Shown piece by piece: positions 1 through 64,000 of a DNA stretch of 64,000 nucleotides (position 1 is its first letter; each line of letters starts with the position of its first letter). Made by a program: the position numbers and the translations under genes. A model generated the notes under the pieces. The model ran no database searches, had not been told where the DNA came from, and was given only the letters and a program-made list of their open reading frames with translations. This stretch comes from Dehalococcoidia bacterium (lineage in GTDB: Bacteria > Chloroflexota > Dehalococcoidia > Plut-88900), in the NCBI GenBank assembly GCA_965197645.1, contig OZ240219.1:2912001-2976000 (forward strand), in the 5' to 3' direction.

Positions 1-7
1 GTGACTC

Positions 8-655
8 TTGGACACCGAACACTTCGACGCAATCAGACGCAGGTACAAGAGACTCGCTGGCACTTATGATGCGAACCGACGCGTCTCCGAGCGCCTTCGC
101 CTCTCGGCCATTGCCAGACTGGACCTCAAACCTGGCGACGCCGTTCTCGACCTCGGATGCGGCACCGGCCTCAGTTTCGGCCCCATCCAACAGTACATAG
201 GCCCCGAGGGACATATCACCGGCGTTGAGCTTAGCCCGGACATGCTCAACGGAGCTCGGGAAAAGGTGGAGGCAAACGAGTGGGATAACGTAACCCTCGT
301 CCACGGTACCGCGGAAGAAGCCGAGTTGCCGTCGCAGATAAACGCCGCCCTGGGCTATTTCACCCCCGAGATCATCGGGTCACGCCAGGCAATCGAGCGC
401 ACCATGGCCACCCTCAAACCGGGCGGAAGGTTCGTGATCGCCGGATCGAAACGGGCCGAGGGTCTGGCCGGCATCCCCGTCAATCTGTGGTACCTGTACA
501 AGAACCATCCCTGGAACTACTTCCCCTGGTCCTATCTCATCAAGAGGCTCTGGGGCGGCCCGCAGCCCTACGAGCTGATGCAATCGATCACCGAGTCCTT
601 CCACCGCCAAGACTACCTGCGCGGCTGCACGTATATCGCCTGGGCCGTCAAATAG
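8..655 (+). CDS. Class I SAM-dependent methyltransferase (UbiE/MenG-like fold)
   Basis: VLDLGCGTG motif I, GVELSPDML and GGRFVI motifs; TTG start near the window edge is uncertain. Confidence 0.8.
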   Translation: MDTEHFDAIRRRYKRLAGTYDANRRVSERLRLSAIARLDLKPGDAVLDLGCGTGLSFGPIQQYIGPEGHITGVELSPDMLNGAREKVEANEWDNVTLVHGTAEEAELPSQINAALGYFTPEIIGSRQAIERTMATLKPGGRFVIAGSKRAEGLAGIPVNLWYLYKNHPWNYFPWSYLIKRLWGGPQPYELMQSITESFHRQDYLRGCTYIAWAVK

Positions 656-684
656 AAGCTTATCGCCCGTCCACCTAGAGCCCG

Positions 685-1749
685 CTACAGCCGTCCTCGA
701 ATGGCCTCGCAGAACTCCGTTGTGGTAGCGGAGCCTCCCTGGTCGGGGGTCAGGACACTTCCGTCGATGTAGGTCTGCGCCACCGCTCCTTCCAGCCTCG
801 ATGCCGCATCTGACATTCCCAGGTACCCCAGCATCATCGCCGCCGACATGATCGTAGCGGTGGGATTGATGATCCCCATGCCTGCGATATCGGGCGCTGT
901 GCCGTGCACCGCCTCGAAGTAGGCGTAGTCCTCTCCGTAGCACCCGCTGGGCGTAAGCCCCAACCCGCCAATGGTCCCGGCTCCCACGTCGGACACTATG
1001 TCCCCGTAGAGATTGGGAGTCACCACCACGTCCAGATCCCGGGGAGTCTCCACCTGAAGCCTCCCGAAGTTATCGACGAAGTACTCGCTGTACGCCAGCT
1101 CCTCGTACCCGTCGACTACCGACCGGACCACGTCTCGGAACAGTCCGTCCGTTTGGAGCAGTACGTTATGCTTGGCAACGCACGTGACTATACCCGGGCG
1201 CCCCTGCTCCTTGCGCCGGAGCGCCAGCTCACACGAGAACTCGGCCACCCGGCGGGTATTCGCCTCGGTGATCACCTTCAGCGCATAGGCCCCCGCCGAC
1301 GTCGGATCGAACCTTCCCTCCGGCGCACGTTGCGCCAAAGGCGTATCGGCAAGGGACGCCAGGTCCCCTTCGATGCCTACGTACACGTCCTCCAGGTTCT
1401 CCCGCACGATCACGTAGTCGATGCCGGTGGGATCGGATAACGGGCTGCGGTACCCCGTCAGCCACTTCACCGGCCGAACGTTGGCGTAGGTGCCCTTGTC
1501 GTACCGCAGGTAGGATATGGCATCCTCGGAGTAGTCGCTGGCGGACCCGAACAGGGTCGCATCGGCACGGTCTACCGCCGCCGCCGCCGTCTCCGGAAAC
1601 CCGGTCCCCTCCGCCTCGACCGCGTCTTTGCCCGTGAGCGGTCGCAGCAGCTCGATATCCAGCTCCATCGCCTCCAGCAGCTCCACCGTCGGTCGGACGG
1701 CCTCCGGCGCCGCATCGTCTCCCTCGATAACGCATATGTGCTTCGTCAT
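685..1749 (-). CDS. Isocitrate/isopropylmalate dehydrogenase family protein
   Basis: IEGDDAAPE, VRENLED, NLYGDIVSD and FEAVHGTAPDIAG..NP motifs. Confidence 0.9.
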   Translation of the reverse strand: MTKHICVIEGDDAAPEAVRPTVELLEAMELDIELLRPLTGKDAVEAEGTGFPETAAAAVDRADATLFGSASDYSEDAISYLRYDKGTYANVRPVKWLTGYRSPLSDPTGIDYVIVRENLEDVYVGIEGDLASLADTPLAQRAPEGRFDPTSAGAYALKVITEANTRRVAEFSCELALRRKEQGRPGIVTCVAKHNVLLQTDGLFRDVVRSVVDGYEELAYSEYFVDNFGRLQVETPRDLDVVVTPNLYGDIVSDVGAGTIGGLGLTPSGCYGEDYAYFEAVHGTAPDIAGMGIINPTATIMSAAMMLGYLGMSDAASRLEGAVAQTYIDGSVLTPDQGGSATTTEFCEAIRGRL

Positions 1750-1813
1750 AGCTCGTCTCCGTTCCTATCAACGGCGTACCAACGAATATATCGGTACAGG
1801 CTGTCGTTCCATC

Positions 1814-2725
1814 CTAGGCGAAGAGCACGTGCCCAAACAGCCCGCCCGCCATTGACATCCCTGCGCCACCGTGCAGCTTCGCCGTGCTCACCAATGCCAT
1901 GCTCATCTCCCGTCGCTCCTCGGACCGCCAGATCCGGAGCACCAGTGCGCTGGCCCAGGGCAGCGATCCCAGACCCACAAGCGCCGGCCAAGGTATCGTC
2001 CCGGTCGACACCGCAGCCACCAAGCTGCCATAGGCCCCTGTCAGAAGCGCAACGTATCCCCAGCGCCCCATCCTTCGGCCAAACATCGTCACGAAGGTCC
2101 TCTTCCCGCTCTGCCGGTCTTCTTCCATATCCCGCAAATTGTTGCAATGCAGTATCGCCGTTACGAGGAACGCCACCGGCAACGATGCCCAGAACACCGG
2201 CCAGGATAGCTCTTGGGTATGGACGTAGTAGCTGGCCAGTACCATCAGTGGACCCATGAAGAAGAACACCAGCAGCTCGCCCAGGCCCGTGTCCCCCAGG
2301 GGACGAGGCCCTGCGCTATAGAGGACGGCCACTCCCACGCTGGCCAGCCCAACCGCGAGTATCGGCCATCCGACAGCGGTGACGATGTACAGGCCCATCC
2401 CGATCCCTACTCCCAGCACCGCTATGCACCCTATCAGCACCTCTGTCGCCGAGAGAAGGCCCCGCTGGATCACCTTGTGAGGCGCAGGGAACTTCTCCTC
2501 TCCTCCGCGGCGGTGGTCCGCATACTCGTCGACCAGGTTGGTTCCGATCTGTATCGCTACCGATCCTACCAGTGCCAGGGGAAACAGCAGCCAATCGATC
2601 CGGCTGTACTCGGCGGCCAGCACACTGCCCACCAGCACTGGCGCCACCGCCGCGCTCAGGGAAAAGGGGCGGATGGCCCAGAACCAGGCCTTCAGGTAGG
2701 ACGCTACAGCGCCGGTTGCCTTCAA
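1814..2725 (-). CDS. menA: 1,4-dihydroxy-2-naphthoate prenyltransferase
   Basis: UbiA family: RPFSL, NLVDEYAD, NNLRDMEEDRQSGKRT; multiple TM segments; follows menB. Confidence 0.9.
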   Translation of the reverse strand: MKATGAVASYLKAWFWAIRPFSLSAAVAPVLVGSVLAAEYSRIDWLLFPLALVGSVAIQIGTNLVDEYADHRRGGEEKFPAPHKVIQRGLLSATEVLIGCIAVLGVGIGMGLYIVTAVGWPILAVGLASVGVAVLYSAGPRPLGDTGLGELLVFFFMGPLMVLASYYVHTQELSWPVFWASLPVAFLVTAILHCNNLRDMEEDRQSGKRTFVTMFGRRMGRWGYVALLTGAYGSLVAAVSTGTIPWPALVGLGSLPWASALVLRIWRSEERREMSMALVSTAKLHGGAGMSMAGGLFGHVLFA

Positions 2726-2734
2726 CAGCTCAAC

Positions 2735-3538
2735 CTACCAGGGCATGTGCCGGTAGGGCGAGAAGTCCGGCGTCCGTTTCTCGAGGAACGCGTTCGATCC
2801 CTCCAGCGCTTCATCCGTGCCGTAGAACAGGCTATTGGCCCCGTGGGCCACCGCCTGCAGCCCGTACACCCAGTCCGTGGCCGCGTTGAACGATGCCTTC
2901 AGCATCCGAAGCGCCGTCGGGCTTCGCTGGAGGATATCCCGGCACCAGGCCATCGTCTCCGTCTCCAGCTCCTCGGGCGGCACGACGCAGTTCACCAGCC
3001 CCATGTCCTGGGCCTCGCGGGCCGAGTACTGCCGGCACAGATACCATATCTCCCGCGCCTTCTTCTCTCCCACCACCTGGGCCAGAAACACCGCGCCGAA
3101 CCCGCCATCGAAGCTGCCCACCCTCGGTCCGGTCTGTCCGAATCTGGCCGTTTCGCTGGCTATGGAAAGGTCGCAGATCACATGGAGCACGTGCCCGCCG
3201 CCGATGGCGTACCCGTTGACCATGGCGATGACGGGCTTGGGTATGCTGCGGATGGTCCGGTGCAGCTCCAATACGTGCATTCTCGCCACACCCGATTCGT
3301 CTTTGTAGCCTCCCGGCCCTTTCAACCTCTGGTCGCCGCCGGAACAGAAGGCCCTATCGCCGGCGCCGGTCAGCACCACCACGCCCGACTGTTCATCTTC
3401 CCAGGCGTCTTTAAACGCCTCCACCATCTCGTCGATGGTCTTCGGCCTGAAGGCGTTCATCACCTCGGGCCGGTTGATGGTGATCTTCGCCACTCCCTCC
3501 GATTTCTCGTAGAAGATATCCTCGAAGCTAAGGCTCAT
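2735..3538 (-). CDS. menB: 1,4-dihydroxy-2-naphthoyl-CoA synthase
   Basis: Crotonase motifs [44 protein letters not shown]. Confidence 0.97.
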
Positions 3539-3579
3539 AAACCCCTCCTGGCGCTTGTTGTATTATCATCAGCTGCGTA

Positions 3580-4608
3580 GTGAACGTGAATATCGAAAGT
3601 ATAAGCTGGCTGGGCGTGGGGGTCCCTTTTCGAAGGCCCTTCACCACTTCCGCCGGGACCGTTCGAACCCGCTTCTCTCTGTTGGTCTGGGTCAGGACCG
3701 ATTCCGGCGTCACCGGAATAGGCGAGGCGCCCGTCCCCTTTGGCGAAGGCGAAGAGGGGCTATTGAAGCTGGCCGATGCCGTAGACCCGGCGACCTCCAA
3801 CCCCTCCCTTAGATTTGCCCTGGATACTGCCGATCTGGACGCCCTCGGCAAGCTGAAGAAGCTGCCGGTGGCGACTCTGCTGGGCGGAAAGCTGCAGCCG
3901 GTCTCAACCAACGCCGTCATAGGCTCGGCTTCTCCCCAGGATGCAGCCCATCGGGCCCGACAAGCGGTCGCTGATGGCTTCTCAACCCTCAAGCTCAAGG
4001 TCGGCGCCCGGCCGGTCCACCAAGACGAAGAAGCCTTGCGGGCCGTACGCTCCGCCGTCGGTCCTGATATCAAACTGCGCCTCGACGCAAACCAGGCCTG
4101 GACGCCCGATGAGGCCGTTTCCAACGTCCGTCGTTTAGCTCCATTCCAACCCGAGTACATAGAGGAGCCGTCCTCCGGCAGCGGTCTATCCTCTTCTCCG
4201 GTTCCCATAGCCGCGGACGAGTCCATCTCCACCCGGGAAGACGCGTTGAGAATCATCGAGTCCCGCACCGCCGACGTTCTCATTCTCAAGGCCGCTCGAC
4301 TAGGCGGCCTCCGGCCGACCAAAGAGATAGCGAATCTGGCAGCGGCATCGGGAATCAGGGCAGTTCTCACGTCGAACCTGGAGACGGGCGTAGGTCTCGC
4401 CGCCTCTCTCCATCTCGCCGCCGCGCTTCTGCCGGCTGAAGTGCACGGCCTCGCCACGGGCGCCCTCCTGGAGCACGACCTCCTTACCACCCCCCTCCTC
4501 CCCAAAGAGGGCCGGCTCTCGCTGCCACCGCTGCCCGGCCTTGGAGTCACCCTCGACACAGACGCTCTCGATCGGTACAAGCTGGACATTCGGGGCGTCA
4601 CCGGCTGA
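3580..4608 (+). CDS. menC: o-succinylbenzoate synthase (enolase superfamily)
   Basis: KLKVG, RLDANQAW, YIEEP, IAADES motifs; lies inside the men cluster, on the opposite strand. Confidence 0.85.
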   Translation: MNVNIESISWLGVGVPFRRPFTTSAGTVRTRFSLLVWVRTDSGVTGIGEAPVPFGEGEEGLLKLADAVDPATSNPSLRFALDTADLDALGKLKKLPVATLLGGKLQPVSTNAVIGSASPQDAAHRARQAVADGFSTLKLKVGARPVHQDEEALRAVRSAVGPDIKLRLDANQAWTPDEAVSNVRRLAPFQPEYIEEPSSGSGLSSSPVPIAADESISTREDALRIIESRTADVLILKAARLGGLRPTKEIANLAAASGIRAVLTSNLETGVGLAASLHLAAALLPAEVHGLATGALLEHDLLTTPLLPKEGRLSLPPLPGLGVTLDTDALDRYKLDIRGVTG

Positions 4609-4614
4609 CCTCGA

Positions 4615-5430
4615 TCATTCATCGCCCCACTTGGCTCGAAAGAAGTCCAGCGCCGTCCTGTTGAACATATCCGGCCGTTCCAGGTGTGCGGAGTGACCGG
4701 CACCGGGTATTATCGACGCTTTGCCTTTGGGAGCTTCCTCGCTCATCCATTTGGCGATGTTGCAGTACCGTTCGTCATCCTCGCCTGCAATGAACAGCGA
4801 TGGCATGTCCAGCTCCGCCAAACGGTCATGGAGCGGCGGTTGCATCCCTGCACCCATACCTCGCAGGCAGTTGGACAGGCCCACCGGATCGTTCCTCAAC
4901 CGCTGCTCCCGGAGTGTGTCCCGTATCTCCCGGCTCTGGCTGGAAAACAGGGGCAGCGCCTCCCAGTAACCGATGAACTCTTCAATTCCTTTTTCATCGA
5001 TCACGCGCGCAAGCCTGTGGTCACTGGCGGCCCGTTCCCCACGCGCCTTTGCGTCGGCTATTCCCGGCGACGCCCCCTCCAACACGAGGGACTTGCATCG
5101 TTCCGGCACGGTCAACGCCAAGTGCAAGCAGATTCTTCCTCCCATCGAGTAACCCAGCCAACCGGCGCGCTGGATTTCCAGGCAGTCCAGCACTCCAACC
5201 AGGTCGTTGACACAGTTGTCCATCGAGTATCGTGCCGGGTCCGAGGGGGCGTCCGAGTCTCCGTGTCCCAACACGTCCACCAGCACGAAGGTGAACTCCG
5301 TCTGTCCGGCTTCGACCAGGGACTGCCACGTTGTGTGGTTGCCGGTGAAGCCATGAAGGGCGACCACGTGCGGCCCTCGTCCTACCGTCTCCACGTTCAG
5401 CTTTACCCCGTTCACCGACAACCGAGGCAT
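4615..5430 (-). CDS. menH: SHCHC synthase (alpha/beta hydrolase)
   Basis: LHGFTG, GYSMGGR and HSAHLE motifs; directly downstream of menD. Confidence 0.92.
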   Translation of the reverse strand: MPRLSVNGVKLNVETVGRGPHVVALHGFTGNHTTWQSLVEAGQTEFTFVLVDVLGHGDSDAPSDPARYSMDNCVNDLVGVLDCLEIQRAGWLGYSMGGRICLHLALTVPERCKSLVLEGASPGIADAKARGERAASDHRLARVIDEKGIEEFIGYWEALPLFSSQSREIRDTLREQRLRNDPVGLSNCLRGMGAGMQPPLHDRLAELDMPSLFIAGEDDERYCNIAKWMSEEAPKGKASIIPGAGHSAHLERPDMFNRTALDFFRAKWGDE

Positions 5431-5431
5431 G

Positions 5432-7168
5432 CTAGCCTTCGACCCGAGCCCTCAGCGATTCCAGCGCCGCGCTCACCACCTTCCGATGCAACTCCAAGTT
5501 CCTGGCCCGGTCGCCGGGCACCTCGATGACTGTGGTACCCACGGACGACTGGCTGTGAGACACCGCCTTCCGGAACTCGCTCCACGATTCCACTTTCTCG
5601 TATCTCAGGTCATACATCTCCGCCGCCAGCCTGAAACCCAAGCCGTGGGGAGTACCGAAATACTCTTCGAAACCATCGGGGAACTTGGCCTGGGGCAGGA
5701 ACGAGAACACCCCGCCACCATTGTTGTTCACCACGATGATGGTGGCATCCAGCCCCCACTTCCTGGCTGCCAGAAGCCCGTTCATATCGTGATAGAAGGA
5801 CAGATCGCCGATCACCAGGGTGACCCGCCGGCTGGCGCCTGCACCTACTCCCAAGGCCGTCGACACCACTCCATCGATGCCACTGGCGCCCCGGTTGCCC
5901 ATGCACCGGATGCTCTTCGAGCTCCACGGCAGGAAGGTGTCCATATCCCGTACCGGCATGCTGTTGCCGGCGAAGAGTACCGATCCCTCGGGCAGCAACT
6001 CAGCCAGCTCCGGGAATATCCTCCCTTCGAACAGCTCCTCTGTGCTACCCATCTCAGCCTCGGCCGCCTCTTTAGCTCTACTCCCCAGCTCCCGCCACTC
6101 CTCCGCCCACGCACCGTCCCCTGCCCCACCCCGCACGGCCTGGCAGAACCGCACTGGGTCCATCGAGTAGACGCCCGTCGCTAGGTGAGCCGGGTCGGGC
6201 CAGCCCTCATCTCTTATCAGGACGTGTTTCACCCCGGCATGCACTTCCAGGTAGCTTCCTAGCGGCTTGGACGTGGGCATTCCGCCAAACCTGATGATGA
6301 GTTCCGGTTTGAGCCGCTCTGCCAGCTCCTCGTCCCGCAGGAATAGGTCGTATCCATCTATCCCTTGCTCGACCTGACGGTCTCCGCATCGCAGCTGGGA
6401 CAAAGGGTCGGCCAACACCGGGTAGCCTAGGCTCCGGGCCAACGCTGCAACGGCCCCGGGGAACCCGACCCTGTCCAGCGGCCCACAGACGATCACTCCC
6501 CTCTCGACCTCGTCAAGGGCTAGTTCACCCGCAACCTTCGGTTGACTCTCCTGATGCAAAACAGGCGCGGTGGTCACATCGAATACGGCGCCATCGAAGT
6601 GCTCGGGGACCTCTACCGGCGCCAGCGGTTCTCGAAAAGACAGGTTCAGGTGGACGGGGCCGGAGGGCCGCTCGGAAGCTACCGAGTAGGCCCTGGCCGC
6701 CAGGGCGCCGGCATATCGAAGCATATCCTCGGTCGCCTCCGGCGTAGGCGGGCTAACCGACCATTTCACGTGTTCGCCGTACATCCCGGCCTGCGATATC
6801 GTCTGGTTTGCTCCCCATTCCACCAGTTCGGGTGGGCGGTCCGCGGTCAGAACCAGGAGCGGCACGAAGGAGTGTCTGGCTTCGACTATCGCCGGATGGA
6901 GGTTGGCCGTCGCCGTGCCCGAGGTGCACACCACCGCAACCGGCTCGCCCAAAGCCTTGGCCATGCCGAGGGCGAAGTACCCCGCCGATCTTTCGTCCAG
7001 GTGCACCCAGGTCCTGATGCCGGGCTGCCTACCGAAGCTGCGGGCCAGGGGCCCGGACCGAGACCCGGGACAGATGCACACATTCCCAAGTCCTGATTCG
7101 TATAGACTCCTGACAAGGGCTGCGGTGAAGGCGTAGTTCCGATTCTCAGGCGTTCCGTCCGTCATCAC
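5432..7168 (-). CDS. menD: SEPHCHC synthase
   Basis: PGSRS, DERSAG, CTSGTA, TADRPPEL, NRGASGIDG, GDLSFYHD motifs. Confidence 0.97.
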   Translation of the reverse strand: MMTDGTPENRNYAFTAALVRSLYESGLGNVCICPGSRSGPLARSFGRQPGIRTWVHLDERSAGYFALGMAKALGEPVAVVCTSGTATANLHPAIVEARHSFVPLLVLTADRPPELVEWGANQTISQAGMYGEHVKWSVSPPTPEATEDMLRYAGALAARAYSVASERPSGPVHLNLSFREPLAPVEVPEHFDGAVFDVTTAPVLHQESQPKVAGELALDEVERGVIVCGPLDRVGFPGAVAALARSLGYPVLADPLSQLRCGDRQVEQGIDGYDLFLRDEELAERLKPELIIRFGGMPTSKPLGSYLEVHAGVKHVLIRDEGWPDPAHLATGVYSMDPVRFCQAVRGGAGDGAWAEEWRELGSRAKEAAEAEMGSTEELFEGRIFPELAELLPEGSVLFAGNSMPVRDMDTFLPWSSKSIRCMGNRGASGIDGVVSTALGVGAGASRRVTLVIGDLSFYHDMNGLLAARKWGLDATIIVVNNNGGGVFSFLPQAKFPDGFEEYFGTPHGLGFRLAAEMYDLRYEKVESWSEFRKAVSHSQSSVGTTVIEVPGDRARNLELHRKVVSAALESLRARVEG

Positions 7169-8487
7169 GCAAACGCCCCGAGCATAGAGCCCAGCTTCAT
7201 CTCCGTTTCGCGGTACTCCTCTTCAGGGTCCGAGCCCGAGACGATGCCCGCTCCGGCGTAGAAGGTGGCTTCACCATCACGAACGAGCCCGGAACGGATG
7301 GCTATGGTTAACTCCCCACCCCCGGACCCATCCACCCAGCCCACGGGCCCTGCGTACCAGCCCCTGTCCATACCTTCGCGATCACGAATGAACTGCAACG
7401 CTTTCTCTTTAGGGCTGCCCGCCACCGCCGCCGTGGGATGCAGGCGTTCAACGAAGTCGAGGATATGGGCGTCCTTCCCCACGTTGCCTCGAAATCGAGT
7501 GGCCAGATGCTGTACCCCCTTCAGCTTCAGCAGTAAGGGCGATGGATCGCTGAGCGCGTCCTGACACAGGCCGGCCAACGCCTCCGATATCTCGTTGACT
7601 ACGATGCTGTGCTCCCGACGCTCCTTCTCACCGCTTAACAGAGCTTCACCAAGCCGGCGGTCCTCGTCTTCGTCCCCACCTCTCCCGGCCGAGCCTGCCA
7701 GGCACACGCTCTCCATTACTCCATCCCCGACCCGGACCAGCTGCTCGGGGCTGGCGCCCAAGAAACAGCTTTCGCCGCGCCGGAAGGCGAACAGGGTGCA
7801 CTCCGGGTCCGATCTCATCAAACGATCCAGCGAGTCCGAAACTGTGCTGGAGGCGGAGAGCCCAACTCGCTTGCTCCGTGCCAGCACCACCTTCTCCAGC
7901 CCGCCTGATGAAATACAGTCAAGCGCCACCCTGACCGAGTTGCACCATTCTCTCTGATCTAACGATGTTAATGCGCCGGTATCCTGCGGTCCGGCCTGAG
8001 CCACCCGTGTATCGTCGGCGCCGTTCTCCGAAACGATCGTGTTTTCCGTGACCCAGAACCGGTCCCCCTGCCTTCTATACAGCAGGCTTGGGATGGTCAG
8101 GATCCCGTCCCCGAAAACGCGCCATTCCGGGCTGGTCTCCGCCCCAGAATCGAACCTGAATCCCATAAACGCCTGGAGTCCCATCTGGGAGTTGCCTTCA
8201 AACCGGGTGTTGGAGGAAAGGGTTTCGCAGGCTTGCTTAGCCGTTGTGAATCTGTCCGTACCAGCCAGTGACAACGAGTAGGCCTCCCCCAGCCCCACCA
8301 CCCATTCGCCCCTTGAAGGGGTTGCCCAGAATAGAGCCGCCTCTTCCTGCCCCCTTCGGAACAGCGCCGTCGGGCTACCCGGATCAGCGATAGGCCTGGT
8401 AACACTGACGAGAGCGGGCTGGCCCAAGGCCTCAGCCCGCCTCTCCACTAACTGTGTCTTTATGCTATCCCTCGTCACTATCTCCAT
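7165..8487 (-). CDS. menF: Isochorismate synthase
   Basis: KVVLAR, GASPE, KERREH, LHPTAAV, RGWYAG, AGAGIV motifs; overlaps the menD start. Confidence 0.92.
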   Translation of the reverse strand: MEIVTRDSIKTQLVERRAEALGQPALVSVTRPIADPGSPTALFRRGQEEAALFWATPSRGEWVVGLGEAYSLSLAGTDRFTTAKQACETLSSNTRFEGNSQMGLQAFMGFRFDSGAETSPEWRVFGDGILTIPSLLYRRQGDRFWVTENTIVSENGADDTRVAQAGPQDTGALTSLDQREWCNSVRVALDCISSGGLEKVVLARSKRVGLSASSTVSDSLDRLMRSDPECTLFAFRRGESCFLGASPEQLVRVGDGVMESVCLAGSAGRGGDEDEDRRLGEALLSGEKERREHSIVVNEISEALAGLCQDALSDPSPLLLKLKGVQHLATRFRGNVGKDAHILDFVERLHPTAAVAGSPKEKALQFIRDREGMDRGWYAGPVGWVDGSGGGELTIAIRSGLVRDGEATFYAGAGIVSGSDPEEEYRETEMKLGSMLGAFA

Positions 8488-9121
8488 CTCTCTGCCATTT
8501 CGCCGAAGGGGCTAAAGCTCCCGGTTCTTCGTCCATCTCCACGCCTATGCTCCTCAACAGCATCGTCCTTAGTGCCGGCGCCGTATCCATAATCGGAGTG
8601 GGTTGAGGGGCCAGGAGCCATCGCAGGACAACCTCGTGCAACGCCCCCAGCCACACGTGAGACACCAGCGCCGTATCAAGAGGCGGTACGGCTCCCGCAT
8701 CGACGGCCCTGTCCAGCTCCCTCTGAATGAACTGGGCGAACCGGTCTCGAATCGGCAGGAACTTCTTGTCCATCGCCCGTCCCTGCCCGACCACGTTGAT
8801 GAGCAGGATCTGGCCCAGCTTTCGTTGCCTGGAGAAGGTAAGCAGCAATGAGTCGATGGCGGAGGCTATCCGGTGCACCGGCCTGGTCTCCCCCTCGATG
8901 GAACGTTCCACCCTCCGTACCAGCTTGGCGCTGAGCTGGTCCAGCAGCCCGAACACCATCTTCTCCTTGCTGGGGAAGTGGAAGTAGAAGCTACCCTTGG
9001 AGGTACCCGACTGCTGGATAATCTCGTCGACGTTGGCGTTGTGGTAGCCCCGGCGAGCGATTAGCCCCGCGGCTGCATCCAGTATCCGGTCTCGCGCACT
9101 TCTCGATGTACTGTTCGCCAC
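8465..9121 (-). CDS. TetR/AcrR family transcriptional regulator
   Basis: N-terminal HTH RILDAA...GTSKGSFYFHFPSKE; overlaps the menF start. Confidence 0.93.
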   Translation of the reverse strand: MANSTSRSARDRILDAAAGLIARRGYHNANVDEIIQQSGTSKGSFYFHFPSKEKMVFGLLDQLSAKLVRRVERSIEGETRPVHRIASAIDSLLLTFSRQRKLGQILLINVVGQGRAMDKKFLPIRDRFAQFIQRELDRAVDAGAVPPLDTALVSHVWLGALHEVVLRWLLAPQPTPIMDTAPALRTMLLRSIGVEMDEEPGALAPSAKWQRDGDSDEG

Positions 9122-9137
9122 GAACTATCTCCTGTAG

Positions 9138-9246
9138 GACCATCCCCCTGGCCCCCTTCCTGGCCAGGAAGGGGGAACAAGATAAGAGTATTTCTGAGGG
9201 ACACCCTCAGACTCCCGGCAAAGGGACTTCGCCCCTCTGCACACCC
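9138..9246. repeat. Palindromic intergenic repeat family A, copy 1
   Basis: GACCATCCCCCTGG-CCCCCTTCCTGGCCAGGAAGGGGG...TCTGAGGGACACCCTCAGA...GCCCCTCTGCACACCC; homologous copies at 11426, 14290 and 19092. Confidence 0.9.
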
Positions 9247-9398
9247 GGTAGGCTATCGGTCTATATGACCCCAGCCGCTAGCAAGTACCTGAGGAAGTTT
9301 GTCCCCCGGGGCGAAGAGTGGGAGCCGGAATCTATCTCCAAGCGTCTCGCTCAGGCTAGAACGAGGCGAGAGGGTTGAGGGTTGTTAATGGCACCAAT

Positions 9399-9455
9399 AG
9401 ACCGACCGGTCTGTTCAGTACCGACAGTCTAATGGCGACGTACGGGAGGTGTCAA
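9399..9455 (-). promoter_or_regulatory. Sigma70-type promoter (TTGACA-18-TAGACT) with a downstream palindromic operator AGACCG-AC-CGGTCT, for the tetR-menFDH operon
   Basis: Minus-strand TTGACA at 9455-9450 and TAGACT at 9431-9426; perfect 6-2-6 palindrome at 9399-9412. Confidence 0.65.
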
Positions 9456-9470
9456 GACGAGGGAATACGA

Positions 9471-10070
9471 CTAACGGTTTCGGGCCCTGTCCGCCGCCTG
9501 CTCCAACGCCCCCCGGTCTATGCCCAGGTCCACGGCTTTGTCGATGTCTTCCCACACCCTCTCATCGATGGCCAATGAAGCGTAGGACAGCGCCCGGTTT
9601 GCGTAGGCGGCAGCGAGGTCGGGTTTCAGCCGTATAGCCTCATCGAAGTCCTTGTTGGCGGTCAGCGGTTCGTCCAGGTTGAGGAATACCAGGCCCCGGT
9701 TATTGTAGGCGTCGGCGTTTTGCGGGTCCAGGTTCACAGCCTGGCTGAAATCGTCGATGGCCCACCGGTACTGGCCCAGCCCGAACAGGGCCTTGCCCCG
9801 GTTTACGTATCCCTCGACGTATCTGGGGTCGAGGCGCAGAGCTTCGTCGTACTCCTCCAAAGCTCGTTCGTTGTGGCTGAGGCCGCTGTACGCAAGCCCT
9901 CGACTGTTGTAGGCCTCAGCGTACTTCGGGTCCAACCGGACCGCCTCGTCCAACTCGTCCAGCGCATCGTAGTACCGCTCCTGCTCCAGCAGTTCCTTCC
10001 CCCGAGCGTTGAACTCCTCGGCGGACCGAGTCTCGGCGCCTGCGGCTTCGTCGTGCTCTTGTGTCGTCAT
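9471..10070 (-). CDS. Tetratricopeptide repeat protein
   Basis: About 4-5 TPRs (A..LDPKYAEAYNSRG pattern); start chosen at the ATG of MTTQEHD. Confidence 0.9.
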   Translation of the reverse strand: MTTQEHDEAAGAETRSAEEFNARGKELLEQERYYDALDELDEAVRLDPKYAEAYNSRGLAYSGLSHNERALEEYDEALRLDPRYVEGYVNRGKALFGLGQYRWAIDDFSQAVNLDPQNADAYNNRGLVFLNLDEPLTANKDFDEAIRLKPDLAAAYANRALSYASLAIDERVWEDIDKAVDLGIDRGALEQAADRARNR

Positions 10071-10093
10071 ATATGCCAGTTGGTGAAACCCGC

Positions 10094-11326
10094 CTAGGCC
10101 ACCCCTTCTTCTTCTAAGGCACGCACCTGCTCCTCCGAGTAGCCCAGAATCTCGTTCAGCACCTCTGCGGTGTGCTGGCCCAGAACGGGGGCAGCCGTTA
10201 TCTCCGTCGGCGAGTCGGACAGCTTTATCGGAGACCCTATCATCTTCCATTCCCCGCGGTCCGGGTGCTCCATCGTCGCCAGCATCCCCCGAGCCTCGAC
10301 GTGGGGGTCCGAAAACAGGTCCTTACCGTTCAACACGGCGCCTGCCACCACCCCCTGGGAAGCCAGGGTGTTCATCACCTCGTACTTGGTGTGCTGGAGG
10401 GTCCACTTCTCGACCAGTGCGTCCACCTCGTCCTTGCGCTGGAACCGCAGCTCGGCCGTGGCGTACCTTTCGTCTCCTATCAGGTCCTCCCGGCCCATGA
10501 TCTTCAGCAGTTGGTTCCAGGAGTCGGAGATGCTCTCGGTGGCGTAGACGTAGCAGTAATCGTCGAGTCCGCCGGGTTTGCAGCGGTACATCCGCGAGGG
10601 AGCGGCGCCCCAGCCATCGTGTCCCTTTCTGGCGACCCCATCCGGGTCGTGGTAGTACCACATCAGCGCTACCCGGCTGAAGTTGAACACCGAGTCCTGC
10701 ATCGCAACCTCCACCACCTGTCCTTTGCCCGTCCGCTCCCTCTGCAGCAGCGCCGCCGTCACACCCAGCGCGGCGTGATACCCGGTGCCGATGTCACCAA
10801 TCGAGGTGCCGTTGGGCATCGGCGGCTGGTCCGGCTCACCGTTGGTGGCGTAGGACCCTCCCGTGGCCTGGGCTATCATGTCGAAGCTCTTGTATCCGCT
10901 GTAAGGGCCCCAGGTACCGAACCCTTTGACCCGACCCAGGACTATTCGAGGGTTGATTTCCGATAGGACCTCGTACCCCAAACCCAGCCTCTCCAGCGTG
11001 CCCGGCCCCTGGTTCTCCGCGACTACGTCAGCGTTTTTCACGAGATCGAAGAATATCTTCTTGCCCTTCTCCGTCTTGAGGTTGAGGGTGATGCTCCGCT
11101 TGTTGGAGTTGAGGATCATGAAGTAAGGGCTGTCGATGTCCGGCTTATCTTGGGTCGCCACTCGACCCGGGTCTCCCCGTCCGGGCGACTCCACCTTAAT
11201 CACGTCGGCGCCCAGCCACGCTAACGCCTGGGTAAAGGATGTCCCCGCCTCCCACTGGGTCAGGTCTATGACCCTTATGCCCGATAACGCCTTCCCTGCC
11301 TGTTCCATGCCCTTCTCCCTTCTCAT
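10094..11326 (-). CDS. CaiB/BaiF class III CoA transferase (formyl-CoA transferase-like)
   Basis: LAWLGADVIKVE, NSNKRSITLNLK, FDMIAQATGG, APVLGQHT motifs. Confidence 0.92.
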   Translation of the reverse strand: MRREKGMEQAGKALSGIRVIDLTQWEAGTSFTQALAWLGADVIKVESPGRGDPGRVATQDKPDIDSPYFMILNSNKRSITLNLKTEKGKKIFFDLVKNADVVAENQGPGTLERLGLGYEVLSEINPRIVLGRVKGFGTWGPYSGYKSFDMIAQATGGSYATNGEPDQPPMPNGTSIGDIGTGYHAALGVTAALLQRERTGKGQVVEVAMQDSVFNFSRVALMWYYHDPDGVARKGHDGWGAAPSRMYRCKPGGLDDYCYVYATESISDSWNQLLKIMGREDLIGDERYATAELRFQRKDEVDALVEKWTLQHTKYEVMNTLASQGVVAGAVLNGKDLFSDPHVEARGMLATMEHPDRGEWKMIGSPIKLSDSPTEITAAPVLGQHTAEVLNEILGYSEEQVRALEEEGVA

Positions 11327-11425
11327 CGAATAGCGTTCTCGATGCCCGACTCGCAGGTTGTCAGATTATCAAAACTCGTTACCACACACAACCGGGGTTA
11401 ATCAGGGTACTGAAAAACCTTTCGC

Positions 11426-11560
11426 GACCATCCCCCTTAGCCCCCATCCTGGCCAGGAAGGGGGCAGAAGTAAAGATTGTTTCTGAGGGACACCCCTTCG
11501 GCTGGCTCAGGGCAGGCTCTCAGGCTCCCGGCAAAAGGGCTTCGCCCCTCTGCACACCCC
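11426..11560. repeat. Repeat family A, copy 2, with a nested ~24-nt mini-hairpin insertion
   Basis: Same ends as copy 1; CCTTCGGCTGGCTCAGGGCAGGCT inserted in the second hairpin. Confidence 0.88.
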
Positions 11561-11743
11561 AACCGAGAGATGCGCTGGCTGCACGGGCCCACGCGTGCTC
11601 TGCAGCGCTAGGGGCCTGCGGGCCTGGTCGTGAATTGACGGTGTAGGTGGGCAAAACTACAATGGGCTCAACGTCGTCATCAGCATAAATGCCTTGATTA
11701 TCCCGTAGGGTGGCATCGTTATTCTTTGGGGGCCGCATAGAAA

Positions 11744-12046
11744 ATGGAACTGATAACGATTGCCGGACTACTCGCGAACGCATCGTGGGCTGTGAGCAAC
11801 GCGGTGGACTTGGCCGGCAAGATTCGTAAACGCGGCAAGGGTAAGGCCGACCTGGCCGAGCGCGTCCAGGAACTAGAGCAGGACGCCCAAGCCACGGCTG
11901 ATCTGATGGCTCAAAACGCCCAAACGATCAATGCGCTGGCAGTCCGGCTCGACGCCACGTACCGCAGGGTCAGGATGCTCACCGCAGCCACCGGCGTCTT
12001 GGCCCTTACAGCGATAGCCGCACTCGTGACGGCAGTGATCCTGTGA
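11744..12046 (+). CDS. Small coiled-coil protein with a C-terminal TM helix
   Basis: ATG start, heptad-like LAERVQELEQ, hydrophobic C-terminus. Confidence 0.65.
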   Translation: MELITIAGLLANASWAVSNAVDLAGKIRKRGKGKADLAERVQELEQDAQATADLMAQNAQTINALAVRLDATYRRVRMLTAATGVLALTAIAALVTAVIL

Positions 12047-12159
12047 TGGAATTTTGCGATGAGCGGCATGCTTCAAGAGGGTGGCACTACAGTGGTCCCG
12101 AACTCTACATGGATGCAAGAGAGCAAACCATGAAAGGACCTGCTGCGTAAGGAGTAGCG

Positions 12160-12375
12160 ATGTCGGAACCGAATGAAATAACCGCCGCTAAGATCATGGC
12201 TGCGGCGTCGATGGCCTCTACTTTCTTGACCATTTCGACGGTTGAGGGCATGTCCATGACGGGTAGTGACGGTAAGCGCATTAAGACATTCGATATGCAG
12301 TTCGCCCTGGACCTCTTTTATAGGGCGTACCAAGGGGTATCTCAAATCGTTGATCAAGAGGAACCGGGCGAATGA
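12160..12375 (+). CDS. Hypothetical small protein
   Basis: AAGGAG SD upstream of the ATG; 71 aa. Confidence 0.6.
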   Translation: MSEPNEITAAKIMAAASMASTFLTISTVEGMSMTGSDGKRIKTFDMQFALDLFYRAYQGVSQIVDQEEPGE

Positions 12376-12541
12376 ACCACTCCACCAGACAACCCAACCC
12401 CGGCTCCTGGGAGCTAACCATAGACCTAGTGAGCAACCCTTCGGCAAAAGCGGGGCACCAGCCGGACAGCAGTAGTGGGAGGTAAGTGATGGCACAACTG
12501 GATTTCCAGGCGTCGGAGGAGGGCTCCTCAACTCCTTCGAC
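12373..12541 (+). pseudogene. Decayed duplicate of the promoter and 5' end of the LLM gene at 13164
   Basis: Aligns to 13043-13220 (TGAACCACTCC...GGGAGGTAAGTGATGGCACA.CTGGATTT..GCGTCGGA.GAGGGCT); MMAQLDFQASEEG vs MMAHLDFAASEEG, then loses frame. Confidence 0.8.
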
Positions 12542-12614
12542 TGGCGCGGCTGTCCCTAAAACCGGGAGGTGGAGCTACGGGCCCGGAAGGGGGGAGAAAA
12601 GAGAAAGTCAAGCC

Positions 12615-12755
12615 ATGAAATGCCCGTACTGCGAGCACGAGATCACTGAGTTCGCGTCCGAGTACAGTTATGCCCAAGCGGAAATCATCGTGGTCGTGAT
12701 GTGCCCGCACTGTAGAAAAATCCTCGGCATCGTCAACCATGACTGCGAGGACTAG
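12615..12755 (+). CDS. Small zinc-ribbon protein (CxxC...CxxC)
   Basis: MKCPYC...MCPHCRKILG, 46 aa. Confidence 0.7.
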   Translation: MKCPYCEHEITEFASEYSYAQAEIIVVVMCPHCRKILGIVNHDCED

Positions 12756-12817
12756 AGCGGTGTGGAATTCACCATGAAAGGTGAGTGAGGCCGGCCGTGA
12801 GGGGCGGAATATCGGCG

Positions 12818-13045
12818 GTGGAATTCTGGGTCTACGAGAACTGCCCGACCAACAAGGCAATGGTCCACGAGGCATCTTGTCCGCATTGCAATCATGGGCG
12901 AGGCGTTCGCGGCGTGCAAGACTCGCCTAACGGCATATGGCACGGCCCCTTCTCCGGGGCCAGGGAAGCTAGCGACATGGCCAGCAGGACGGGCCGCCGG
13001 ACGGTTCGAGGCTGTAAGCACTGTATGGAAACCTACGTACTGTGA
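12818..13045 (+). CDS. Small Cys/His-rich putative zinc-binding protein
   Basis: FWVYEN...VHEASCPHCNHG...WHGPF...CKHC; GTG start inferred. Confidence 0.65.
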   Translation: MEFWVYENCPTNKAMVHEASCPHCNHGRGVRGVQDSPNGIWHGPFSGAREASDMASRTGRRTVRGCKHCMETYVL

Positions 13046-13163
13046 ACCACTCCTCCAGAAAACCCAACCCGGCTCCCGGGAGCTTATAATAGACTTGGCA
13101 GTACTCTCTCGGAAAACACAATCGGCGTGTGGGTCAGAACCGGACGGCAGTAATGGGAGGTAA

Positions 13164-14267
13164 GTGATGGCACACCTGGATTTTGCAGCGTCGGAAGAGG
13201 GCTTTTTCAACTTCTTCGATGATGTTCCCGAGGCCGCGGACCGATACGATGCTCTGATCCGCGAGATACAGCTGGAGGATGAGCTAGGGTTCAAGTACCA
13301 CTTCACCATCGAGCATCAGAACGTCTATTTCGGCCAGATTCAGTCTCCCATGGTCTGGCTGGCCGCCCTGGCCAGGCATACCAGCAAGATAAGGTTCGCC
13401 CAGATGGTGCTGGCCACCCCCTTCTATCATCCCATGCACTTCGCCATGGATGCGGCCATGGTCGACCAACTATCTAGAGGCCGGCTGGAGGTTGGGGTGG
13501 GCCTGGGAGCGTATGAGTACGAGGCGGACCGGTGGAACCTGCCCTACTCCGAGCGGCGAGAGAGGTTCCCCGAGTTCATGGAGATTGTGAAGAAGGCGTG
13601 GACCCAGGAATGCGTCAACCACGATGGGAAATACTGGCAGTTGCACAATGCCATCGCCGTGCCGAGACCTTACCAGAAACCCCACCCGCCTCTATGGTTC
13701 GCGGGCCGCAGCAGGGCCTCGCTGGAGTGGGCCGCCGCCAACAATGCCAATCTCGGCTACTTCCTGGAGCCCGACGAAAAGATAGCCAAGGTGTTCCAGG
13801 AGTACAGAGATATCTGCAGGGAAGCCGGACATACCGATGAGACCATGCCGTTGAACTACATGTTCCGGGCCGTCTACGTCGCTGATACGGACGAGCAGGC
13901 ATACGAGGAGGTTGCTCCCTATCTGCCGAAGGCCTACTCCTGGGGCCAGGAGAAGTACCCCTGGATGGAGAACCTTGGAAACTTTCAAAGGGAGAAGGGA
14001 CAACCGAGCGGCTATATGTTCAGAGGTTCCAAGACGGGAATCGATTTCTGGCTGGACAATAACATCGCCTACGTGGGCAGCCCGGAGACGGTCATTCAGC
14101 GGATCAGAGAATCACAGACACTCGTGGGATACAACGTCTTCGGGGCCAGGTTCCGGTTCGGAGCAATGTCCGATGAGAAGGTGTTGAACTCCCTGCGGCT
14201 GTTCGGGGAAGAGGTCATGCCGGCCTTTTCCCGGGCACCGGAACCCGTCCCGGTCGCCAACGGCTAG
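13164..14267 (+). CDS. LLM class (luciferase-like) flavin-dependent monooxygenase
   Basis: EHQ, DQLSRGRLEVGVG, PRPYQKPHPPLW, GSPETV motifs; upstream TATAAT and GGAGGT SD. Confidence 0.92.
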   Translation: MMAHLDFAASEEGFFNFFDDVPEAADRYDALIREIQLEDELGFKYHFTIEHQNVYFGQIQSPMVWLAALARHTSKIRFAQMVLATPFYHPMHFAMDAAMVDQLSRGRLEVGVGLGAYEYEADRWNLPYSERRERFPEFMEIVKKAWTQECVNHDGKYWQLHNAIAVPRPYQKPHPPLWFAGRSRASLEWAAANNANLGYFLEPDEKIAKVFQEYRDICREAGHTDETMPLNYMFRAVYVADTDEQAYEEVAPYLPKAYSWGQEKYPWMENLGNFQREKGQPSGYMFRGSKTGIDFWLDNNIAYVGSPETVIQRIRESQTLVGYNVFGARFRFGAMSDEKVLNSLRLFGEEVMPAFSRAPEPVPVANG

Positions 14268-14289
14268 CAGCGGGCTAGACCCATTTCGC

Positions 14290-14420
14290 GACCATCCCCC
14301 TGGCCCCCTTCCTGGCCAGGAAGGGGGGAAAGATTAAGATAGTTTCTGAGGGACACCCTCAGACTCCCGGCCCCCAGCAGGCAGTCTCAGAAGAATTTGC
14401 TCCGCCCCTCTGCACACCCC
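14290..14420. repeat. Repeat family A, copy 3
   Basis: Near-identical 5' hairpins to copy 1; different insert before GCCCCTCTGCACACCCC. Confidence 0.88.
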
Positions 14421-14490
14421 TTGTTCCATCCCCGGTACGATTAGCCCCTACCCCTTTCCGGTCTGTACGAATTTGGGGGGCGGGGAGCCG

Positions 14491-14660
14491 CCGGATGCAA
14501 TCCGGGGTGGGCGGGAGGGGAAAACCACCTGGAGTGGGGGACCCAACTGTACGGCCTGGCTAGATTGCCACGCCCCGACTTCGTCGGGTCTCGCAATGAC
14601 GAGGCCGTCGTTGCGAGTGACGGGGGAGTTCGCTCTGATAGAGGTCGAGGTGAGCGAAGC
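14491..14660. repeat. Repeat family B (REP/REPIN-like), copy 1
   Basis: 46-nt core 14556-14601 identical to 18937-18982; flanks also homologous. Confidence 0.88.
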
Positions 14661-14662
14661 CT

Positions 14663-15088
14663 CTATTCCCCCAACATCACACTATCGACCTCCAGATCCT
14701 CGTGCCGCCCGCCCGGCGCCCAGCCTACGATGATCGCCCTCAGAGGTTCGTCGCTGGTCACCCGCATGGCGTGGGACATGTTGGGAGGGCAATAAGTTAC
14801 CGTTCCGGCTTCCGCCATAAAGGTCTCGTCTCCCCACTCGCATTCGGCCGTTCCGCTCAAGATGATGTAGGTCTCCGGCCTAGGGTGCGCGTGGGCGCCG
14901 TAGTTGGTACCCGGATCCAACATGAAACCCGCCACTGAGAGGTCCTTGTCCTGTATCTCCCCGTCCGGGCCGATGATCGACTTCACGTACATCCCATCCA
15001 ACAACGATTGGGGATAGTTGCTGTACGAAGGCATCTTGGCTAGCTCGTAACCATTGACGTAGTACTTTCCCTTCTTATCATTTGCCAT
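14663..15088 (-). CDS. Cupin domain protein
   Basis: HAHPRPETYIILSG and PPNMSHAM cupin motifs. Confidence 0.88.
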   Translation of the reverse strand: MANDKKGKYYVNGYELAKMPSYSNYPQSLLDGMYVKSIIGPDGEIQDKDLSVAGFMLDPGTNYGAHAHPRPETYIILSGTAECEWGDETFMAEAGTVTYCPPNMSHAMRVTSDEPLRAIIVGWAPGGRHEDLEVDSVMLGE

Positions 15089-15126
15089 GATTAGACTCCT
15101 TTACGATTGCTGCCGTCTCGCGCTCT

Positions 15127-15936
15127 CTACTCCCCCTGGCATCGAGGGCAAAAATAGGTGCCCCTGCCCCTTACCACGATCCTCTGGATCTGCGTACTGC
15201 ACCTGGAGCAGCTCTCTCCCGCCGTCCGGGGCACAATGAACACCTCATTCCCCAGGGCCTCAGTGGGCGGAACATCCGGCGGAAGGTCCACGCTCAGCTT
15301 TTCGATGGCATCGCTGAGGATCTTCCGAATCGAACCGTGAACAGCCTCAATCTCCCCTTTGTCCAGGTCTCTGCCCGGCCTCAATGGGTGTATCCCCGTA
15401 TCGAACAGGATGTCGTCGGCGTAGATGTTGCCGATGCCCGCTATAAGGTTCTGCTCCAGCAGCAGCGCCTTCATGGGAGCGCTTCTCCCGGCCAGAATTT
15501 CAGCTAGGACGTTTGGCCTGAAGCTCTCCTCCAGAGGCTCCGGGCCCAGTTTGCCCACCACCGAGTCCACGTTGGAGACCAGCCACATCGCTCCGAACTT
15601 ACGGGGATCGACAAACCGCAGCTGGCGCCGGTTGTCCAGCTGAAAAATCGTCTGGGTGTACCGGTTCATCTCCTCGTTGTCCGGCACCACCCGCAACGAT
15701 CCGGTCATCCGCAGGTGGACCAGCAGCGTGTCTTCTCCGTCGAGATGGAACAGGAAGTACTTAGCCCGACGCCCTATGCCCTCGATTTTCGCCCCCGGTA
15801 GGGCCTCCTGGAACTCCCCGGCCGATGGTTCCTTGACCGCATTGGGCCAGTTGAGGGTCACAACGGTGAAAACACGTCCGACAAGGTCAGGCTCTATCTT
15901 TCGTCTCATCGCCTCAACGTCGGGCAGCTCGGGCAT
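15127..15936 (-). CDS. mutM: Formamidopyrimidine-DNA glycosylase
   Basis: MPELPDVE start, RRAKY, HLRMTG, GIGNIYAD, C-terminal zinc finger. Confidence 0.97.
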   Translation of the reverse strand: MPELPDVEAMRRKIEPDLVGRVFTVVTLNWPNAVKEPSAGEFQEALPGAKIEGIGRRAKYFLFHLDGEDTLLVHLRMTGSLRVVPDNEEMNRYTQTIFQLDNRRQLRFVDPRKFGAMWLVSNVDSVVGKLGPEPLEESFRPNVLAEILAGRSAPMKALLLEQNLIAGIGNIYADDILFDTGIHPLRPGRDLDKGEIEAVHGSIRKILSDAIEKLSVDLPPDVPPTEALGNEVFIVPRTAGESCSRCSTQIQRIVVRGRGTYFCPRCQGE

Positions 15937-18672
15937 CTAGTCCATCTCTCCCCAGTTCATGCCCGTCTTGACGTCCACCTTCACCGGCACCTTCAACTCC
16001 AGGGCGTTGGGCATCACCTCCTTTGCCAGGACCGCCATGTCCTCCAACTCCTCTTTCGGCACCTCGAAGATAAGCTCGTCGTGGACCTGGAGCAGCATCT
16101 TGCTGCGCATCTTGGCATCGTCCATGCGGTCCTGTATCTTGACCATCGCCAGTTTGAGCATCTCGGCGGACGTGCCCTGAATCGGCATATTTATGGCCAT
16201 CCGCTCAGCGCCCATGCGCACGTTCATGTTGGACGAGTTGATCTCCGGGAAGTACCGGCGCCGACCCAGCACCGTCTCCACGTAACCCTGGTGCTTGGCC
16301 TGCTTCTTCGTTACCTCCATGTAGTCCTTCACGCCCGGGTACTTCTCAAAGTAGCCGTCGATGAACGCGCTGGCCTCCTCTCGAGACAGCTCCGTTCGGG
16401 ACGCCAACCCGTACCCGCTTATCCCGTACACTATGCCGAAGTTGATAACCTTGGCTATTCGCCGCTGGTCCGCCGTCACGTCGTCCAGGGGCGCGCTGAA
16501 AACGTGGGACGCTGTGGAGGCGTGAATGTCCTCGCCGTCCTGGAACGCTTTGACCAGGGCCGGGTCCTCCGATATGTGCGCCAACACCCGGAGGTCTATC
16601 TGCGAGTAGTCCGCCGCCATCAACAGCCAGTCCGGCGCTCCCTCGGCGACGAAGGCGTTGCGCACCTGGCCGCCAAGGTCGGTGCGAACGGGTATGTTCT
16701 GCAGGTTGGGATCGTTGCTGGAGACCCGCCCGGTCACCGAGCCCGTCTGGTTGAAGGTGGTGTGCACCCTGCCGGTGTCTGGGTTGACCAGGACCGGTAG
16801 AGCGTCAAGGTAGGTGGACTTCAGCTTCGATATCTGCCGGTACTCCAGCAGGTACTCCGCAATGGGGTGCACCCCCCTCAAGCTCTCCAACACCGATGCA
16901 TCGGTGGAGAAGCCGGTCTTGGTCCGTTTGGCGTTGGGCAGCTCCAGCTCCTTGAACAGAACGTCGCCCAGCTGTTTTGTCGAGTTGATGTTGAATTGGT
17001 GTCCGATGGAGTCGTAGATGGCGGCTTCCAGCTCCATCATCCGGTTGCCCAGCTCTACGGACATCACGCTCAGCAGCTCGACGTCCATGGCGATGCCGTG
17101 TCGCTGCATTCTCACCATCACGGGCACCAGCGGCATCTCCACGTTGGGCATCAGGTTCCAAAGCTCCTGCCCCTTGAGCTCCTCTTCGAACATCCTGGCG
17201 AGCCTGAGGGCGATGTCGGCGTCGGCGGCTGCATACGGCGATGCATCCTCTATCGCCACCTGATCCATCGTTATCTGCTTCTTACCCGTCCCGATGAGAT
17301 GGGAGATAGGGGTCATCTCGATGCCCAGCCGCTCAAAGGAGAGGGGCTTCAAGCCCAACGCCTTCTGACCCGCCAGCGCGGCGCCGATCATGCTGTCCAT
17401 CGAAAGGTTCTTCACCGAGATGCCGTAGTTGGCCAGGACCATCATGTCATAGTTGGCGTTGTGGGCCGTTTTCTCAATCGAGTCATCCTCGAACAGCGGC
17501 TTGATCTTCCCCAGCACCAGCTCCATGGGAAGCTGCACGCCCTCCCGGTGGCCCACCGGGATATATACCGACCTGCCCGGCTCCACCGACATCGAGACCC
17601 CCACCAGCTTGGCTTGCATTGCGTCCAGGCTCGTGGTCTCAGTGTCGAAGGCGAAATACCCCGCTTCCTCAACCTCCTCTACCAGACGGTCCAGCTCCGA
17701 TTCATCCGTCAGTGTGGTGTAGTCCACCTCCGACACCTGCTCTTCGACACCCCCGACGTCTTCAGCTCCTTCACCGCCGGGCAGCCGGGGCAACAGACTG
17801 GAGAACTCCAGCTCTCGGAACAGGTCGACTACCGCCTCCCTCGAGTAGGCAGTCCTCTCACACTGGGACAGGTCCATCTCTATAGGCACGTTGGTCACAA
17901 TCCTGGCCAGCTCCACCGATTGCCTTGCCTGCTGCTCGTACTCCCTCAGCTTCCCTTGGATCCTGGGCGGTTTCACTTCGTCCAGGTGCTCATAGATGTC
18001 ATCGACGGTCCCGAACTGCTGTATCAGCTTCGCCGCCGTCTTGTCGCCGATGCCGGGCACCCCGGGTATGTTGTCCGAGGTATCCCCCTTCAGTCCTTTG
18101 AAATCGGCGATCTGCTTGGGGGTCACGCCGTACCGTTCGAATACCTTGTTCTCATCGTAGAGCACGGTATCGCTGAACATGCCCCGGGGCAGTAGGGCCT
18201 TCACCCGCGAGGTTATGAGCTGCACCTCATCGGTATCTCCGGTCAGAATGATGGTATCGATGTCCTGGTCAGTGGCCAGTCGAGCCAATGTCCCCAGGAT
18301 GTCGTCCGCCTCGAACCCGTCCATCTCGAACGATGGTATGCCGAAGGCATCCACCAGCTCCCTGATCCGCTTGAACTGGACCCGAAGCTCGTCCGGCGAT
18401 TTATCTCTATTGGCCTTGTATTCCTCGTACTGCAGGTGCCTGAACGTGGGCGTGGGCCTATCGAAGGCGATGGCGCAGTGGGTGGGCTTCAGATCGGCGA
18501 GCACTTTCAACAGGGCGCTGGCAAACCCGTAAACGGCGCCCACCGGTTCCCCGGTCCGGTTTATCGTCAGCGGAGGCAGGGCATGGAACGCCCGATGCAC
18601 CAGGGCGTGGCCGTCCATCAGCATCAACAGCGGTTTTCTCGTGAGCATCCCTTGCTTCTCGGCATCGGCCAT
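15937..18672 (-). CDS. polA: DNA polymerase I
   Basis: 5'-3' exonuclease (DGHALVHRAFHA, EADD), FDTETT, SSNDPNLQNIP, DYSQI, LLQVHDEL. Confidence 0.98.
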   Translation of the reverse strand: MADAEKQGMLTRKPLLMLMDGHALVHRAFHALPPLTINRTGEPVGAVYGFASALLKVLADLKPTHCAIAFDRPTPTFRHLQYEEYKANRDKSPDELRVQFKRIRELVDAFGIPSFEMDGFEADDILGTLARLATDQDIDTIILTGDTDEVQLITSRVKALLPRGMFSDTVLYDENKVFERYGVTPKQIADFKGLKGDTSDNIPGVPGIGDKTAAKLIQQFGTVDDIYEHLDEVKPPRIQGKLREYEQQARQSVELARIVTNVPIEMDLSQCERTAYSREAVVDLFRELEFSSLLPRLPGGEGAEDVGGVEEQVSEVDYTTLTDESELDRLVEEVEEAGYFAFDTETTSLDAMQAKLVGVSMSVEPGRSVYIPVGHREGVQLPMELVLGKIKPLFEDDSIEKTAHNANYDMMVLANYGISVKNLSMDSMIGAALAGQKALGLKPLSFERLGIEMTPISHLIGTGKKQITMDQVAIEDASPYAAADADIALRLARMFEEELKGQELWNLMPNVEMPLVPVMVRMQRHGIAMDVELLSVMSVELGNRMMELEAAIYDSIGHQFNINSTKQLGDVLFKELELPNAKRTKTGFSTDASVLESLRGVHPIAEYLLEYRQISKLKSTYLDALPVLVNPDTGRVHTTFNQTGSVTGRVSSNDPNLQNIPVRTDLGGQVRNAFVAEGAPDWLLMAADYSQIDLRVLAHISEDPALVKAFQDGEDIHASTASHVFSAPLDDVTADQRRIAKVINFGIVYGISGYGLASRTELSREEASAFIDGYFEKYPGVKDYMEVTKKQAKHQGYVETVLGRRRYFPEINSSNMNVRMGAERMAINMPIQGTSAEMLKLAMVKIQDRMDDAKMRSKMLLQVHDELIFEVPKEELEDMAVLAKEVMPNALELKVPVKVDVKTGMNWGEMD

Positions 18673-18888
18673 TCCGACCACCTCCGGCGGATATCTACTA
18701 CCTATCAGGCCCTCTCCCGGAACTCCGCGATTATAGCACCGCCCCTACCCCCACCCAAAGCTGGTAGAGTCCATCGCGGGCTTGCCCCAGGTGCAAACCG
18801 GCACGAATATGATCGGGAGGGCAACTCCTATTTGCGCTCATACATTGGTCCTCCTCCCGGCTGTGTAAAGCTGAGGGAGGAGAGCCTA

Positions 18889-19070
18889 CGGATGGAATCC
18901 GGGGTGGGAAGAACTCTGCAGGCTCAACGGCCAGAACTGGCTAGATTGCCACGCCCCGACTTCGTCGGGTCTCGCAATGACGGGGGTACGGACTCGGGCG
19001 AACATTGTCCGTCGTTGCGAGCGATCAGGGAGTTCGTCCTGAGGGGAGTGGAAGAAAGCGAAGCAACCTG
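18889..19070. repeat. Repeat family B, copy 2
   Basis: Shares CGGATG.AATCCGGGGTGGG, the 46-nt core and CCGTCGTTGCGAG...AGCGAAGC with copy 1. Confidence 0.88.
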
Positions 19071-19091
19071 GGGTGGGTGGGAGAGTTGTTG

Positions 19092-19166
19092 CTGAGGGAC
19101 ATCCCTTCGGCGGGCTCAGGACAGGCTCTCAAACTCCGGGTAAAGGAGCTTCACCTCTGCGCATCC
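19092..19166. repeat. Repeat family A, partial copy 4, with nested mini-element
   Basis: CTGAGGGACATCCCTTCGGCGGGCTCAGGACAGGCTCTCAAACTCC...CCTCTGCGCATCC. Confidence 0.75.
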
Positions 19167-19189
19167 GAATGGAGAGTCCTGGGCAACCC

Positions 19190-19222
19190 TTGACGAACCC
19201 GTACATTCAACCTAAATTATGT
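19190..19222 (+). promoter_or_regulatory. Putative arsM promoter TTGACG-17-TAAATT with an ACAT-N12-ATGT inverted repeat
   Basis: Hexamers at 19190-19195 and 19213-19218; the inverted repeat overlaps the -10. Confidence 0.45.
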
Positions 19223-19339
19223 TTAGCACCATCTGCGACATCCGCGATTGATGCAGACCGGATGTCCGTACAAAAGGGACAGTCGATATCCGGCGCCGGA
19301 GGCCTGTTCGCCCCGGTCGGCTGACAAGGAGGGACGGTT

Positions 19340-20131
19340 ATGACCCAGGCCAAAGAGAAGACTATTAAAGACGCGGTGAAGGACAGGTACGGCTCGCTGG
19401 CCAGGAAGGCATCCCAGGGGGAGGCCGGAAGCTGTTGGGACAGCGGCGCTCCTTGTGGCGAACCGTCCCCCTACGACTCCGATACATGGACGCCGGATAA
19501 AATCTACAGCCAGACCGAGATCGACGCCCTCCCCGACACCGTCACAGCAGCCGCCGCAGGGTGCGGCAATCCCACGGCCCTCACCGAGCTGAAGTCCGGC
19601 GAGACCGTGCTGGACCTGGGAAGCGGCGGCGGCATCGATTGCTTCCTCGCACGCCAGCAGGTTGGGCCCGAAGGCCATGTGATCGGCCTGGACATGACCA
19701 CTGATATGATCAACCTCGCCCGCGGCAACGCCGAGAAGCTTGGCTACGACAACGTAGAGTTCCGGCAGGGAGAAATGGAGAATATGCCGGTAGATGACTC
19801 GTCCGTCGATATGATCATCTCCAACTGTGTCATCAACCTCTCCCCGGACAAGGACACCGTATTCGCCGAGGCGTTTCGGGTCCTCAAACCGGGCGGCAGA
19901 CTCTGCGTCTCGGACATCGTCCTCCAGGGTCGGCTCCCCGACGATATCCGAACGAGTCTCGAGCAGTGGGTGGGTTGCATCGCCGGCGCCCTGATCAAGG
20001 ACGACTATTTGCAGCAAATGCGAAACGCAGGCTTCTCCCCCGTCCAGGTCGTCGAGCAGAGCGATTACGCCTCCGAGGTGGAGGGCGGCGACAAGGTCCT
20101 CAGCGTCACCATCAAAGCCGAAAAACCGTAG
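19340..20131 (+). CDS. arsM: Arsenite S-adenosylmethionine methyltransferase
   Basis: GCGNP, LDLGSGGGIDC, ISNCVINL and WVGCIAGA conserved Cys motifs. Confidence 0.9.
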   Translation: MTQAKEKTIKDAVKDRYGSLARKASQGEAGSCWDSGAPCGEPSPYDSDTWTPDKIYSQTEIDALPDTVTAAAAGCGNPTALTELKSGETVLDLGSGGGIDCFLARQQVGPEGHVIGLDMTTDMINLARGNAEKLGYDNVEFRQGEMENMPVDDSSVDMIISNCVINLSPDKDTVFAEAFRVLKPGGRLCVSDIVLQGRLPDDIRTSLEQWVGCIAGALIKDDYLQQMRNAGFSPVQVVEQSDYASEVEGGDKVLSVTIKAEKP

Positions 20132-20205
20132 ACCTAAACCGTCGAGTATCGCCTGAAAGGAAACGCTCACGTCTTCAAATCTGATTTAGGCATAGGGAAC
20201 GCGCC

Positions 20206-20328
20206 ATGCCATACGTCCTTCTACTGCTAGCCTTCCTGGCGGGCGGGCTCTATCTCCTCCGACGCCTCCTACCCCACGATGTCCTGGTGCGGCTGAAGCA
20301 GGTAAAACCCTCCGAACAAGAGGACTGA
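20206..20328 (+). CDS. Putative 40-aa single-TM small protein
   Basis: MPYVLLLLAFLAGGLYLLRRLLPHDVLVRLKQVKPSEQED; AGGGA upstream; below the ORF-track cutoff. Confidence 0.5.
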   Translation: MPYVLLLLAFLAGGLYLLRRLLPHDVLVRLKQVKPSEQED

Positions 20329-20436
20329 GGCGGATTCACCGTATCGTCCGGGGAAACCGGGCCAAAGAGCAAAATAGAAGAATCGTAACCCTCTTCGAAA
20401 ACAGGCCGGCGTAAAGGCCGGACGACTGGAGTCATC

Positions 20437-21378
20437 ATGCCTCTACGATTAGGCATCCACATAGGCCCCCAGGACACCTCGTACGAGGACCTGCTGAAGC
20501 TCTGGCACATGGCCGATTCCAACGGCTTCTACTGGATCTCCGTCTGGGACCACTTCTTCGAAAACCCCGTGGTTGACTACAAGGGCGCCTGCTTCGAGGC
20601 CGTCTCTACGATGTCGGCCCTGGCGGCCGAGACCAGCAATGTCCGGGTCGGCTGCCTCGTCTACTGCATGGGGTACCGAAACCCGGCACTGTTCGCCAAG
20701 TCCATGGTAACCATCGACCATATCAGCGCCGGCCGTCTGGAAGTGGGCATCGGGGCAGGTTGGTACCAGGAGGAGTACGAGGCCTTCGGGTACGATTTCC
20801 CGCCCGTAAAGACTCGGATGGACATGTTGGAGGAGGGTACCCAGGTCATCAAGTCGATGCTCACCCAGGAGGAGACCACCTTCCACGGCGAGCACTACAA
20901 CGTCGAGAAGGCCTACTGCTTCCCCCGACCCGTCCAGGACCCACCGAGAATCTGGCTGGGCGGGCTCGGTGAGAAGCGCACTTTGCGCATCGCCGCCCGA
21001 TACGGGGACGGTTGGAACGCGCCCTATATCTCACCCCAGGTCTATAGCTCCAAGTCCCAAGTGCTGGACCGCTGGTGCGAAACCGAGCAACGAGACCCGG
21101 CCGAGATTACGCGCAGCGTCAACCTCGGCTTCTACATGGGCGCCGACGAGGCCTCGGCCCAGCGCAAACGCCAACAGTTCGAGGAGGCTTGGAGCGACGA
21201 TCGAATAGAAGACAGGCGGGGCGGCATGCTACTGGGCACCGCCAGCGAGGCCACAGACCAGCTGGGCGCCTTCGTCGACGTCGGTGCTACCGACCTCAAC
21301 ATAGCGTTTCGAGCCCCCTACGATTTCGACGCTTTCCAGGCCTTCATAGAGAACGTAATGCCCAACTTCACGGTCTAG
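20437..21378 (+). CDS. LLM class F420-dependent oxidoreductase
   Basis: WDHFF, YRNPALFAK, GRLEVGIGAGWYQEE, GEKRTLRIAARYGDGWN motifs. Confidence 0.9.
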   Translation: MPLRLGIHIGPQDTSYEDLLKLWHMADSNGFYWISVWDHFFENPVVDYKGACFEAVSTMSALAAETSNVRVGCLVYCMGYRNPALFAKSMVTIDHISAGRLEVGIGAGWYQEEYEAFGYDFPPVKTRMDMLEEGTQVIKSMLTQEETTFHGEHYNVEKAYCFPRPVQDPPRIWLGGLGEKRTLRIAARYGDGWNAPYISPQVYSSKSQVLDRWCETEQRDPAEITRSVNLGFYMGADEASAQRKRQQFEEAWSDDRIEDRRGGMLLGTASEATDQLGAFVDVGATDLNIAFRAPYDFDAFQAFIENVMPNFTV

Positions 21379-21448
21379 CCGCCGGCTGTTCCAACAGCGC
21401 CGCGGCGAGCCCCACCACCACAAGGGAGAGACCGGGAAGGAGAAGAAG

Positions 21449-21919
21449 TTGGCTAAATCAAGCGAGTTGACCAGACCGCTCAGGGAGTTTCTAGACCAGC
21501 CCAACGTCGCTATTCTCGCCACCGTCAGAAAGGACGGCTCACCTCACCTAACAAGGGTATGGTACGAGTACGACGGTGAAGAGGTCCGAGTAAGCATCAC
21601 AGACACACGAGCCAAGTACCGCCACGTGCTGCGGGACCCTCGCGTCTCCCTTGCCGTGACCACTCCAAGTGGCAGCAGTCAGGAGATCCACAAGGAAGTA
21701 ATCCTGGAGGGCAGGGCCCAGGTGACTGCGGAGGGCGGGCCCGAGCTCATACGTCGCCTCGGCATCAAGTTCGAGGGTGAAGAGCAAGGCAACAGGTACG
21801 CCGACCTGAGTATCAACGAGCTAAAGGACAACCGGCTCGTACTGCACTTCAAGCCAGAGCGTATTATGGCCTGGGACTTCTCCGTCGAGGACGACGATCA
21901 CAACCCTGTGAGTCGCTGA
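21449..21919 (+). CDS. PPOX class F420-dependent oxidoreductase
   Basis: LATVRKDGSPH and KYRHVLRDPRVSL motifs. Confidence 0.88.
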   Translation: MAKSSELTRPLREFLDQPNVAILATVRKDGSPHLTRVWYEYDGEEVRVSITDTRAKYRHVLRDPRVSLAVTTPSGSSQEIHKEVILEGRAQVTAEGGPELIRRLGIKFEGEEQGNRYADLSINELKDNRLVLHFKPERIMAWDFSVEDDDHNPVSR

Positions 21920-21923
21920 GCGC

Positions 21924-22403
21924 CTACGCGGCCAGCTTCTTCACCAGCGCCTTCACCACGTTCGGCGGCACGAAGCTATCCGGGTCGCCACCCAGCTTCA
22001 CCACCTCCTTCAACAGGGAAGAGCTGAGGAACTGGTGCTCCAGACTACTCATGAAAGTGATCAGCTCCACGTCCGGCGCCAGCTGTTTGTTCATCAGCGC
22101 CATCTCGAACTCCCTCTCGAAGTCCGAGTTCATACGAAGCCCCCTGATCATCACCTTTGCGTCGTGTTTTCGGGCGTAGTCTACCGTCAGGCCCTTATAT
22201 GAAACGACACGGATATTTTCCACCTCCCTGGTGGCCTCGGTCGCCATTTCCACCCGCTCCTCCGTATTGAACAGCAGCCGCTTATCGGGCGTCGCGTACA
22301 CGGCGATGACCACCTCATCGAACACACTCGCCGCCCTCTTGGCTATGTCCAGGTGGCCGTAGGTGATGGGATCGAAACTTCCGGGGTAGAGGGCCTTGGT
22401 CAA
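21924..22403 (-). CDS. coaD: Phosphopantetheine adenylyltransferase
   Basis: YPGSFDPITYGHLD, IRGLR, LSSSLLKE motifs. Confidence 0.97.
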   Translation of the reverse strand: MTKALYPGSFDPITYGHLDIAKRAASVFDEVVIAVYATPDKRLLFNTEERVEMATEATREVENIRVVSYKGLTVDYARKHDAKVMIRGLRMNSDFEREFEMALMNKQLAPDVELITFMSSLEHQFLSSSLLKEVVKLGGDPDSFVPPNVVKALVKKLAA

Positions 22404-22954
22404 GGGGTTACCTCCTGGTGATAGATCGAAAGCATAGTATCGCCATACCGGCGCGTTTTCCCCAAGGCAAATGCGCCATACTCTTGCCCGAGGGGTACTC
22501 TCCTAGAATGCTCCGCCACGATAATCGTTTCGTCGCCCACCAGCTGGGACCCGGCCAGTCCGCTCAACACCTCGTCCACTCCGCCATCATCATACGGCGG
22601 GTCTAAGAATATCACCCCGTAGCTGTTGCCCAGTTTTCCCAGCGCCGCTTGGACAGGCATACGATGCACCTCGCCCAATTTGTCGAATCCTGTTACCCGA
22701 AGATTGGCCTTTATAACCTCGACGTGCCCCCGGTCCTGCTCCACGAAGTCGACCCACCCCGCCCCCCGGCTGAGCGCCTCGATCCCGAACGCTCCCGTGC
22801 CCGCATACAGGTCCAGCACCCGGTCCATGTCCACCCCGGCCGACTCCAAGATCGAGAACGCCGCTCCCCTCACTCTCTCCGAGCTTGGCCTTATCGATAG
22901 GCCCTTCGCTGTGGCCAGCCTCCGGCCCTTGGCCGTCCCCGCTATCACCCTCAT
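22400..22954 (-). CDS. rsmD: 16S rRNA m2G966 methyltransferase
   Basis: MRVIAG.AKGRRL, LDLYAGTG, FLDPPY; adjacent to coaD. Confidence 0.95.
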   Translation of the reverse strand: MRVIAGTAKGRRLATAKGLSIRPSSERVRGAAFSILESAGVDMDRVLDLYAGTGAFGIEALSRGAGWVDFVEQDRGHVEVIKANLRVTGFDKLGEVHRMPVQAALGKLGNSYGVIFLDPPYDDGGVDEVLSGLAGSQLVGDETIIVAEHSRRVPLGQEYGAFALGKTRRYGDTMLSIYHQEVTP

Positions 22955-23101
22955 TTGTTAGCTTCCAGTCCGTGCCATCTTGTCGGACTGCTTATCCTAA
23001 CGGAAAGCTCTTCTCCAGTGTCCCATCAGGCCCGTTCCCAGTTTGCCGCAGCCATTCTATGCGTGTTTTCCCTGCTCCGCAACCGGCCCGCCGCTTTCCA
23101 C

Positions 23102-23130
23102 TTTACAACTTACACCCCTTCCTATATAAT
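23102..23130 (+). promoter_or_regulatory. greA sigma70 promoter TTTACA-17-TATAAT
   Basis: Near-consensus hexamers with an exact 17-nt spacer. Confidence 0.75.
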
Positions 23131-23164
23131 TCCGCCAAAATCGAAGACCGAGGCTCCTAAGGCA

Positions 23165-23199
23165 AGGCTCCTTTGCAAAGAGGGGTCTGTTTGTTATTT
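23165..23199 (+). terminator. Intrinsic terminator-like hairpin in the greA leader
   Basis: AGGCTCCT-TTGCAAAG-AGGGGTCT followed by GTTTGTTATTT, between the promoter and the ATG. Confidence 0.6.
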
Positions 23200-23213
23200 A
23201 AGCTCCCTATATC

Positions 23214-23684
23214 ATGGCACGAAAGCAAGTACCTCTAACCAGCGACGGCCTAGAGAAGCTTAAGGCCGAGCTCCACGAGCTTCGTACTGTCCGCAGGCAC
23301 GATGTCGCCGACCGCATCCTCCAGGCAAAGGAGATCGGCGGCACCGTTAACAACGCCGAGTTCGACGATGCCAAAAACAAGCAGGCCTTTGTAGAGGGCC
23401 GGATCCTCACGCTGGAAAACATGGTCCACAATGCCGTGATCATCACCCACGAAAAGTCCGGCTCCGACATCGTCGAGTTGGGCTCTACCGTCACCGTGGT
23501 AGAGCCATCCGGCGATCTCGTGCAGTACGATATTGTGGGCAGCGCCGAGGCCGATCCCTCCCAGGGCAGGATCTCCAATGAAAGCCCTGTCGGGATGGCC
23601 CTTCTAGGCAGGAAAACCGGCGACAAGGTCGAGGTCGAGGTGCCCGCCGGACATTTAGAGCTGACCGTAGTAGAGGTAAAATAG
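23214..23684 (+). CDS. greA: Transcription elongation factor GreA
   Basis: LT.DGLEKLKAEL, NAEFDDAK, ISNESPVGMALLG motifs. Confidence 0.96.
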   Translation: MARKQVPLTSDGLEKLKAELHELRTVRRHDVADRILQAKEIGGTVNNAEFDDAKNKQAFVEGRILTLENMVHNAVIITHEKSGSDIVELGSTVTVVEPSGDLVQYDIVGSAEADPSQGRISNESPVGMALLGRKTGDKVEVEVPAGHLELTVVEVK

Positions 23685-23991
23685 CCCTCTCCCTGGGGTG
23701 TCTCAAGACCGCAGCTGGTCTACCACGCAAATGAGCCAACACCTTCCCGTATGCCATTCCATCTTGCTACAGAAGGGAAGGACTTGCGGCGGGAAATGTT
23801 CGGTGTCAATCGGACTAGGGGGGCGGCGGCAATCCAATCGGAAGGCGCCTCCGAGAATGTCATCCTGTCCGATGATCCTCCGCTTATCCACCTCCGATAG
23901 GCCTGGATAGTCAGGCTTCATTCGATAGGAACCCGCCCAAGGAGCAGCGAAGTACCTGGGACGCGACCAGTAAACTTCTCAGAGCAGCAAC

Positions 23992-25479
23992 ATGGCCGAA
24001 CGAGGCGAAGAGATATACAAACGGCGCCTGGAGAAAATCGACCGACTTCGCGCCCAGGGCATCGACCCGTTTCCACCCAGGTATCGCCGCAGCCACACCA
24101 TCGAAAAGGCCCTCGCCCTCTTCACGAGGGCCGAATCGGAGGGCCGGACTCCCTCGCGCAAGGTGTCGGTTGCCGGACGGGTACTGGGCCTTCGGGCTAT
24201 GGGCAAAGTCACCTTTGCAGACCTACGGGACACCACCGGCAAGATCCAGGCCTACATCGCCAGCAAGGCCCTCTCCGAGGAGCAGCTCGCCGTCCTGAAG
24301 GAGCTGGATGCCGGCGACACTCTGGGTGTCAAGGGCCCCCTCTTCCGCACCCGCACCGGCGAGATAACCGTCCGTGCCGAGGACCTGGTCCTTCTTTCCA
24401 AGTCCCTCAGGCCGCTGCCGGAGAAGTGGCATGGCCTGACCAACGTGGAGAAACGGTATCGTCAACGTTATGTTGACTTGATCTCCAACGACGACGCCCG
24501 GCAGATATTCTCGATCCGAGGCCGGTTGATCTCATCCATGCGCCGCTTCCTGGATTCCAGGGGGTTCATAGAGGTCGAGACTCCCATCCTTCTTCCTATC
24601 GCTGCGGGGGCCATGGCCCGGCCCTTCGCTACCAGGTCCAACGTGCTCGACCGCGAGCTCTACATGCGCATCGCCACCGAGCTTTACCTCAAACGGCTCA
24701 CCGTTGGAGGGATGGACAAGGTCTATGAGATCGGCCGCATCTTCCGCAACGAGGGGGTGGACACCACCCACAACACAGAGTTTACCAGCCTGGAGAGCTA
24801 CGAAGCCTACGCCGACTACAACGACGTTATGTCCATGGTCGAGACGATGATGTCCTACATTGCCAATCAGGTGCTGGGCACCACCCGGGTGACCTACGGC
24901 GATCACTCCATCGATTTCAAACCACCCTGGCCCAGGGTCAGGCTGCGGGATATGGTTCTGGAGAACAGCGGCATCGACGTCGCCGACCCCCGGTACGAAG
25001 ATATCGAAGTCTTGCGCAGCGATGCCGATGAACGGGGCATCCGCGCCGAGGGTCTCAGCCCGGCCCAGCTTTTCGACAAGCTCCTCTCCCGGTTCGCCGA
25101 ACCCTACCTGATCCAGCCCACCTTTCTCATCGACTACCCCCTGGCCATGTCTCCTCTGGCCAAGCGCACCCCCTACGATGCCAACTTCGTCGAGCGGTTC
25201 GAAAGCTACGCAGGAGGCATGGAGATAGCCAACGCCTTCACAGAGCTCAATGACCCCGTTGACCAACGTCAGCGCTTCGAAGAGCAGGAGCGTTTCCGGT
25301 TGGAGTACGGCGATGAGGAGGTGGACCGTCTGGACGAGGACTACCTCGTGGCCCTGGAACACGGTATGCCTCCCACCGGCGGCCTGGGCATGGGCATCGA
25401 TCGGCTGGTCATGCTCTTCACCAACCAGCAGTCCATCCGAGAGGTCATCCTCTTCCCTCAGCTTCGCTCCGTCGAATAA
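23992..25479 (+). CDS. lysS: Lysyl-tRNA synthetase (class II)
   Basis: PLPEKWHGL, RYRQRY, RIATELYLKRL, FRNEG, GMPPTGGLGMGIDRL motifs. Confidence 0.98.
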   Translation: MAERGEEIYKRRLEKIDRLRAQGIDPFPPRYRRSHTIEKALALFTRAESEGRTPSRKVSVAGRVLGLRAMGKVTFADLRDTTGKIQAYIASKALSEEQLAVLKELDAGDTLGVKGPLFRTRTGEITVRAEDLVLLSKSLRPLPEKWHGLTNVEKRYRQRYVDLISNDDARQIFSIRGRLISSMRRFLDSRGFIEVETPILLPIAAGAMARPFATRSNVLDRELYMRIATELYLKRLTVGGMDKVYEIGRIFRNEGVDTTHNTEFTSLESYEAYADYNDVMSMVETMMSYIANQVLGTTRVTYGDHSIDFKPPWPRVRLRDMVLENSGIDVADPRYEDIEVLRSDADERGIRAEGLSPAQLFDKLLSRFAEPYLIQPTFLIDYPLAMSPLAKRTPYDANFVERFESYAGGMEIANAFTELNDPVDQRQRFEEQERFRLEYGDEEVDRLDEDYLVALEHGMPPTGGLGMGIDRLVMLFTNQQSIREVILFPQLRSVE

Positions 25480-25662
25480 CCCCTGCTACGAGCCCCGCCC
25501 CAGGTTTGCCCTCCCTCCCGCCCCGGATCGCATCCGTAGGCACTCCCCCAGTTTGCTTAGCAAAGCGTACTCCGATATGCGGGTGGCGCGTTCTTATTCG
25601 CGCCCTGGGTCGGAATTTGGGCGTGAGTCAAGCCGGTCTGCCTTATTGCTATAATGCCTCTC

Positions 25663-26946
25663 ATGGCTCAACCGGCATATATCGCTGGCGTGAAGGTACC
25701 CCCTGCCCTTCGCTATCCCGCCTACCGATGGTTCTGGATAGGTACCCTGGCATCGGTAGGCAGCACCCAGATGCGCATCGTCGCCGTCGGCTGGCTCATC
25801 TACGACCTCACCGAATCCACCCTCTACCTCGGTTACGCCGGCCTCGCCGGGGCCGTACCTACCATCCTCCTCACGGTCGTTGGAGGCGTCATCGCCGATA
25901 GAATGGACCGCCGCTTTCTCCTGGGCGTCACCAATTTCTTCAATACGGCCACGACCCTCCTGCTGGCAACCCTGATCGCCGTCGGTCTCATTGAACCGTG
26001 GCACGTTCTCGTCTACTCGTTTGTCGAAGGGTTCTCGTGGGCTTTCCAAGGCCCTGCCCACGAAGCCCTTTATCCTTCCCTGGTGGAATCTAAGGCCCTC
26101 AACAGCGCCGTCGCCCTCGATGGCGCCACCTGGAACGCCAACTCCATCATCGCGCCTGTCATCGCCGGCTTCATCATCGCCCGGGTGGGAATGGCCGCCT
26201 GCTTTTACGTGGCCGCCGTGGGATTTTTCGTCATGGTCATCGTGGTCGTGATCCTTCCCAAGGTGAAACTGCCCGAGACCGTAAGGGGCGTTCGAGCTAC
26301 TCTGAACGACATGATGGAGGGTCTCAAGTTCATCAAGAGCCGGTCCATTTTCGCTTTGCTCACCGGCCTCTCCTTTTCGTTCACCTACTTCGTGATGTCC
26401 TGGATATTCATACTGCCCGTCTTCTCCCGGGACATCCTAGAAGTCGGCGCCGATGGTCAGGGAATCCTCCTGATGCTCATGGGCGTCGGCTCGCTGGTGA
26501 CCAGCATCCGGATGAGCACCCTCGAAAGCATTCAACAGCGAGGCTTTCTGATAATCAGCTCCGGGGCGGTAACCGGGATCCTCGTTGCGGCATTTGCCCT
26601 TACCTCGGACATGGTCGGCTCCTATTACGTCGCCATGGCCATCGTCTTCTTTATAGGTATCTTCGAGACGATCTTCATCAACACCTGTATCAGCTCCGTC
26701 CAGATCCTCGTGCCGGAGGAGTTCCGGGGCCGCGTCATGGCCTTCTACACCATGACCTGGAGCTTCATAAGCCTCGGTGGAGCGCAGCATGGACTTGTGG
26801 CCAATTTCATCGGCGCCCCGGCCGCCCTGGCGATAGGAGGTTTCATCTTCACCGGAATTGTCCTGGGCCCCGTCCTGCTGAGCAGACAGGTCCGCCACCT
26901 GGGTACCCTGGTCCAAGAGTCCCAGACCGCCAACGCACCGGCCTGA
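25663..26946 (+). CDS. MFS transporter
   Basis: About 12 TM segments, GVIADRMDRR, VPEEFRGRV; ATG 7 nt after TGcTATAAT. Confidence 0.92.
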   Translation: MAQPAYIAGVKVPPALRYPAYRWFWIGTLASVGSTQMRIVAVGWLIYDLTESTLYLGYAGLAGAVPTILLTVVGGVIADRMDRRFLLGVTNFFNTATTLLLATLIAVGLIEPWHVLVYSFVEGFSWAFQGPAHEALYPSLVESKALNSAVALDGATWNANSIIAPVIAGFIIARVGMAACFYVAAVGFFVMVIVVVILPKVKLPETVRGVRATLNDMMEGLKFIKSRSIFALLTGLSFSFTYFVMSWIFILPVFSRDILEVGADGQGILLMLMGVGSLVTSIRMSTLESIQQRGFLIISSGAVTGILVAAFALTSDMVGSYYVAMAIVFFIGIFETIFINTCISSVQILVPEEFRGRVMAFYTMTWSFISLGGAQHGLVANFIGAPAALAIGGFIFTGIVLGPVLLSRQVRHLGTLVQESQTANAPA

Positions 26947-26955
26947 GCCGCCGCT

Positions 26956-27870
26956 ATGCCACAATCGGCTGACAGGCGAAGCAGAAGGTCCACCCGCACC
27001 AGCTCTTTCGGTACGTCCGGCCGCATCGGCCACGACTCCTCTCTCTTCTACAGTAGCCGCCTCTACGAAAACGCGGCCAGCCGCGAACCCGGGGAGTACA
27101 TCGAGAACCCCATTGATCCCGCTCTCCTAGACACCATCTACTGCAAGTCCAGCGAGGCCATGCCGGAGCTGCCTGACTCCTCCGTCCATCTCATGGTCAC
27201 CTCGCCGCCCTACAACGTCGGCAAAGAGTACGATCAGGACCTCTCCCTGAGCGAGTACCGATCCCTCCTCCGAACCGTCCTCACCGAGGTGTACCGGGTC
27301 CTGGTCACCGGCGGCCGAGCCTGCGTCAACGTCGCCAATCTGGGCAGAAAACCGTACATCCCGCTACATTCCTACATCATCGAAGAGGCCCTGGAGATCG
27401 GCTTCCTCATGCGGGGCGAGATCATCTGGGACAAAGCGGCCAGCTCCAGCACATCCACCGCCTGGGGCAGCTGGCTGTCCCCCTCCAACCCCGCGTTACG
27501 AGACACGCACGAGTACTTACTGATTTTCTGTAAAGAAAGCTTCCGACGAAGGCCTCCCGAGAAGCGGACCAGCACCATCACCCGGGACGAGTTCCTTGAG
27601 TTCACCAAGAGTGTCTGGACCTTCCCCGCCGAGTCCGCTCGAAAGGTTGGGCATCCCGCCCCCTTCCCGGTCCAGCTACCCTACCGGCTTATCCAGCTCT
27701 ACACCTTCGAGGGCGAGAGCGTCCTGGACCCCTTCGCCGGCGCGGGCGCCACCTGCCTGGCCGCCCTGGAAACTCAGCGACGCTACATCGCTTATGAGAT
27801 TGACCGGGACTACGTTCGCTTGGCCGAGAAGCGCATTGTGAATTCGGCCGGTGCCCGCGCCTCTACTTGA
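26956..27870 (+). CDS. Orphan N4C/N6A DNA methyltransferase (beta class)
   Basis: VTSPPY precedes HPAPFP and VLDPFAGAG; no restriction endonuclease adjacent. Confidence 0.9.
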   Translation: MPQSADRRSRRSTRTSSFGTSGRIGHDSSLFYSSRLYENAASREPGEYIENPIDPALLDTIYCKSSEAMPELPDSSVHLMVTSPPYNVGKEYDQDLSLSEYRSLLRTVLTEVYRVLVTGGRACVNVANLGRKPYIPLHSYIIEEALEIGFLMRGEIIWDKAASSSTSTAWGSWLSPSNPALRDTHEYLLIFCKESFRRRPPEKRTSTITRDEFLEFTKSVWTFPAESARKVGHPAPFPVQLPYRLIQLYTFEGESVLDPFAGAGATCLAALETQRRYIAYEIDRDYVRLAEKRIVNSAGARAST

Positions 27871-28038
27871 ATGTCAAGTCACGACCCTGGCTCTCATTCA
27901 GCGCCACCTCTTACCCTATCCCTTCCTCCCATATATACTGTGTCCCGAGGCCCACATACGTCCTTTTCTTCGTCATGAACTCCCAGCCGCCCTTTAACTA
28001 CCGGCCTGACACAACCCAACTTATGAAGTAACCAGCCC

Positions 28039-29310
28039 ATGCTCTCTCTTCAACTGATCCGAGAACACCCCGACCTAGTACAGGCTGCGCTCGCCAAGCG
28101 AGACGACGACTCCTCCATCGACCAGGTCCTCGCCCTGGACCTGCGCCGCCGCCAGATACTCACCGACGCCGAAGCCCTCCGTGCCCGCCGCAACGAGGTC
28201 AGCAAGCAGCTTGCCAAGCAGAAGGAGAAGCCCCCCCAGGTCATCGCCGAGATGCGGGAGGTCGGCTCCCGGATCAAAGACCTGGAGGAAGGCCTTAAGC
28301 CCATTGACACCCGTCTCAATCAACTCCTCCTGCAGCTCCCCAATCTGCCCGTCGACGACGTCCCCATCGGCGAAGACGACTCCGGCAATCTGGTGGTCAG
28401 GACCTGGGGAGAGCCTCGAAAGCTCGAATTCGATCTGCTGCCCCACTGGGAAATCGGCGAGCGTCTCGGTATCCTGGACTTCGATCGCGGCGTCAAGATA
28501 TCCGGCTCCCGCTTCTACGTCCTGAAGGGTAAAGGCGCACGACTCCAGCGGGCCCTCATCGACTGGATGGTCCAGCTCCACGTGGAGCAGCACGGCTATC
28601 AGGAGGTCTACCTTCCCTACATGGTCAAGGAAGAGGTGTTGATCGGCAGCGGCAACCTGCCCAAGTTCGGCGATAATCTCTACCACGATGCCGAAGACGA
28701 CCTCTGGCTCATACCCACTGCCGAAGTGCCGATCACCGGTCTTCACCGAGACGAGATCCTGCCCTCCGGCGCCCTCCCTCTCAGCTACGTCGCTTACAGC
28801 GCCTGCTTCCGAAGGGAGAAGATGTCGGCCGGCAGAGATACCCGGGGCATCAAGCGGGGACACCAGTTCGACAAGGTCGAGATGTACAAGCTGGTCGAGC
28901 CCGAGACCTCGGATGACGAGCTGAGTCAACTGGTCTCCCACGCCGAGGCCGTTGCCCAGGCCCTGGACCTGCCCTATCGACTCCTCCAGCTGTGCACCGG
29001 GGACCTGGGCTTTCAGTCCGCCAAGTCCTTCGACATCGAAATCTGGGCGCCAGGCGTCCAAGAGTGGCTCGAGGTCAGCTCCTGCAGCAACTGCACGGAT
29101 TTCCAGGCCCGCCGCTCCAACATCCGCTACCGGCCTGAGGACGGAGGCCGACCCCGGTTCGTCCACACCCTCAACGGTTCCGGCCTCGCCCTACCCAGGG
29201 TCATGATCGCCATATTGGAAAACTACCAGCAACCCGACGGCTCGGTCCTGGTGCCCGAAGTCCTTCACCCCTACACCCGCTTCGATACCATCGAGCCTGC
29301 TGAGCTCTAG
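28039..29310 (+). CDS. serS: Seryl-tRNA synthetase
   Basis: LIPTAEV, CFRREK, RGHQFDKVE, EVSSCSNC.DFQARR, HTLNGSGLA motifs. Confidence 0.98.
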   Translation: MLSLQLIREHPDLVQAALAKRDDDSSIDQVLALDLRRRQILTDAEALRARRNEVSKQLAKQKEKPPQVIAEMREVGSRIKDLEEGLKPIDTRLNQLLLQLPNLPVDDVPIGEDDSGNLVVRTWGEPRKLEFDLLPHWEIGERLGILDFDRGVKISGSRFYVLKGKGARLQRALIDWMVQLHVEQHGYQEVYLPYMVKEEVLIGSGNLPKFGDNLYHDAEDDLWLIPTAEVPITGLHRDEILPSGALPLSYVAYSACFRREKMSAGRDTRGIKRGHQFDKVEMYKLVEPETSDDELSQLVSHAEAVAQALDLPYRLLQLCTGDLGFQSAKSFDIEIWAPGVQEWLEVSSCSNCTDFQARRSNIRYRPEDGGRPRFVHTLNGSGLALPRVMIAILENYQQPDGSVLVPEVLHPYTRFDTIEPAEL

Positions 29311-29415
29311 TCCTTAGGCCGATGGGGCCGGCCCCACAAGCTTTGACCTGAAACCCAGGCTCGGTGTAGAATCACAGTACCAAACGCAGAAGCTTCGGAC
29401 ACGGGAACTATCGTT

Positions 29416-30507
29416 ATGTCGCTCTCTTCCAGCAACAAAAGTTCCAAGAAGCCCCACGAGGACGGATACGAGCCCGATCTGGGCTGGATGGACAGGCGCG
29501 GCGAGTGGGGCATGAAGGCCCAGCCCGGCAAGCGGGGCCTGACGATGGAAGACGTCGAGATAGCGTCTTACGGGGCAGTCCCGGAAGAGAGTGTCAACCG
29601 CTCCGGTCGTCCCCGAGGCTCCGTCGCCCGAGAGGGCGGATACCGAAGCGGCAACTATTCGGTAACCTCCAAGCAGGACGTCTGGCTGAAAAACGCGGCC
29701 GGGCTGTATGAAGAAGCCCTTCAGAGGCAGTGGAGCTCCGCCACCGATATTCCCTGGGAGACCATAAAGCCGCTGCCCGATGACGTCGAAAGGGCCGTGG
29801 GGCAATTCAATACATTCCTCAGCGACGTCGAGTTCGGCGCCGGTGACGTACCGGGCAAATGGGTGGCCCGGACCAGTCCCGATTACCAGGAGCCTAGGCT
29901 GTTTCTCATAACCCAGATAGCGGACGAGGCCAGACACCTGGATGTGTTTCGTAAGCGTGCGCTGGCCAACGGCGGCGGCCTGCTGTTGAGCACCTACGAC
30001 CCCACGGTCGGAGGCATCGTGAGCCTTGACCATTCCCGGGACTTCTCCGAGATGTCCGCCAAGCTGCATATCATGACCGAAGGGCCTGTGTTGACCATCT
30101 TTCGCGTCGGCGAGATGATAGCCTACAACGACGCGGAAAAGCGGATGTACCGCCTGGCCGCCCAGGACGAGTCCCGCCACGTGGCCTTCGGCGTAATGCA
30201 CATGCGTTACATCGGAGAAACGCAGCCGAAACGCCGTGAGGAGATTGAGTGTTACCTGGATGAGGGTGAGGACCACCTGTTGTATGGCGACCACGCAGCA
30301 GGAGAAGAAGGCAACACCAGCACCGAGTCGATGGCCATTCTACTGGGCGGGGGCAAGGATAAGTTCGACGAGGGGATGAGGATGCTGATGGCCATCAACC
30401 GCCGGCAGATGAAGGAGTACATCCAACGGGTCCACTCCGCCGGATTCTCGGATCGCTTCGTAAACGGGCGCGCTCACCCCGAAATCCTGAAAATAGCCTC
30501 GAACTAG
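29416..30507 (+). CDS. Ferritin-like diiron-carboxylate protein, paralog 1
   Basis: Two ExxH motifs (DEARH, QDESRH) with upstream Glu ligands; close paralog at 34008-35087. Confidence 0.8.
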   Translation: MSLSSSNKSSKKPHEDGYEPDLGWMDRRGEWGMKAQPGKRGLTMEDVEIASYGAVPEESVNRSGRPRGSVAREGGYRSGNYSVTSKQDVWLKNAAGLYEEALQRQWSSATDIPWETIKPLPDDVERAVGQFNTFLSDVEFGAGDVPGKWVARTSPDYQEPRLFLITQIADEARHLDVFRKRALANGGGLLLSTYDPTVGGIVSLDHSRDFSEMSAKLHIMTEGPVLTIFRVGEMIAYNDAEKRMYRLAAQDESRHVAFGVMHMRYIGETQPKRREEIECYLDEGEDHLLYGDHAAGEEGNTSTESMAILLGGGKDKFDEGMRMLMAINRRQMKEYIQRVHSAGFSDRFVNGRAHPEILKIASN

Positions 30508-30579
30508 CACAGCCTATCCCTTACCGGCTCGAGTGACCCCACGGTCCCGTCACCGCTCCGACCGGCCCCAACCCTAACC

Positions 30580-31785
30580 TTAGCTTACCGTGCCCGTTTG
30601 CAAAGCCTCAGTGGACACCGGACCCGCTTCGTTGTGGCCGTTATCGCTGTCCGTATCCTTGAAGCGCGGCATCACCTTGGTACCGAAAAGCTCCAGCGAG
30701 CGCAAGCGGTTCTTGTGGGATGATCCGCTCTCGGCGATGAAGAGCTGGTCCACGCCCGACACCTCCTGGATCTCCTCCACCTTTTCGACCACGTGGTCCG
30801 GTGGACCAACCAGGAGATGCCGGTCCATCAGAAAGTCCCAGTTCATCTCCATGTCCGGTGTAGGCTCCTCACCCGGGTTCATGTAGAATCGCAAGGCATT
30901 CGCTTTCTTGGAGTGAAAGCTGGCGACGAAGCCGTGTGTCTTCATCGCCATGTCTTCCGAATCGCGCCGGGCCTCCTCCATAGTTGGCGCCAGGTAAGTG
31001 TGCCGCATCACAGACCAAATCTCTCGGGGTTTGCGCATATCCTTTCCCTGCGCCTTGCGTATCTCCGCGTACTGTTCACGCCAATGCCGTATCCGGCGGA
31101 CAGGAGCGCGCCATGTTATGGCATTGAAGCCCAGCTCGGCGGTCTGCTGGAGTGAGTTTTCCGTCTCTACGGTGGCCCACAGTGGAGGATAAGGCTTCTG
31201 GTACGGCTTGGGCGCAACGCTCAGCTTGGTAATCATGCCATCGACTGTAGACTCCGGGTCGGGCGGGCCATAGGGCGTATTCCACGGGATCCCCGCCGGA
31301 GGGAAGTCCCAGTTGGGCCCGTGGTGAGAGAACACGTCGTTGGTCCAAGCCTTTTGAAGGACTTCGATGTTCTCTCTCATCAGCTGCCTGCAGGCCACTT
31401 CATCCCGAGGGTCGGCTTTGGGATGGAAGGGCACCGTGTCCCGAGGCCAGGGGCCCCGGCCAAACCCTATCTCTATCCGTCCTTCTGTCAGGTGGTCCAG
31501 TACGGCTATATCTTCGGCCAAGCGCAGGGGATGCCACAGGGTGGGAATCAAGGCGGCAAACCCTATCCGAATCTTGCTGGTGTAATGGGCCACCTCCGTC
31601 GCGATCAGGAGAGGATTGGGAGCGTTACCGAACCCCTCCAGCCCCAAGTGATGCTCGCCCAGCCATACGTAGTCGTAGCCTAGCTGCTCCATAGCAACCG
31701 CGCACTCCCGCACCTCTCGCACAAGCTCTGTGTACGGCCTGTTCATTTCAGGATCGGTGAACAAGAACAAACAACCAAACTTCAT
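30580..31785 (-). CDS. LLM class flavin-dependent monooxygenase
   Basis: WLGEHH, HPLRLAEDIAVLDHLTEGRIEIGFGRG, PKPYQKPYPP motifs. Confidence 0.92.
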   Translation of the reverse strand: MKFGCLFLFTDPEMNRPYTELVREVRECAVAMEQLGYDYVWLGEHHLGLEGFGNAPNPLLIATEVAHYTSKIRIGFAALIPTLWHPLRLAEDIAVLDHLTEGRIEIGFGRGPWPRDTVPFHPKADPRDEVACRQLMRENIEVLQKAWTNDVFSHHGPNWDFPPAGIPWNTPYGPPDPESTVDGMITKLSVAPKPYQKPYPPLWATVETENSLQQTAELGFNAITWRAPVRRIRHWREQYAEIRKAQGKDMRKPREIWSVMRHTYLAPTMEEARRDSEDMAMKTHGFVASFHSKKANALRFYMNPGEEPTPDMEMNWDFLMDRHLLVGPPDHVVEKVEEIQEVSGVDQLFIAESGSSHKNRLRSLELFGTKVMPRFKDTDSDNGHNEAGPVSTEALQTGTVS

Positions 31786-31841
31786 GATGCTCTCCTATGG
31801 GTCCTAGGGTACTCCACGCTCTTGGAAAGGTCCCTCTTGAC

Positions 31842-32978
31842 TCAGACCGAGCTGGGGGCCAGCTGGGAAACGTCTAGATTATATAGCCTCGCCGCGTTGC
31901 CGCCGATGATCTTGGACCTGTCTTCCGAGGACACGCCTTCCAGAATCTCGTCGATGATTTCTCTCGACCTGGGAAAGGTGGACTCGGCGTGGGGATAGTC
32001 CGATCCCCACATCAGGCTTTCCACGCCTATCACGTGACGGAGCATAATGCCGACGGCGTCCTCCTGGAAACTCAGATAGACGTTGTCATGAAAGAAGTCG
32101 CTGGGCATCTTGCCGTCCTTGAACCGGTGCGTGGCCTCCTCGTGCCGTTCCCGATAGGTGTAGTCCATCTTCCTTATGACGTGGGCCGCCCAGGCCAACT
32201 CGAACTCCACCACCGCAACCGTCAGCTTCGGGTAGCGCTCGAAGACACCCGAGAAGATCATGTCGCACATGGAGGTGGAGGGCCAGAACACGTCGTTGGA
32301 CCTGCCGCTGGCCTCCCTGACTCCCACTGCCAGGTTGTTTCTCTCCCTCATCGTCGCAGTGTGAAGGCTCAAAGGCATCTCCAGCGCCTCAGCGGCGGCC
32401 CAGAAATGCTCGTACCTGGGGTTGTCGTACCTGAGCTCTTCGGGAGGGTACTCGCTGATCATCGCTCCCACCAGGCCCATCTTGGCGGCCCTCTCAAGTT
32501 CCCGGATGCCCTCGTCGACATCATCGAGATTGATCATGGCTATGCCATTCAGCCTGTTGCGATCTGTGGAGCAGAACTCGGCCAGCCATTCGTTGTAGGT
32601 CCTGAAAATGGCGTTCATCAGCTCCGAGTCCTCTATGGTGAAGTAGAACAGGCCCTGAGAGGGGTACAGGACCTCTCCGGATACGCCGTCTATGGCCATG
32701 TCCCTTATGTGCTCTTCGGGGTCATAGCCGCCCTTGCGCACATCCTCGAACCTGCCGTGATCGGATAGGGTTTCCGGCGCCTCGAATCGTGACCCGGCGT
32801 TGGAGATCAAACCGATGCCTGCTATGCTCTGGTCGCCCTCCACTATCAGATGGTCCACGTCTCCCACCCGCTCCATGCGCGGCGCCCTATCCAGAAACCG
32901 CTTTTCGATCCTGGTGGTCCACAGTTCCGGCGGTTCGAACACATGGGAGTCCGACGATATGATCAACTCTTCCGGGAT
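31842..32978 (-). CDS. Amidohydrolase_2 family protein
   Basis: SSDSHVFEP, LSLH, MWGSDYPHAE, GGNAARLY motifs; start codon uncertain. Confidence 0.88.
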   Translation of the reverse strand: MPEELIISSDSHVFEPPELWTTRIEKRFLDRAPRMERVGDVDHLIVEGDQSIAGIGLISNAGSRFEAPETLSDHGRFEDVRKGGYDPEEHIRDMAIDGVSGEVLYPSQGLFYFTIEDSELMNAIFRTYNEWLAEFCSTDRNRLNGIAMINLDDVDEGIRELERAAKMGLVGAMISEYPPEELRYDNPRYEHFWAAAEALEMPLSLHTATMRERNNLAVGVREASGRSNDVFWPSTSMCDMIFSGVFERYPKLTVAVVEFELAWAAHVIRKMDYTYRERHEEATHRFKDGKMPSDFFHDNVYLSFQEDAVGIMLRHVIGVESLMWGSDYPHAESTFPRSREIIDEILEGVSSEDRSKIIGGNAARLYNLDVSQLAPSSV

Positions 32979-33121
32979 GGTTTCTCCCCTTTTCTTGCGG
33001 ATACCGGTCCGATGGACTTGGAGCCTGATTGTCGCACTTGTAGGCGCCCTCTGTCCACCCGGCCGCTCCCCTTGTGTTAGCATGCCCGGTACACATTGAT
33101 TCCTCGAAGGATGGACACGCT

Positions 33122-33898
33122 ATGGCAGGAATGGAAATCGACCTCAGCGGACGTACGGCAGTGGTCACCGGGTCCAGCCGGGGCATAGGCGAAGCCATCG
33201 CCCGGGGCCTGGCCCGCTGTGGCGCCGACGTATCCCTGTTCGATCTACCGGAGACCAGGGCCGATGCCGAAGCTTTGGTGAGCTCGATCGAGCTGGAGGG
33301 AGGAACGGCCCGCTACATCGAGTGCAACGTGAGTGACCCCGAGTCGATATCGAAGGCCATATCACAAGTCATCCGGCAGCAGGGCAAGCTGGACGTCATG
33401 GTCAATAACGCCGGAGTCGTAGTTCGAAAAACGGCATTGGAGCTGTCTCCCGAGGAGTGGGACGAGGTGATGGACGTCAATCTCAGGGGAGTCTTCTTCG
33501 GTTGCCAGGCCGCCGGTCGAGAGATGGTCAAGACGGGTGGCGGCGCCATCATCAACACGGCGTCTCAGCTGGCCTTCGTCGTCCCTCGCACGGGCATCTC
33601 CATCCCTTACATGGCCAGCAAGGGAGCAGTGGTAAACCTCACCCGGGCCTTAGCGGTGGAGTGGGCTGAGCACAACATACGGGTCAACGCTTTGGCCCCG
33701 GGGCCCACCAAGACCCGCATGACACGCACCTTCGATCCTGAGAAAGAGGACTGGGACGAGGGACACTACGACATACCCCTAGGCGGCATGATGAAGACGG
33801 GGGACATGGTGGGCGCGGTGGCCTACCTCGCCAGCGATCTCTCGTCGATGGTGACCGGCCACACCATCGTGGTAGACGGAGGCCATTCGTTGATATAG
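33122..33898 (+). CDS. SDR family oxidoreductase
   Basis: TGSSRGIG, NNAG, YMASK motifs. Confidence 0.93.
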   Translation: MAGMEIDLSGRTAVVTGSSRGIGEAIARGLARCGADVSLFDLPETRADAEALVSSIELEGGTARYIECNVSDPESISKAISQVIRQQGKLDVMVNNAGVVVRKTALELSPEEWDEVMDVNLRGVFFGCQAAGREMVKTGGGAIINTASQLAFVVPRTGISIPYMASKGAVVNLTRALAVEWAEHNIRVNALAPGPTKTRMTRTFDPEKEDWDEGHYDIPLGGMMKTGDMVGAVAYLASDLSSMVTGHTIVVDGGHSLI

Positions 33899-34007
33899 GG
33901 TCCTGTGGGAAACCCTTTGGTGTGCCCCTCAAGCACCCTCATAAAATGTTTACGCCGAACCGGTTGTAGCCGGTTCGGCGTAGTGTTTCCGAGGGTGTCG
34001 GACGGTG

Positions 34008-35087
34008 CTAGTTCTGATGCATCTTCAGCAGCTCGGGGTGAGCCCGGCCGTTGGAGAAGCGCTCCGAGAACCCGGCGGAGTGGACCCGTTGCATGTACTC
34101 CTTCAGCTGGCGGCGGTTAATCGCCATGAGCAACTTGGCCCCTTCGTCGTACTTGTCCTTGCCGCCGCCCAGTAGAATGGCCATGGCCTCGTTGGCGGCC
34201 CGCTGGACATCAGAGTAGCCAAAGAGGAGTAGGTCCTCGGCCTCGTCCAGGTAGCAGTGGATCTCCTCTCGCCGTTCCAGCTGAGTCTCGCCTACATAGC
34301 GCATGTGCATCACGCCGAAGGCCACGTGACGGGACTCGTCTTGGGCGGCCAGGCGGTACATCCGCTTCTCCGCCTCGCTGTAGGCCAGCAACTCGCCGGT
34401 ACGGAAGATGGTCAGTACGGGCCCTTCACCTACAACGTGGAGGCGTGCCGACATCTCCGAGAAGTCCCGTGCCAGGTCTACGCTGGCCGCTCCCCCGACG
34501 GTTGGGTCCTCGGTCCGCTGCATCAAGCCTCCGCCGTTGGCCAGGGCCCGCTTGCGGAAGACGTCGAGGTGTCTCGCCTCGTCGACCACCTGGGTCATAA
34601 GGTACATGCGGGGCTCCAGGAAATCGGGGCTGGAGTTGGCTATCCACTTGCCAGGTACGTCCGCGGCGACGAACTCGATGTCGCTGAGGAAGGTGTTGAA
34701 CTGGCCCGCCGCCCTTTCGACATCATCGGGCAGGGGCTTGATGGTCTCCCATGGAATATCGGTGGCGGAGCTCCACTGCCTCTGAAGCGCCTCTTCGTAC
34801 AGGCCGGCTGCGTTCTTCAGCCATATGTCCTGCTTCGAGGTTATGGAGTAGTTGCCGCTTCGGTATCCGCCCTCCCGCGCTACCGAGCCGCGGGGACGAC
34901 CGGAGTAGTTGACACTCTCTTCCGGCGCCTCTCCATAAGACCCAATCTGGATGTCCTCCAGGGTCAGGCCTCGCTTGCCGGGCTGGGCCTTCATGCCCCA
35001 CTCGCCCCGCTTCTCCATCCACTCCAGACCAGGCTCGTAGTCCTCACCGTATTTTGGAGTCGGTTTGGTGGACTCTGTCATCGTCAT
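34008..35087 (-). CDS. Ferritin-like diiron-carboxylate protein, paralog 2
   Basis: DEARH and QDESRH motifs; long stretches identical to 29416-30507. Confidence 0.8.
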   Translation of the reverse strand: MTMTESTKPTPKYGEDYEPGLEWMEKRGEWGMKAQPGKRGLTLEDIQIGSYGEAPEESVNYSGRPRGSVAREGGYRSGNYSITSKQDIWLKNAAGLYEEALQRQWSSATDIPWETIKPLPDDVERAAGQFNTFLSDIEFVAADVPGKWIANSSPDFLEPRMYLMTQVVDEARHLDVFRKRALANGGGLMQRTEDPTVGGAASVDLARDFSEMSARLHVVGEGPVLTIFRTGELLAYSEAEKRMYRLAAQDESRHVAFGVMHMRYVGETQLERREEIHCYLDEAEDLLLFGYSDVQRAANEAMAILLGGGKDKYDEGAKLLMAINRRQLKEYMQRVHSAGFSERFSNGRAHPELLKMHQN

Positions 35088-35280
35088 ACGGGCGCCTCCT
35101 CTTGGCTAGGGGGGACTTAGTAACACTTCGAGGTGCGAGGTAATTCTAGAGTGTGACGAATGAGGTGTCAATAGTTGGGAGCACGAACTTGACTTGCTCC
35201 GAGCAACGTGTTAGACAGAGGTCAACGCCCTCGACAGATCCAGGCAGTGTCTGGCTAACGCCTTGAAGGAGGAAGAGGCT

Positions 35281-36630
35281 ATGACCCTGAAGAGAGCCCC
35301 GTTCCTGACCAATCCCTACGGCGGCTATTTCCACCGGGAGGTACCCGAGGACGACCGCGAGCTCACCCGGGTTGGCCCGGGCACGCCGGCCGGAGAGTAC
35401 CTACGTCGCTTCTGGCAGCCCGTCCTCCTGACCCGGCAGCTCAAGGACCTGCCCGTTGCAGTAACCAGATTCGGCGAGAATCTGGTTATCTTTCGCGACC
35501 AACGCGGTCGCATCGGGCTCGTGGAGGCCCACTGCCCTCACCGCGGCACGTCTCTCGAGTACGGGAGGATAGAGGAGCGAGGCATCCGCTGTTGTTACCA
35601 CAGCTGGCTCATAGACGTCGACGGAAAGGTGCTGGAGACTCCCGGAGAGCCCGAGGACAGCACCCTCAAGGACCGCCTCTATCACGGCGCCTATCCGGTC
35701 AACGAGTACAACGGCATCGTCTTCGCCTACATGGGACCACCCGACAAGATGCCCGATTTCCCGACGTTCGATCTGTTCGAAGACCAGGGATATCACCTGG
35801 AGCCCGGGATTCACCTCAGGCCGACCGATGATGGGCCAATCCCCAACCACAAGCCGTGCAACTGGTTGCAGGTGGTGGATAATCTTTTGGACCCCATCCA
35901 CGAGGAGTTCCTCCATGCCACCATCTCCGGCGTCCAGTTCGTCGACAAGGACGGAAACCCGGTGGAGGAGCTGGCCATACAGGGAGAGCTTGGATTTGTG
36001 GAAACGCCCACAGGCATCATAACCCTGGACATGAGGCGGGTAGATCAGGACACTGTGTGGGTGCGGAACATCGAGTTTGTTTGGCCCAACGTCGCAGTCC
36101 TTGGTGGCATCCCCGGCTTCCCCTATGAATGGGGCCCCGGCCAGACCGAGGACCATGACGTTCCCAACAGCGTTCTCTGGGCCGTGCCCGTAGACGACTA
36201 CAATACCGTGGAAATCGATTTCATGCGGGTGCCCGATAGGAGCACAGTCCTGCCCGCCAGGCAATTCTCCCCGGGCCAACTGGCCAACAGGGGAGGCCGG
36301 GACTACGAGGAGATGCAGAGAAGCCCCGGCGACTACGAGGCCATGTACCAGCGTACCATCGCCGTACATGGCCTGGAACACCTGGGAGTGGAGGACCGCG
36401 GCGTGACCCTGATGCGCAAGGGGCTACGAGGCCGAGTCCGCATGGTGCAGCAGGGACAGGACACTCCGGAGATGGCCGCCATGTCCGGGAACGTTGTGCA
36501 TACCTACGGTGGGGATACCCTCCTGCGGGAGCAGCAGGCGGCGACTCAGGACGAAGACAAGAAGCTACTGCAGAGGGTTGGGGTAGAGATGGCACAACGA
36601 TACGTCGAGGACCCGCCCAATGCGGGATGA
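35281..36630 (+). CDS. Rieske non-heme iron oxygenase alpha subunit (phthalate 4,5-dioxygenase/LigX-like group)
   Basis: CPHRG...CCYH Rieske motif; DNLLDPIHEEFLH mononuclear iron motif. Confidence 0.9.
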   Translation: MTLKRAPFLTNPYGGYFHREVPEDDRELTRVGPGTPAGEYLRRFWQPVLLTRQLKDLPVAVTRFGENLVIFRDQRGRIGLVEAHCPHRGTSLEYGRIEERGIRCCYHSWLIDVDGKVLETPGEPEDSTLKDRLYHGAYPVNEYNGIVFAYMGPPDKMPDFPTFDLFEDQGYHLEPGIHLRPTDDGPIPNHKPCNWLQVVDNLLDPIHEEFLHATISGVQFVDKDGNPVEELAIQGELGFVETPTGIITLDMRRVDQDTVWVRNIEFVWPNVAVLGGIPGFPYEWGPGQTEDHDVPNSVLWAVPVDDYNTVEIDFMRVPDRSTVLPARQFSPGQLANRGGRDYEEMQRSPGDYEAMYQRTIAVHGLEHLGVEDRGVTLMRKGLRGRVRMVQQGQDTPEMAAMSGNVVHTYGGDTLLREQQAATQDEDKKLLQRVGVEMAQRYVEDPPNAG

Positions 36631-36676
36631 GCCGCGCCCCTAGCAAGGGACCTATTCGCCTCGGCGACCTTTGCCC

Positions 36677-37663
36677 TTAGATCAAAAACGCCGGATCGTA
36701 ACCCTTGGTGTCAGCCAGCTCCGTCAATGGCATCGGCCTATCGACGTAGAACTCCAGCAGTATGCCATCAGGGTCCTTGAGGAATACGGCCCGTTTCGTC
36801 GGGTGATCGACTACCGTTTCCGGACTAATGCCCTCCGATTTTAGCCGCTCCTCGGCTTTCAACAGCTCCCGTTCGTCAAACAGCTCAAACCCGACGTGGT
36901 GCATACCTGGCGACCGGCCCTCGGTAGCGGGCACAATGGTGAGGTCTCGACCGGACAGGGTCCCGCTAAGCACCGCAAACGAACCATCCGACGGCGAATA
37001 GGTGATCTCCAAGCCCGCCACCTCGGTGTAGAATCGCAGCAGTCCCTGGTAGTCCGATGCCACCAACGCCCCGTGCCGAACCTGTCTCGTTGGGATCACG
37101 GCGTCAGAGGCCGGCTTGAGATCAGCGTCTGCCGTGTATCGGGGCGAGGTGGACGGAGGCGCTTCCTCCGGGGACCACTTTACCGTCAGTACGTCGGCGT
37201 TGTTCCGTCGCCAAACCTCCCGCCAGTTGTCGGTAGCGTCGGCGTAGAACTCGTGGTAGTTGCCCTCGGGGTCGAAGAGGTAGACGCTGTGGGACACCTG
37301 GTGATTGACTGTCCGATGGAGGTCGATCTCTAGGTCCCTGGCTCGATCGTAAGCCTCTACCAGCTCCGCCTCGGTCTCCATCTCCCAACCGAAATGGTTC
37401 AGGCCGGAACGAGTACCTCGCTTATCGGAAATCAGCGTTTGTCCGTCGCCGCTCAGCCTGGTCTTGTCGGAGGTCTCTATCAAGGCGATATCATGGTGAG
37501 AGCTTCCGTTGCTCAAGAACCCGGCCTTGATGGGCGGCTCACGGAACACCTCGGTCAAGCCACACACCCTGGTGTAGAACTCCATAGAGCTTTCCAGGTC
37601 GCTGACGAACAGGTTGCCGTGTCCTAGCCTCCTGGGCCTGAACATCACCTTCTGCGATATCAT
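36677..37663 (-). CDS. Two-domain VOC/extradiol dioxygenase-like protein
   Basis: RLGHGNL, SHHDIAL, LNHFGWE, SVYLFDPEGN and a second VOC domain. Confidence 0.85.
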   Translation of the reverse strand: MISQKVMFRPRRLGHGNLFVSDLESSMEFYTRVCGLTEVFREPPIKAGFLSNGSSHHDIALIETSDKTRLSGDGQTLISDKRGTRSGLNHFGWEMETEAELVEAYDRARDLEIDLHRTVNHQVSHSVYLFDPEGNYHEFYADATDNWREVWRRNNADVLTVKWSPEEAPPSTSPRYTADADLKPASDAVIPTRQVRHGALVASDYQGLLRFYTEVAGLEITYSPSDGSFAVLSGTLSGRDLTIVPATEGRSPGMHHVGFELFDERELLKAEERLKSEGISPETVVDHPTKRAVFLKDPDGILLEFYVDRPMPLTELADTKGYDPAFLI

Positions 37664-37812
37664 CTCGCTACCTCCACGTACTCTTTCCCGTTTTCTCGAC
37701 TCGCGTGACCCTCCGATAACATCTATTATGAGTCAATGCGGGCGTTAGCGGAAGCCGTTCCACGATGATAAGATGAGGTGACGAGCTGCAAATCTCGGCC
37801 CGTTGAGTGCCA

Positions 37813-37902
<90 letters not shown>

Positions 37903-38058
37903 ACTACCCTTCCGACCCCATCCTCTGTTGTCCCGTACTGCTCCTAGTTTGTAGCTCAACAGCGTCGATCAATGCTCATTCAAGCCTTATGGTTCCCCTG
38001 CTATCCCGCGTCAAATGTGGTAAAATATGTGGGAACACGTTTTGCAGAGGACGACCTT

Positions 38059-39303
38059 ATGGAGCTATCAGCGACGCGGGTCAAGGCACTAAGGAAACCA
38101 GGGAGATACTCCGACGGCGGAGGTCTGCACCTATACATCAGCAAGGCGGGACGCAAATCTTGGGTCCTGCGAATCACCATAGACGGACACCGACGCGATA
38201 TCGGACTGGGAGGATTTCCGGCCGTAGGCCTGGCCAGGGCTCGCGAGAAGGCGTCGCAGGACAGGGCTGCAGTAGCCAACGGTCGGGATCCTCTGGCCGA
38301 GAAGCACGCGCCTCCGATGCCTACCTTCAGGGAAGCCGCCCGTACCGTGCATGAGGCAAACAAGCCCCGTTGGGGAAACACCAGGCACGTAGCCAACTGG
38401 ATGCAGACGTTGGAGCGTCATGCCATGCCGGCACTGGGCAACACGCCGCTGGACCATATAGACCGGGGCGAGGTGCTCGGAGTCCTCAAACGGATATGGA
38501 CGTCCAGGCCGGAGACGGCCCGAAGGGTGCGTCAACGGATGAGGACCGTCTTTAGGTGGGCCATGGCTCACGGGTTCATCGAGACCAACCCGGCAGGGGA
38601 AGCCATCGACGGAGCCCTGACGCCCATGCCCAAGGTGAAGGCACACTTTAGGGCGCTGCCGTACCAGGAAGTCGGGGCTGCCCTGGAAACCGTTGAAGCA
38701 TCTCCGGCCTCAATGTCGGCCAAATTGTGCTTCCGGTTCCTGGTTCTCACGGCGGCCCGCTCAGGAGAGGCCAGGGCCGCCGCCTGGGACGAGATCGACT
38801 TCGATGACCAGGTATGGCGGATACCACCGTCGCGGATGAAAGCCGGTTTGGAGCACCGGGTGCCCCTCAGCAGGCAGGCCCTCGAGGTGCTTGACCAGGC
38901 TTCTGTCTTGCGTGACGAGACCGGCCTGATATTCCCATCTCCGCGGAAGTGGAAGACCCCCATGTCCGATATGACGCTGACGAAGGTCCTCCGCACCGTC
39001 GGCTTGGCTGAACGTGCCACCGTCCACGGGTTCCGCAGCAGCTTCAAGAACTGGACCCTGGAACAGACGGATACCTCCTGGGCCGTCTCGGAGGCGGCAC
39101 TGGCTCATACCCTGGGCAACTCTACCGAGCAGGCCTACGCTCGGTCCGACCTGTTCGAGCAGCGCCGTCAGTTGATGCAGCTGTGGGCGGACTACGTTAC
39201 GAACGGTCAGGATGGTCCAAAGGTGATGCTGAACATGCCTAGGCCGCTTTCGTCGAGTCGAAGTCGCCCGTCGTCACCGGCCTCGATTCCAGCCAGGCTG
39301 TGA
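38059..39303 (+). CDS. P4-like tyrosine integrase with Arm DNA-binding domain
   Basis: PGRYSDGGGLHL, LTAARSGE, HGFRSSF, LAH, AYARSD catalytic residues. Confidence 0.95.
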   Translation: MELSATRVKALRKPGRYSDGGGLHLYISKAGRKSWVLRITIDGHRRDIGLGGFPAVGLARAREKASQDRAAVANGRDPLAEKHAPPMPTFREAARTVHEANKPRWGNTRHVANWMQTLERHAMPALGNTPLDHIDRGEVLGVLKRIWTSRPETARRVRQRMRTVFRWAMAHGFIETNPAGEAIDGALTPMPKVKAHFRALPYQEVGAALETVEASPASMSAKLCFRFLVLTAARSGEARAAAWDEIDFDDQVWRIPPSRMKAGLEHRVPLSRQALEVLDQASVLRDETGLIFPSPRKWKTPMSDMTLTKVLRTVGLAERATVHGFRSSFKNWTLEQTDTSWAVSEAALAHTLGNSTEQAYARSDLFEQRRQLMQLWADYVTNGQDGPKVMLNMPRPLSSSRSRPSSPASIPARL

Positions 39304-39466
39304 TATCGCTGGCCCTCCACCTGACGGCCGCGGGACCAACCCTGACTGGCCGCGGAAACTGGCCGGTCTGCATCAAACGGTAGATCGAGGAGCGGGTCAG
39401 TCCCGTGACTTCCTCGACCTGTCTACGCCTTAGCAATCTATCCATCGGTCTGAACACCTCACTCAT
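39239..39466 (-). CDS. AlpA family excisionase/regulator
   Basis: LLRRRQVEEVTGLTRSSIYRLMQTGQFPRPVRVG.AVRW. Confidence 0.92.
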   Translation of the reverse strand: MSEVFRPMDRLLRRRQVEEVTGLTRSSIYRLMQTGQFPRPVRVGPAAVRWRASDITAWLESRPVTTGDFDSTKAA

Positions 39467-39743
39467 TGTCCTGGTACTTAGTTGCAGCGCAGGCTCAACC
39501 GCACTGGCGGAGGAAATGCATCGAGGGCGGGTGAGCGGTCGCCACCCTTAATCCAGACACCTCCTGCATTCTCCAATGTTCTCCTGCCAGTGTGTGAGGT
39601 GGGAGGACCAGACGGTATACCCTGTAGGGTATTTCATCGGTGAAGTCCCTCACAGGGAACCGGGGATTACCAACGTACGCGCTGGAGGCGTGTCAGACGT
39701 CAATGTTCGTATTGCGAAATGGGAAGGCGAGATCGAACTAAGT

Positions 39744-40010
39744 TTAGCGGCCTTGACGGACCCGGGCCGCGGGTAGCAGATGGGCAAGCCCAATCCTTTC
39801 GGCCAGGTCCTGCAGAGCCAGGAGGTGATGCGCGTTGGGCTGGACTCCCCGGCTCCGCCAGCGCCACAGGTTAAGTCCACTGGTGCCGAGAAGTCGGGCT
39901 ATCTCGGCCCACGGCAGGCCCGAGGCTTCCTTGAACCGCTGGAGGCTCTGAGAAAAATCGCCGGTTAGTTCGTAGGCCGCTCTATTGCGGCGGACACGCT
40001 TGCGTGCCAT
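39744..40010 (-). CDS. Small XRE HTH protein (paralog of the 54558 and 61815 genes)
   Basis: DFSQSLQRFKEASGLPWAEIARLLG...LAERIGLAHL. Confidence 0.8.
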   Translation of the reverse strand: MARKRVRRNRAAYELTGDFSQSLQRFKEASGLPWAEIARLLGTSGLNLWRWRSRGVQPNAHHLLALQDLAERIGLAHLLPAARVRQGR

Positions 40011-40014
40011 GGCG

Positions 40015-40335
40015 TCAGTTCTCCCGCAGGGGCGCCAGGAAGTCCTCGCCCATGAGGATATCAAGCCCTCCCGGTATCCACGGTGCCAGGCCCACGAGAC
40101 TGTGGTAGGCTCCTCCACAGGGTTCCGTACCCCTCCGCCATCTGAGCACCTGCTTCAACTCCACGCCCAGCACCTCCGAGAACTCTTCCCAGGTGAGGGC
40201 GCTGGCCTGTTTCAGCCGGATGAGGCGTTTCACGAAGTCTTCGGGCAGCTCCCCGCTACCATCAGGCACAGGACGGCCATCGATGACAGGACCGTTGTTG
40301 TGGACAGGCAATCGGGGAGAGCTACGCGCGGTCAT
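40015..40335 (-). CDS. XRE HTH protein
   Basis: PEDFVKRLIRLKQASALTWEEFSEVLGV...RWRRG; start overlaps the upstream gene end. Confidence 0.75.
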   Translation of the reverse strand: MTARSSPRLPVHNNGPVIDGRPVPDGSGELPEDFVKRLIRLKQASALTWEEFSEVLGVELKQVLRWRRGTEPCGGAYHSLVGLAPWIPGGLDILMGEDFLAPLREN

Positions 40336-40567
40336 CCGGGTGTTCCAATGCGAACAGTTCATCAAAATCCTTCGTTCTCAGGACTTCCAGCATCCGCCTC
40401 CGGATGCGCCCTGACGGGGCACGTCCCCTGTTGATAAGGGTTGACAGGTAGCCCGGGCTGATGCCGACCTCACGGGCAAGCCAGTTCTGAGACCGGCCCA
40501 GAAGGTCCAGCCGCTTCCAAACAGCCTGGGTATCGAGCAGCACTACGGTACGTCTTCGGCGGTTCAT
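40322..40567 (-). CDS. Cro-like XRE HTH protein
   Basis: SQNWLAREVGISPGYLSTLIN; first gene of the leftward operon, divergent from the repressor. Confidence 0.82.
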   Translation of the reverse strand: MNRRRRTVVLLDTQAVWKRLDLLGRSQNWLAREVGISPGYLSTLINRGRAPSGRIRRRMLEVLRTKDFDELFALEHPDDRA

Positions 40568-40614
40568 TGTGTTGCTGCAAACCTATTCTCGCCCTAATTA
40601 TTGCTTATGCTAGT

Positions 40615-40662
40615 ATTGTAATTGTCAGACAAGTAGCTTGTCAAGAACGCTTGTGCTACTAT
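40615..40662. promoter_or_regulatory. Back-to-back promoters and operator (CI/Cro-like switch)
   Basis: Minus TTGACA(40644-40639)-18-TACAAT(40620-40615); plus extended -10 TGcTACTAT (40654-40662); palindrome GACAAG-TAG-CTTGTC at 40628-40642. Confidence 0.65.
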
Positions 40663-40715
40663 GGGAAGCATATGATTACCTCGTCGTTGCACGAACCTCA
40701 GGAGTGGAACAGTCC

Positions 40716-41072
40716 GTGACCGATTCCCGGGGCTACCGGTGGAAGGGAATTGGAGCCCGCATCAAGGAGGCCAGGATGAGGGTGGGCCTCACCCAGAAGC
40801 AGGTGAGCGAGCTGGTGGGAGTCAGTCCCCATGCCGTCTGGTCCTGGGAGGCGGGGAAGATGAAGCCCACACCGGAGCATCTGGTGGAGTTGGCCTACCG
40901 CTGCGATACGAGCACCGACTGGCTGCTGGGTAGGGACGTAGTCGAGGCGGAGGTACTGAAGGAGGCGGACGTGTCCTTCAGAAAGGCCATAGAGGGCCTT
41001 CCGGTGAAGGACTTGGAGTCGATCATGGACTTCATAAGGTTCGTGCGGGAGAGACGGCGTAGGAGGAAGTAG
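40716..41072 (+). CDS. ImmR/CI-like XRE repressor
   Basis: IGARIKEARMRVGLTQKQVSELVGVS...WEAG...STDWLLG; start uncertain. Confidence 0.9.
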   Translation: MTDSRGYRWKGIGARIKEARMRVGLTQKQVSELVGVSPHAVWSWEAGKMKPTPEHLVELAYRCDTSTDWLLGRDVVEAEVLKEADVSFRKAIEGLPVKDLESIMDFIRFVRERRRRRK

Positions 41073-41080
41073 GCCGGCGG

Positions 41081-41509
41081 ATGAATCGGGCACAGCGGAG
41101 GGCTGTGGAGCTTCGGCATAAGCTGGAGCTGCGGGGCCGGGTGGATGCGGAGGCGGTGGCCAACCATCTGGGGTTGGTCGTCCAGCCGTGGCCGCTAAAG
41201 GCCCAGGAGGAGCTGCAGATGGACGGCTTCATCTGCGTGGCCGAGCGGCTTGACTCTCGCTGGCGGCGCTGGGTAACGGCCCACGCCATAGGGCATAGGC
41301 TGCTGCACCCCGGCAACCACCTGTGGATACGCGACCACACAAGCTTCGGCGGTCGGTTCGAACGGGAGGCGGAGGATTTCGCACGGGCTCTGCTAATGGA
41401 TGCACGGGAGGCCATGCAGGTGGGTCTAACTGAGGTGTGGGAGGTAGCCGAGCACTTCGGTGTACCCGAGGAAATGGTCCTGCTTCAAGCGCCCATGAGA
41501 ATGGAGTGA
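41081..41509 (+). CDS. ImmA/IrrE family protein with a degenerate HExxH (HAIGH)
   Basis: RRWVTAHAIGH...EREAEDFARALLM...VAEHFGVP; follows the repressor. Confidence 0.85.
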   Translation: MNRAQRRAVELRHKLELRGRVDAEAVANHLGLVVQPWPLKAQEELQMDGFICVAERLDSRWRRWVTAHAIGHRLLHPGNHLWIRDHTSFGGRFEREAEDFARALLMDAREAMQVGLTEVWEVAEHFGVPEEMVLLQAPMRME

Positions 41510-42271
41510 GCTAGCCTCTTGCCGAGCCATCAGTTGTGCAAACTCGACCAGAGGTGTGCATCACCGTTTTGCAGCATCGTCCAGCGCATAGCAAGAAGGT
41601 AGCATAGCACTAGCCTTGGTGTTTCGCGCCAACTCAGCATTCCTAGGATTTTGACTCACCAGTGAAGGCCCATCCACGTCCGCAGTTCACAAGAGACCCA
41701 ATATTCTCAGGTCTTCGTGGGTTGTCGACTTGAAGTCATTACGCTTTCCGATTGCTACATTCCTGTGGGAGCCTATGATCTTGGAGCAGTACTCTGATCC
41801 CAACTTCATAACCACCCAACTTGAGAGGTTCGATTCAACTTAGACGGGCCTATTTTGACGATAGACAGAACCGTCTTTGAACTGTGGCTCGGCGGGCTGT
41901 GAACCTCGAGCCCACAACCATGACCGAGAGTTCGAGGCCCTAAGGGTTGTCCTCGTGGGTCTCCACAGTCACCGCGATGCTAGGCGCTTCAAGAACTAGA
42001 GCAGATTCCTTCTTCAGAGCATCCAGGTCAATTCCACGGAGCTTCTCATCAGCCGCGCTAGCAGCATTTAGAGCATCCCGCTTCACATGGCATGAGGGAT
42101 CGAACCGCTGCCGAAAACCAAAGCTCCGACGACCGCGGTGGCTACCGCGACAGTGAAGGAAAGGCCTACGGCGGGCCGGTAGGCGCAGCCCCCTCATCAT
42201 GTCCCGCACCGGACCCGAGCCGTATGCACTTGTCTTGGCGTCCCAAGCCCCTCGAATCAGCCCGTCGCGGG

Positions 42272-42973
42272 TCACTGCCTCTCCGACTCTGGCGGGGAGT
42301 TGTTGCCCACCACCACGTCGTCCACGAGGCCGTTCCGCACAGCCCAGATCACGAGTTCCTGCTTCGTCTCGATGCCCAGCTTTTCCTGAATGCGATAGAG
42401 GTTATTCCGCACAGTGGCAACGCTGTTTCCCCTCGCCTCGGCGATCTCGGTGTACGACCTCCCCCTGGCGAACAGGGTCAGGGTCTCCCGCTCCATCGCC
42501 GTCAACTTGTCCGCAGGCTGACGGGAGACGAGCATGCGCTGGTTCCGGAGCATTGCGAAGACCGCCCTGACCGCCTTGTCAGGAATTCGTAGCCGGCCCT
42601 CGGCTACATCCAGAACGGCTTCCACCAACTCCTCAGGCCGCGAGTACTTCTGAAGGTACCCCGTCGCCCCCGCGGCGACCGCCTCGATCACAGCATCCTC
42701 TTCACTCGAGGCCGTCAGCATCAGCACTCGCGTGTCGGGCAAAAGCTCCATGATCTCCCGGCAGGCATCGATGCCGTCCTTGTTCGGCATGATCACGTCC
42801 ATGACGATGACCTGCGGGTCGATCCCTTCGACGGTCCTCACCGCCTCCTCTCCATCTCCAGCCAGTCCCACCACTTCGAAGCGGCCCGATGCTTCCAGCG
42901 CATCCCCCAAGCCACTCCTCACGATGGGGTGATCATCCACCACCATCACCCTTATTCGACCTGCTGACGACAT
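42272..42973 (-). CDS. NarL/LuxR family response regulator
   Basis: VVDDHPIVR, MDVIMP, GYLQK and a LuxR HTH. Confidence 0.93.
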   Translation of the reverse strand: MSSAGRIRVMVVDDHPIVRSGLGDALEASGRFEVVGLAGDGEEAVRTVEGIDPQVIVMDVIMPNKDGIDACREIMELLPDTRVLMLTASSEEDAVIEAVAAGATGYLQKYSRPEELVEAVLDVAEGRLRIPDKAVRAVFAMLRNQRMLVSRQPADKLTAMERETLTLFARGRSYTEIAEARGNSVATVRNNLYRIQEKLGIETKQELVIWAVRNGLVDDVVVGNNSPPESERQ

Positions 42974-42974
42974 T

Positions 42975-44198
42975 TCAGGCGCCTCCTTTATCTGCTTTGT
43001 GGGGGACCACACAGGCGATGGTCGTTCCGTCTCGTCCCTCGCCGCTCTCCACGATCAGCGTTCCTCCCATCTGCTCAGCGTCCGCCCTCATGCCCTTGAA
43101 GCCGCGACCGCGCTCCGCGTAGTCGTCAGGGAGGCCCACGCCGTCGTCCGAGACGGACAGGCGGATGTGGTCGGCCTCGAAGCTCAACCTGACCTCGACC
43201 CTGCCCGGCCGGGCGTGCAGGAAGGCGTTGGTCAGCGCGTTGTGCGCTATGGAGAAGAGACGGGCTCGGGTCTCCGTGGCAAGAGGCGGCTCGGTCCCCG
43301 ACTGCGCCATCTCGGCTGGAACCCCCGTAATCCTCTCAAACGTCGCGCAGTGCGACCACAGGACCCGCCCCAGCTCCCTGCCCTCCAGGATGTGGCCGGC
43401 GTCGATGGGGCCCCTCACCTCCCACATGGCCGACCTTGACAGGTCGGAGGTCGCATCCAGAGCGGCCACCAATTCCTCGTTCGACTCGCCGGTCAGCTTC
43501 CTGATCCTGTGAATCCCCAGGTCGATCATGTAGGCGGTCTGAGCGGTCGTATCGTGAATCGTCTGGGAGAGCTCGATGCGTTCCCGCCGCAGCTGCCGCT
43601 CCCTTGACATAGCCGTCTGCCACCGGATGCGTTCGAACCGGGTGATGAGGCCGATGCCCAGCACGAGGGTGTACATCATCGCCAGCCTTGCCATGAGCAC
43701 CTTCTCGTTGCCCGCGTCAAGGTCGAGACCGGAGTCCACACGCAAGCACGCGATGGCGTAGGCACCGGCTGCCATCGTCATCCAGACGAGACTGAGCCCA
43801 AGGGACGAGAACACCACGGCAAAGACGGCGAGAGACGGATAGTAAGCCAGGAAGATGAGGCTCGTGTATCCGCCGTCGACGACGACGCCGGCGGTGATCA
43901 TGACAATCTCTGCGGCGCTGACGAAGAGCATCCAGTGCCATGTCAATGGCCTTTTCGTCAGCAGCCGATGGTGCACCAGGCCGTTGAGTATGCCCAGCAG
44001 CACAGGCAAGCCCAGGAGCTCGACGTCCTCGGGATACCAGAAGCCCGGCCGGTAAACCAACAGGAAGACGGCGACGAGCCAGATGAACCACCGACCCCAG
44101 ACGGAGACCCTCGCCGCATACAGGATCACGTCCGGGTCGCTCAGGGCGCCTAGCGTCGCCCACCTCTGTACGGCTCCTCCCATGCCGGCCTTCAGCAA
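42975..44198 (-). CDS. Membrane sensor histidine kinase (HisKA_3/DesK-NarX type)
   Basis: About 5-6 TM segments, IHDTTAQ H-box, NALTNAFLHA, VSDDGVG. Confidence 0.9.
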   Translation of the reverse strand: MLKAGMGGAVQRWATLGALSDPDVILYAARVSVWGRWFIWLVAVFLLVYRPGFWYPEDVELLGLPVLLGILNGLVHHRLLTKRPLTWHWMLFVSAAEIVMITAGVVVDGGYTSLIFLAYYPSLAVFAVVFSSLGLSLVWMTMAAGAYAIACLRVDSGLDLDAGNEKVLMARLAMMYTLVLGIGLITRFERIRWQTAMSRERQLRRERIELSQTIHDTTAQTAYMIDLGIHRIRKLTGESNEELVAALDATSDLSRSAMWEVRGPIDAGHILEGRELGRVLWSHCATFERITGVPAEMAQSGTEPPLATETRARLFSIAHNALTNAFLHARPGRVEVRLSFEADHIRLSVSDDGVGLPDDYAERGRGFKGMRADAEQMGGTLIVESGEGRDGTTIACVVPHKADKGGA

Positions 44199-44380
44199 GT
44201 CCAGGCTCCCGATCCGAAGTCACGTACTCCTCGCATGCACATTGACATTACAGATCGAATCCCCCGCCTGTAGCCACGCAAATCTGTTGGGACATAAACA
44301 CCGACAACTTACATCAAATGCCCAATCTCTACTAGAGCACAATGTACTAACGGTAATAGGCAAAACGCTATCTATGAAAC

Positions 44381-44446
44381 GATGAAAAGAGAAAGGCCAA
44401 CTTTCCCCTTTTCATCTATGCAAACGCCGAAGGGGAACGCCATACT
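44381..44446 (+). promoter_or_regulatory. Inverted repeat GATGAAAAG...CTTTTCATC upstream of a weak promoter (CATACT -10)
   Basis: Perfect 9-bp arms at 44381-44389 and 44408-44416 with inner GAAAG/CTTTC; candidate response-regulator site. Confidence 0.45.
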
Positions 44447-45009
44447 TCACTAGGTTGCTCTGGGAAGCCGTGGGTGGAGCGTGACTGCCGCCTGAGCGGC
44501 AGGCGCCACATCGTACCGTGTTGGATCCCGGAGTAACGCAGGAACGCGCAACAAATTATGGTGATGCTTGAAATGGAAGATGACCTTCACCTCAGCCCGC
44601 CTTACTCACCGCCCGGAACGACTCGAGAGAGGGGACGGGAGGCGATGCGTGTTCCGACCGGGAACAGGCAAGTTCCCGAACTATTGTACTTAGGAGGAAG
44701 CCAGCCTTAGACCCTAAGCCAGAGTTCTAACCTCAAGTACATACCGCCATATCAACCAATCGTCTTGTGCCCGGATAGAGGCTGGGAAGGAAGTCGCCCC
44801 ATGGCGGCGGCTTCTGTTGCACCGGCGGGTTTCCCGCTGCGTCGCCAACGGCCCATGACCCCATGTGGCTACTCCAAGCTCTACTGACAGGGACAAGCCG
44901 CGGCCGTCCGGGCATCCAGGCTCCGCGCCTGCCTCTGGACGCTACCCCAGTTCCGGGCTGCGGAAGCCAAGGGCAGCGAACACTTTGACTATCAAGGAGA
45001 ACCGCAGAA

Positions 45010-48000
45010 TTGACTAAGCTTGTGCCTCTCTTGGCAATCATGGCCCTGTTAATGGGCCTGCCGTCCGTGGCCCACGCCCAGGCCACCACGCCAACCGTAT
45101 CCTCGGCCGCCATCACCTCCAACCCGGGCACGGACAACACCTACGCCACCGGCAACACGGTCACGGTGAGCCTGACCTTCAGCGAGGCGGTCACGATCAC
45201 CGGCACGCCACACGTGGTCGTCGACATTGGCGGGCAGCCCCGGAACTTCAAGTACTCGGGCGACGGAAGCAGCGCGGCGGCGCAGCCGTTCAGCTACACC
45301 GTGCTCGTGGGGGACAAGGACGCGGACGGCGTCTCGTTGCAGGCCAACAGCCTCACGCTGAACGGCGGCACGGTCCAGGCCACCGACGACTCAACCAACG
45401 CCACGCTCACCCATCCCGCCATGACGTTCGCCAACCATAAGGTGGACACCCAGGTCACGCTGCTGAGCAATCTTGGTCAGGCGGACGCATCGGACACCAT
45501 CACCGTCAGCGCGACGGAGAGCGCCAAAATCGAAATTGTTGTGGCCCAGGACAAAGCTTTTGACATCAACGCGATTACGCTCGACGTCAGGACGCCGTCC
45601 GAAACGCTCAACGTCACGGTGAGGCTGTTCGGCGGAGACTTTGCGGACTATACATATACTGGGTCCGTAACGGCCGCGGGCCTGCAGACGTTCACATTGA
45701 GCGGACCGCCAGGGGTGAGCTTTGGCAACGTGGGCTGGGCGGATTTTGGACAAATTTATCGATATCAAATGATAGTTAGCGGATCAGGCGCCGGCAGCGT
45801 CGAACTGGTAGGGACAACAGGCACAGGCACTGACGCAGGTGGTGTCTCAGGCCTAAGCATCCGGGCCGTGAGAGGGGAGACCTCGAACCCCCAGATGCGT
45901 CTATCGGGACACGAAGGTGCGATTCCGAACCTCATGTACGGCGACGTCCTTTCGAGTCCGCCGGACGGGACCGCCTATGCTGCCGGAGACCGGATCGCCT
46001 TCCTGTTCGTGTTCTCCCGGCCTGTGGATTTTCCACAAGGGATCACCGTACCGTTCTGGCTTGGGAACGGCGCCGAGGACCGCCGTGAGGCGAGCCTGAT
46101 CGAGAATCTCTCAGGTTACTACGAGGACCTGTTCTTTTCATACACGGTCCAGCCCGGCGATACGGATTCGGACGGGATATTCCTCGGGGCGGACCCGTTG
46201 GGAGACAATGCGGGTATCGACTTCCATACGGAGGAAACTGCCGCTGTTCCCGCTTACCTGCGACTTGCGGCCAACCAGCTTGCGGCGAGTCAATCCGTCA
46301 ACGGCTCCGGCTCGCGGACCTGCGAGGAGGTTTTCTGCAGCACTGTACTTGTCGGTGAAGAGAGAGTGGGGCTGGAGGCGGCCATTGGGTTTTCCATTTC
46401 GGTTAACGCAAATGCACTCCCCTTCGTTCCACTAGGGGCATCAAGTGCGTTGTCATTTGGCTATGGTGGTGAGGAATATGTGGTAAGAGAATTAGTATTC
46501 CTGGATCAAGCAATCGCCGCCTTAGATCTGCGCTTCCAAAATGGGCTTCCTAGTTCTCACTATGACAGGTTGACTCTCAGCGTGGACGGGACGCTGTTTC
46601 TCCTGAGTGAGGCTTCTAGCTCTTCCGTCGCCGTCCGTTTCCAGTGGAGTGATCCGGTCCTCCCGTGGGCGGCGGGCGACGAGATTGACGTCAAGCTGAT
46701 CGAAACGGCGACGGCCACGTTCGACGCCGCAAGCTACGCCAAGACCGAGGGCGACACCTTCGAAGTGACGGTGACGCTGGGCGACCCATTCGCGAACACC
46801 CTGACGCTTCCCATCGAGGTCGCCGAGAACGGTGGGGCGGATGCCACGGACTACACAGGCATCCCCGAGAACCTGGTCTTCGCGCCCGGCGAGACCGTGA
46901 AGACGTTCACCGTGACCATCGAAGATGACGACTTTAACGACGACGACGAGAGCCTCACCCTCAGCTTCGGCGAGGAGTCCCATATCAGGTCAGGCGGGGC
47001 CAACGAGACCGCCACCATCACCATCACGGATACCGACGGCCCGCAGGTGTCGGTGTCGTTCGGGGCGGGCACGTACACGGTCCCGGAGGGCGGCACCCAG
47101 TCCGTGACGGTGTCGCTAAGCGCCGATCCGGAGCGCACGGTCGAAATTCGCCTCACGCATATGCCCCAGGGCGGCGCCGGCTCCACCGATTACTCCGGCG
47201 TGCCTGCGAATTTGACCTTCAACGCGGGGGAAACTGAGAAGTCGTTCATCTTCACGTCGGCGCAGGACATGGAGGACGACGACGACGAGAGCGTGCTGCT
47301 CGGCTTCGGCACGCCGCTGCCGCCGGGGGTGACCGCTGGAACGACGAGCCAGACAACCGTCAGCATCACAGACGACGACGTTCCGCAGGTGACGGTGATG
47401 TTCCTGGAGAGCGCGTACAATGTCCCGGAGGGCGGCACCCAGTCCGTGACGGTGTCGCTGAGCGCCGATCCGGAGCGCACGGTCGAAATTCGCCTCACGC
47501 ATATGCCCCAGGGCGGCGCCGGCTCCACCGATTACTCCGGCGTGCCTGCGAATTTGACCTTCAACGCGGGGGAAACTGAGAAGTCGTTCATCTTCACGTC
47601 GGCGCAGGACATGGAGGACGACGACGACGAGAGCGTGCTGCTCGGCTTCGGGACGCTGCCAAGCATGGTGAGCGCGGGAACGCCGGCCACGACCACGGTG
47701 AGCATCACCGACAACGACTTCCCGGAGGTGACGGTGATGTTCGGGGCGGACGCCTACACGGTCCCGGAGGGTGGGACCCAGTCGGTGGCGGTAACGCTGA
47801 GCGCCGACCCTGAGCGTACGGTGGTCATTCCCCTCACGACGATGCCCCAGGGCGGCGCGGGCTCCACCGATTACTCCGGCGTGCCTGCGAATTTGACCTT
47901 CAACACGGGGGACACTGAGCAGACGATCACGTTCAGCGCAACCCATGACACGGAGGACGACGACGATGAGAGCGTGCTGCTCGGCTTCGGCGCGAACCTG

Positions 48001-51000
48001 CCGCCGGGGGTGACCGCTGGAACGACGAGCCAGACAACCGTCAGCATCACAGACGACGACGTTCCGCAGGTGACGGTGATGTTCCTGGAGAGCGCGTACA
48101 ATGTCCCGGAGGGCGGCACCCAGTCCGTGACGGTGTCGCTGAGCGCCGATCCGGAGCGCACGGTCGAAATTCGCCTCACGCATATGCCCCAGGGCGGCGC
48201 CGGCTCCACCGATTACTCCGGCGTGCCTGCGAATTTGACCTTCAACGCGGGGGAAACTGAGAAGTCGTTCATCTTCACGTCGGCGCAGGACATGGAGGAC
48301 GACGACGACGAGAGCGTGCTGCTCGGCTTCGGGACGCTGCCAAGCATGGTGAGCGCGGGAACGCCGGCCACGACCACGGTGAGCATCACCGACAACGACT
48401 TCCCGGAGGTGACGGTGATGTTCGGGGCGGACGCCTACACGGTCTTGGAGGGTGGGACCCAGTCGGTGGCAGTAACGCTGAGCGCCGACCCTGAGCGTAC
48501 GGTGGTCATTCCCCTCACGACGATGCCCCAGGGCGGCGCGGGCTCCACCGACTACTCCGGCGTGCCTGCGAATTTGACCTTCAACGCGGGGGAAACTGAG
48601 AAGTCGTTCGTCTTCACGTCGGCGCAGGACACGGAGGACGACGACGACGAGAGCGTGCTGCTCGGCTTCGGCGCGAACCTGCCGATTCGGATTACTCAGG
48701 GCGTCACTAATGAGGCGACAGTGAGCATCACCGACGACGACGACCCGCAGGTGTCGGTGTCGTTCGGGGCGGGCACGTACACGGTCCCGGAGGGCGGCAC
48801 CCAGTCCGTGACGGTGTCGCTAAGCGCCGATCCGGAGCGCACGGTCGAAATTCGCCTCACGCATATGCCCCAGGGCGGCGCCGGCTCCACCGATTACTCC
48901 GGCGTGCCTGCGAATTTGACCTTCAACGCGGGGGAAACTGAGAAGTCGTTCATCTTCACGTCGGCGCAGGACATGGAGGACGACGACGACGAGAGCGTGC
49001 TGCTCGGCTTCGGCACGCCGCTGCCGCCGGGGGTGACCGCTGGAACGACGAGCCAGACAACCGTCAGCATCACAGACGACGACGTTCCGCAGGTGACGGT
49101 GATGTTCCTGGAGAGCGCGTACAATGTCCCGGAGGGCGGCACCCAGTCCGTGACGGTGTCGCTGAGCGCCGATCCGGAGCGCACGGTCGAAATTCCCCTC
49201 ACTCATATGCCCCAGGGCGGCGCCGGCTCCACCGATTACTCCGGCGTGCCTGCGAATTTGACCTTCAACGCGGGGGAAACTGAGAAGTCGTTCATCTTCA
49301 CGTCGGCGCAGGACATGGAGGACGACGACGACGAGAGCGTGCTGCTCGGCTTCGGGACGCTGCCAAGCATGGTGAGCGCGGGAACGCCGGCCACGACCAC
49401 GGTGAGCATCACCGACAACGACTTCCCGGAGGTGACGGTGATGTTCGGGGCGGACGCCTACACGGTCCCGGAGGGTGGGACCCAGTCGGTGGCGGTAACG
49501 CTGAGCGCCGACCCTGAGCGTACGGTGGTCATTCCCCTCACGACGATGCCCCAGGGCGGCGCGGGCTCCACCGACTACACCGTGCCGTTGAGTGTGACGT
49601 TCAACACGGGGGACACTGAGCAGACGATCACGTTCAGCGCAACCCATGACACGGAGGACGACGACGATGAGAGCGTGCTGCTCGGCTTCGGCGCGAACCT
49701 GCCGATCCGGATTACTCAGGGCGTCGCTAATGAGGCGACAGTGAGCATCACCGACGACGACGACCCGCAGGTGACGGTGTCGTTCGGGGCGGGCACGTAC
49801 ACGGTCCCGGAGGGTGGGACCCAGTTGGTCACGGTCAACCTGAGCGCCGACCCGGAGCGCACGGTGGTTATTCCCCTCACGACGATGCCCCAGGGCGGGG
49901 CGGGCTCCACCGACTACTCCGTGCCGTTGAGTGTGACCTTCAACACGGGGGAGATGTCGAAGACGATCACGTTCAACGCAACCCATGACACGGAGGACGA
50001 CGACGATGAGAGCGTGCTGCTCGGCTTCGGCGCGAACCTGCCATCGCGGGTGATTCAGGGCGCCCCCAACGAGGCGACGGTGAGAATCACTGACGATGAT
50101 GATCCAGAGGTAACGGTGATGTTCGCCCAGATGGCCTACACGGTCCCGGAGGGCGGGACACAGTCGGTGACGGTCAACCTGAGCGCCGATCCGGAGCGCA
50201 CGGTGGTCATTCCCCTCACGACGATGAACCAGGGCGGAGTGGACGCCACCGACTATTCCGTGCCGACGAGCGTGACGTTCAACTCGGGGCAGATGTCGAA
50301 GACGATCATGTTCAGTGCAACCCATGACACGGTGGACGACGACGATGAGAGCGTGAAGATGGCCATCGGCACACCGCTGCCATCGCGGGTTACCCAGGGC
50401 GCCCCCAACGAGGCGACTGTGACCATCACCGACGACGACGACCCCTTCGTCGAGGTGCAGTTCGCTCAGAACTCCTACACCGTCCCTGAAGGAGGGACGC
50501 AGGCGGTGACGGTCACCCTGAGCGCGGACCCGGAACGCACGGTGGACATCCCCCTGGTGGCCACCGCACAGGGCGGGGCGGACATCACTGACTACTCCGT
50601 ACCGTTGGGCGTGATCTTCAACTCGGGGGAGCTGTCGAAGACGATCACTTTCAGCGCGACCCATGACACGGTGGACGACGACAACGAGAGCGTGCGGCTC
50701 GCCATCGGCGCGATCCTGCCGGCTCGGGTGAGCCGGGGCGCCACCAACGAGACGACGGTGAGCATCACCGACGACGATGACCCCCATGTGACGGTGATGT
50801 TCGCCCAGGCCGGCTACCGTGTGGTTGAGGGCGAGACGGTCGCGGTGCGCGTCACGCTGAGCGCGGACCCGGAGCGCACGGTGACCATTCCCCTGGTCGC
50901 CACCGGACAGGTCGGGGCGACCACCGACGACTATTCCGGCGTACCGGAGGATTTGACCATCAACGCCGGCGAGACGTCGAAGACATTCGAATTCATGGCG

Positions 51001-54000
51001 ACGGCGGACGAAACCTCCGACACGGGCGAGAGCGTCAATATCAGCTTCGGGACCAGCCTGCCGTCCCGGGTGACCGAGGGAACCCCGAATGAGGCTACGG
51101 TGACCATCAAGCAGGTGTCCACGCAGTTCAGCCTGGACTGCACCGGGACCGCAGCGGCGTGGTGCGCCGACGTGGGGTTCTCCGACCAGACCGCCGAGAA
51201 CTGGGGCCGGGCCAATCTGCGGTACGGCCGGGGTTTGGACCCGGTGGCCAGCCTGAGCAATGACGTATTTCGGTTCCGGGGCGTGGACTACACCGTCTTG
51301 AGCATGGAATTGCGGCCGGGAACCCACCCGATCATGCCAAATGCATGGAGCAGGTGGCAGCAGGGCTACTCGAGTTTCCGCATAGTCATCAACTGGGGCC
51401 CCAGCTTGCGGGGGGATCCGGTGGAGGAGCACTACCGGGACTGGGTCCTGCACCTGGACGGGCTGGAACTCCCGTTCAAGGACGCCTTTGTGTATAGGAA
51501 CAACTTCACGTGGGTGGGGGCGGAGTTCCAGCAGATCTTCAACGACTGGACCCCATCGACGGTGACCAAGGTAGGCATCGAAGAGGTGGCGGTGGCAGAT
51601 CAGGACACCAATCCGCTGCTGCCATGGGCGCCGATGCAGGTGGATGCAACGCCCGAAGGACCCAACGGGCTCCGGATAGATTGGGCCAAGCCGGCTTGGT
51701 ACACTCCCGGGCTAAACCTTCCCGGACTGCCAGAGCCAACCAAATATATCGTCCAGTGGAAGCTGGCGCCGGTAGGCTGGGGTGATAGCGCCGACGTGTC
51801 GCAGCGGGAGATGGCAGCCGGCTCCAATTCCCACTCGTTGACCGTGGATGGTCTGACCGAAGACGCGCTCTACTCGGTGCGCGTCATCGCCGGAAACGAT
51901 GCCGGCGACGGGCCGCCCTCCGAGGAAACGCTGGGCCGCCCGCAGGACGGCGTCATAGCGCTGCTTGCCAAGACGGTGAATGGGCGGACGCTGACGCTGC
52001 GCTTCAGCGAGCGGCTGGATCCGAACGCAGTCCCGGCGGAGACCGACTTCGTGGTCATCGCCGATGGCGGACTGATCGCGGTCGATTCCGTGGCGATCAG
52101 CGGCGATGCGGTCACCCTCACCCTGGACCGGGCCGTAACGGCCGCCAACTCCGTCCTGGCGCGCTACGACAAGCCCACCGATCCGTCGGCAGTGTTCCTG
52201 CGTGACACCGGCGGCGACCACGTGCAGATTCGCCAGCATTTTGAGTTGTTGCGCGCCGTCAACGCGACACCCCAATCGTCGGTGCAGCCGCTGACCGCGC
52301 AATTCGCCAACATGCCGAGCTCTCACGACGGAGCGACCCGTTTCACCTTCGAGATCGAATTCAGCGAGCCGGTCTGGGTGGGCATTGGGCTCCCCAGGGA
52401 CGACATGCTGGAAGTCACGGGGGGCACGGTCATCAGCGCGCCCTGGAAGGACCGGCGCACGGACAAGGTGACCGTCCATGTCCAGCCTGACACCACGGGC
52501 GACATCGTCATTGTCCTGGCCGGCAACCGGGTCTGCGCAGGGATAATCGGCTCCGGCGACCTACCCGATGACCCGGTCGCGGGCGCTCCATGCGCCATCG
52601 GGAACCGTATGCTGACCAACGATTCCACCATGACGATTCCGGGCCCTTCGTCATCAGGCCAGCAAGTTGTGGAGAACACCCCGGCCGAAGGCGAGCCGCG
52701 CATCGATGGAGTCCCGGAGGTGGGGCAGACGCTGTCGGCCGACACCACGGGCATTGTGGACGTCGACGGCCTGGATGACGTTGTCTTCCGATACCAGTGG
52801 CTGGCCGACGGCGCGGTGATCGCCAGCGCCACCGGCGCCACCTACACCGTAGTGTCCGGAGACGTGGGCAAGGCCATCAGGGTGCGGGTCGCCTTCACCG
52901 ATGACGGGGGCAACGAGGAGACGCTGACCAGCGCGCCAACCGTGGTGACGGCGGCGGGCCTGCAGCTCCAGTCGGCCACAGTGGATGGTGTCACCCTGAT
53001 GCTGACCTATAGCGAGGTCCTGGACAACGGGGTCACGCTGGGGACGACTCTCTTCGCCGTGAACGTGAACGGGTCACCCCGGTCGCTCTCCGGCGTCGCG
53101 GTTGGCGGATCCAACGTGCTATTGCTTCTGTCCTCGGCGGTGGAGGCCGGGGACACGGTGACGGTGGACTACACCGCGCCCAACGGCCCCGATTTCATCC
53201 GGGACACCCTCGGCAGGAAGGCGGCCTCCTTCAGCGGGCAGGCGGTGACGAACGACACCGCCGTTTCAGGAGGCGGGAGGTCGGACCCGGCGGAAGCGCC
53301 CGGCGCCCCGGACAGCCTGGAGGTGGTCCGGTATGAGAGCGGCAAGCTGAGGGCCTCCTGGGACGCCCCCGATTCAGACCCCGCTCCCACCGGGTACACC
53401 GTCCAGTGGAAGGAGTCCGCGGACTCCTGGGCGGACTTGGACGACGTCTCCGAGGCCAATGTGAAGGAGACCTCCCACGTCATCACGGGGCTGACCGACG
53501 GCGTGGAGTACGCCGTCCGGGTCATGGCGCGCAAGGGCGACGCCGAAAGCACCCCCTCCGGGGAGGTCGCGGCCACGCCCCAGGAGACGGAGCCGCCCGC
53601 GCCATCGTCGGCCTCGGTGGACGGGGCCACCCTCACCATCATCTTCGACGAGCCTCTGGACCCTGGCGAGACGCCGGCCAAGTCCGCCTTCGCGGTGACC
53701 GCGAGAGACGTCGGCTGGGGCGTGGAAACCGTTGCGGTGTCGGGAAGCGGGGTGACCATCACCCTTGCGGCGGCGGTGTGCGCCGGCGACGCGGTATCGG
53801 TGGGTTACACGGCCCCTGCGGACGCGTCGGCGGTCCGGCTGCAGGACCTGGCGGGCAACGCCGCGGCATCCTTTAGCGAGTGGCAGGTGACCAACAACAC
53901 CGGGGCGGCGGGCCAACTGACTGCGTGCGCCCGCGGCGTGCCGGCATCCCACGACGGGAGTGCCTCATTCACCTTCGAGCTGCGTTTCAGCGAGGAGTTC

Positions 54001-54249
54001 TCCATCAGCTACAGGACCCTGCGGGACCACGCCTTCACGGTGACCGGGGGCGAGGTGGTCAGGGCAAAGCGGCTTGAGAGGGGCAAGAACGTCAGGTGGG
54101 AGATCAGCGTCAGACCGGACGGAAACGGCGCCGTAACCATAACGCTGCCTGTCACGACGGACTGCGAGGACGAGGGTGCCATCTGCACCGGGGACGCCAG
54201 GATGCTGTCCAACCGGGTGGAACTGACCGTCGGCGGTCCAGACGGATAG
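45010..54249 (+). CDS. Giant secreted modular surface protein (signal peptide, ~13 Calx-beta-like repeats, FN3 and SwmB-like domains)
   Basis: 3079 aa; signal ending AHA-Q; D-rich ~113-aa repeats; FN3 (W..P..Y.VQW, Y.VRV.A); three SATVDG.TL.L.FSE.LD-type SwmB-like units. Confidence 0.88.
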   Translation: MTKLVPLLAIMALLMGLPSVAHAQATTPTVSSAAITSNPGTDNTYATGNTVTVSLTFSEAVTITGTPHVVVDIGGQPRNFKYSGDGSSAAAQPFSYTVLVGDKDADGVSLQANSLTLNGGTVQATDDSTNATLTHPAMTFANHKVDTQVTLLSNLGQADASDTITVSATESAKIEIVVAQDKAFDINAITLDVRTPSETLNVTVRLFGGDFADYTYTGSVTAAGLQTFTLSGPPGVSFGNVGWADFGQIYRYQMIVSGSGAGSVELVGTTGTGTDAGGVSGLSIRAVRGETSNPQMRLSGHEGAIPNLMYGDVLSSPPDGTAYAAGDRIAFLFVFSRPVDFPQGITVPFWLGNGAEDRREASLIENLSGYYEDLFFSYTVQPGDTDSDGIFLGADPLGDNAGIDFHTEETAAVPAYLRLAANQLAASQSVNGSGSRTCEEVFCSTVLVGEERVGLEAAIGFSISVNANALPFVPLGASSALSFGYGGEEYVVRELVFLDQAIAALDLRFQNGLPSSHYDRLTLSVDGTLFLLSEASSSSVAVRFQWSDPVLPWAAGDEIDVKLIETATATFDAASYAKTEGDTFEVTVTLGDPFANTLTLPIEVAENGGADATDYTGIPENLVFAPGETVKTFTVTIEDDDFNDDDESLTLSFGEESHIRSGGANETATITITDTDGPQVSVSFGAGTYTVPEGGTQSVTVSLSADPERTVEIRLTHMPQGGAGSTDYSGVPANLTFNAGETEKSFIFTSAQDMEDDDDESVLLGFGTPLPPGVTAGTTSQTTVSITDDDVPQVTVMFLESAYNVPEGGTQSVTVSLSADPERTVEIRLTHMPQGGAGSTDYSGVPANLTFNAGETEKSFIFTSAQDMEDDDDESVLLGFGTLPSMVSAGTPATTTVSITDNDFPEVTVMFGADAYTVPEGGTQSVAVTLSADPERTVVIPLTTMPQGGAGSTDYSGVPANLTFNTGDTEQTITFSATHDTEDDDDESVLLGFGANLPPGVTAGTTSQTTVSITDDDVPQVTVMFLESAYNVPEGGTQSVTVSLSADPERTVEIRLTHMPQGGAGSTDYSGVPANLTFNAGETEKSFIFTSAQDMEDDDDESVLLGFGTLPSMVSAGTPATTTVSITDNDFPEVTVMFGADAYTVLEGGTQSVAVTLSADPERTVVIPLTTMPQGGAGSTDYSGVPANLTFNAGETEKSFVFTSAQDTEDDDDESVLLGFGANLPIRITQGVTNEATVSITDDDDPQVSVSFGAGTYTVPEGGTQSVTVSLSADPERTVEIRLTHMPQGGAGSTDYSGVPANLTFNAGETEKSFIFTSAQDMEDDDDESVLLGFGTPLPPGVTAGTTSQTTVSITDDDVPQVTVMFLESAYNVPEGGTQSVTVSLSADPERTVEIPLTHMPQGGAGSTDYSGVPANLTFNAGETEKSFIFTSAQDMEDDDDESVLLGFGTLPSMVSAGTPATTTVSITDNDFPEVTVMFGADAYTVPEGGTQSVAVTLSADPERTVVIPLTTMPQGGAGSTDYTVPLSVTFNTGDTEQTITFSATHDTEDDDDESVLLGFGANLPIRITQGVANEATVSITDDDDPQVTVSFGAGTYTVPEGGTQLVTVNLSADPERTVVIPLTTMPQGGAGSTDYSVPLSVTFNTGEMSKTITFNATHDTEDDDDESVLLGFGANLPSRVIQGAPNEATVRITDDDDPEVTVMFAQMAYTVPEGGTQSVTVNLSADPERTVVIPLTTMNQGGVDATDYSVPTSVTFNSGQMSKTIMFSATHDTVDDDDESVKMAIGTPLPSRVTQGAPNEATVTITDDDDPFVEVQFAQNSYTVPEGGTQAVTVTLSADPERTVDIPLVATAQGGADITDYSVPLGVIFNSGELSKTITFSATHDTVDDDNESVRLAIGAILPARVSRGATNETTVSITDDDDPHVTVMFAQAGYRVVEGETVAVRVTLSADPERTVTIPLVATGQVGATTDDYSGVPEDLTINAGETSKTFEFMATADETSDTGESVNISFGTSLPSRVTEGTPNEATVTIKQVSTQFSLDCTGTAAAWCADVGFSDQTAENWGRANLRYGRGLDPVASLSNDVFRFRGVDYTVLSMELRPGTHPIMPNAWSRWQQGYSSFRIVINWGPSLRGDPVEEHYRDWVLHLDGLELPFKDAFVYRNNFTWVGAEFQQIFNDWTPSTVTKVGIEEVAVADQDTNPLLPWAPMQVDATPEGPNGLRIDWAKPAWYTPGLNLPGLPEPTKYIVQWKLAPVGWGDSADVSQREMAAGSNSHSLTVDGLTEDALYSVRVIAGNDAGDGPPSEETLGRPQDGVIALLAKTVNGRTLTLRFSERLDPNAVPAETDFVVIADGGLIAVDSVAISGDAVTLTLDRAVTAANSVLARYDKPTDPSAVFLRDTGGDHVQIRQHFELLRAVNATPQSSVQPLTAQFANMPSSHDGATRFTFEIEFSEPVWVGIGLPRDDMLEVTGGTVISAPWKDRRTDKVTVHVQPDTTGDIVIVLAGNRVCAGIIGSGDLPDDPVAGAPCAIGNRMLTNDSTMTIPGPSSSGQQVVENTPAEGEPRIDGVPEVGQTLSADTTGIVDVDGLDDVVFRYQWLADGAVIASATGATYTVVSGDVGKAIRVRVAFTDDGGNEETLTSAPTVVTAAGLQLQSATVDGVTLMLTYSEVLDNGVTLGTTLFAVNVNGSPRSLSGVAVGGSNVLLLLSSAVEAGDTVTVDYTAPNGPDFIRDTLGRKAASFSGQAVTNDTAVSGGGRSDPAEAPGAPDSLEVVRYESGKLRASWDAPDSDPAPTGYTVQWKESADSWADLDDVSEANVKETSHVITGLTDGVEYAVRVMARKGDAESTPSGEVAATPQETEPPAPSSASVDGATLTIIFDEPLDPGETPAKSAFAVTARDVGWGVETVAVSGSGVTITLAAAVCAGDAVSVGYTAPADASAVRLQDLAGNAAASFSEWQVTNNTGAAGQLTACARGVPASHDGSASFTFELRFSEEFSISYRTLRDHAFTVTGGEVVRAKRLERGKNVRWEISVRPDGNGAVTITLPVTTDCEDEGAICTGDARMLSNRVELTVGGPDG
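47041..50100 (+). repeat. Near-identical ~340-bp intragenic tandem repeats
   Basis: Higher-order periods of 681 bp (47383 vs 48064) and 1704 bp (47041 vs 48745). Confidence 0.93.
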
Positions 54250-54557
54250 GCCGGGTGGGTGGAGAGCGCTGGGCCTTCCAGGCAACAAGAAAACAGGATA
54301 CATGGATGAATCGGTGAGGCAAGCGTCCCACCGGCAACCGTAACGCCCTAGGGCCGAGGCGAACAGGAAAGGGGACGCTTGCACGCGGATTGGAGAGAGT
54401 CACCAGGGCGGCGGCCTCCCCCAAGGCTGCGGGTTGGACCGACTGCGGGCGCTTGCGTTCCGCACGCCGTCCCGCCTGGGGTTTCCGTCCTGCGGAAGGA
54501 CCGGACATCCCCGTAGGAGGGAGCTTGCAGCCGTCTTCCGGAAGGACCGCCGATTCC

Positions 54558-54842
54558 ATGCCTCGACAACGCATCCACCACAGCAGAGTGACCTACCAGG
54601 TCCCCCACGACTTCCCGGAGCGGCTGGAGCGATTCAAGGAGGAGTCGGGCCTGTCGTGGTCGGAGATCGCCCGTCGTCTCGACGTCCATCACGAGACGCT
54701 GCGGCGCTGGAGGAAGGGTCGCGCTCGCCCCACCACCGCTTACGGTAGATACCGCCATCTTCGAGATGTCGCTCGGCAGCCTGTCGGCGCACCAAGGACT
54801 CGCGATTCCTGTAGTGTGACGTGTAGGGACGGTGGAACGTAG
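54558..54842 (+). pseudogene. 3'-truncated XRE HTH gene (MPRQRIHH family)
   Basis: Matches the 61815 gene up to GRARP (~54730), then unrelated sequence. Confidence 0.7.
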
Positions 54843-54864
54843 GGAGCGTCTCGCCATTGGGGCT

Positions 54865-57261
54865 TCACTCTCTCTGCGTCTCCCCCTTGGGCATCCGGTA
54901 GCCGACGCGAGGCTCGGTGAAGATGTAGGTGGGATTGTCGGCGTCGTCGCCCAGCTTGCGGCGGAGGCTGCTAACGATGGTCCTCATGGCGCGAACGTCG
55001 CTGTCGGTCTTCTCCCCCCACACCCGTTGCAGCAGATGCTCGTAGGTCAACACCCGTCCTCCGTTCGCCGAAAGCTCGGCGAGCAGCCGGTACTCGATGG
55101 CCATCAGCTGGAGCGGACGGCCTGCGAGCGTCGCCCGGCGTTCGCCGTAGTTGACCACAAGGCCGCCCATCACATACGGCTCTGACGACTCGGCCGCCGC
55201 CCGCTTCCGCAGGGCCGCCCTGATCCTCGCCGCAAGCTCAGTTGGAGAGAAGGGCTTGGCGACGTAATCCACGGCCCCCATGTCCAAGGCCCTGGCAACA
55301 AGCTGGTCCTGTCCATAGGCGGACAGGAAGATCACCGGCACGTCCACCGTCTCCAGGATGTCCCTCATCAACTCGATCCCGTCGGCGCCCGGCAGCATCA
55401 TGTCGAGCAGGACAAGATCGGGCTTCTCGTCTGCCACGAGGCGGAGCGCCTCTCCCGGGTCACCAGTCACCAGCGGCGCATAGCCCGCCCTGTTGAGTGC
55501 GTCGCCGACGTACCTGAGCGCCTGGGGGTCGTCGTCCACCGCGAGGACGCGCACCGGTTGACCCGCCTCCCCCACCGCTCGCCGTGAGGAGCGGACCGAG
55601 CGCGGGGTGGGGATGCTCGCCGTGCCGCTACCGGACTCTTCGACAGACGGAAGCGTGAAGGTGAACCGCGCTCCCATGCCCGGCCCCTCGCTCTCGGCCC
55701 ATATCCGGCCCCCGTGCGCCTCCACTATCCCCTTGCAGATGGCGAGACCCAGGCCCGACCCGAGGACACCGCTTCCGCGTTCGTCGCCCTCGATCCGGGT
55801 GAACTTCCGAAACAGGAAGGGCAGCTGCTCGGAGGGTATGCCCCTGCCCTCGTCGGCCACCGAGACCGCAACGTAAACGCCCTCCCGCACGGCGGTCACC
55901 GTGATGACGGACGACTCCGAGGAGTGCCGGGCGGCGTTGGACAGGAGGTTGCCCAGGACCTGCACGATGCGCAGCCGGTCCGCCATGACCAGGGGCAGGT
56001 CGGGTCCGATCTCGATGGCCAGGTTGTTCCTTCCCCCGGCACTGATGAAGGCGCTCCTTGCCCGGTCCACCAGCGCCGCCACCTCCGCAGGCTCCGGGGC
56101 GACCGGCAGCGTGCCCGTCTCGATGCGCGCCACGTCCAATAGGTCGGCCACCAGGTCGTGCATGTGGTCGGCCTGCTCCTCGATGATGCGGAAGAACTGC
56201 CGGACCACTGCGGGATCCATGTCGGTGGACGAACCCAGCACCGTTGCCGCGGAGCCCTTGATGGAGGTCAGCGGCCCCCGCAGCTCGTGGCTCACCATCC
56301 CCAGGAACTCGGCGCGCAGCCGCTCAAGCTCCTCCAGGGCCGTCATGTCCTGGAGGGTGACGACCACCGACTCCAGCTCTCCCTCCGCCGAGAGGATGGG
56401 CGTGGCGTTGATGATGGTGGTGACGCTCCGCCCGTCGGGGACCTGCATCACGATCTCCTCGGCCCGCACCGTCTCCCCCGTGCTCAGCGCCTGCGCTATC
56501 GGGAACTCTTGCAGCGAAATCTCCCGCCCGTCGGCTCGCCGGTAGGTCAGCGTCTGAAGCAGCTCCTCCGCCGACTGGTCGGGGTTGCGCAGGCCGTCGA
56601 CGATCCTCCTCCCCTCGCGGTTGAGCGACGACGGGGCTCCGGTCTTCGCATCGAAGACCACCACGCCCACGGGACAGGTGTTGACGAGGGTCTCCAGGTC
56701 GGCCCTGGCCCGCTGCTCCTCCCTGTGCCTGCGGGCGTTGGTAATGGCCATCGCCGCCTGGGACGCGAACATCAGCAGCGTGTCCTCGTCCTCCTGGGTG
56801 AACTCAAGGCCGCCCTCCTTGTCCGATAGATAGAGGTTGCCGATGTGTCGCCCCCTGTGACGGATGGGCGCGCCCAAAAAGCCTTGCACCGGCCCCAGGG
56901 GAGGGCCGATCTCCGGCAGGCCCGCCGCCGTCGTGTAGGCGGAGAAGTCCGCCAGCCTGAGCGGTTCCGGAATCATGCTCAGGTAGGCGAAGAACTCCGG
57001 TCCCCCCGGCAGGTCCACGAACCGCTGGCGCTCTTCGGCGGTCATGCCGGAGGTGATGAATGACGTCAGCTCCCCTGCCTCGTCGAGGGCGGTAAGGCCG
57101 CTGATCCTCGCGCCGGTGAGGGAGCGAGCTGCGTCCACCACCTCTTGCAGGACGGTATCGAGGTCGAGGTCCTCGGTGATGCGGACGCCCGCCTCACTCA
57201 GTCCGGAGAGGCGGTTCCGCAGGGTTTCTATCTCCCGTTTCAGGCTGTCTGCTGGCTCCAA
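54865..57261 (-). CDS. Soluble hybrid sensor-regulator GAF-PAS-HisKA-HATPase-REC-OmpR wHTH
   Basis: VSHELRGPL, NLLSNA, GSGLGL, VDDDP, DMMLP, KPF, YIFTEPRVGYR; no TM segment. Confidence 0.92.
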   Translation of the reverse strand: MEPADSLKREIETLRNRLSGLSEAGVRITEDLDLDTVLQEVVDAARSLTGARISGLTALDEAGELTSFITSGMTAEERQRFVDLPGGPEFFAYLSMIPEPLRLADFSAYTTAAGLPEIGPPLGPVQGFLGAPIRHRGRHIGNLYLSDKEGGLEFTQEDEDTLLMFASQAAMAITNARRHREEQRARADLETLVNTCPVGVVVFDAKTGAPSSLNREGRRIVDGLRNPDQSAEELLQTLTYRRADGREISLQEFPIAQALSTGETVRAEEIVMQVPDGRSVTTIINATPILSAEGELESVVVTLQDMTALEELERLRAEFLGMVSHELRGPLTSIKGSAATVLGSSTDMDPAVVRQFFRIIEEQADHMHDLVADLLDVARIETGTLPVAPEPAEVAALVDRARSAFISAGGRNNLAIEIGPDLPLVMADRLRIVQVLGNLLSNAARHSSESSVITVTAVREGVYVAVSVADEGRGIPSEQLPFLFRKFTRIEGDERGSGVLGSGLGLAICKGIVEAHGGRIWAESEGPGMGARFTFTLPSVEESGSGTASIPTPRSVRSSRRAVGEAGQPVRVLAVDDDPQALRYVGDALNRAGYAPLVTGDPGEALRLVADEKPDLVLLDMMLPGADGIELMRDILETVDVPVIFLSAYGQDQLVARALDMGAVDYVAKPFSPTELAARIRAALRKRAAAESSEPYVMGGLVVNYGERRATLAGRPLQLMAIEYRLLAELSANGGRVLTYEHLLQRVWGEKTDSDVRAMRTIVSSLRRKLGDDADNPTYIFTEPRVGYRMPKGETQRE

Positions 57262-57348
57262 TGCGCCACCTCGCTTGTGCTCCCAAGCCCGCGTCTACGA
57301 ACCGGCTGGAATTGGGACAACTGGGGCAATTCTAGCATTTTGGGCCAA

Positions 57349-57414
57349 AGTTGATAAGACATTACGGAAAACACGTCGAAAGTTGATAGCGAGTTGATAC
57401 GCGTGCGGTATAGT
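57349..57414 (+). promoter_or_regulatory. AGTTGATA direct repeats and TATAGT -10 (OmpR/PhoB-type box)
   Basis: Copies at 57349, 57381 and 57392 (last two 11 bp apart); TATAGT at 57409-57414. Confidence 0.65.
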
Positions 57415-57450
57415 GGGGTATGACTTTGCCCGATTGAGGGAGATATTCAC

Positions 57451-57897
57451 TTGGCGTTCGACAGGCCGATACCTGCAACAGAGACAGCGGGCGCACCGGC
57501 GGCGTTAGCCGCCGTGCCGACCGCGCTTGAGGCCGTCTTCGCCCGCTGCGTGTTCGCACAAATGTTCCCCCCCCCCCCCCGATTTTCGTCGCCAGCCCGT
57601 AACCGGGCCTCTCTACTTCGCTTCAATCCCCCTCGTCTCCGCCGCGTCGCCGCACGCCCGGAGCACAAGCCGCTTTCGCACGGCGCACCCAGCGCCCCTG
57701 GGGAATGGGCAGGTCCCTTGCCGACCGACTTCGCCCGTCCGCCGTCTCTCATACCAACCGCCGCCCTCAACGCCCCACTAGGCGCGCGCCCGTGGGTACC
57801 CAACCTTGCGTATCGACGCAGGCTCACGCCAGCGGCCCCGTTGGACGGAGGCCCGGCGACGGCCATGCGCAACACACACCAGGAGGATAAACGATGA
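57451..57897 (+). CDS. Putative leader ORF spanning a C14 tract; its stop overlaps the adhesin ATG (ATGA)
   Basis: GAGGGAG SD at 57436-57442 and TTG start; low-complexity product. Confidence 0.4.
   Translation: MAFDRPIPATETAGAPAALAAVPTALEAVFARCVFAQMFPPPPRFSSPARNRASLLRFNPPRLRRVAARPEHKPLSHGAPSAPGEWAGPLPTDFARPPSLIPTAALNAPLGARPWVPNLAYRRRLTPAAPLDGGPATAMRNTHQEDKR
57567..57580. repeat. Poly-C(14) simple sequence repeat
   Basis: Only long homopolymer seen in the window; lies in the 5' leader of the second surface-protein gene. Confidence 0.9.
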
Positions 57898-60800
57898 CTC
57901 TCACCAGTAGGTCCAGACTCCTTATCCGGTTCACCGTTCTGGCTGCGTTGGCCATAGGCATCGTCATGCTGGCCCTCTCCTCCACCGGCTCGAATACGGT
58001 GGGGGCGCAGCAAGGCACCCTTCCCGATAAGCCCACGGGAGTCGTCGTCACGGCGACGCACGACTCGGTTTCCCTCACATGGGAGGACCCCGCCGACAGC
58101 ACCATCACCCACTATCAGATATTCCGGCGCGACCGCGCCGTCCACGATCCGGGCGAGTTCGTAGAAATAGACTCCAACACCGGCTCGGCGACGACCAGCT
58201 ACACGGATGCCAACGTGGAGCCGGAGGGCAGCTACGTGTACCGGGTGAAGGCGGTCAACCAGCACGGGGCCAGCACGTGGTCCAATTTCGTCCGGGCCGA
58301 CACCCCAGCCGCCCCCACTCCGCCCCCTACGCCGACACCAACACCAACGCCGTTGACCGCCTCGTTCGAGGACGAGGCCGAGACCCACAACGGCGCAGTG
58401 TCCTTCACCTTCCGTATCGAATTCAGCGAGGCCATCTCCATCAGCTACAAGACCCTCCGGGACCACTCCCTGGACGTGACCGACGGGTCAGTTACCCAAG
58501 CCAGGCGGGTGAATGGGAGCAGCAGTCTCTGGGAGATCACTGCCGAGCCCGACTCAGGCGCCGACGTGGCCATCACTCTGCCGGTCACCACCGACTGCGG
58601 CGACCAGGGAGCGGTCTGCACATCCGACGGAAGGAAGCTCTCCAACGAAGTGAAGCTGACCGTGACCGGCCCGGATGCGCCGGAGCCGACACCTACCCCG
58701 CAGCCCAACACACCGGCCACCGGCGTTCCCACCGTCAGCGGCACGGCCCGGGTGGGACAGACGCTGGAGGCGTTCACCAACGGCATATCTGACGCCGACG
58801 GGCTGGACGACGTGGCCTACAGCTACCAGTGGCTGGCTGACAACGCCGACATCGCAGGGGCTATGGGCAAGACCTACACGCTAGTGGCTGCCGACCAGGG
58901 CACGACCATCACGGTCCGTGTGACCTTCGACGACGACGCCAATAACGAAGAATCGCTCACCAGCGTGGCGACGGCCTCCGTCGCCGCGGCATCGGTTCCC
59001 GCCGACGTACAGGAAGCGCCGGCGTTCGCCGAGCGGGGCTACGTCTTCAACCTGGCGGAGAACACCGACGGCAGCACGAACCGGGTGTCGCTGGGCACGG
59101 TCTCGGCGACGGACCCGGAGGGTGCGGCGCTGACCTACAACATCGAGGGCGGCAACGCCTCGGGCCTGTTCGAGATCGACGCCGCGAGCGGTGAGCTGTT
59201 CTACACCGGCGCGGGCGAGGACTACGAGGCGGGCGCGGGGCCGTTCGAGCTGACGGTGCAGGCGAGCGACGGGGACCTCGCCACCCACACGATCGTGGTG
59301 GTCACCGTCAGAGACGTGCAGGAGGCGCCGGCGTTCGCCGAGCAGAGCTACGCCTTCGACCTGGAGGAGAACTCGTACGGCAGCGCGACGTGGGTGTCGC
59401 TGGGCACGGTCGCGGCGACCGATCAGGAGGGCGCGGCGCTGAGCTACAGCATCGAGGGCGGCAACGCCGCAGGGCTGTTCGAGATCGACGCGGCCAGTGG
59501 CGAGCTGTTCTACACCGGCGCGGGCGAGGACTTCGAGGCGGGCACGGGGCCGTTCGACCTGACGGTGCGGGCGAGCGACGGAGACCTCTCGATGGACACC
59601 GCCGTCACCGTCAGCGTCACCGATGTGCAGGAAGCCCCCAAGAGCGTATCCGAGCCCGACGGCGAGGACTTCTCCGCGAACAAATCCACGGACGGCCGGG
59701 TGGCGGTCGGCGACAGCGCCACGGGCGACATCGGCACCCCGAGAGACCGCGACTGGTTCGCCGTCGAGCTGGTGGCGGGCGGGGAGTACAGGTTCGACCT
59801 GATGGGCAGCCCGACGGGCGACGGCACGCTGTTCGATCCCGATCTGCGCGGCATCTACAACAACAAAGGGAGATTCATCCGAGGAACGATGGACGAGGAC
59901 GGCGGCACGGGCTTTAACAGCCGGGAGACGTTCACGCCGGACCAGGATGGCACCTACTACGTGGCAGCAGGCGGCCACGGAAGAGAGCAGGGCACTTACA
60001 CGCTGTCGGTGACGCTAGTGGAGGCGCCGCCGGTCAAGGGTATTGAGGTGGCGGACGCCGAGGCAACCGAAGGCTTGGACGCGCAGATCCTGTTCCGGGT
60101 GACGCTGGGCCGCGCCCCGTCCGAGCCGGTGACGGTCAGCTACGCCACGGCGGACGGGACGGCGGTAGCGGGGGAGGACTATGAAGCGACCTCCGGCACG
60201 CTGACCTTCGCCGCCGGCGAGACCGAGCAGACGGTGGCCGTGACGATCATCGACGATGCGGTGGAGGACAGCGGCGAGACGTTCCGGCTCGTGCTGAGCG
60301 GCCCAGCGGGGGCGGAACTGGCGGATGCCGAGGCGACCGGCACGATCCTGAACATCGACGAGTCGGTCTCCGAGGGGAGCTCCGACCTGCCCGCCGACAC
60401 CTCGACGAGCGGCGTCGTGGCGTTGGGCGGGTCGGCCACGGGAAATATCGCGTCGGAGGAGGACGCGGACTGGTTCAAGGTCGAGTTACAGGTGGGTCAG
60501 ACCTACCAGATTGATCTCGAGGGCTTGCCGACGGGCCAGGGGACGAATGAAGATCCCATTCTGGGCGGCATCTACGATAGGAATGGCGAGCAGATCCCCT
60601 TCTATTGGGACTCTAACAGTGGCAAAGGGACGAACGCCCGCCTGTACTTTCAGCCGGAGGCGAACGGAAATTATTACATCGCGGCCATTAGCAAAGAAAG
60701 AACCTCGCGCTCAGAGGGATCCCCGACCGGAACCTACCGGCTCTCCTTGACGGACGTGACGGATACGGAGATACCCGCCAGCACCGCCACCGCCGCGAGC

Positions 60801-61637
60801 GTCGCCGTGGGCGGCACCGCGACCGGGGAGATCGAGGCGTCGGGCGACCAGAACTGGTTCCGGGTCGAGCTCGATGCCGGCACGACCTACCTGATCGAGC
60901 AGAGGGGCGTCATTGGGTTCCTGGACGACCCGTGGATCATACCCGACGGAACAAGACGTTGCACCAGCTGTGGCTGGGACGAGGACTGGAGGGGAGAAGA
61001 TTTGCCGGACCACGGGACCTTGGTGACCCCGCTCATTCGCGGCATTCGCGACGTGGACGGCAATCTGATCGCGGGCACAGCACAAACCGATTTGCTGATC
61101 TTGTGGCTTCATCACTCCAGCGGCAACGAAAGCAAACCCTACTACGTCGGCCGGGTCGAATTCACCCCGGAGCAGACGGATACCTACTACATCGTCGCCG
61201 GCGCGCACACCGGCTACACGGGCACCTACGAGGTGTCGGTGAAAGAACCAGTATATAGCGCCACCATGACGGCGGGGAGCAGCACAGCCTCTGCAGTCAC
61301 GTTCGGCTGGGACGGCGACAGCACCTTCTTGGAAGGCGATGCCCTCACTGATGCCGATTTCGAGTATGAGAATGAAACGTACGAACTCTCCACCATCCTT
61401 ATCAACACCAACAACGGCAGGCTCGGAATGGTTATTGACGCCACAAACAGTGGCAGCATATCGGACGCGGCCGTCCGTAGTGTCATGGCGCTCCACGTCG
61501 ACGGCGTTGCATTCGCCCTGGGGGATGCTAGCTATACCCTACTGAGCTCCGGCGGACACTCTCTGACCTGGGATAACTCCGGCTTGACCTGGTCTGCCGG
61601 CGATACCGTGCAGTTGGAGATGTGGGTGACCGAGTAG
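57894..61637 (+). CDS. Large secreted modular surface protein (FN3, 2 cadherin-like, 3 PPC-like and Calx-beta domains)
   Basis: N-terminal signal/TM; PTPT linkers; DVQEAPAFAE cadherin pair; three D.DWF.VEL..G units; YATADGTAVAGEDY. Confidence 0.88.
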   Translation: MTLTSRSRLLIRFTVLAALAIGIVMLALSSTGSNTVGAQQGTLPDKPTGVVVTATHDSVSLTWEDPADSTITHYQIFRRDRAVHDPGEFVEIDSNTGSATTSYTDANVEPEGSYVYRVKAVNQHGASTWSNFVRADTPAAPTPPPTPTPTPTPLTASFEDEAETHNGAVSFTFRIEFSEAISISYKTLRDHSLDVTDGSVTQARRVNGSSSLWEITAEPDSGADVAITLPVTTDCGDQGAVCTSDGRKLSNEVKLTVTGPDAPEPTPTPQPNTPATGVPTVSGTARVGQTLEAFTNGISDADGLDDVAYSYQWLADNADIAGAMGKTYTLVAADQGTTITVRVTFDDDANNEESLTSVATASVAAASVPADVQEAPAFAERGYVFNLAENTDGSTNRVSLGTVSATDPEGAALTYNIEGGNASGLFEIDAASGELFYTGAGEDYEAGAGPFELTVQASDGDLATHTIVVVTVRDVQEAPAFAEQSYAFDLEENSYGSATWVSLGTVAATDQEGAALSYSIEGGNAAGLFEIDAASGELFYTGAGEDFEAGTGPFDLTVRASDGDLSMDTAVTVSVTDVQEAPKSVSEPDGEDFSANKSTDGRVAVGDSATGDIGTPRDRDWFAVELVAGGEYRFDLMGSPTGDGTLFDPDLRGIYNNKGRFIRGTMDEDGGTGFNSRETFTPDQDGTYYVAAGGHGREQGTYTLSVTLVEAPPVKGIEVADAEATEGLDAQILFRVTLGRAPSEPVTVSYATADGTAVAGEDYEATSGTLTFAAGETEQTVAVTIIDDAVEDSGETFRLVLSGPAGAELADAEATGTILNIDESVSEGSSDLPADTSTSGVVALGGSATGNIASEEDADWFKVELQVGQTYQIDLEGLPTGQGTNEDPILGGIYDRNGEQIPFYWDSNSGKGTNARLYFQPEANGNYYIAAISKERTSRSEGSPTGTYRLSLTDVTDTEIPASTATAASVAVGGTATGEIEASGDQNWFRVELDAGTTYLIEQRGVIGFLDDPWIIPDGTRRCTSCGWDEDWRGEDLPDHGTLVTPLIRGIRDVDGNLIAGTAQTDLLILWLHHSSGNESKPYYVGRVEFTPEQTDTYYIVAGAHTGYTGTYEVSVKEPVYSATMTAGSSTASAVTFGWDGDSTFLEGDALTDADFEYENETYELSTILINTNNGRLGMVIDATNSGSISDAAVRSVMALHVDGVAFALGDASYTLLSSGGHSLTWDNSGLTWSAGDTVQLEMWVTE

Positions 61638-61814
61638 GGAGGCGGCGTGCCGTTGAAGCGGCTGCGCCCGCGGGGCCTGAAGACGCAAAAAGGGCAGCAC
61701 ACATGGGAAGTCCGGGCGGGGCGGCGGTCCCGCCCGGACAACGGATTCGCCCAATTCCAGGAGTGGACAGACGGCGGGAGCGTCCTGGCGAGTCCCTGTG
61801 GAAGGACCGGCCAG

Positions 61815-62060
61815 ATGCCGAGACAGCGCATACACCACACCAGAGTGACCTACGACTTCCCCGACGACTTCCCTGAGCGGCTCGTGCGGTTCCAGGAGGA
61901 GTCGGGGCTGTCGTGGGCGGAGATCGCCCGTCGACTCGGCATCCATCCCTACACCATGAGGCGCTGGGTCCTGGGCCGGGCACGCCCCAGCATGCGTCAT
62001 ATGATGGCCCTGCTTGAGCTGGCCGAGGAGTTGGGCCTCGCCCACCTGTTCACCGACTGA
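61815..62060 (+). CDS. Small XRE HTH protein (MPRQRIHH family)
   Basis: DFPERLVRFQEESGLSWAEIARRLG...LAEELGLAHLF; GGAAGGA SD. Confidence 0.82.
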   Translation: MPRQRIHHTRVTYDFPDDFPERLVRFQEESGLSWAEIARRLGIHPYTMRRWVLGRARPSMRHMMALLELAEELGLAHLFTD

Positions 62061-62124
62061 GCCTGTGCAACAACCCGCGACGGCAGGGCCTGAAACGCAA
62101 AGAAGGCGACACACATGACCGCAA

Positions 62125-62157
62125 GGGGTAGCACACCGAATCGTGGTGTGCTACCCC
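62125..62157. terminator. Perfect 13-bp hairpin between convergent genes
   Basis: GGGGTAGCACACC-GAATCGT-GGTGTGCTACCCC. Confidence 0.6.
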
Positions 62158-62165
62158 CGGACTCT

Positions 62166-63272
62166 CTATGCGGCAGCCGGTTCCGGCTGCTTGAGCATGG
62201 CGGAGTAGCCCGGCATCAGGACGGGCGTCATCGACAACCGGCCCGCGCCGTCGTACCCGGCGCGGTAGGCGTACTCCGCCTTCGCGCCCCAGGGCACCCG
62301 GCCGCCGACCCGGACGGCGGGGCCTCCGGACCTGCCGCGGCGCCCCGGCCCGCCCGCGCCGTGCACCACCATGCCGCTCCGCTCGCCCTTCCGCCAGCCC
62401 AGCACCTTCAGCTCGGCGGGCATGACCCGCTCCTCCGACTTCGCGCGCCGGAACAGCACGGCGTGCAGCCTCTTCAGCACGCCCGCCGACGGGGTGGACT
62501 TGCCGTTCATGATCTGGGAGAGGTACGAGGAGCTGATGCCTGCGCGCCGTGCGACCTCGTTCTGGCTGAACCCGTGAGCGTCCATGTGGTCCCACAGGGC
62601 CTTCGGGTCGACGCAGGCAAGCTGCGCGGACGCGACCGTCGCCTCGGCCTCCAGCGCCGCCTCGACCAGCGCCTGGACCCTCACGCCCATGCTCTGGCGG
62701 CCCCGTGACACCATCGACATGTAGCTGGCGGACACGCCGACCCGCTCGGCCAGCTCCCGCATGGTCATGCCCAGGGCGCGGGCGCGCTCCCGGACGTAGC
62801 TGCTCTGCCCGCTCACCACGCTCGCCGGGCGGTTGGAGCACCGTGCGGGCGCGATCTTGGCCGGGGCCTTGAGCGCCGACTCGATCCGGGTCTGGACCTT
62901 GACGCCCATGTTGACGCGGCCACGGGCCACCCCCGACATGTATCCGTAGGACACCCCGGCGCGGTCGGCCAGGTCCCGCATGGTCAATCCCATCTCGCGG
63001 GCGCGCTCCCGGATGAAGCTGCTCTCGCCGGTCACGGCGCCGCCCTGTCGGTAGACGGTCCCCTGCCCGGGGACCTCTCCCAGGACCGCCATTACCTTCT
63101 GGCGCATCTTGGGAGTCCACGGCCTGCCCCCGTTCGCAAACTGCGACAGGTAGCCCGCGCTCACGCCCATCATGGCCGCGAGCTCCTTCATGGTGAGCCC
63201 CCGCCGCCTCGCCGCAGCCCTGAGCTCGCTCTCCGCCGTCCTCGTTCCGGTTGCCATCGTTGCCGTCGTCAT
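62166..63272 (-). CDS. Protein with four tandem XRE HTH domains and a C-terminal domain of unknown function
   Basis: Three G(L/M)TM..LA...GVS..Y.S units plus GFSQNEVARRAGISSSYLS; AGGAGG SD. Confidence 0.85.
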   Translation of the reverse strand: MTTATMATGTRTAESELRAAARRRGLTMKELAAMMGVSAGYLSQFANGGRPWTPKMRQKVMAVLGEVPGQGTVYRQGGAVTGESSFIRERAREMGLTMRDLADRAGVSYGYMSGVARGRVNMGVKVQTRIESALKAPAKIAPARCSNRPASVVSGQSSYVRERARALGMTMRELAERVGVSASYMSMVSRGRQSMGVRVQALVEAALEAEATVASAQLACVDPKALWDHMDAHGFSQNEVARRAGISSSYLSQIMNGKSTPSAGVLKRLHAVLFRRAKSEERVMPAELKVLGWRKGERSGMVVHGAGGPGRRGRSGGPAVRVGGRVPWGAKAEYAYRAGYDGAGRLSMTPVLMPGYSAMLKQPEPAAA

Positions 63273-63328
63273 CGGTCCGTCCTCCTTCTGTTGTGATGTG
63301 TTGCCTTTGGCCTGCGCCCGCTTGCGGG

Positions 63329-63369
63329 CAAAGAAGAAGGGCCGTCCCCGATGAACGAGGACGACCCTT
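63329..63369 (-). terminator. Terminator-like hairpin with U-rich tail upstream of the 4xHTH gene
   Basis: Minus strand AAGGGTCGTCC-N11-GGACGGCCCTT followed by CTTCTTT. Confidence 0.55.
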
Positions 63370-63591
63370 GTGAATGGGGATGTGTGGTGAGAGCCGGAGG
63401 CCCCGCCGTCAACGGCGATGGACCTCGTTGACGTGCATAGCCGCCTCCTTTCAGGTGTTGACCCGTGCCGGGCATCCGTGGCGCGGGCCGTTCGTGATGG
63501 GACTGGTTGACGCTGGACGCACTCCGCCCACGGTCGGATGCCGGACGCGGAAGACGGAGGGGGAGTGAGAGAAGACGCAGCTCGGCCCAGA

Positions 63592-63615
63592 GCCTGCCCC
63601 GTACTTGATACGGGG
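63592..63615. repeat. REP-like mini hairpin GCCTGCCCCGTACTTGATACGGGG
   Basis: CCCCGTA/TACGGGG stem; single copy in this window. Confidence 0.45.
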
Positions 63616-63934
63616 GTGATTCGTCGGGGAATCGACTCCGGGGGAGCTGCTATGAGGGGAGCGGCCGGCCTACGACTTCATCGCAGACCAGCGCATGAGA
63701 GAAGACGCAGTTCGCGCAGGGCGCAAAACGTCCGTGGGGGAAGCTGCGAGGCGTGAAGCGGCCAGCCTGCTCGGAACGGCAGACCGGCGCATGTCGAAGG
63801 TGCGGCCCGGCTCCGTGTCAGCCATGCCGCGGGCATGAGGAGCCGGTCGGGGCGACAGACCTGTCTGCAAGAGGCAGGCGCACTCCGACCGACTGGTTGA
63901 GGACGAGGCGCGGGGAGCGCTCCGTCCCTGGTGC

Positions 63935-64000
63935 CCAGCGGGAGAAGCGATCAACTCCAAGCGCCGGACCAGAGTCCAGCGGGAGAAGCGATCAACCCCA
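63935..64000. repeat. Direct repeat CCAGCGGGAGAAGCGATCAACYCCA x2, period 41 bp, cut by the window edge
   Basis: Copies start at 63935 and 63976 with 16 nt between them. Confidence 0.8.

Follow-up and report, generated by a model that had tools for sequence, protein, structure and literature searches.

The ssrA-specific islands of Dehalococcoides are inserted by the serine integrase DsiB (McMurdie et al., 2011, PMC3146451). As the available text of that paper describes them, they belong to the same class as the locus reported here and resemble it in having a CcrB-like large serine recombinase (LSR) of about 540 aa whose gene lies across its att site, in forming tandem islands, in combining integration and cargo modules with discordant histories, and in including integrase-less islands ascribed to accretion. 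Accretion of ICEs and CIMEs is exemplified by ICESt1 with its internal attL' (PMC5704250; PMC5812530; ICEscreen, PMC9585547), and the accessible portions of these papers describe composites that, as here, have an internal left att site and older cargo on one conjugation module, together with nested and tandem forms. Hybrid SXT/R391 ICEs arise from tandem arrays, and ICEBs1 and SXT integrate at secondary sites (PMC5812530); in the text available, these elements supply both steps of the history proposed below, off-target integration and recombination between duplicated backbones, and SXT/R391 elements share with the present ICE a conserved backbone and variable cargo regions. In leader-peptide phase variation of Streptococcus gallolyticus pil1, a repeat in an upstream leader ORF shifts the frame and controls a downstream surface-structure gene, according to the part of the study at hand (Danne et al., 2014, PMC3894217). 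Attachment proteins with the same fn3 and cadherin domain types as ours are reported to be enriched and laterally transferred in sponge symbionts, fn3 being abundant in Chloroflexota; in the text available, mobile elements figure as a proposed vehicle and no element is named (Robbins et al., 2021, PMC8163846).

The window analysed here is a 64,000-nucleotide stretch of a Dehalococcoidia genome (G000; coordinates without this prefix refer to the window). The preliminary description proposed two successive units of a sensor, a divergent giant surface protein and an XRE gene, and all of these genes were found in place (Table 1). Modules 1 and 2 are very likely the cargo (left) arms of a Dehalococcoidia LSR ICE family, as judged from sequence. 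As a rule its elements run from attL through cargo, XRE, backbone, conjugation genes and LSR to attR, and what they most often carry as cargo is a divergent two-component regulator together with at least one giant surface protein. The family would integrate through its LSR at tRNA 3' ends and look-alike sites; the ends lay at tRNA-Ile, tRNA-Ala and tRNA-Lys 3' ends or at look-alike sites. The ICE in the window measures 37.8 kb and has two cargo arms and matching type-A ends. Downstream of module 2 the conjugation and LSR set is complete, the backbone running past the window to G000:2991728 with TrbL, pilins, PrgI, VirB4, coupling protein, relaxase, XRE cluster and LSR. The transfer genes were recognized by Replic_Relax, TrwB_AAD_bind and P-loop_TraG/AAA_10 domains, plus TrbL-like, pilin and PrgI-like proteins, with VirB4 NCBIfam matches below equivalog cut-offs. 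The LSR (G000:2990052-2991728) combines Resolvase, Recombinase and Zn-ribbon domains, its best NCBIfam match, CcrB, being below cut-off; its gene overlaps att and has no stop codon of its own. Compared with the DsiB islands in the text available, the target here is tRNA 3' ends and look-alikes instead of ssrA (the tmRNA at G000:2680279 is near no LSR), two core orientations and a full conjugation module are present, and the cargo consists of regulated surface proteins, whereas dehalogenases are carried there. Furthermore, the six-gene module described for those islands (DsiA, RecF, ParBc, Mom, tRNA-like) is not among the LSR neighbours here, which are RHH, aspartyl-protease-like, XRE and relaxase genes. 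No circles were seen in contigs from 4 of the 24 sequencing runs listed.

Table 1. Positions of the features discussed in the text, in window coordinates
Feature	Position	Strand	Basis or details
tRNA-Ser(TGA), target of the outer tyrosine-integrase element	37813..37902	+	tRNA search
Outer element core: tyrosine integrase, AlpA, XRE cluster, ImmR/ImmA-like pair	37972..41509	.	domain search
attL of the 37.8-kb LSR ICE, type A core (central GG)	41843..41902	+	att arm comparison
Module 1 regulator: membrane HisKA_3 kinase and NarL/LuxR-type response regulator	42272..44198	-	domain search
Inverted repeat, spacer 1	44381..44416	.	repeat search; 86% complementary
Module 1 surface protein (adhesin 1), 3079 aa	45010..54249	+	Calx-beta x13, SwmB x3, fn3 x2
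Motif M (core box), after adhesin 1	54282..54305	+	
XRE1, first 60 codons only, cut by second att arm	54558..54734	+	homologue alignment
Internal attL arm, type B core (central CC), module 1/2 junction	54727..54790	+	att arm comparison
Module 2 regulator: cytoplasmic GAF-PAS hybrid kinase fused to receiver and OmpR-type DNA-binding domain	54865..57261	-	domain search
Four phased half-sites (57352, 57363, 57384, 57395) and extended -10-like box facing the adhesin	57347..57414	+	
Leader ORF, 148 codons	57451..57897	+	ribosome-binding site 57436-57443; stop overlaps adhesin start (ATGA)
C14 tract within leader ORF	57567..57580	+	candidate phase-variation switch
Module 2 surface protein (adhesin 2), 1247 aa	57894..61637	+	fn3, cadherin, PPC, Calx-beta
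Motif M, after adhesin 2, then GC-rich hairpin	61685..61706	+	
XRE2, intact, 81 aa	61815..62060	+	homologue alignment
Motif M, after XRE2	62097..62118	+	
Multi-HTH gene, first ICE backbone gene	62166..63272	-	domain search

Type-A cores at 41843 and G000:2991651 make the two ends of the ICE compatible as attL and attR. The attL arm encodes the cut-off last codons of the LSR, and the partner attR lies at the LSR 3' end (G000:2991636-2991658), 15.6 kb past the window. Two ICEs of another genome (G010) are bounded by the same type-A arm/heptamer pair, and the core type together with such analogues suggests that 41843 and G000:2991658 are ends of one element. No unoccupied target site was found: of 401 genomes, G000 alone matched the right flank. 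The seven arms of the form CACCA-N6-ACGGTAGA in G000 (at most one mismatch) all lie at element ends, two of them within LSR 3' ends; the inner arms, read in frame, are the LSR C-terminus. Two intact attP-like joints were found (L074, L082). The core type did not follow the LSR tree, a quick tree in which six rows had mis-picked or degenerate ends.

The cut of the first XRE gene at the module 1/2 junction, noted in the preliminary description, proved exact: XRE1 matches full-length homologues over 60 codons and then diverges, and the LSR att arm at 54727 cuts it precisely at the central CC of an att-like site. XRE1 lies to the left of this core and the arm to the right, with CCCA common around the central CC. 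The same type-B arm is also the left end of a sister ICE in G000, E4 (G000:2533627). By itself the 8-bp core has little discriminating power: sequences that match it at 6/8 positions and have a central CC occur 11 times per kb. With good confidence, the junction may be attributed to an LSR. It occurred in 1 of 401 genomes, and XRE as a recurrent integration site was rejected, as no other listed XRE homologue, and no other of the 401 genomes, has an att arm in the gene; the four short or broken XREs among 79 loci are nonsense, frameshift or start-shift cases. A CIME lacks integrase and transfer genes and has both attL and attR, whereas module 1 has an attL and no attR arm, its right boundary being the cut XRE joined to the left arm of another element. 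Module 1 works like accreted cargo. Compared with ICESt1 and CIMEs as far as the text available describes them, the recombinase is a serine and not a tyrosine enzyme, and the internal site is a single arm that lies within a coding gene and has another core dinucleotide, so the inner unit would not be expected to excise separately.

The preliminary description also placed the tandem on a tRNA-Ser integrative element. This holds for the outer shell, formed by the tRNA-Ser and a tyrosine integrase (37972-39303) of phage type with an arm-binding domain, but the modules themselves are LSR ICE arms. Repeats of the tRNA-Ser 3' end lie 135 and 154 kb downstream (G000:3085173 and G000:3104034). The core of this outer element is a landing pad outside the modules, and a sister copy is present at G000:1900345-1904138 (92%/80% identical).

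NarL/LuxR-type activators act through a conserved inverted-repeat operator, and OmpR/PhoB-type activators through direct repeats that are phased and immediately precede the -10 box. The module 1 regulator comprises a NarL-like receiver-GerE protein (42272-43012) and a HisKA_3-HATPase protein (42975-44198), and a homologous pair lies behind the same att arm in three other genomes (G133, G072 and G149). The LuxR-type inverted repeat reported for its spacer is present, but the best palindromes of six such spacers did not stand out clearly from shuffles (2-23 of 25 reached them), and the repeat is at most a candidate for the geometry of the family; one relative has a palindrome of different sequence at the same place. 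A NarL box, TAGGCA-N6-TGCCTA, was rejected, scoring high in the window alone (1/15 spacers) and failing in 14/15. The start of adhesin 1 is signal-peptide-like. Three DNA runs and an RNA run from a sponge contained pieces 99-100% identical to this gene.

The module 2 regulator has the domain order GAF-PAS-HisKA-HATPase-receiver-Trans_reg_C and is 97% identical to the E4 protein. Here the direct repeats described earlier were borne out: AAAGTTGATA-type copies lie at 57347, 57379 and 57390 (spacing 32 and 11), and a phased pattern of four half-sites exceeded shuffles in 9/12 hybrid-kinase spacers versus 0/12 DesK/NarL control spacers, of which the control alone is independent, the half-site consensus and offsets having been picked by eye from the same spacers. 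A simple best-7-mer test of direct repeats was uninformative. The hybrid kinase probably activates the adhesin-2 promoter in OmpR fashion via these half-sites. The left part of module 2 is 95-97% identical to E4 and the far backbone only 69-91%; adhesin 2 resembles the E4 adhesin in its first 140 aa only. In the RNA run adhesin 2 was almost uncovered, which was not counted as evidence.

Between promoter and adhesin 2 lies a feature absent from the preliminary description, the leader ORF with its C14 tract, a long simple repeat placed to shift the frame before a surface gene, as in slipped-strand loci; module 1 has no such MAFDR-type leader, and its longest run is C5. With one C gained or lost in the tract, the leader would stop some 295 or 115 nt short of the adhesin start. 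Leader C tracts are the three longest homopolymers in G000, with lengths of 14, 15 and 20 in its copies, though homopolymer lengths in long-read assemblies can err, and C tracts occur at the same position in other genomes. In 15 of the 20 leaders that are intact, the end overlaps the start of the downstream gene, either in the assembled sequence or once a single C is added or removed; 4/23 leaders begin with ATA, and codon bias is modest (342/367/442 changes by codon position, from pairs that are not independent). No within-sample tract variant appeared among 12 of the 120 indel rows listed (contig data, 4 of 24 listed runs). The leader as a structured RNA was rejected (consensus fold -4.4 kcal/mol, two-sided change in 1/13 pairs), as was occlusion of the ribosome-binding site as the OFF mechanism, the site being about half unpaired (0.45-0.66); in Rfam, the tRNA was the sole match above the gathering score. 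An intrinsic terminator was not found on the leader strand, and G000 encodes Rho. A functional poly-C switch is fairly probable: slippage of the tract would move the leader in and out of frame, early termination of the leader may expose a C-rich stretch to Rho or uncouple translation, and random ON/OFF display of the adhesin could result. In the pil1 text available, the repeat is GCAGA and hairpin attenuation operates, whereas here the repeat is poly-C, the ON frame ends on the adhesin start, and Rho polarity or coupling may take the place of the hairpin.

Both XRE ORFs are HTH_3-like, and XRE2 is a mosaic with a lineage switch near codon 10-13. The ESM Atlas gave generic HTH_3 for the XRE and Ig-like/SwmB leads for the adhesin C-terminus. 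Among the aligned contigs, a joint of 54548 with 61814 rests on 30-31 letters and was not counted as evidence. XRE genes were enriched beside surface genes: an adhesin-like gene lies directly upstream in 39/79 loci versus 0/11 paralogue controls, and in 11/16 and 7/11 of further sets, the loci being drawn from related genomes and not independent. In G000, each of the six MPRQR-type XRE genes stands behind a surface gene, within an island of ICE type; in 5/79 loci the XRE lies downstream of type I restriction genes, and two ICEs have the adhesin slot without the XRE. The XRE may serve as a regulator at the cargo-backbone boundary and as a homology anchor. The boundary motif (motif M) is real but not module-specific; it also follows XRE2 and other genes and is a general gene-end element, probably terminator-like. 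Many Dehalococcoidia have the unit with other regulators and adhesins in it, so the arrangement is modular and not fixed.

The order of the ICE, its att arms, the base-exact junction and the mosaic ancestry are read directly from the sequence. The best overall explanation, and in our view a likely one, combines nested ICE cargo arms, adhesin exchange, and regulated and switched expression. For the tandem itself we lean, by a small degree, towards nested insertion followed by resolution. A type-A ICE carrying module 1 would have resided within the tRNA-Ser element, and a type-B ICE with module 2 would have integrated off-target at the att-like site of XRE1. Homologous recombination between the directly repeated backbones would then have eliminated the type-B attR, the 3' end of XRE1 and one copy each of the backbone and the LSR, so that the 37.8-kb ICE with type-A ends and two cargo arms remained. 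Adhesin bodies may be swapped by homologous recombination between conserved flanks, the leader and first fn3 on one side and motif M with XRE on the other. Comparison with E4 did not reveal where the backbones crossed over. Simple insertion was rejected because the XRE1 3' half is absent from the right end of the ICE, and a reciprocal crossover between two XRE genes because XRE1 and its spacer are like a native allele (L155) from the first codon.

Classical accretion, in which module 1 was a decayed cis-mobilizable element with an ICE beside it and a later deletion from XRE1 to an internal att joint, LSR-made or through 4-bp microhomology, removed the first backbone, is rather unlikely. Stacked att arms and att-att joints are common (G000:1928343/1928366; L087; L137), and the texts available report accretion both in islands of Dehalococcoides and in elements of streptococci; the process nevertheless needs two elements with unlike end cores (A...B and B...A), whereas nesting starts with matched ends, and pure microhomology would hit the att core by chance. 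That the tandem is island debris, or a strain chimera with an artefactual C tract, seems very improbable even though G000 is of metagenome type with 6.35% contamination, no contig crosses the junction among the matches listed and many sister islands are decayed, for the called genes from 54865 to the LSR are all intact, a base-exact join at a recombinase core is an unlikely assembly error, and other genomes have C tracts in the same place.

The preliminary description favoured a dedicated cassette system, in which site-specific recombination is anchored at motif M or the XRE gene, and regulated adhesin units are gained and reshuffled in the manner of integron cassettes. Consistent with it, M flanks consecutive E4 genes (adhesin-M-XRE-M-TPR-M), all 15 M HMM matches in G000 (E<0.2; model trained on relatives only) lie within islands, M is found upstream of 34/79 and downstream of 42/79 XRE loci, and homology to E4 returns 8 bp ahead of the adhesin stop. 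The junction is nevertheless formed by an LSR att arm, the nearest M being 420 bp away, M has variable hairpins and tandem copies and also stands convergent behind backbone genes, no dedicated recombinase lies near it, and tandem modules in another genome (G133) are likewise separated by att arms, all of which makes such a system improbable. An integron, which combines an IntI tyrosine recombinase and attI with promoterless cassettes ending in attC, was rejected, as the modules have their own divergent promoters and regulators, the nearby integrase is phage-type and the junction is an LSR arm. Recurrence of the unit and a homologous crossover at the XRE 5' end survive from the cassette proposal, but the modules are ICE arms bounded by LSR att arms, and this tandem, made at such an arm, was seen in one of 401 genomes. 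Under the nested-insertion reading favoured here, it is a one-off product of known ICE behaviour.

A literature search, mostly of papers open without subscription and of main texts, found no paper on this ICE family or its adhesin slot. Compared with SXT/R391 in the text available, the backbone is unrelated and the variable region is one arm of recurrent regulator-adhesin design. We tentatively raise the idea, doubtful as it stands, of an ICE-borne 'adhesin expression slot' common to Dehalococcoidia of sponge-type communities, in which a conserved promoter/leader and an M-XRE end bracket an exchangeable giant gene. As speculatively, it might include interchangeable two-component activators, a poly-C leader switch and an LSR of two core orientations that stacks whole slots. 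If true, surface variation would operate through a conjugative system across the whole community, in which the XRE gene is retained both as recombination anchor and as secondary integration site. The locus offers a concrete vehicle for attachment-gene transfer, with att sites known to the base, and three possible layers of surface variation: signal-dependent activation, random slippage and recombination. LSRs hitting tRNA 3' ends, with two core orientations, are also candidate integration tools. Overall, attachment-protein genes seem to be carried and exchanged among Dehalococcoidia by this ICE family and switched at random.

The genes that the preliminary description assigned to the two modules were all recovered in position and character by gene calls and domain searches. 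Its placement of the modules on a tRNA-Ser integrative element held for the outer shell, a tyrosine-integrase element, but the modules themselves belong to an integrative conjugative element (ICE) with a large serine recombinase (LSR). Past the window, 3′ of module 2, lie multi-HTH, TrbL-like, pilin, PrgI-like, VirB4-like, coupling-protein and Replic_Relax genes, and the backbone there also includes an XRE cluster and then the LSR gene at G000:2990052-2991728 (G000 being the Dehalococcoidia genome). By our own gene calls (hexamer model) and clustering, this genome, a single contig of 3.21 Mb in which the window spans 2912001-2976000, holds six conjugation clusters and six LSR genes or fragments. 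All six of its MPRQR-type XRE genes, which share 57–100% identity with XRE2, stand directly 3′ of a surface gene (832–3079 aa). Judged from sequence, the modules are a genuine feature, namely the cargo arms of an LSR-ICE family, stacked by a one-off event, and their element has the sequence characters by which an ICE is recognised. The outer element carries AlpA, three XRE genes and an ImmR/ImmA-like pair at 39239-41509, two of these XRE genes being paralogues of the MPRQR family.

The pattern CACCA-N6-ACGGTAGA matched G000 seven times with at most one mismatch, always in element ends or LSR 3′ ends (56 times at two mismatches, inspected in part), and was found in 12 of the 18 genomes searched, with 0 matches for the reversed control pattern; LSR homologues were found in 9/18. 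At the LSR gene 3′ end, the arm leads into an 8-bp core and then into host sequence, frequently a tRNA 3′ end in reverse, and at the far element ends the core is followed by 7 bp and an arm that in frame is the LSR's missing C-terminus. Two intact att joints occur, in loci L074 and L082. The core occurs in either of two orientations, GGTGGGCC (type A) or GGCCCACC (type B). Serine recombinases exchange strands at a central dinucleotide, consistent with the core centres GG or CC seen here. The matching type-A ends, along with outer-core heptamers that are the same pair as flanks two ICEs of genome G010, argue that the mobile unit likely includes both modules and spans 37.8 kb, from 41843 to G000:2991658. 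A search of 400 other genomes gave no empty target site for it, and a sister tyrosine-integrase element at 1.90 Mb has a type-B end inserted at the homologous spot. At G000:1928343-1928366 (L009), two left-type arms stand back to back over one core, which is an unusual recombinase product. Convergent LSR gene pairs of two classes share one att site (G010:C3:85305-88444, G010:C5:2030750-2033892 and others), and many left ends have second-class arms beside them.

Positions of the att arms, the leader and the sister elements of G000
Feature	Position	Remark
Module 1 start	41843-41850	type-A arm
Module 2 start	54727-54734	type-B arm
LSR end	G000:2991651-2991658	type A
Leader ORF (window)	57451-57897	ends ATGA on adhesin 2 start
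Sister element E1	1.33-1.38 Mb of G000	
Sister element E2	1.79-1.80 Mb of G000	
Sister element E4	2.53-2.56 Mb of G000	

The truncation of XRE1 at the module 1/2 junction was borne out, homologues matching over 60 codons and none after. Where the arm core has GGCCCACC, the intact E4-type XRE has GCCCCAGC; the junction in the window is GCCCCACC, its left part XRE and its right part arm, with CCCA around the central CC common to both. Since matches of this quality arise by chance 11 times per kb, the argument lies in the position of the breakpoint, at the core of an arm complete in all other respects. The junction was unique (1/401 genomes), no second XRE gene cut by an att arm occurred among the XRE homologues listed, and the XRE1 3′ half was absent from the ICE right end, where it was looked for. 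The stretch 54729-57700 was 91–97% identical (by windows) to E4, which carries the same type-B arm at its left end. Across the conjugation region, E4, E1 and a third copy were similarly close (77–91% identity), and nearer the LSR the match to E1 and E2 was as good as that to E4 or better. Tandem accretion and then deletion is a possible history of such a junction. We infer instead that, starting from matched-end elements, a second ICE would have integrated off-target, nested in the first, and that recombination between the two duplicated backbones would have followed; nested integration with backbone recombination would account for the junction data, and both steps are known from other ICEs, as parts of PMC5812530 describe.

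The cassette-like character proposed earlier stood in that the unit recurs with swapped regulators and adhesins, but two G010 ICEs have the slot without the XRE gene and the neighbours downstream of XRE vary (n = 79; TPR 23, multi-HTH 7, another backbone gene 7), which counts against a strict system. XRE homologues were enriched beside surface genes, as had been predicted: an upstream adhesin occurred in 7 of 11 loci from three other families (lipoprotein-like 3, type I restriction 1) versus 0/11 weaker XRE paralogues, in 39 of 79 loci overall (37 by BLAST and two by Pfam, which scanned 19 of 27 unclassified upstream genes) and, counting giant or adhesin-like genes, in 11 of 16 loci from family relatives and G037 among the strongest non-G000 matches, these sets (16, 11, 79) overlapping and related loci being non-independent. 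Other upstream genes among the 79 were lipoprotein or META (6), type I restriction (5) and paralogue cluster members (4), and 78 of these loci were labelled Dehalococcoidia or Chloroflexota and one another taxon, on which basis the host of the window was taken to be Dehalococcoidia. The order att arm, DesK/NarL pair, surface gene(s), XRE was the same in G072, G149 and G133, and hybrid kinase, surface gene(s), XRE occurred in G133, G195, G104 and G059. One adhesin type (3100–3400 aa) goes with a DesK/NarL pair in G037, but its regulator in G331 is a hybrid kinase, and XRE2-type genes lie 3′ of differing adhesins. Homology between the window and E4 ends at 58351 and returns at 61629, and a second ancestry switch lies near XRE2 codon 10–13, the spacer being 91–93% identical to one lineage and the gene 94–97% to another. 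Type I restriction genes replace adhesins in the slot at L049, L139 and L157-L162, with CRISPR-like genes further upstream at L049. At L220, XRE accompanies a cadherin/Calx-beta adhesin in a genome labelled outside Chloroflexota, possibly through cross-phylum transfer or binning error.

The boundary motif M is real and lies in islands, but it is not special to adhesin ends, following the stop codons of adhesin, XRE, TPR and lipoprotein genes or lying behind backbone genes in convergent orientation. A profile trained on nine matches from relatives gave 15 matches in G000 at E<0.2, all inside islands (our own intervals, 16% of the genome). The motif comprises an A-rich box, CAYACATGG and a variable GC hairpin, had no match in Rfam, and may be a gene-end, terminator-like element and also a source of short homology. 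It flanks on either side a 383-aa TPR protein (L004:13067-14218) that follows XRE as in 23/79 loci.

Four half-sites at offsets near 0/11/32/43, then a −10-like box oriented towards the surface gene, exceeded shuffles in 9/12 hybrid-kinase spacers versus 0/12 DesK/NarL spacers (at most 2 of 100 shuffles reaching the score; pattern chosen post hoc). These phased half-sites support the prediction that the fused OmpR-type domain activates adhesin 2; the OmpR side of the family-specific repeat geometry first described was thus retained, but the LuxR-side palindrome was not clearly above chance. A structure-atlas search of XRE gave HTH_3 only. Two of the 24 runs listed are sponge metatranscriptomes, and one of these contains contigs that match portions of adhesin 1 identically, indicating presence and no proof of transcription. 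A two-cysteine domain of ~110 aa (53920-54249) ends or punctuates many adhesins, recurring at C-termini; it has no Pfam family, its structure-atlas leads are Ig-like/SwmB at 0.91, and it is possibly an anchor or export domain. Calx-beta repeats at 47000-50800 of adhesin 1 are near-identical, and their number may vary by recombination.

Spacer alignment revealed a shared leader with a ribosome-binding site, an ORF start M(A/T)(F/L)DR and a C tract ~116 nt in; none was found in module 1. One C more or fewer in the window leader brings a stop at offset 152 or 331 of 447. Nine C/G runs of at least 9 occur in G000, the three longest (C20, C15, C14) being leader tracts, with 0.28 runs of at least 14 expected, though assembly error in tract length is possible. 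The leader pattern is present in 8/401 genomes. Of 23 leaders, three rearranged ones were excluded; among the remaining 20, the ORF overlapped the downstream start as assembled in nine (one before a frameshifted gene) and with ±1 C in six, stopped 14–24 nt short in three and was uncoupled in two. Because an ATGA start is by itself a stop in one frame, the telling evidence for coupling is that the stop-bearing frame stays open for ~100 codons in three long leaders. The caveats are that codon bias is modest, four starts are ATA and short leaders have near-start stops. At further loci, fifteen C runs of at least 9 are mostly in the same placement, and no within-sample tract variation was seen among the 12 of 120 indel rows listed, from contig data. 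In the 200 nt 3′ of the tract, C/G is 1.85–2.2 (99.9th percentile of coding sequence, 1.88) and a Rho gene is present in G000, which favours polarity over ribosome-site occlusion as the putative OFF mechanism.

Variants of this arrangement were also observed. A mini-element without conjugation genes (L002, G000:1791395-1803460), with an LSR and a tRNA at each end, carries a 1630-aa surface protein bearing a sulfatase, its leader tract collapsed to C4 with the frame coupled. At G000:2005992-2039853 (L007, L010), one DesK/NarL pair precedes an array of lipoproteins and four large surface genes; leader copies are present, one of them with C9, and XRE is absent. At L058:4365 (G002), the leader ORF is fused straight to XRE, the adhesin in between being deleted. 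A C23 tract at L048:10391 (G008), one of whose frames continues into the adhesin without a stop, would suggest a tract inside a coding 5′ end, not a leader. C10 and C13 tracts at L136:9029 and 5555 (G104) lie in the gaps of a run of surface genes; in both, one frame terminates at the start of the gene that follows, and they are possibly gene-by-gene switches.

The element did not qualify as an ssrA-GI, a CIME or an integron. A literature search, main texts being covered, found no description of this LSR-ICE family, in agreement with the initial view that the system was not a described one. As far as parts of the sources describe them, the element works like the Dehalococcoides DsiB islands (PMC3146451) and accreted or nested ICEs (PMC5704250, PMC5812530, PMC9585547), and the poly-C leader like the pil1 leader (PMC3894217); PMC3711429 places phase variation and coupling in separate classes. 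The LSR-ICE family that carries these adhesin modules is itself apparently not previously described.
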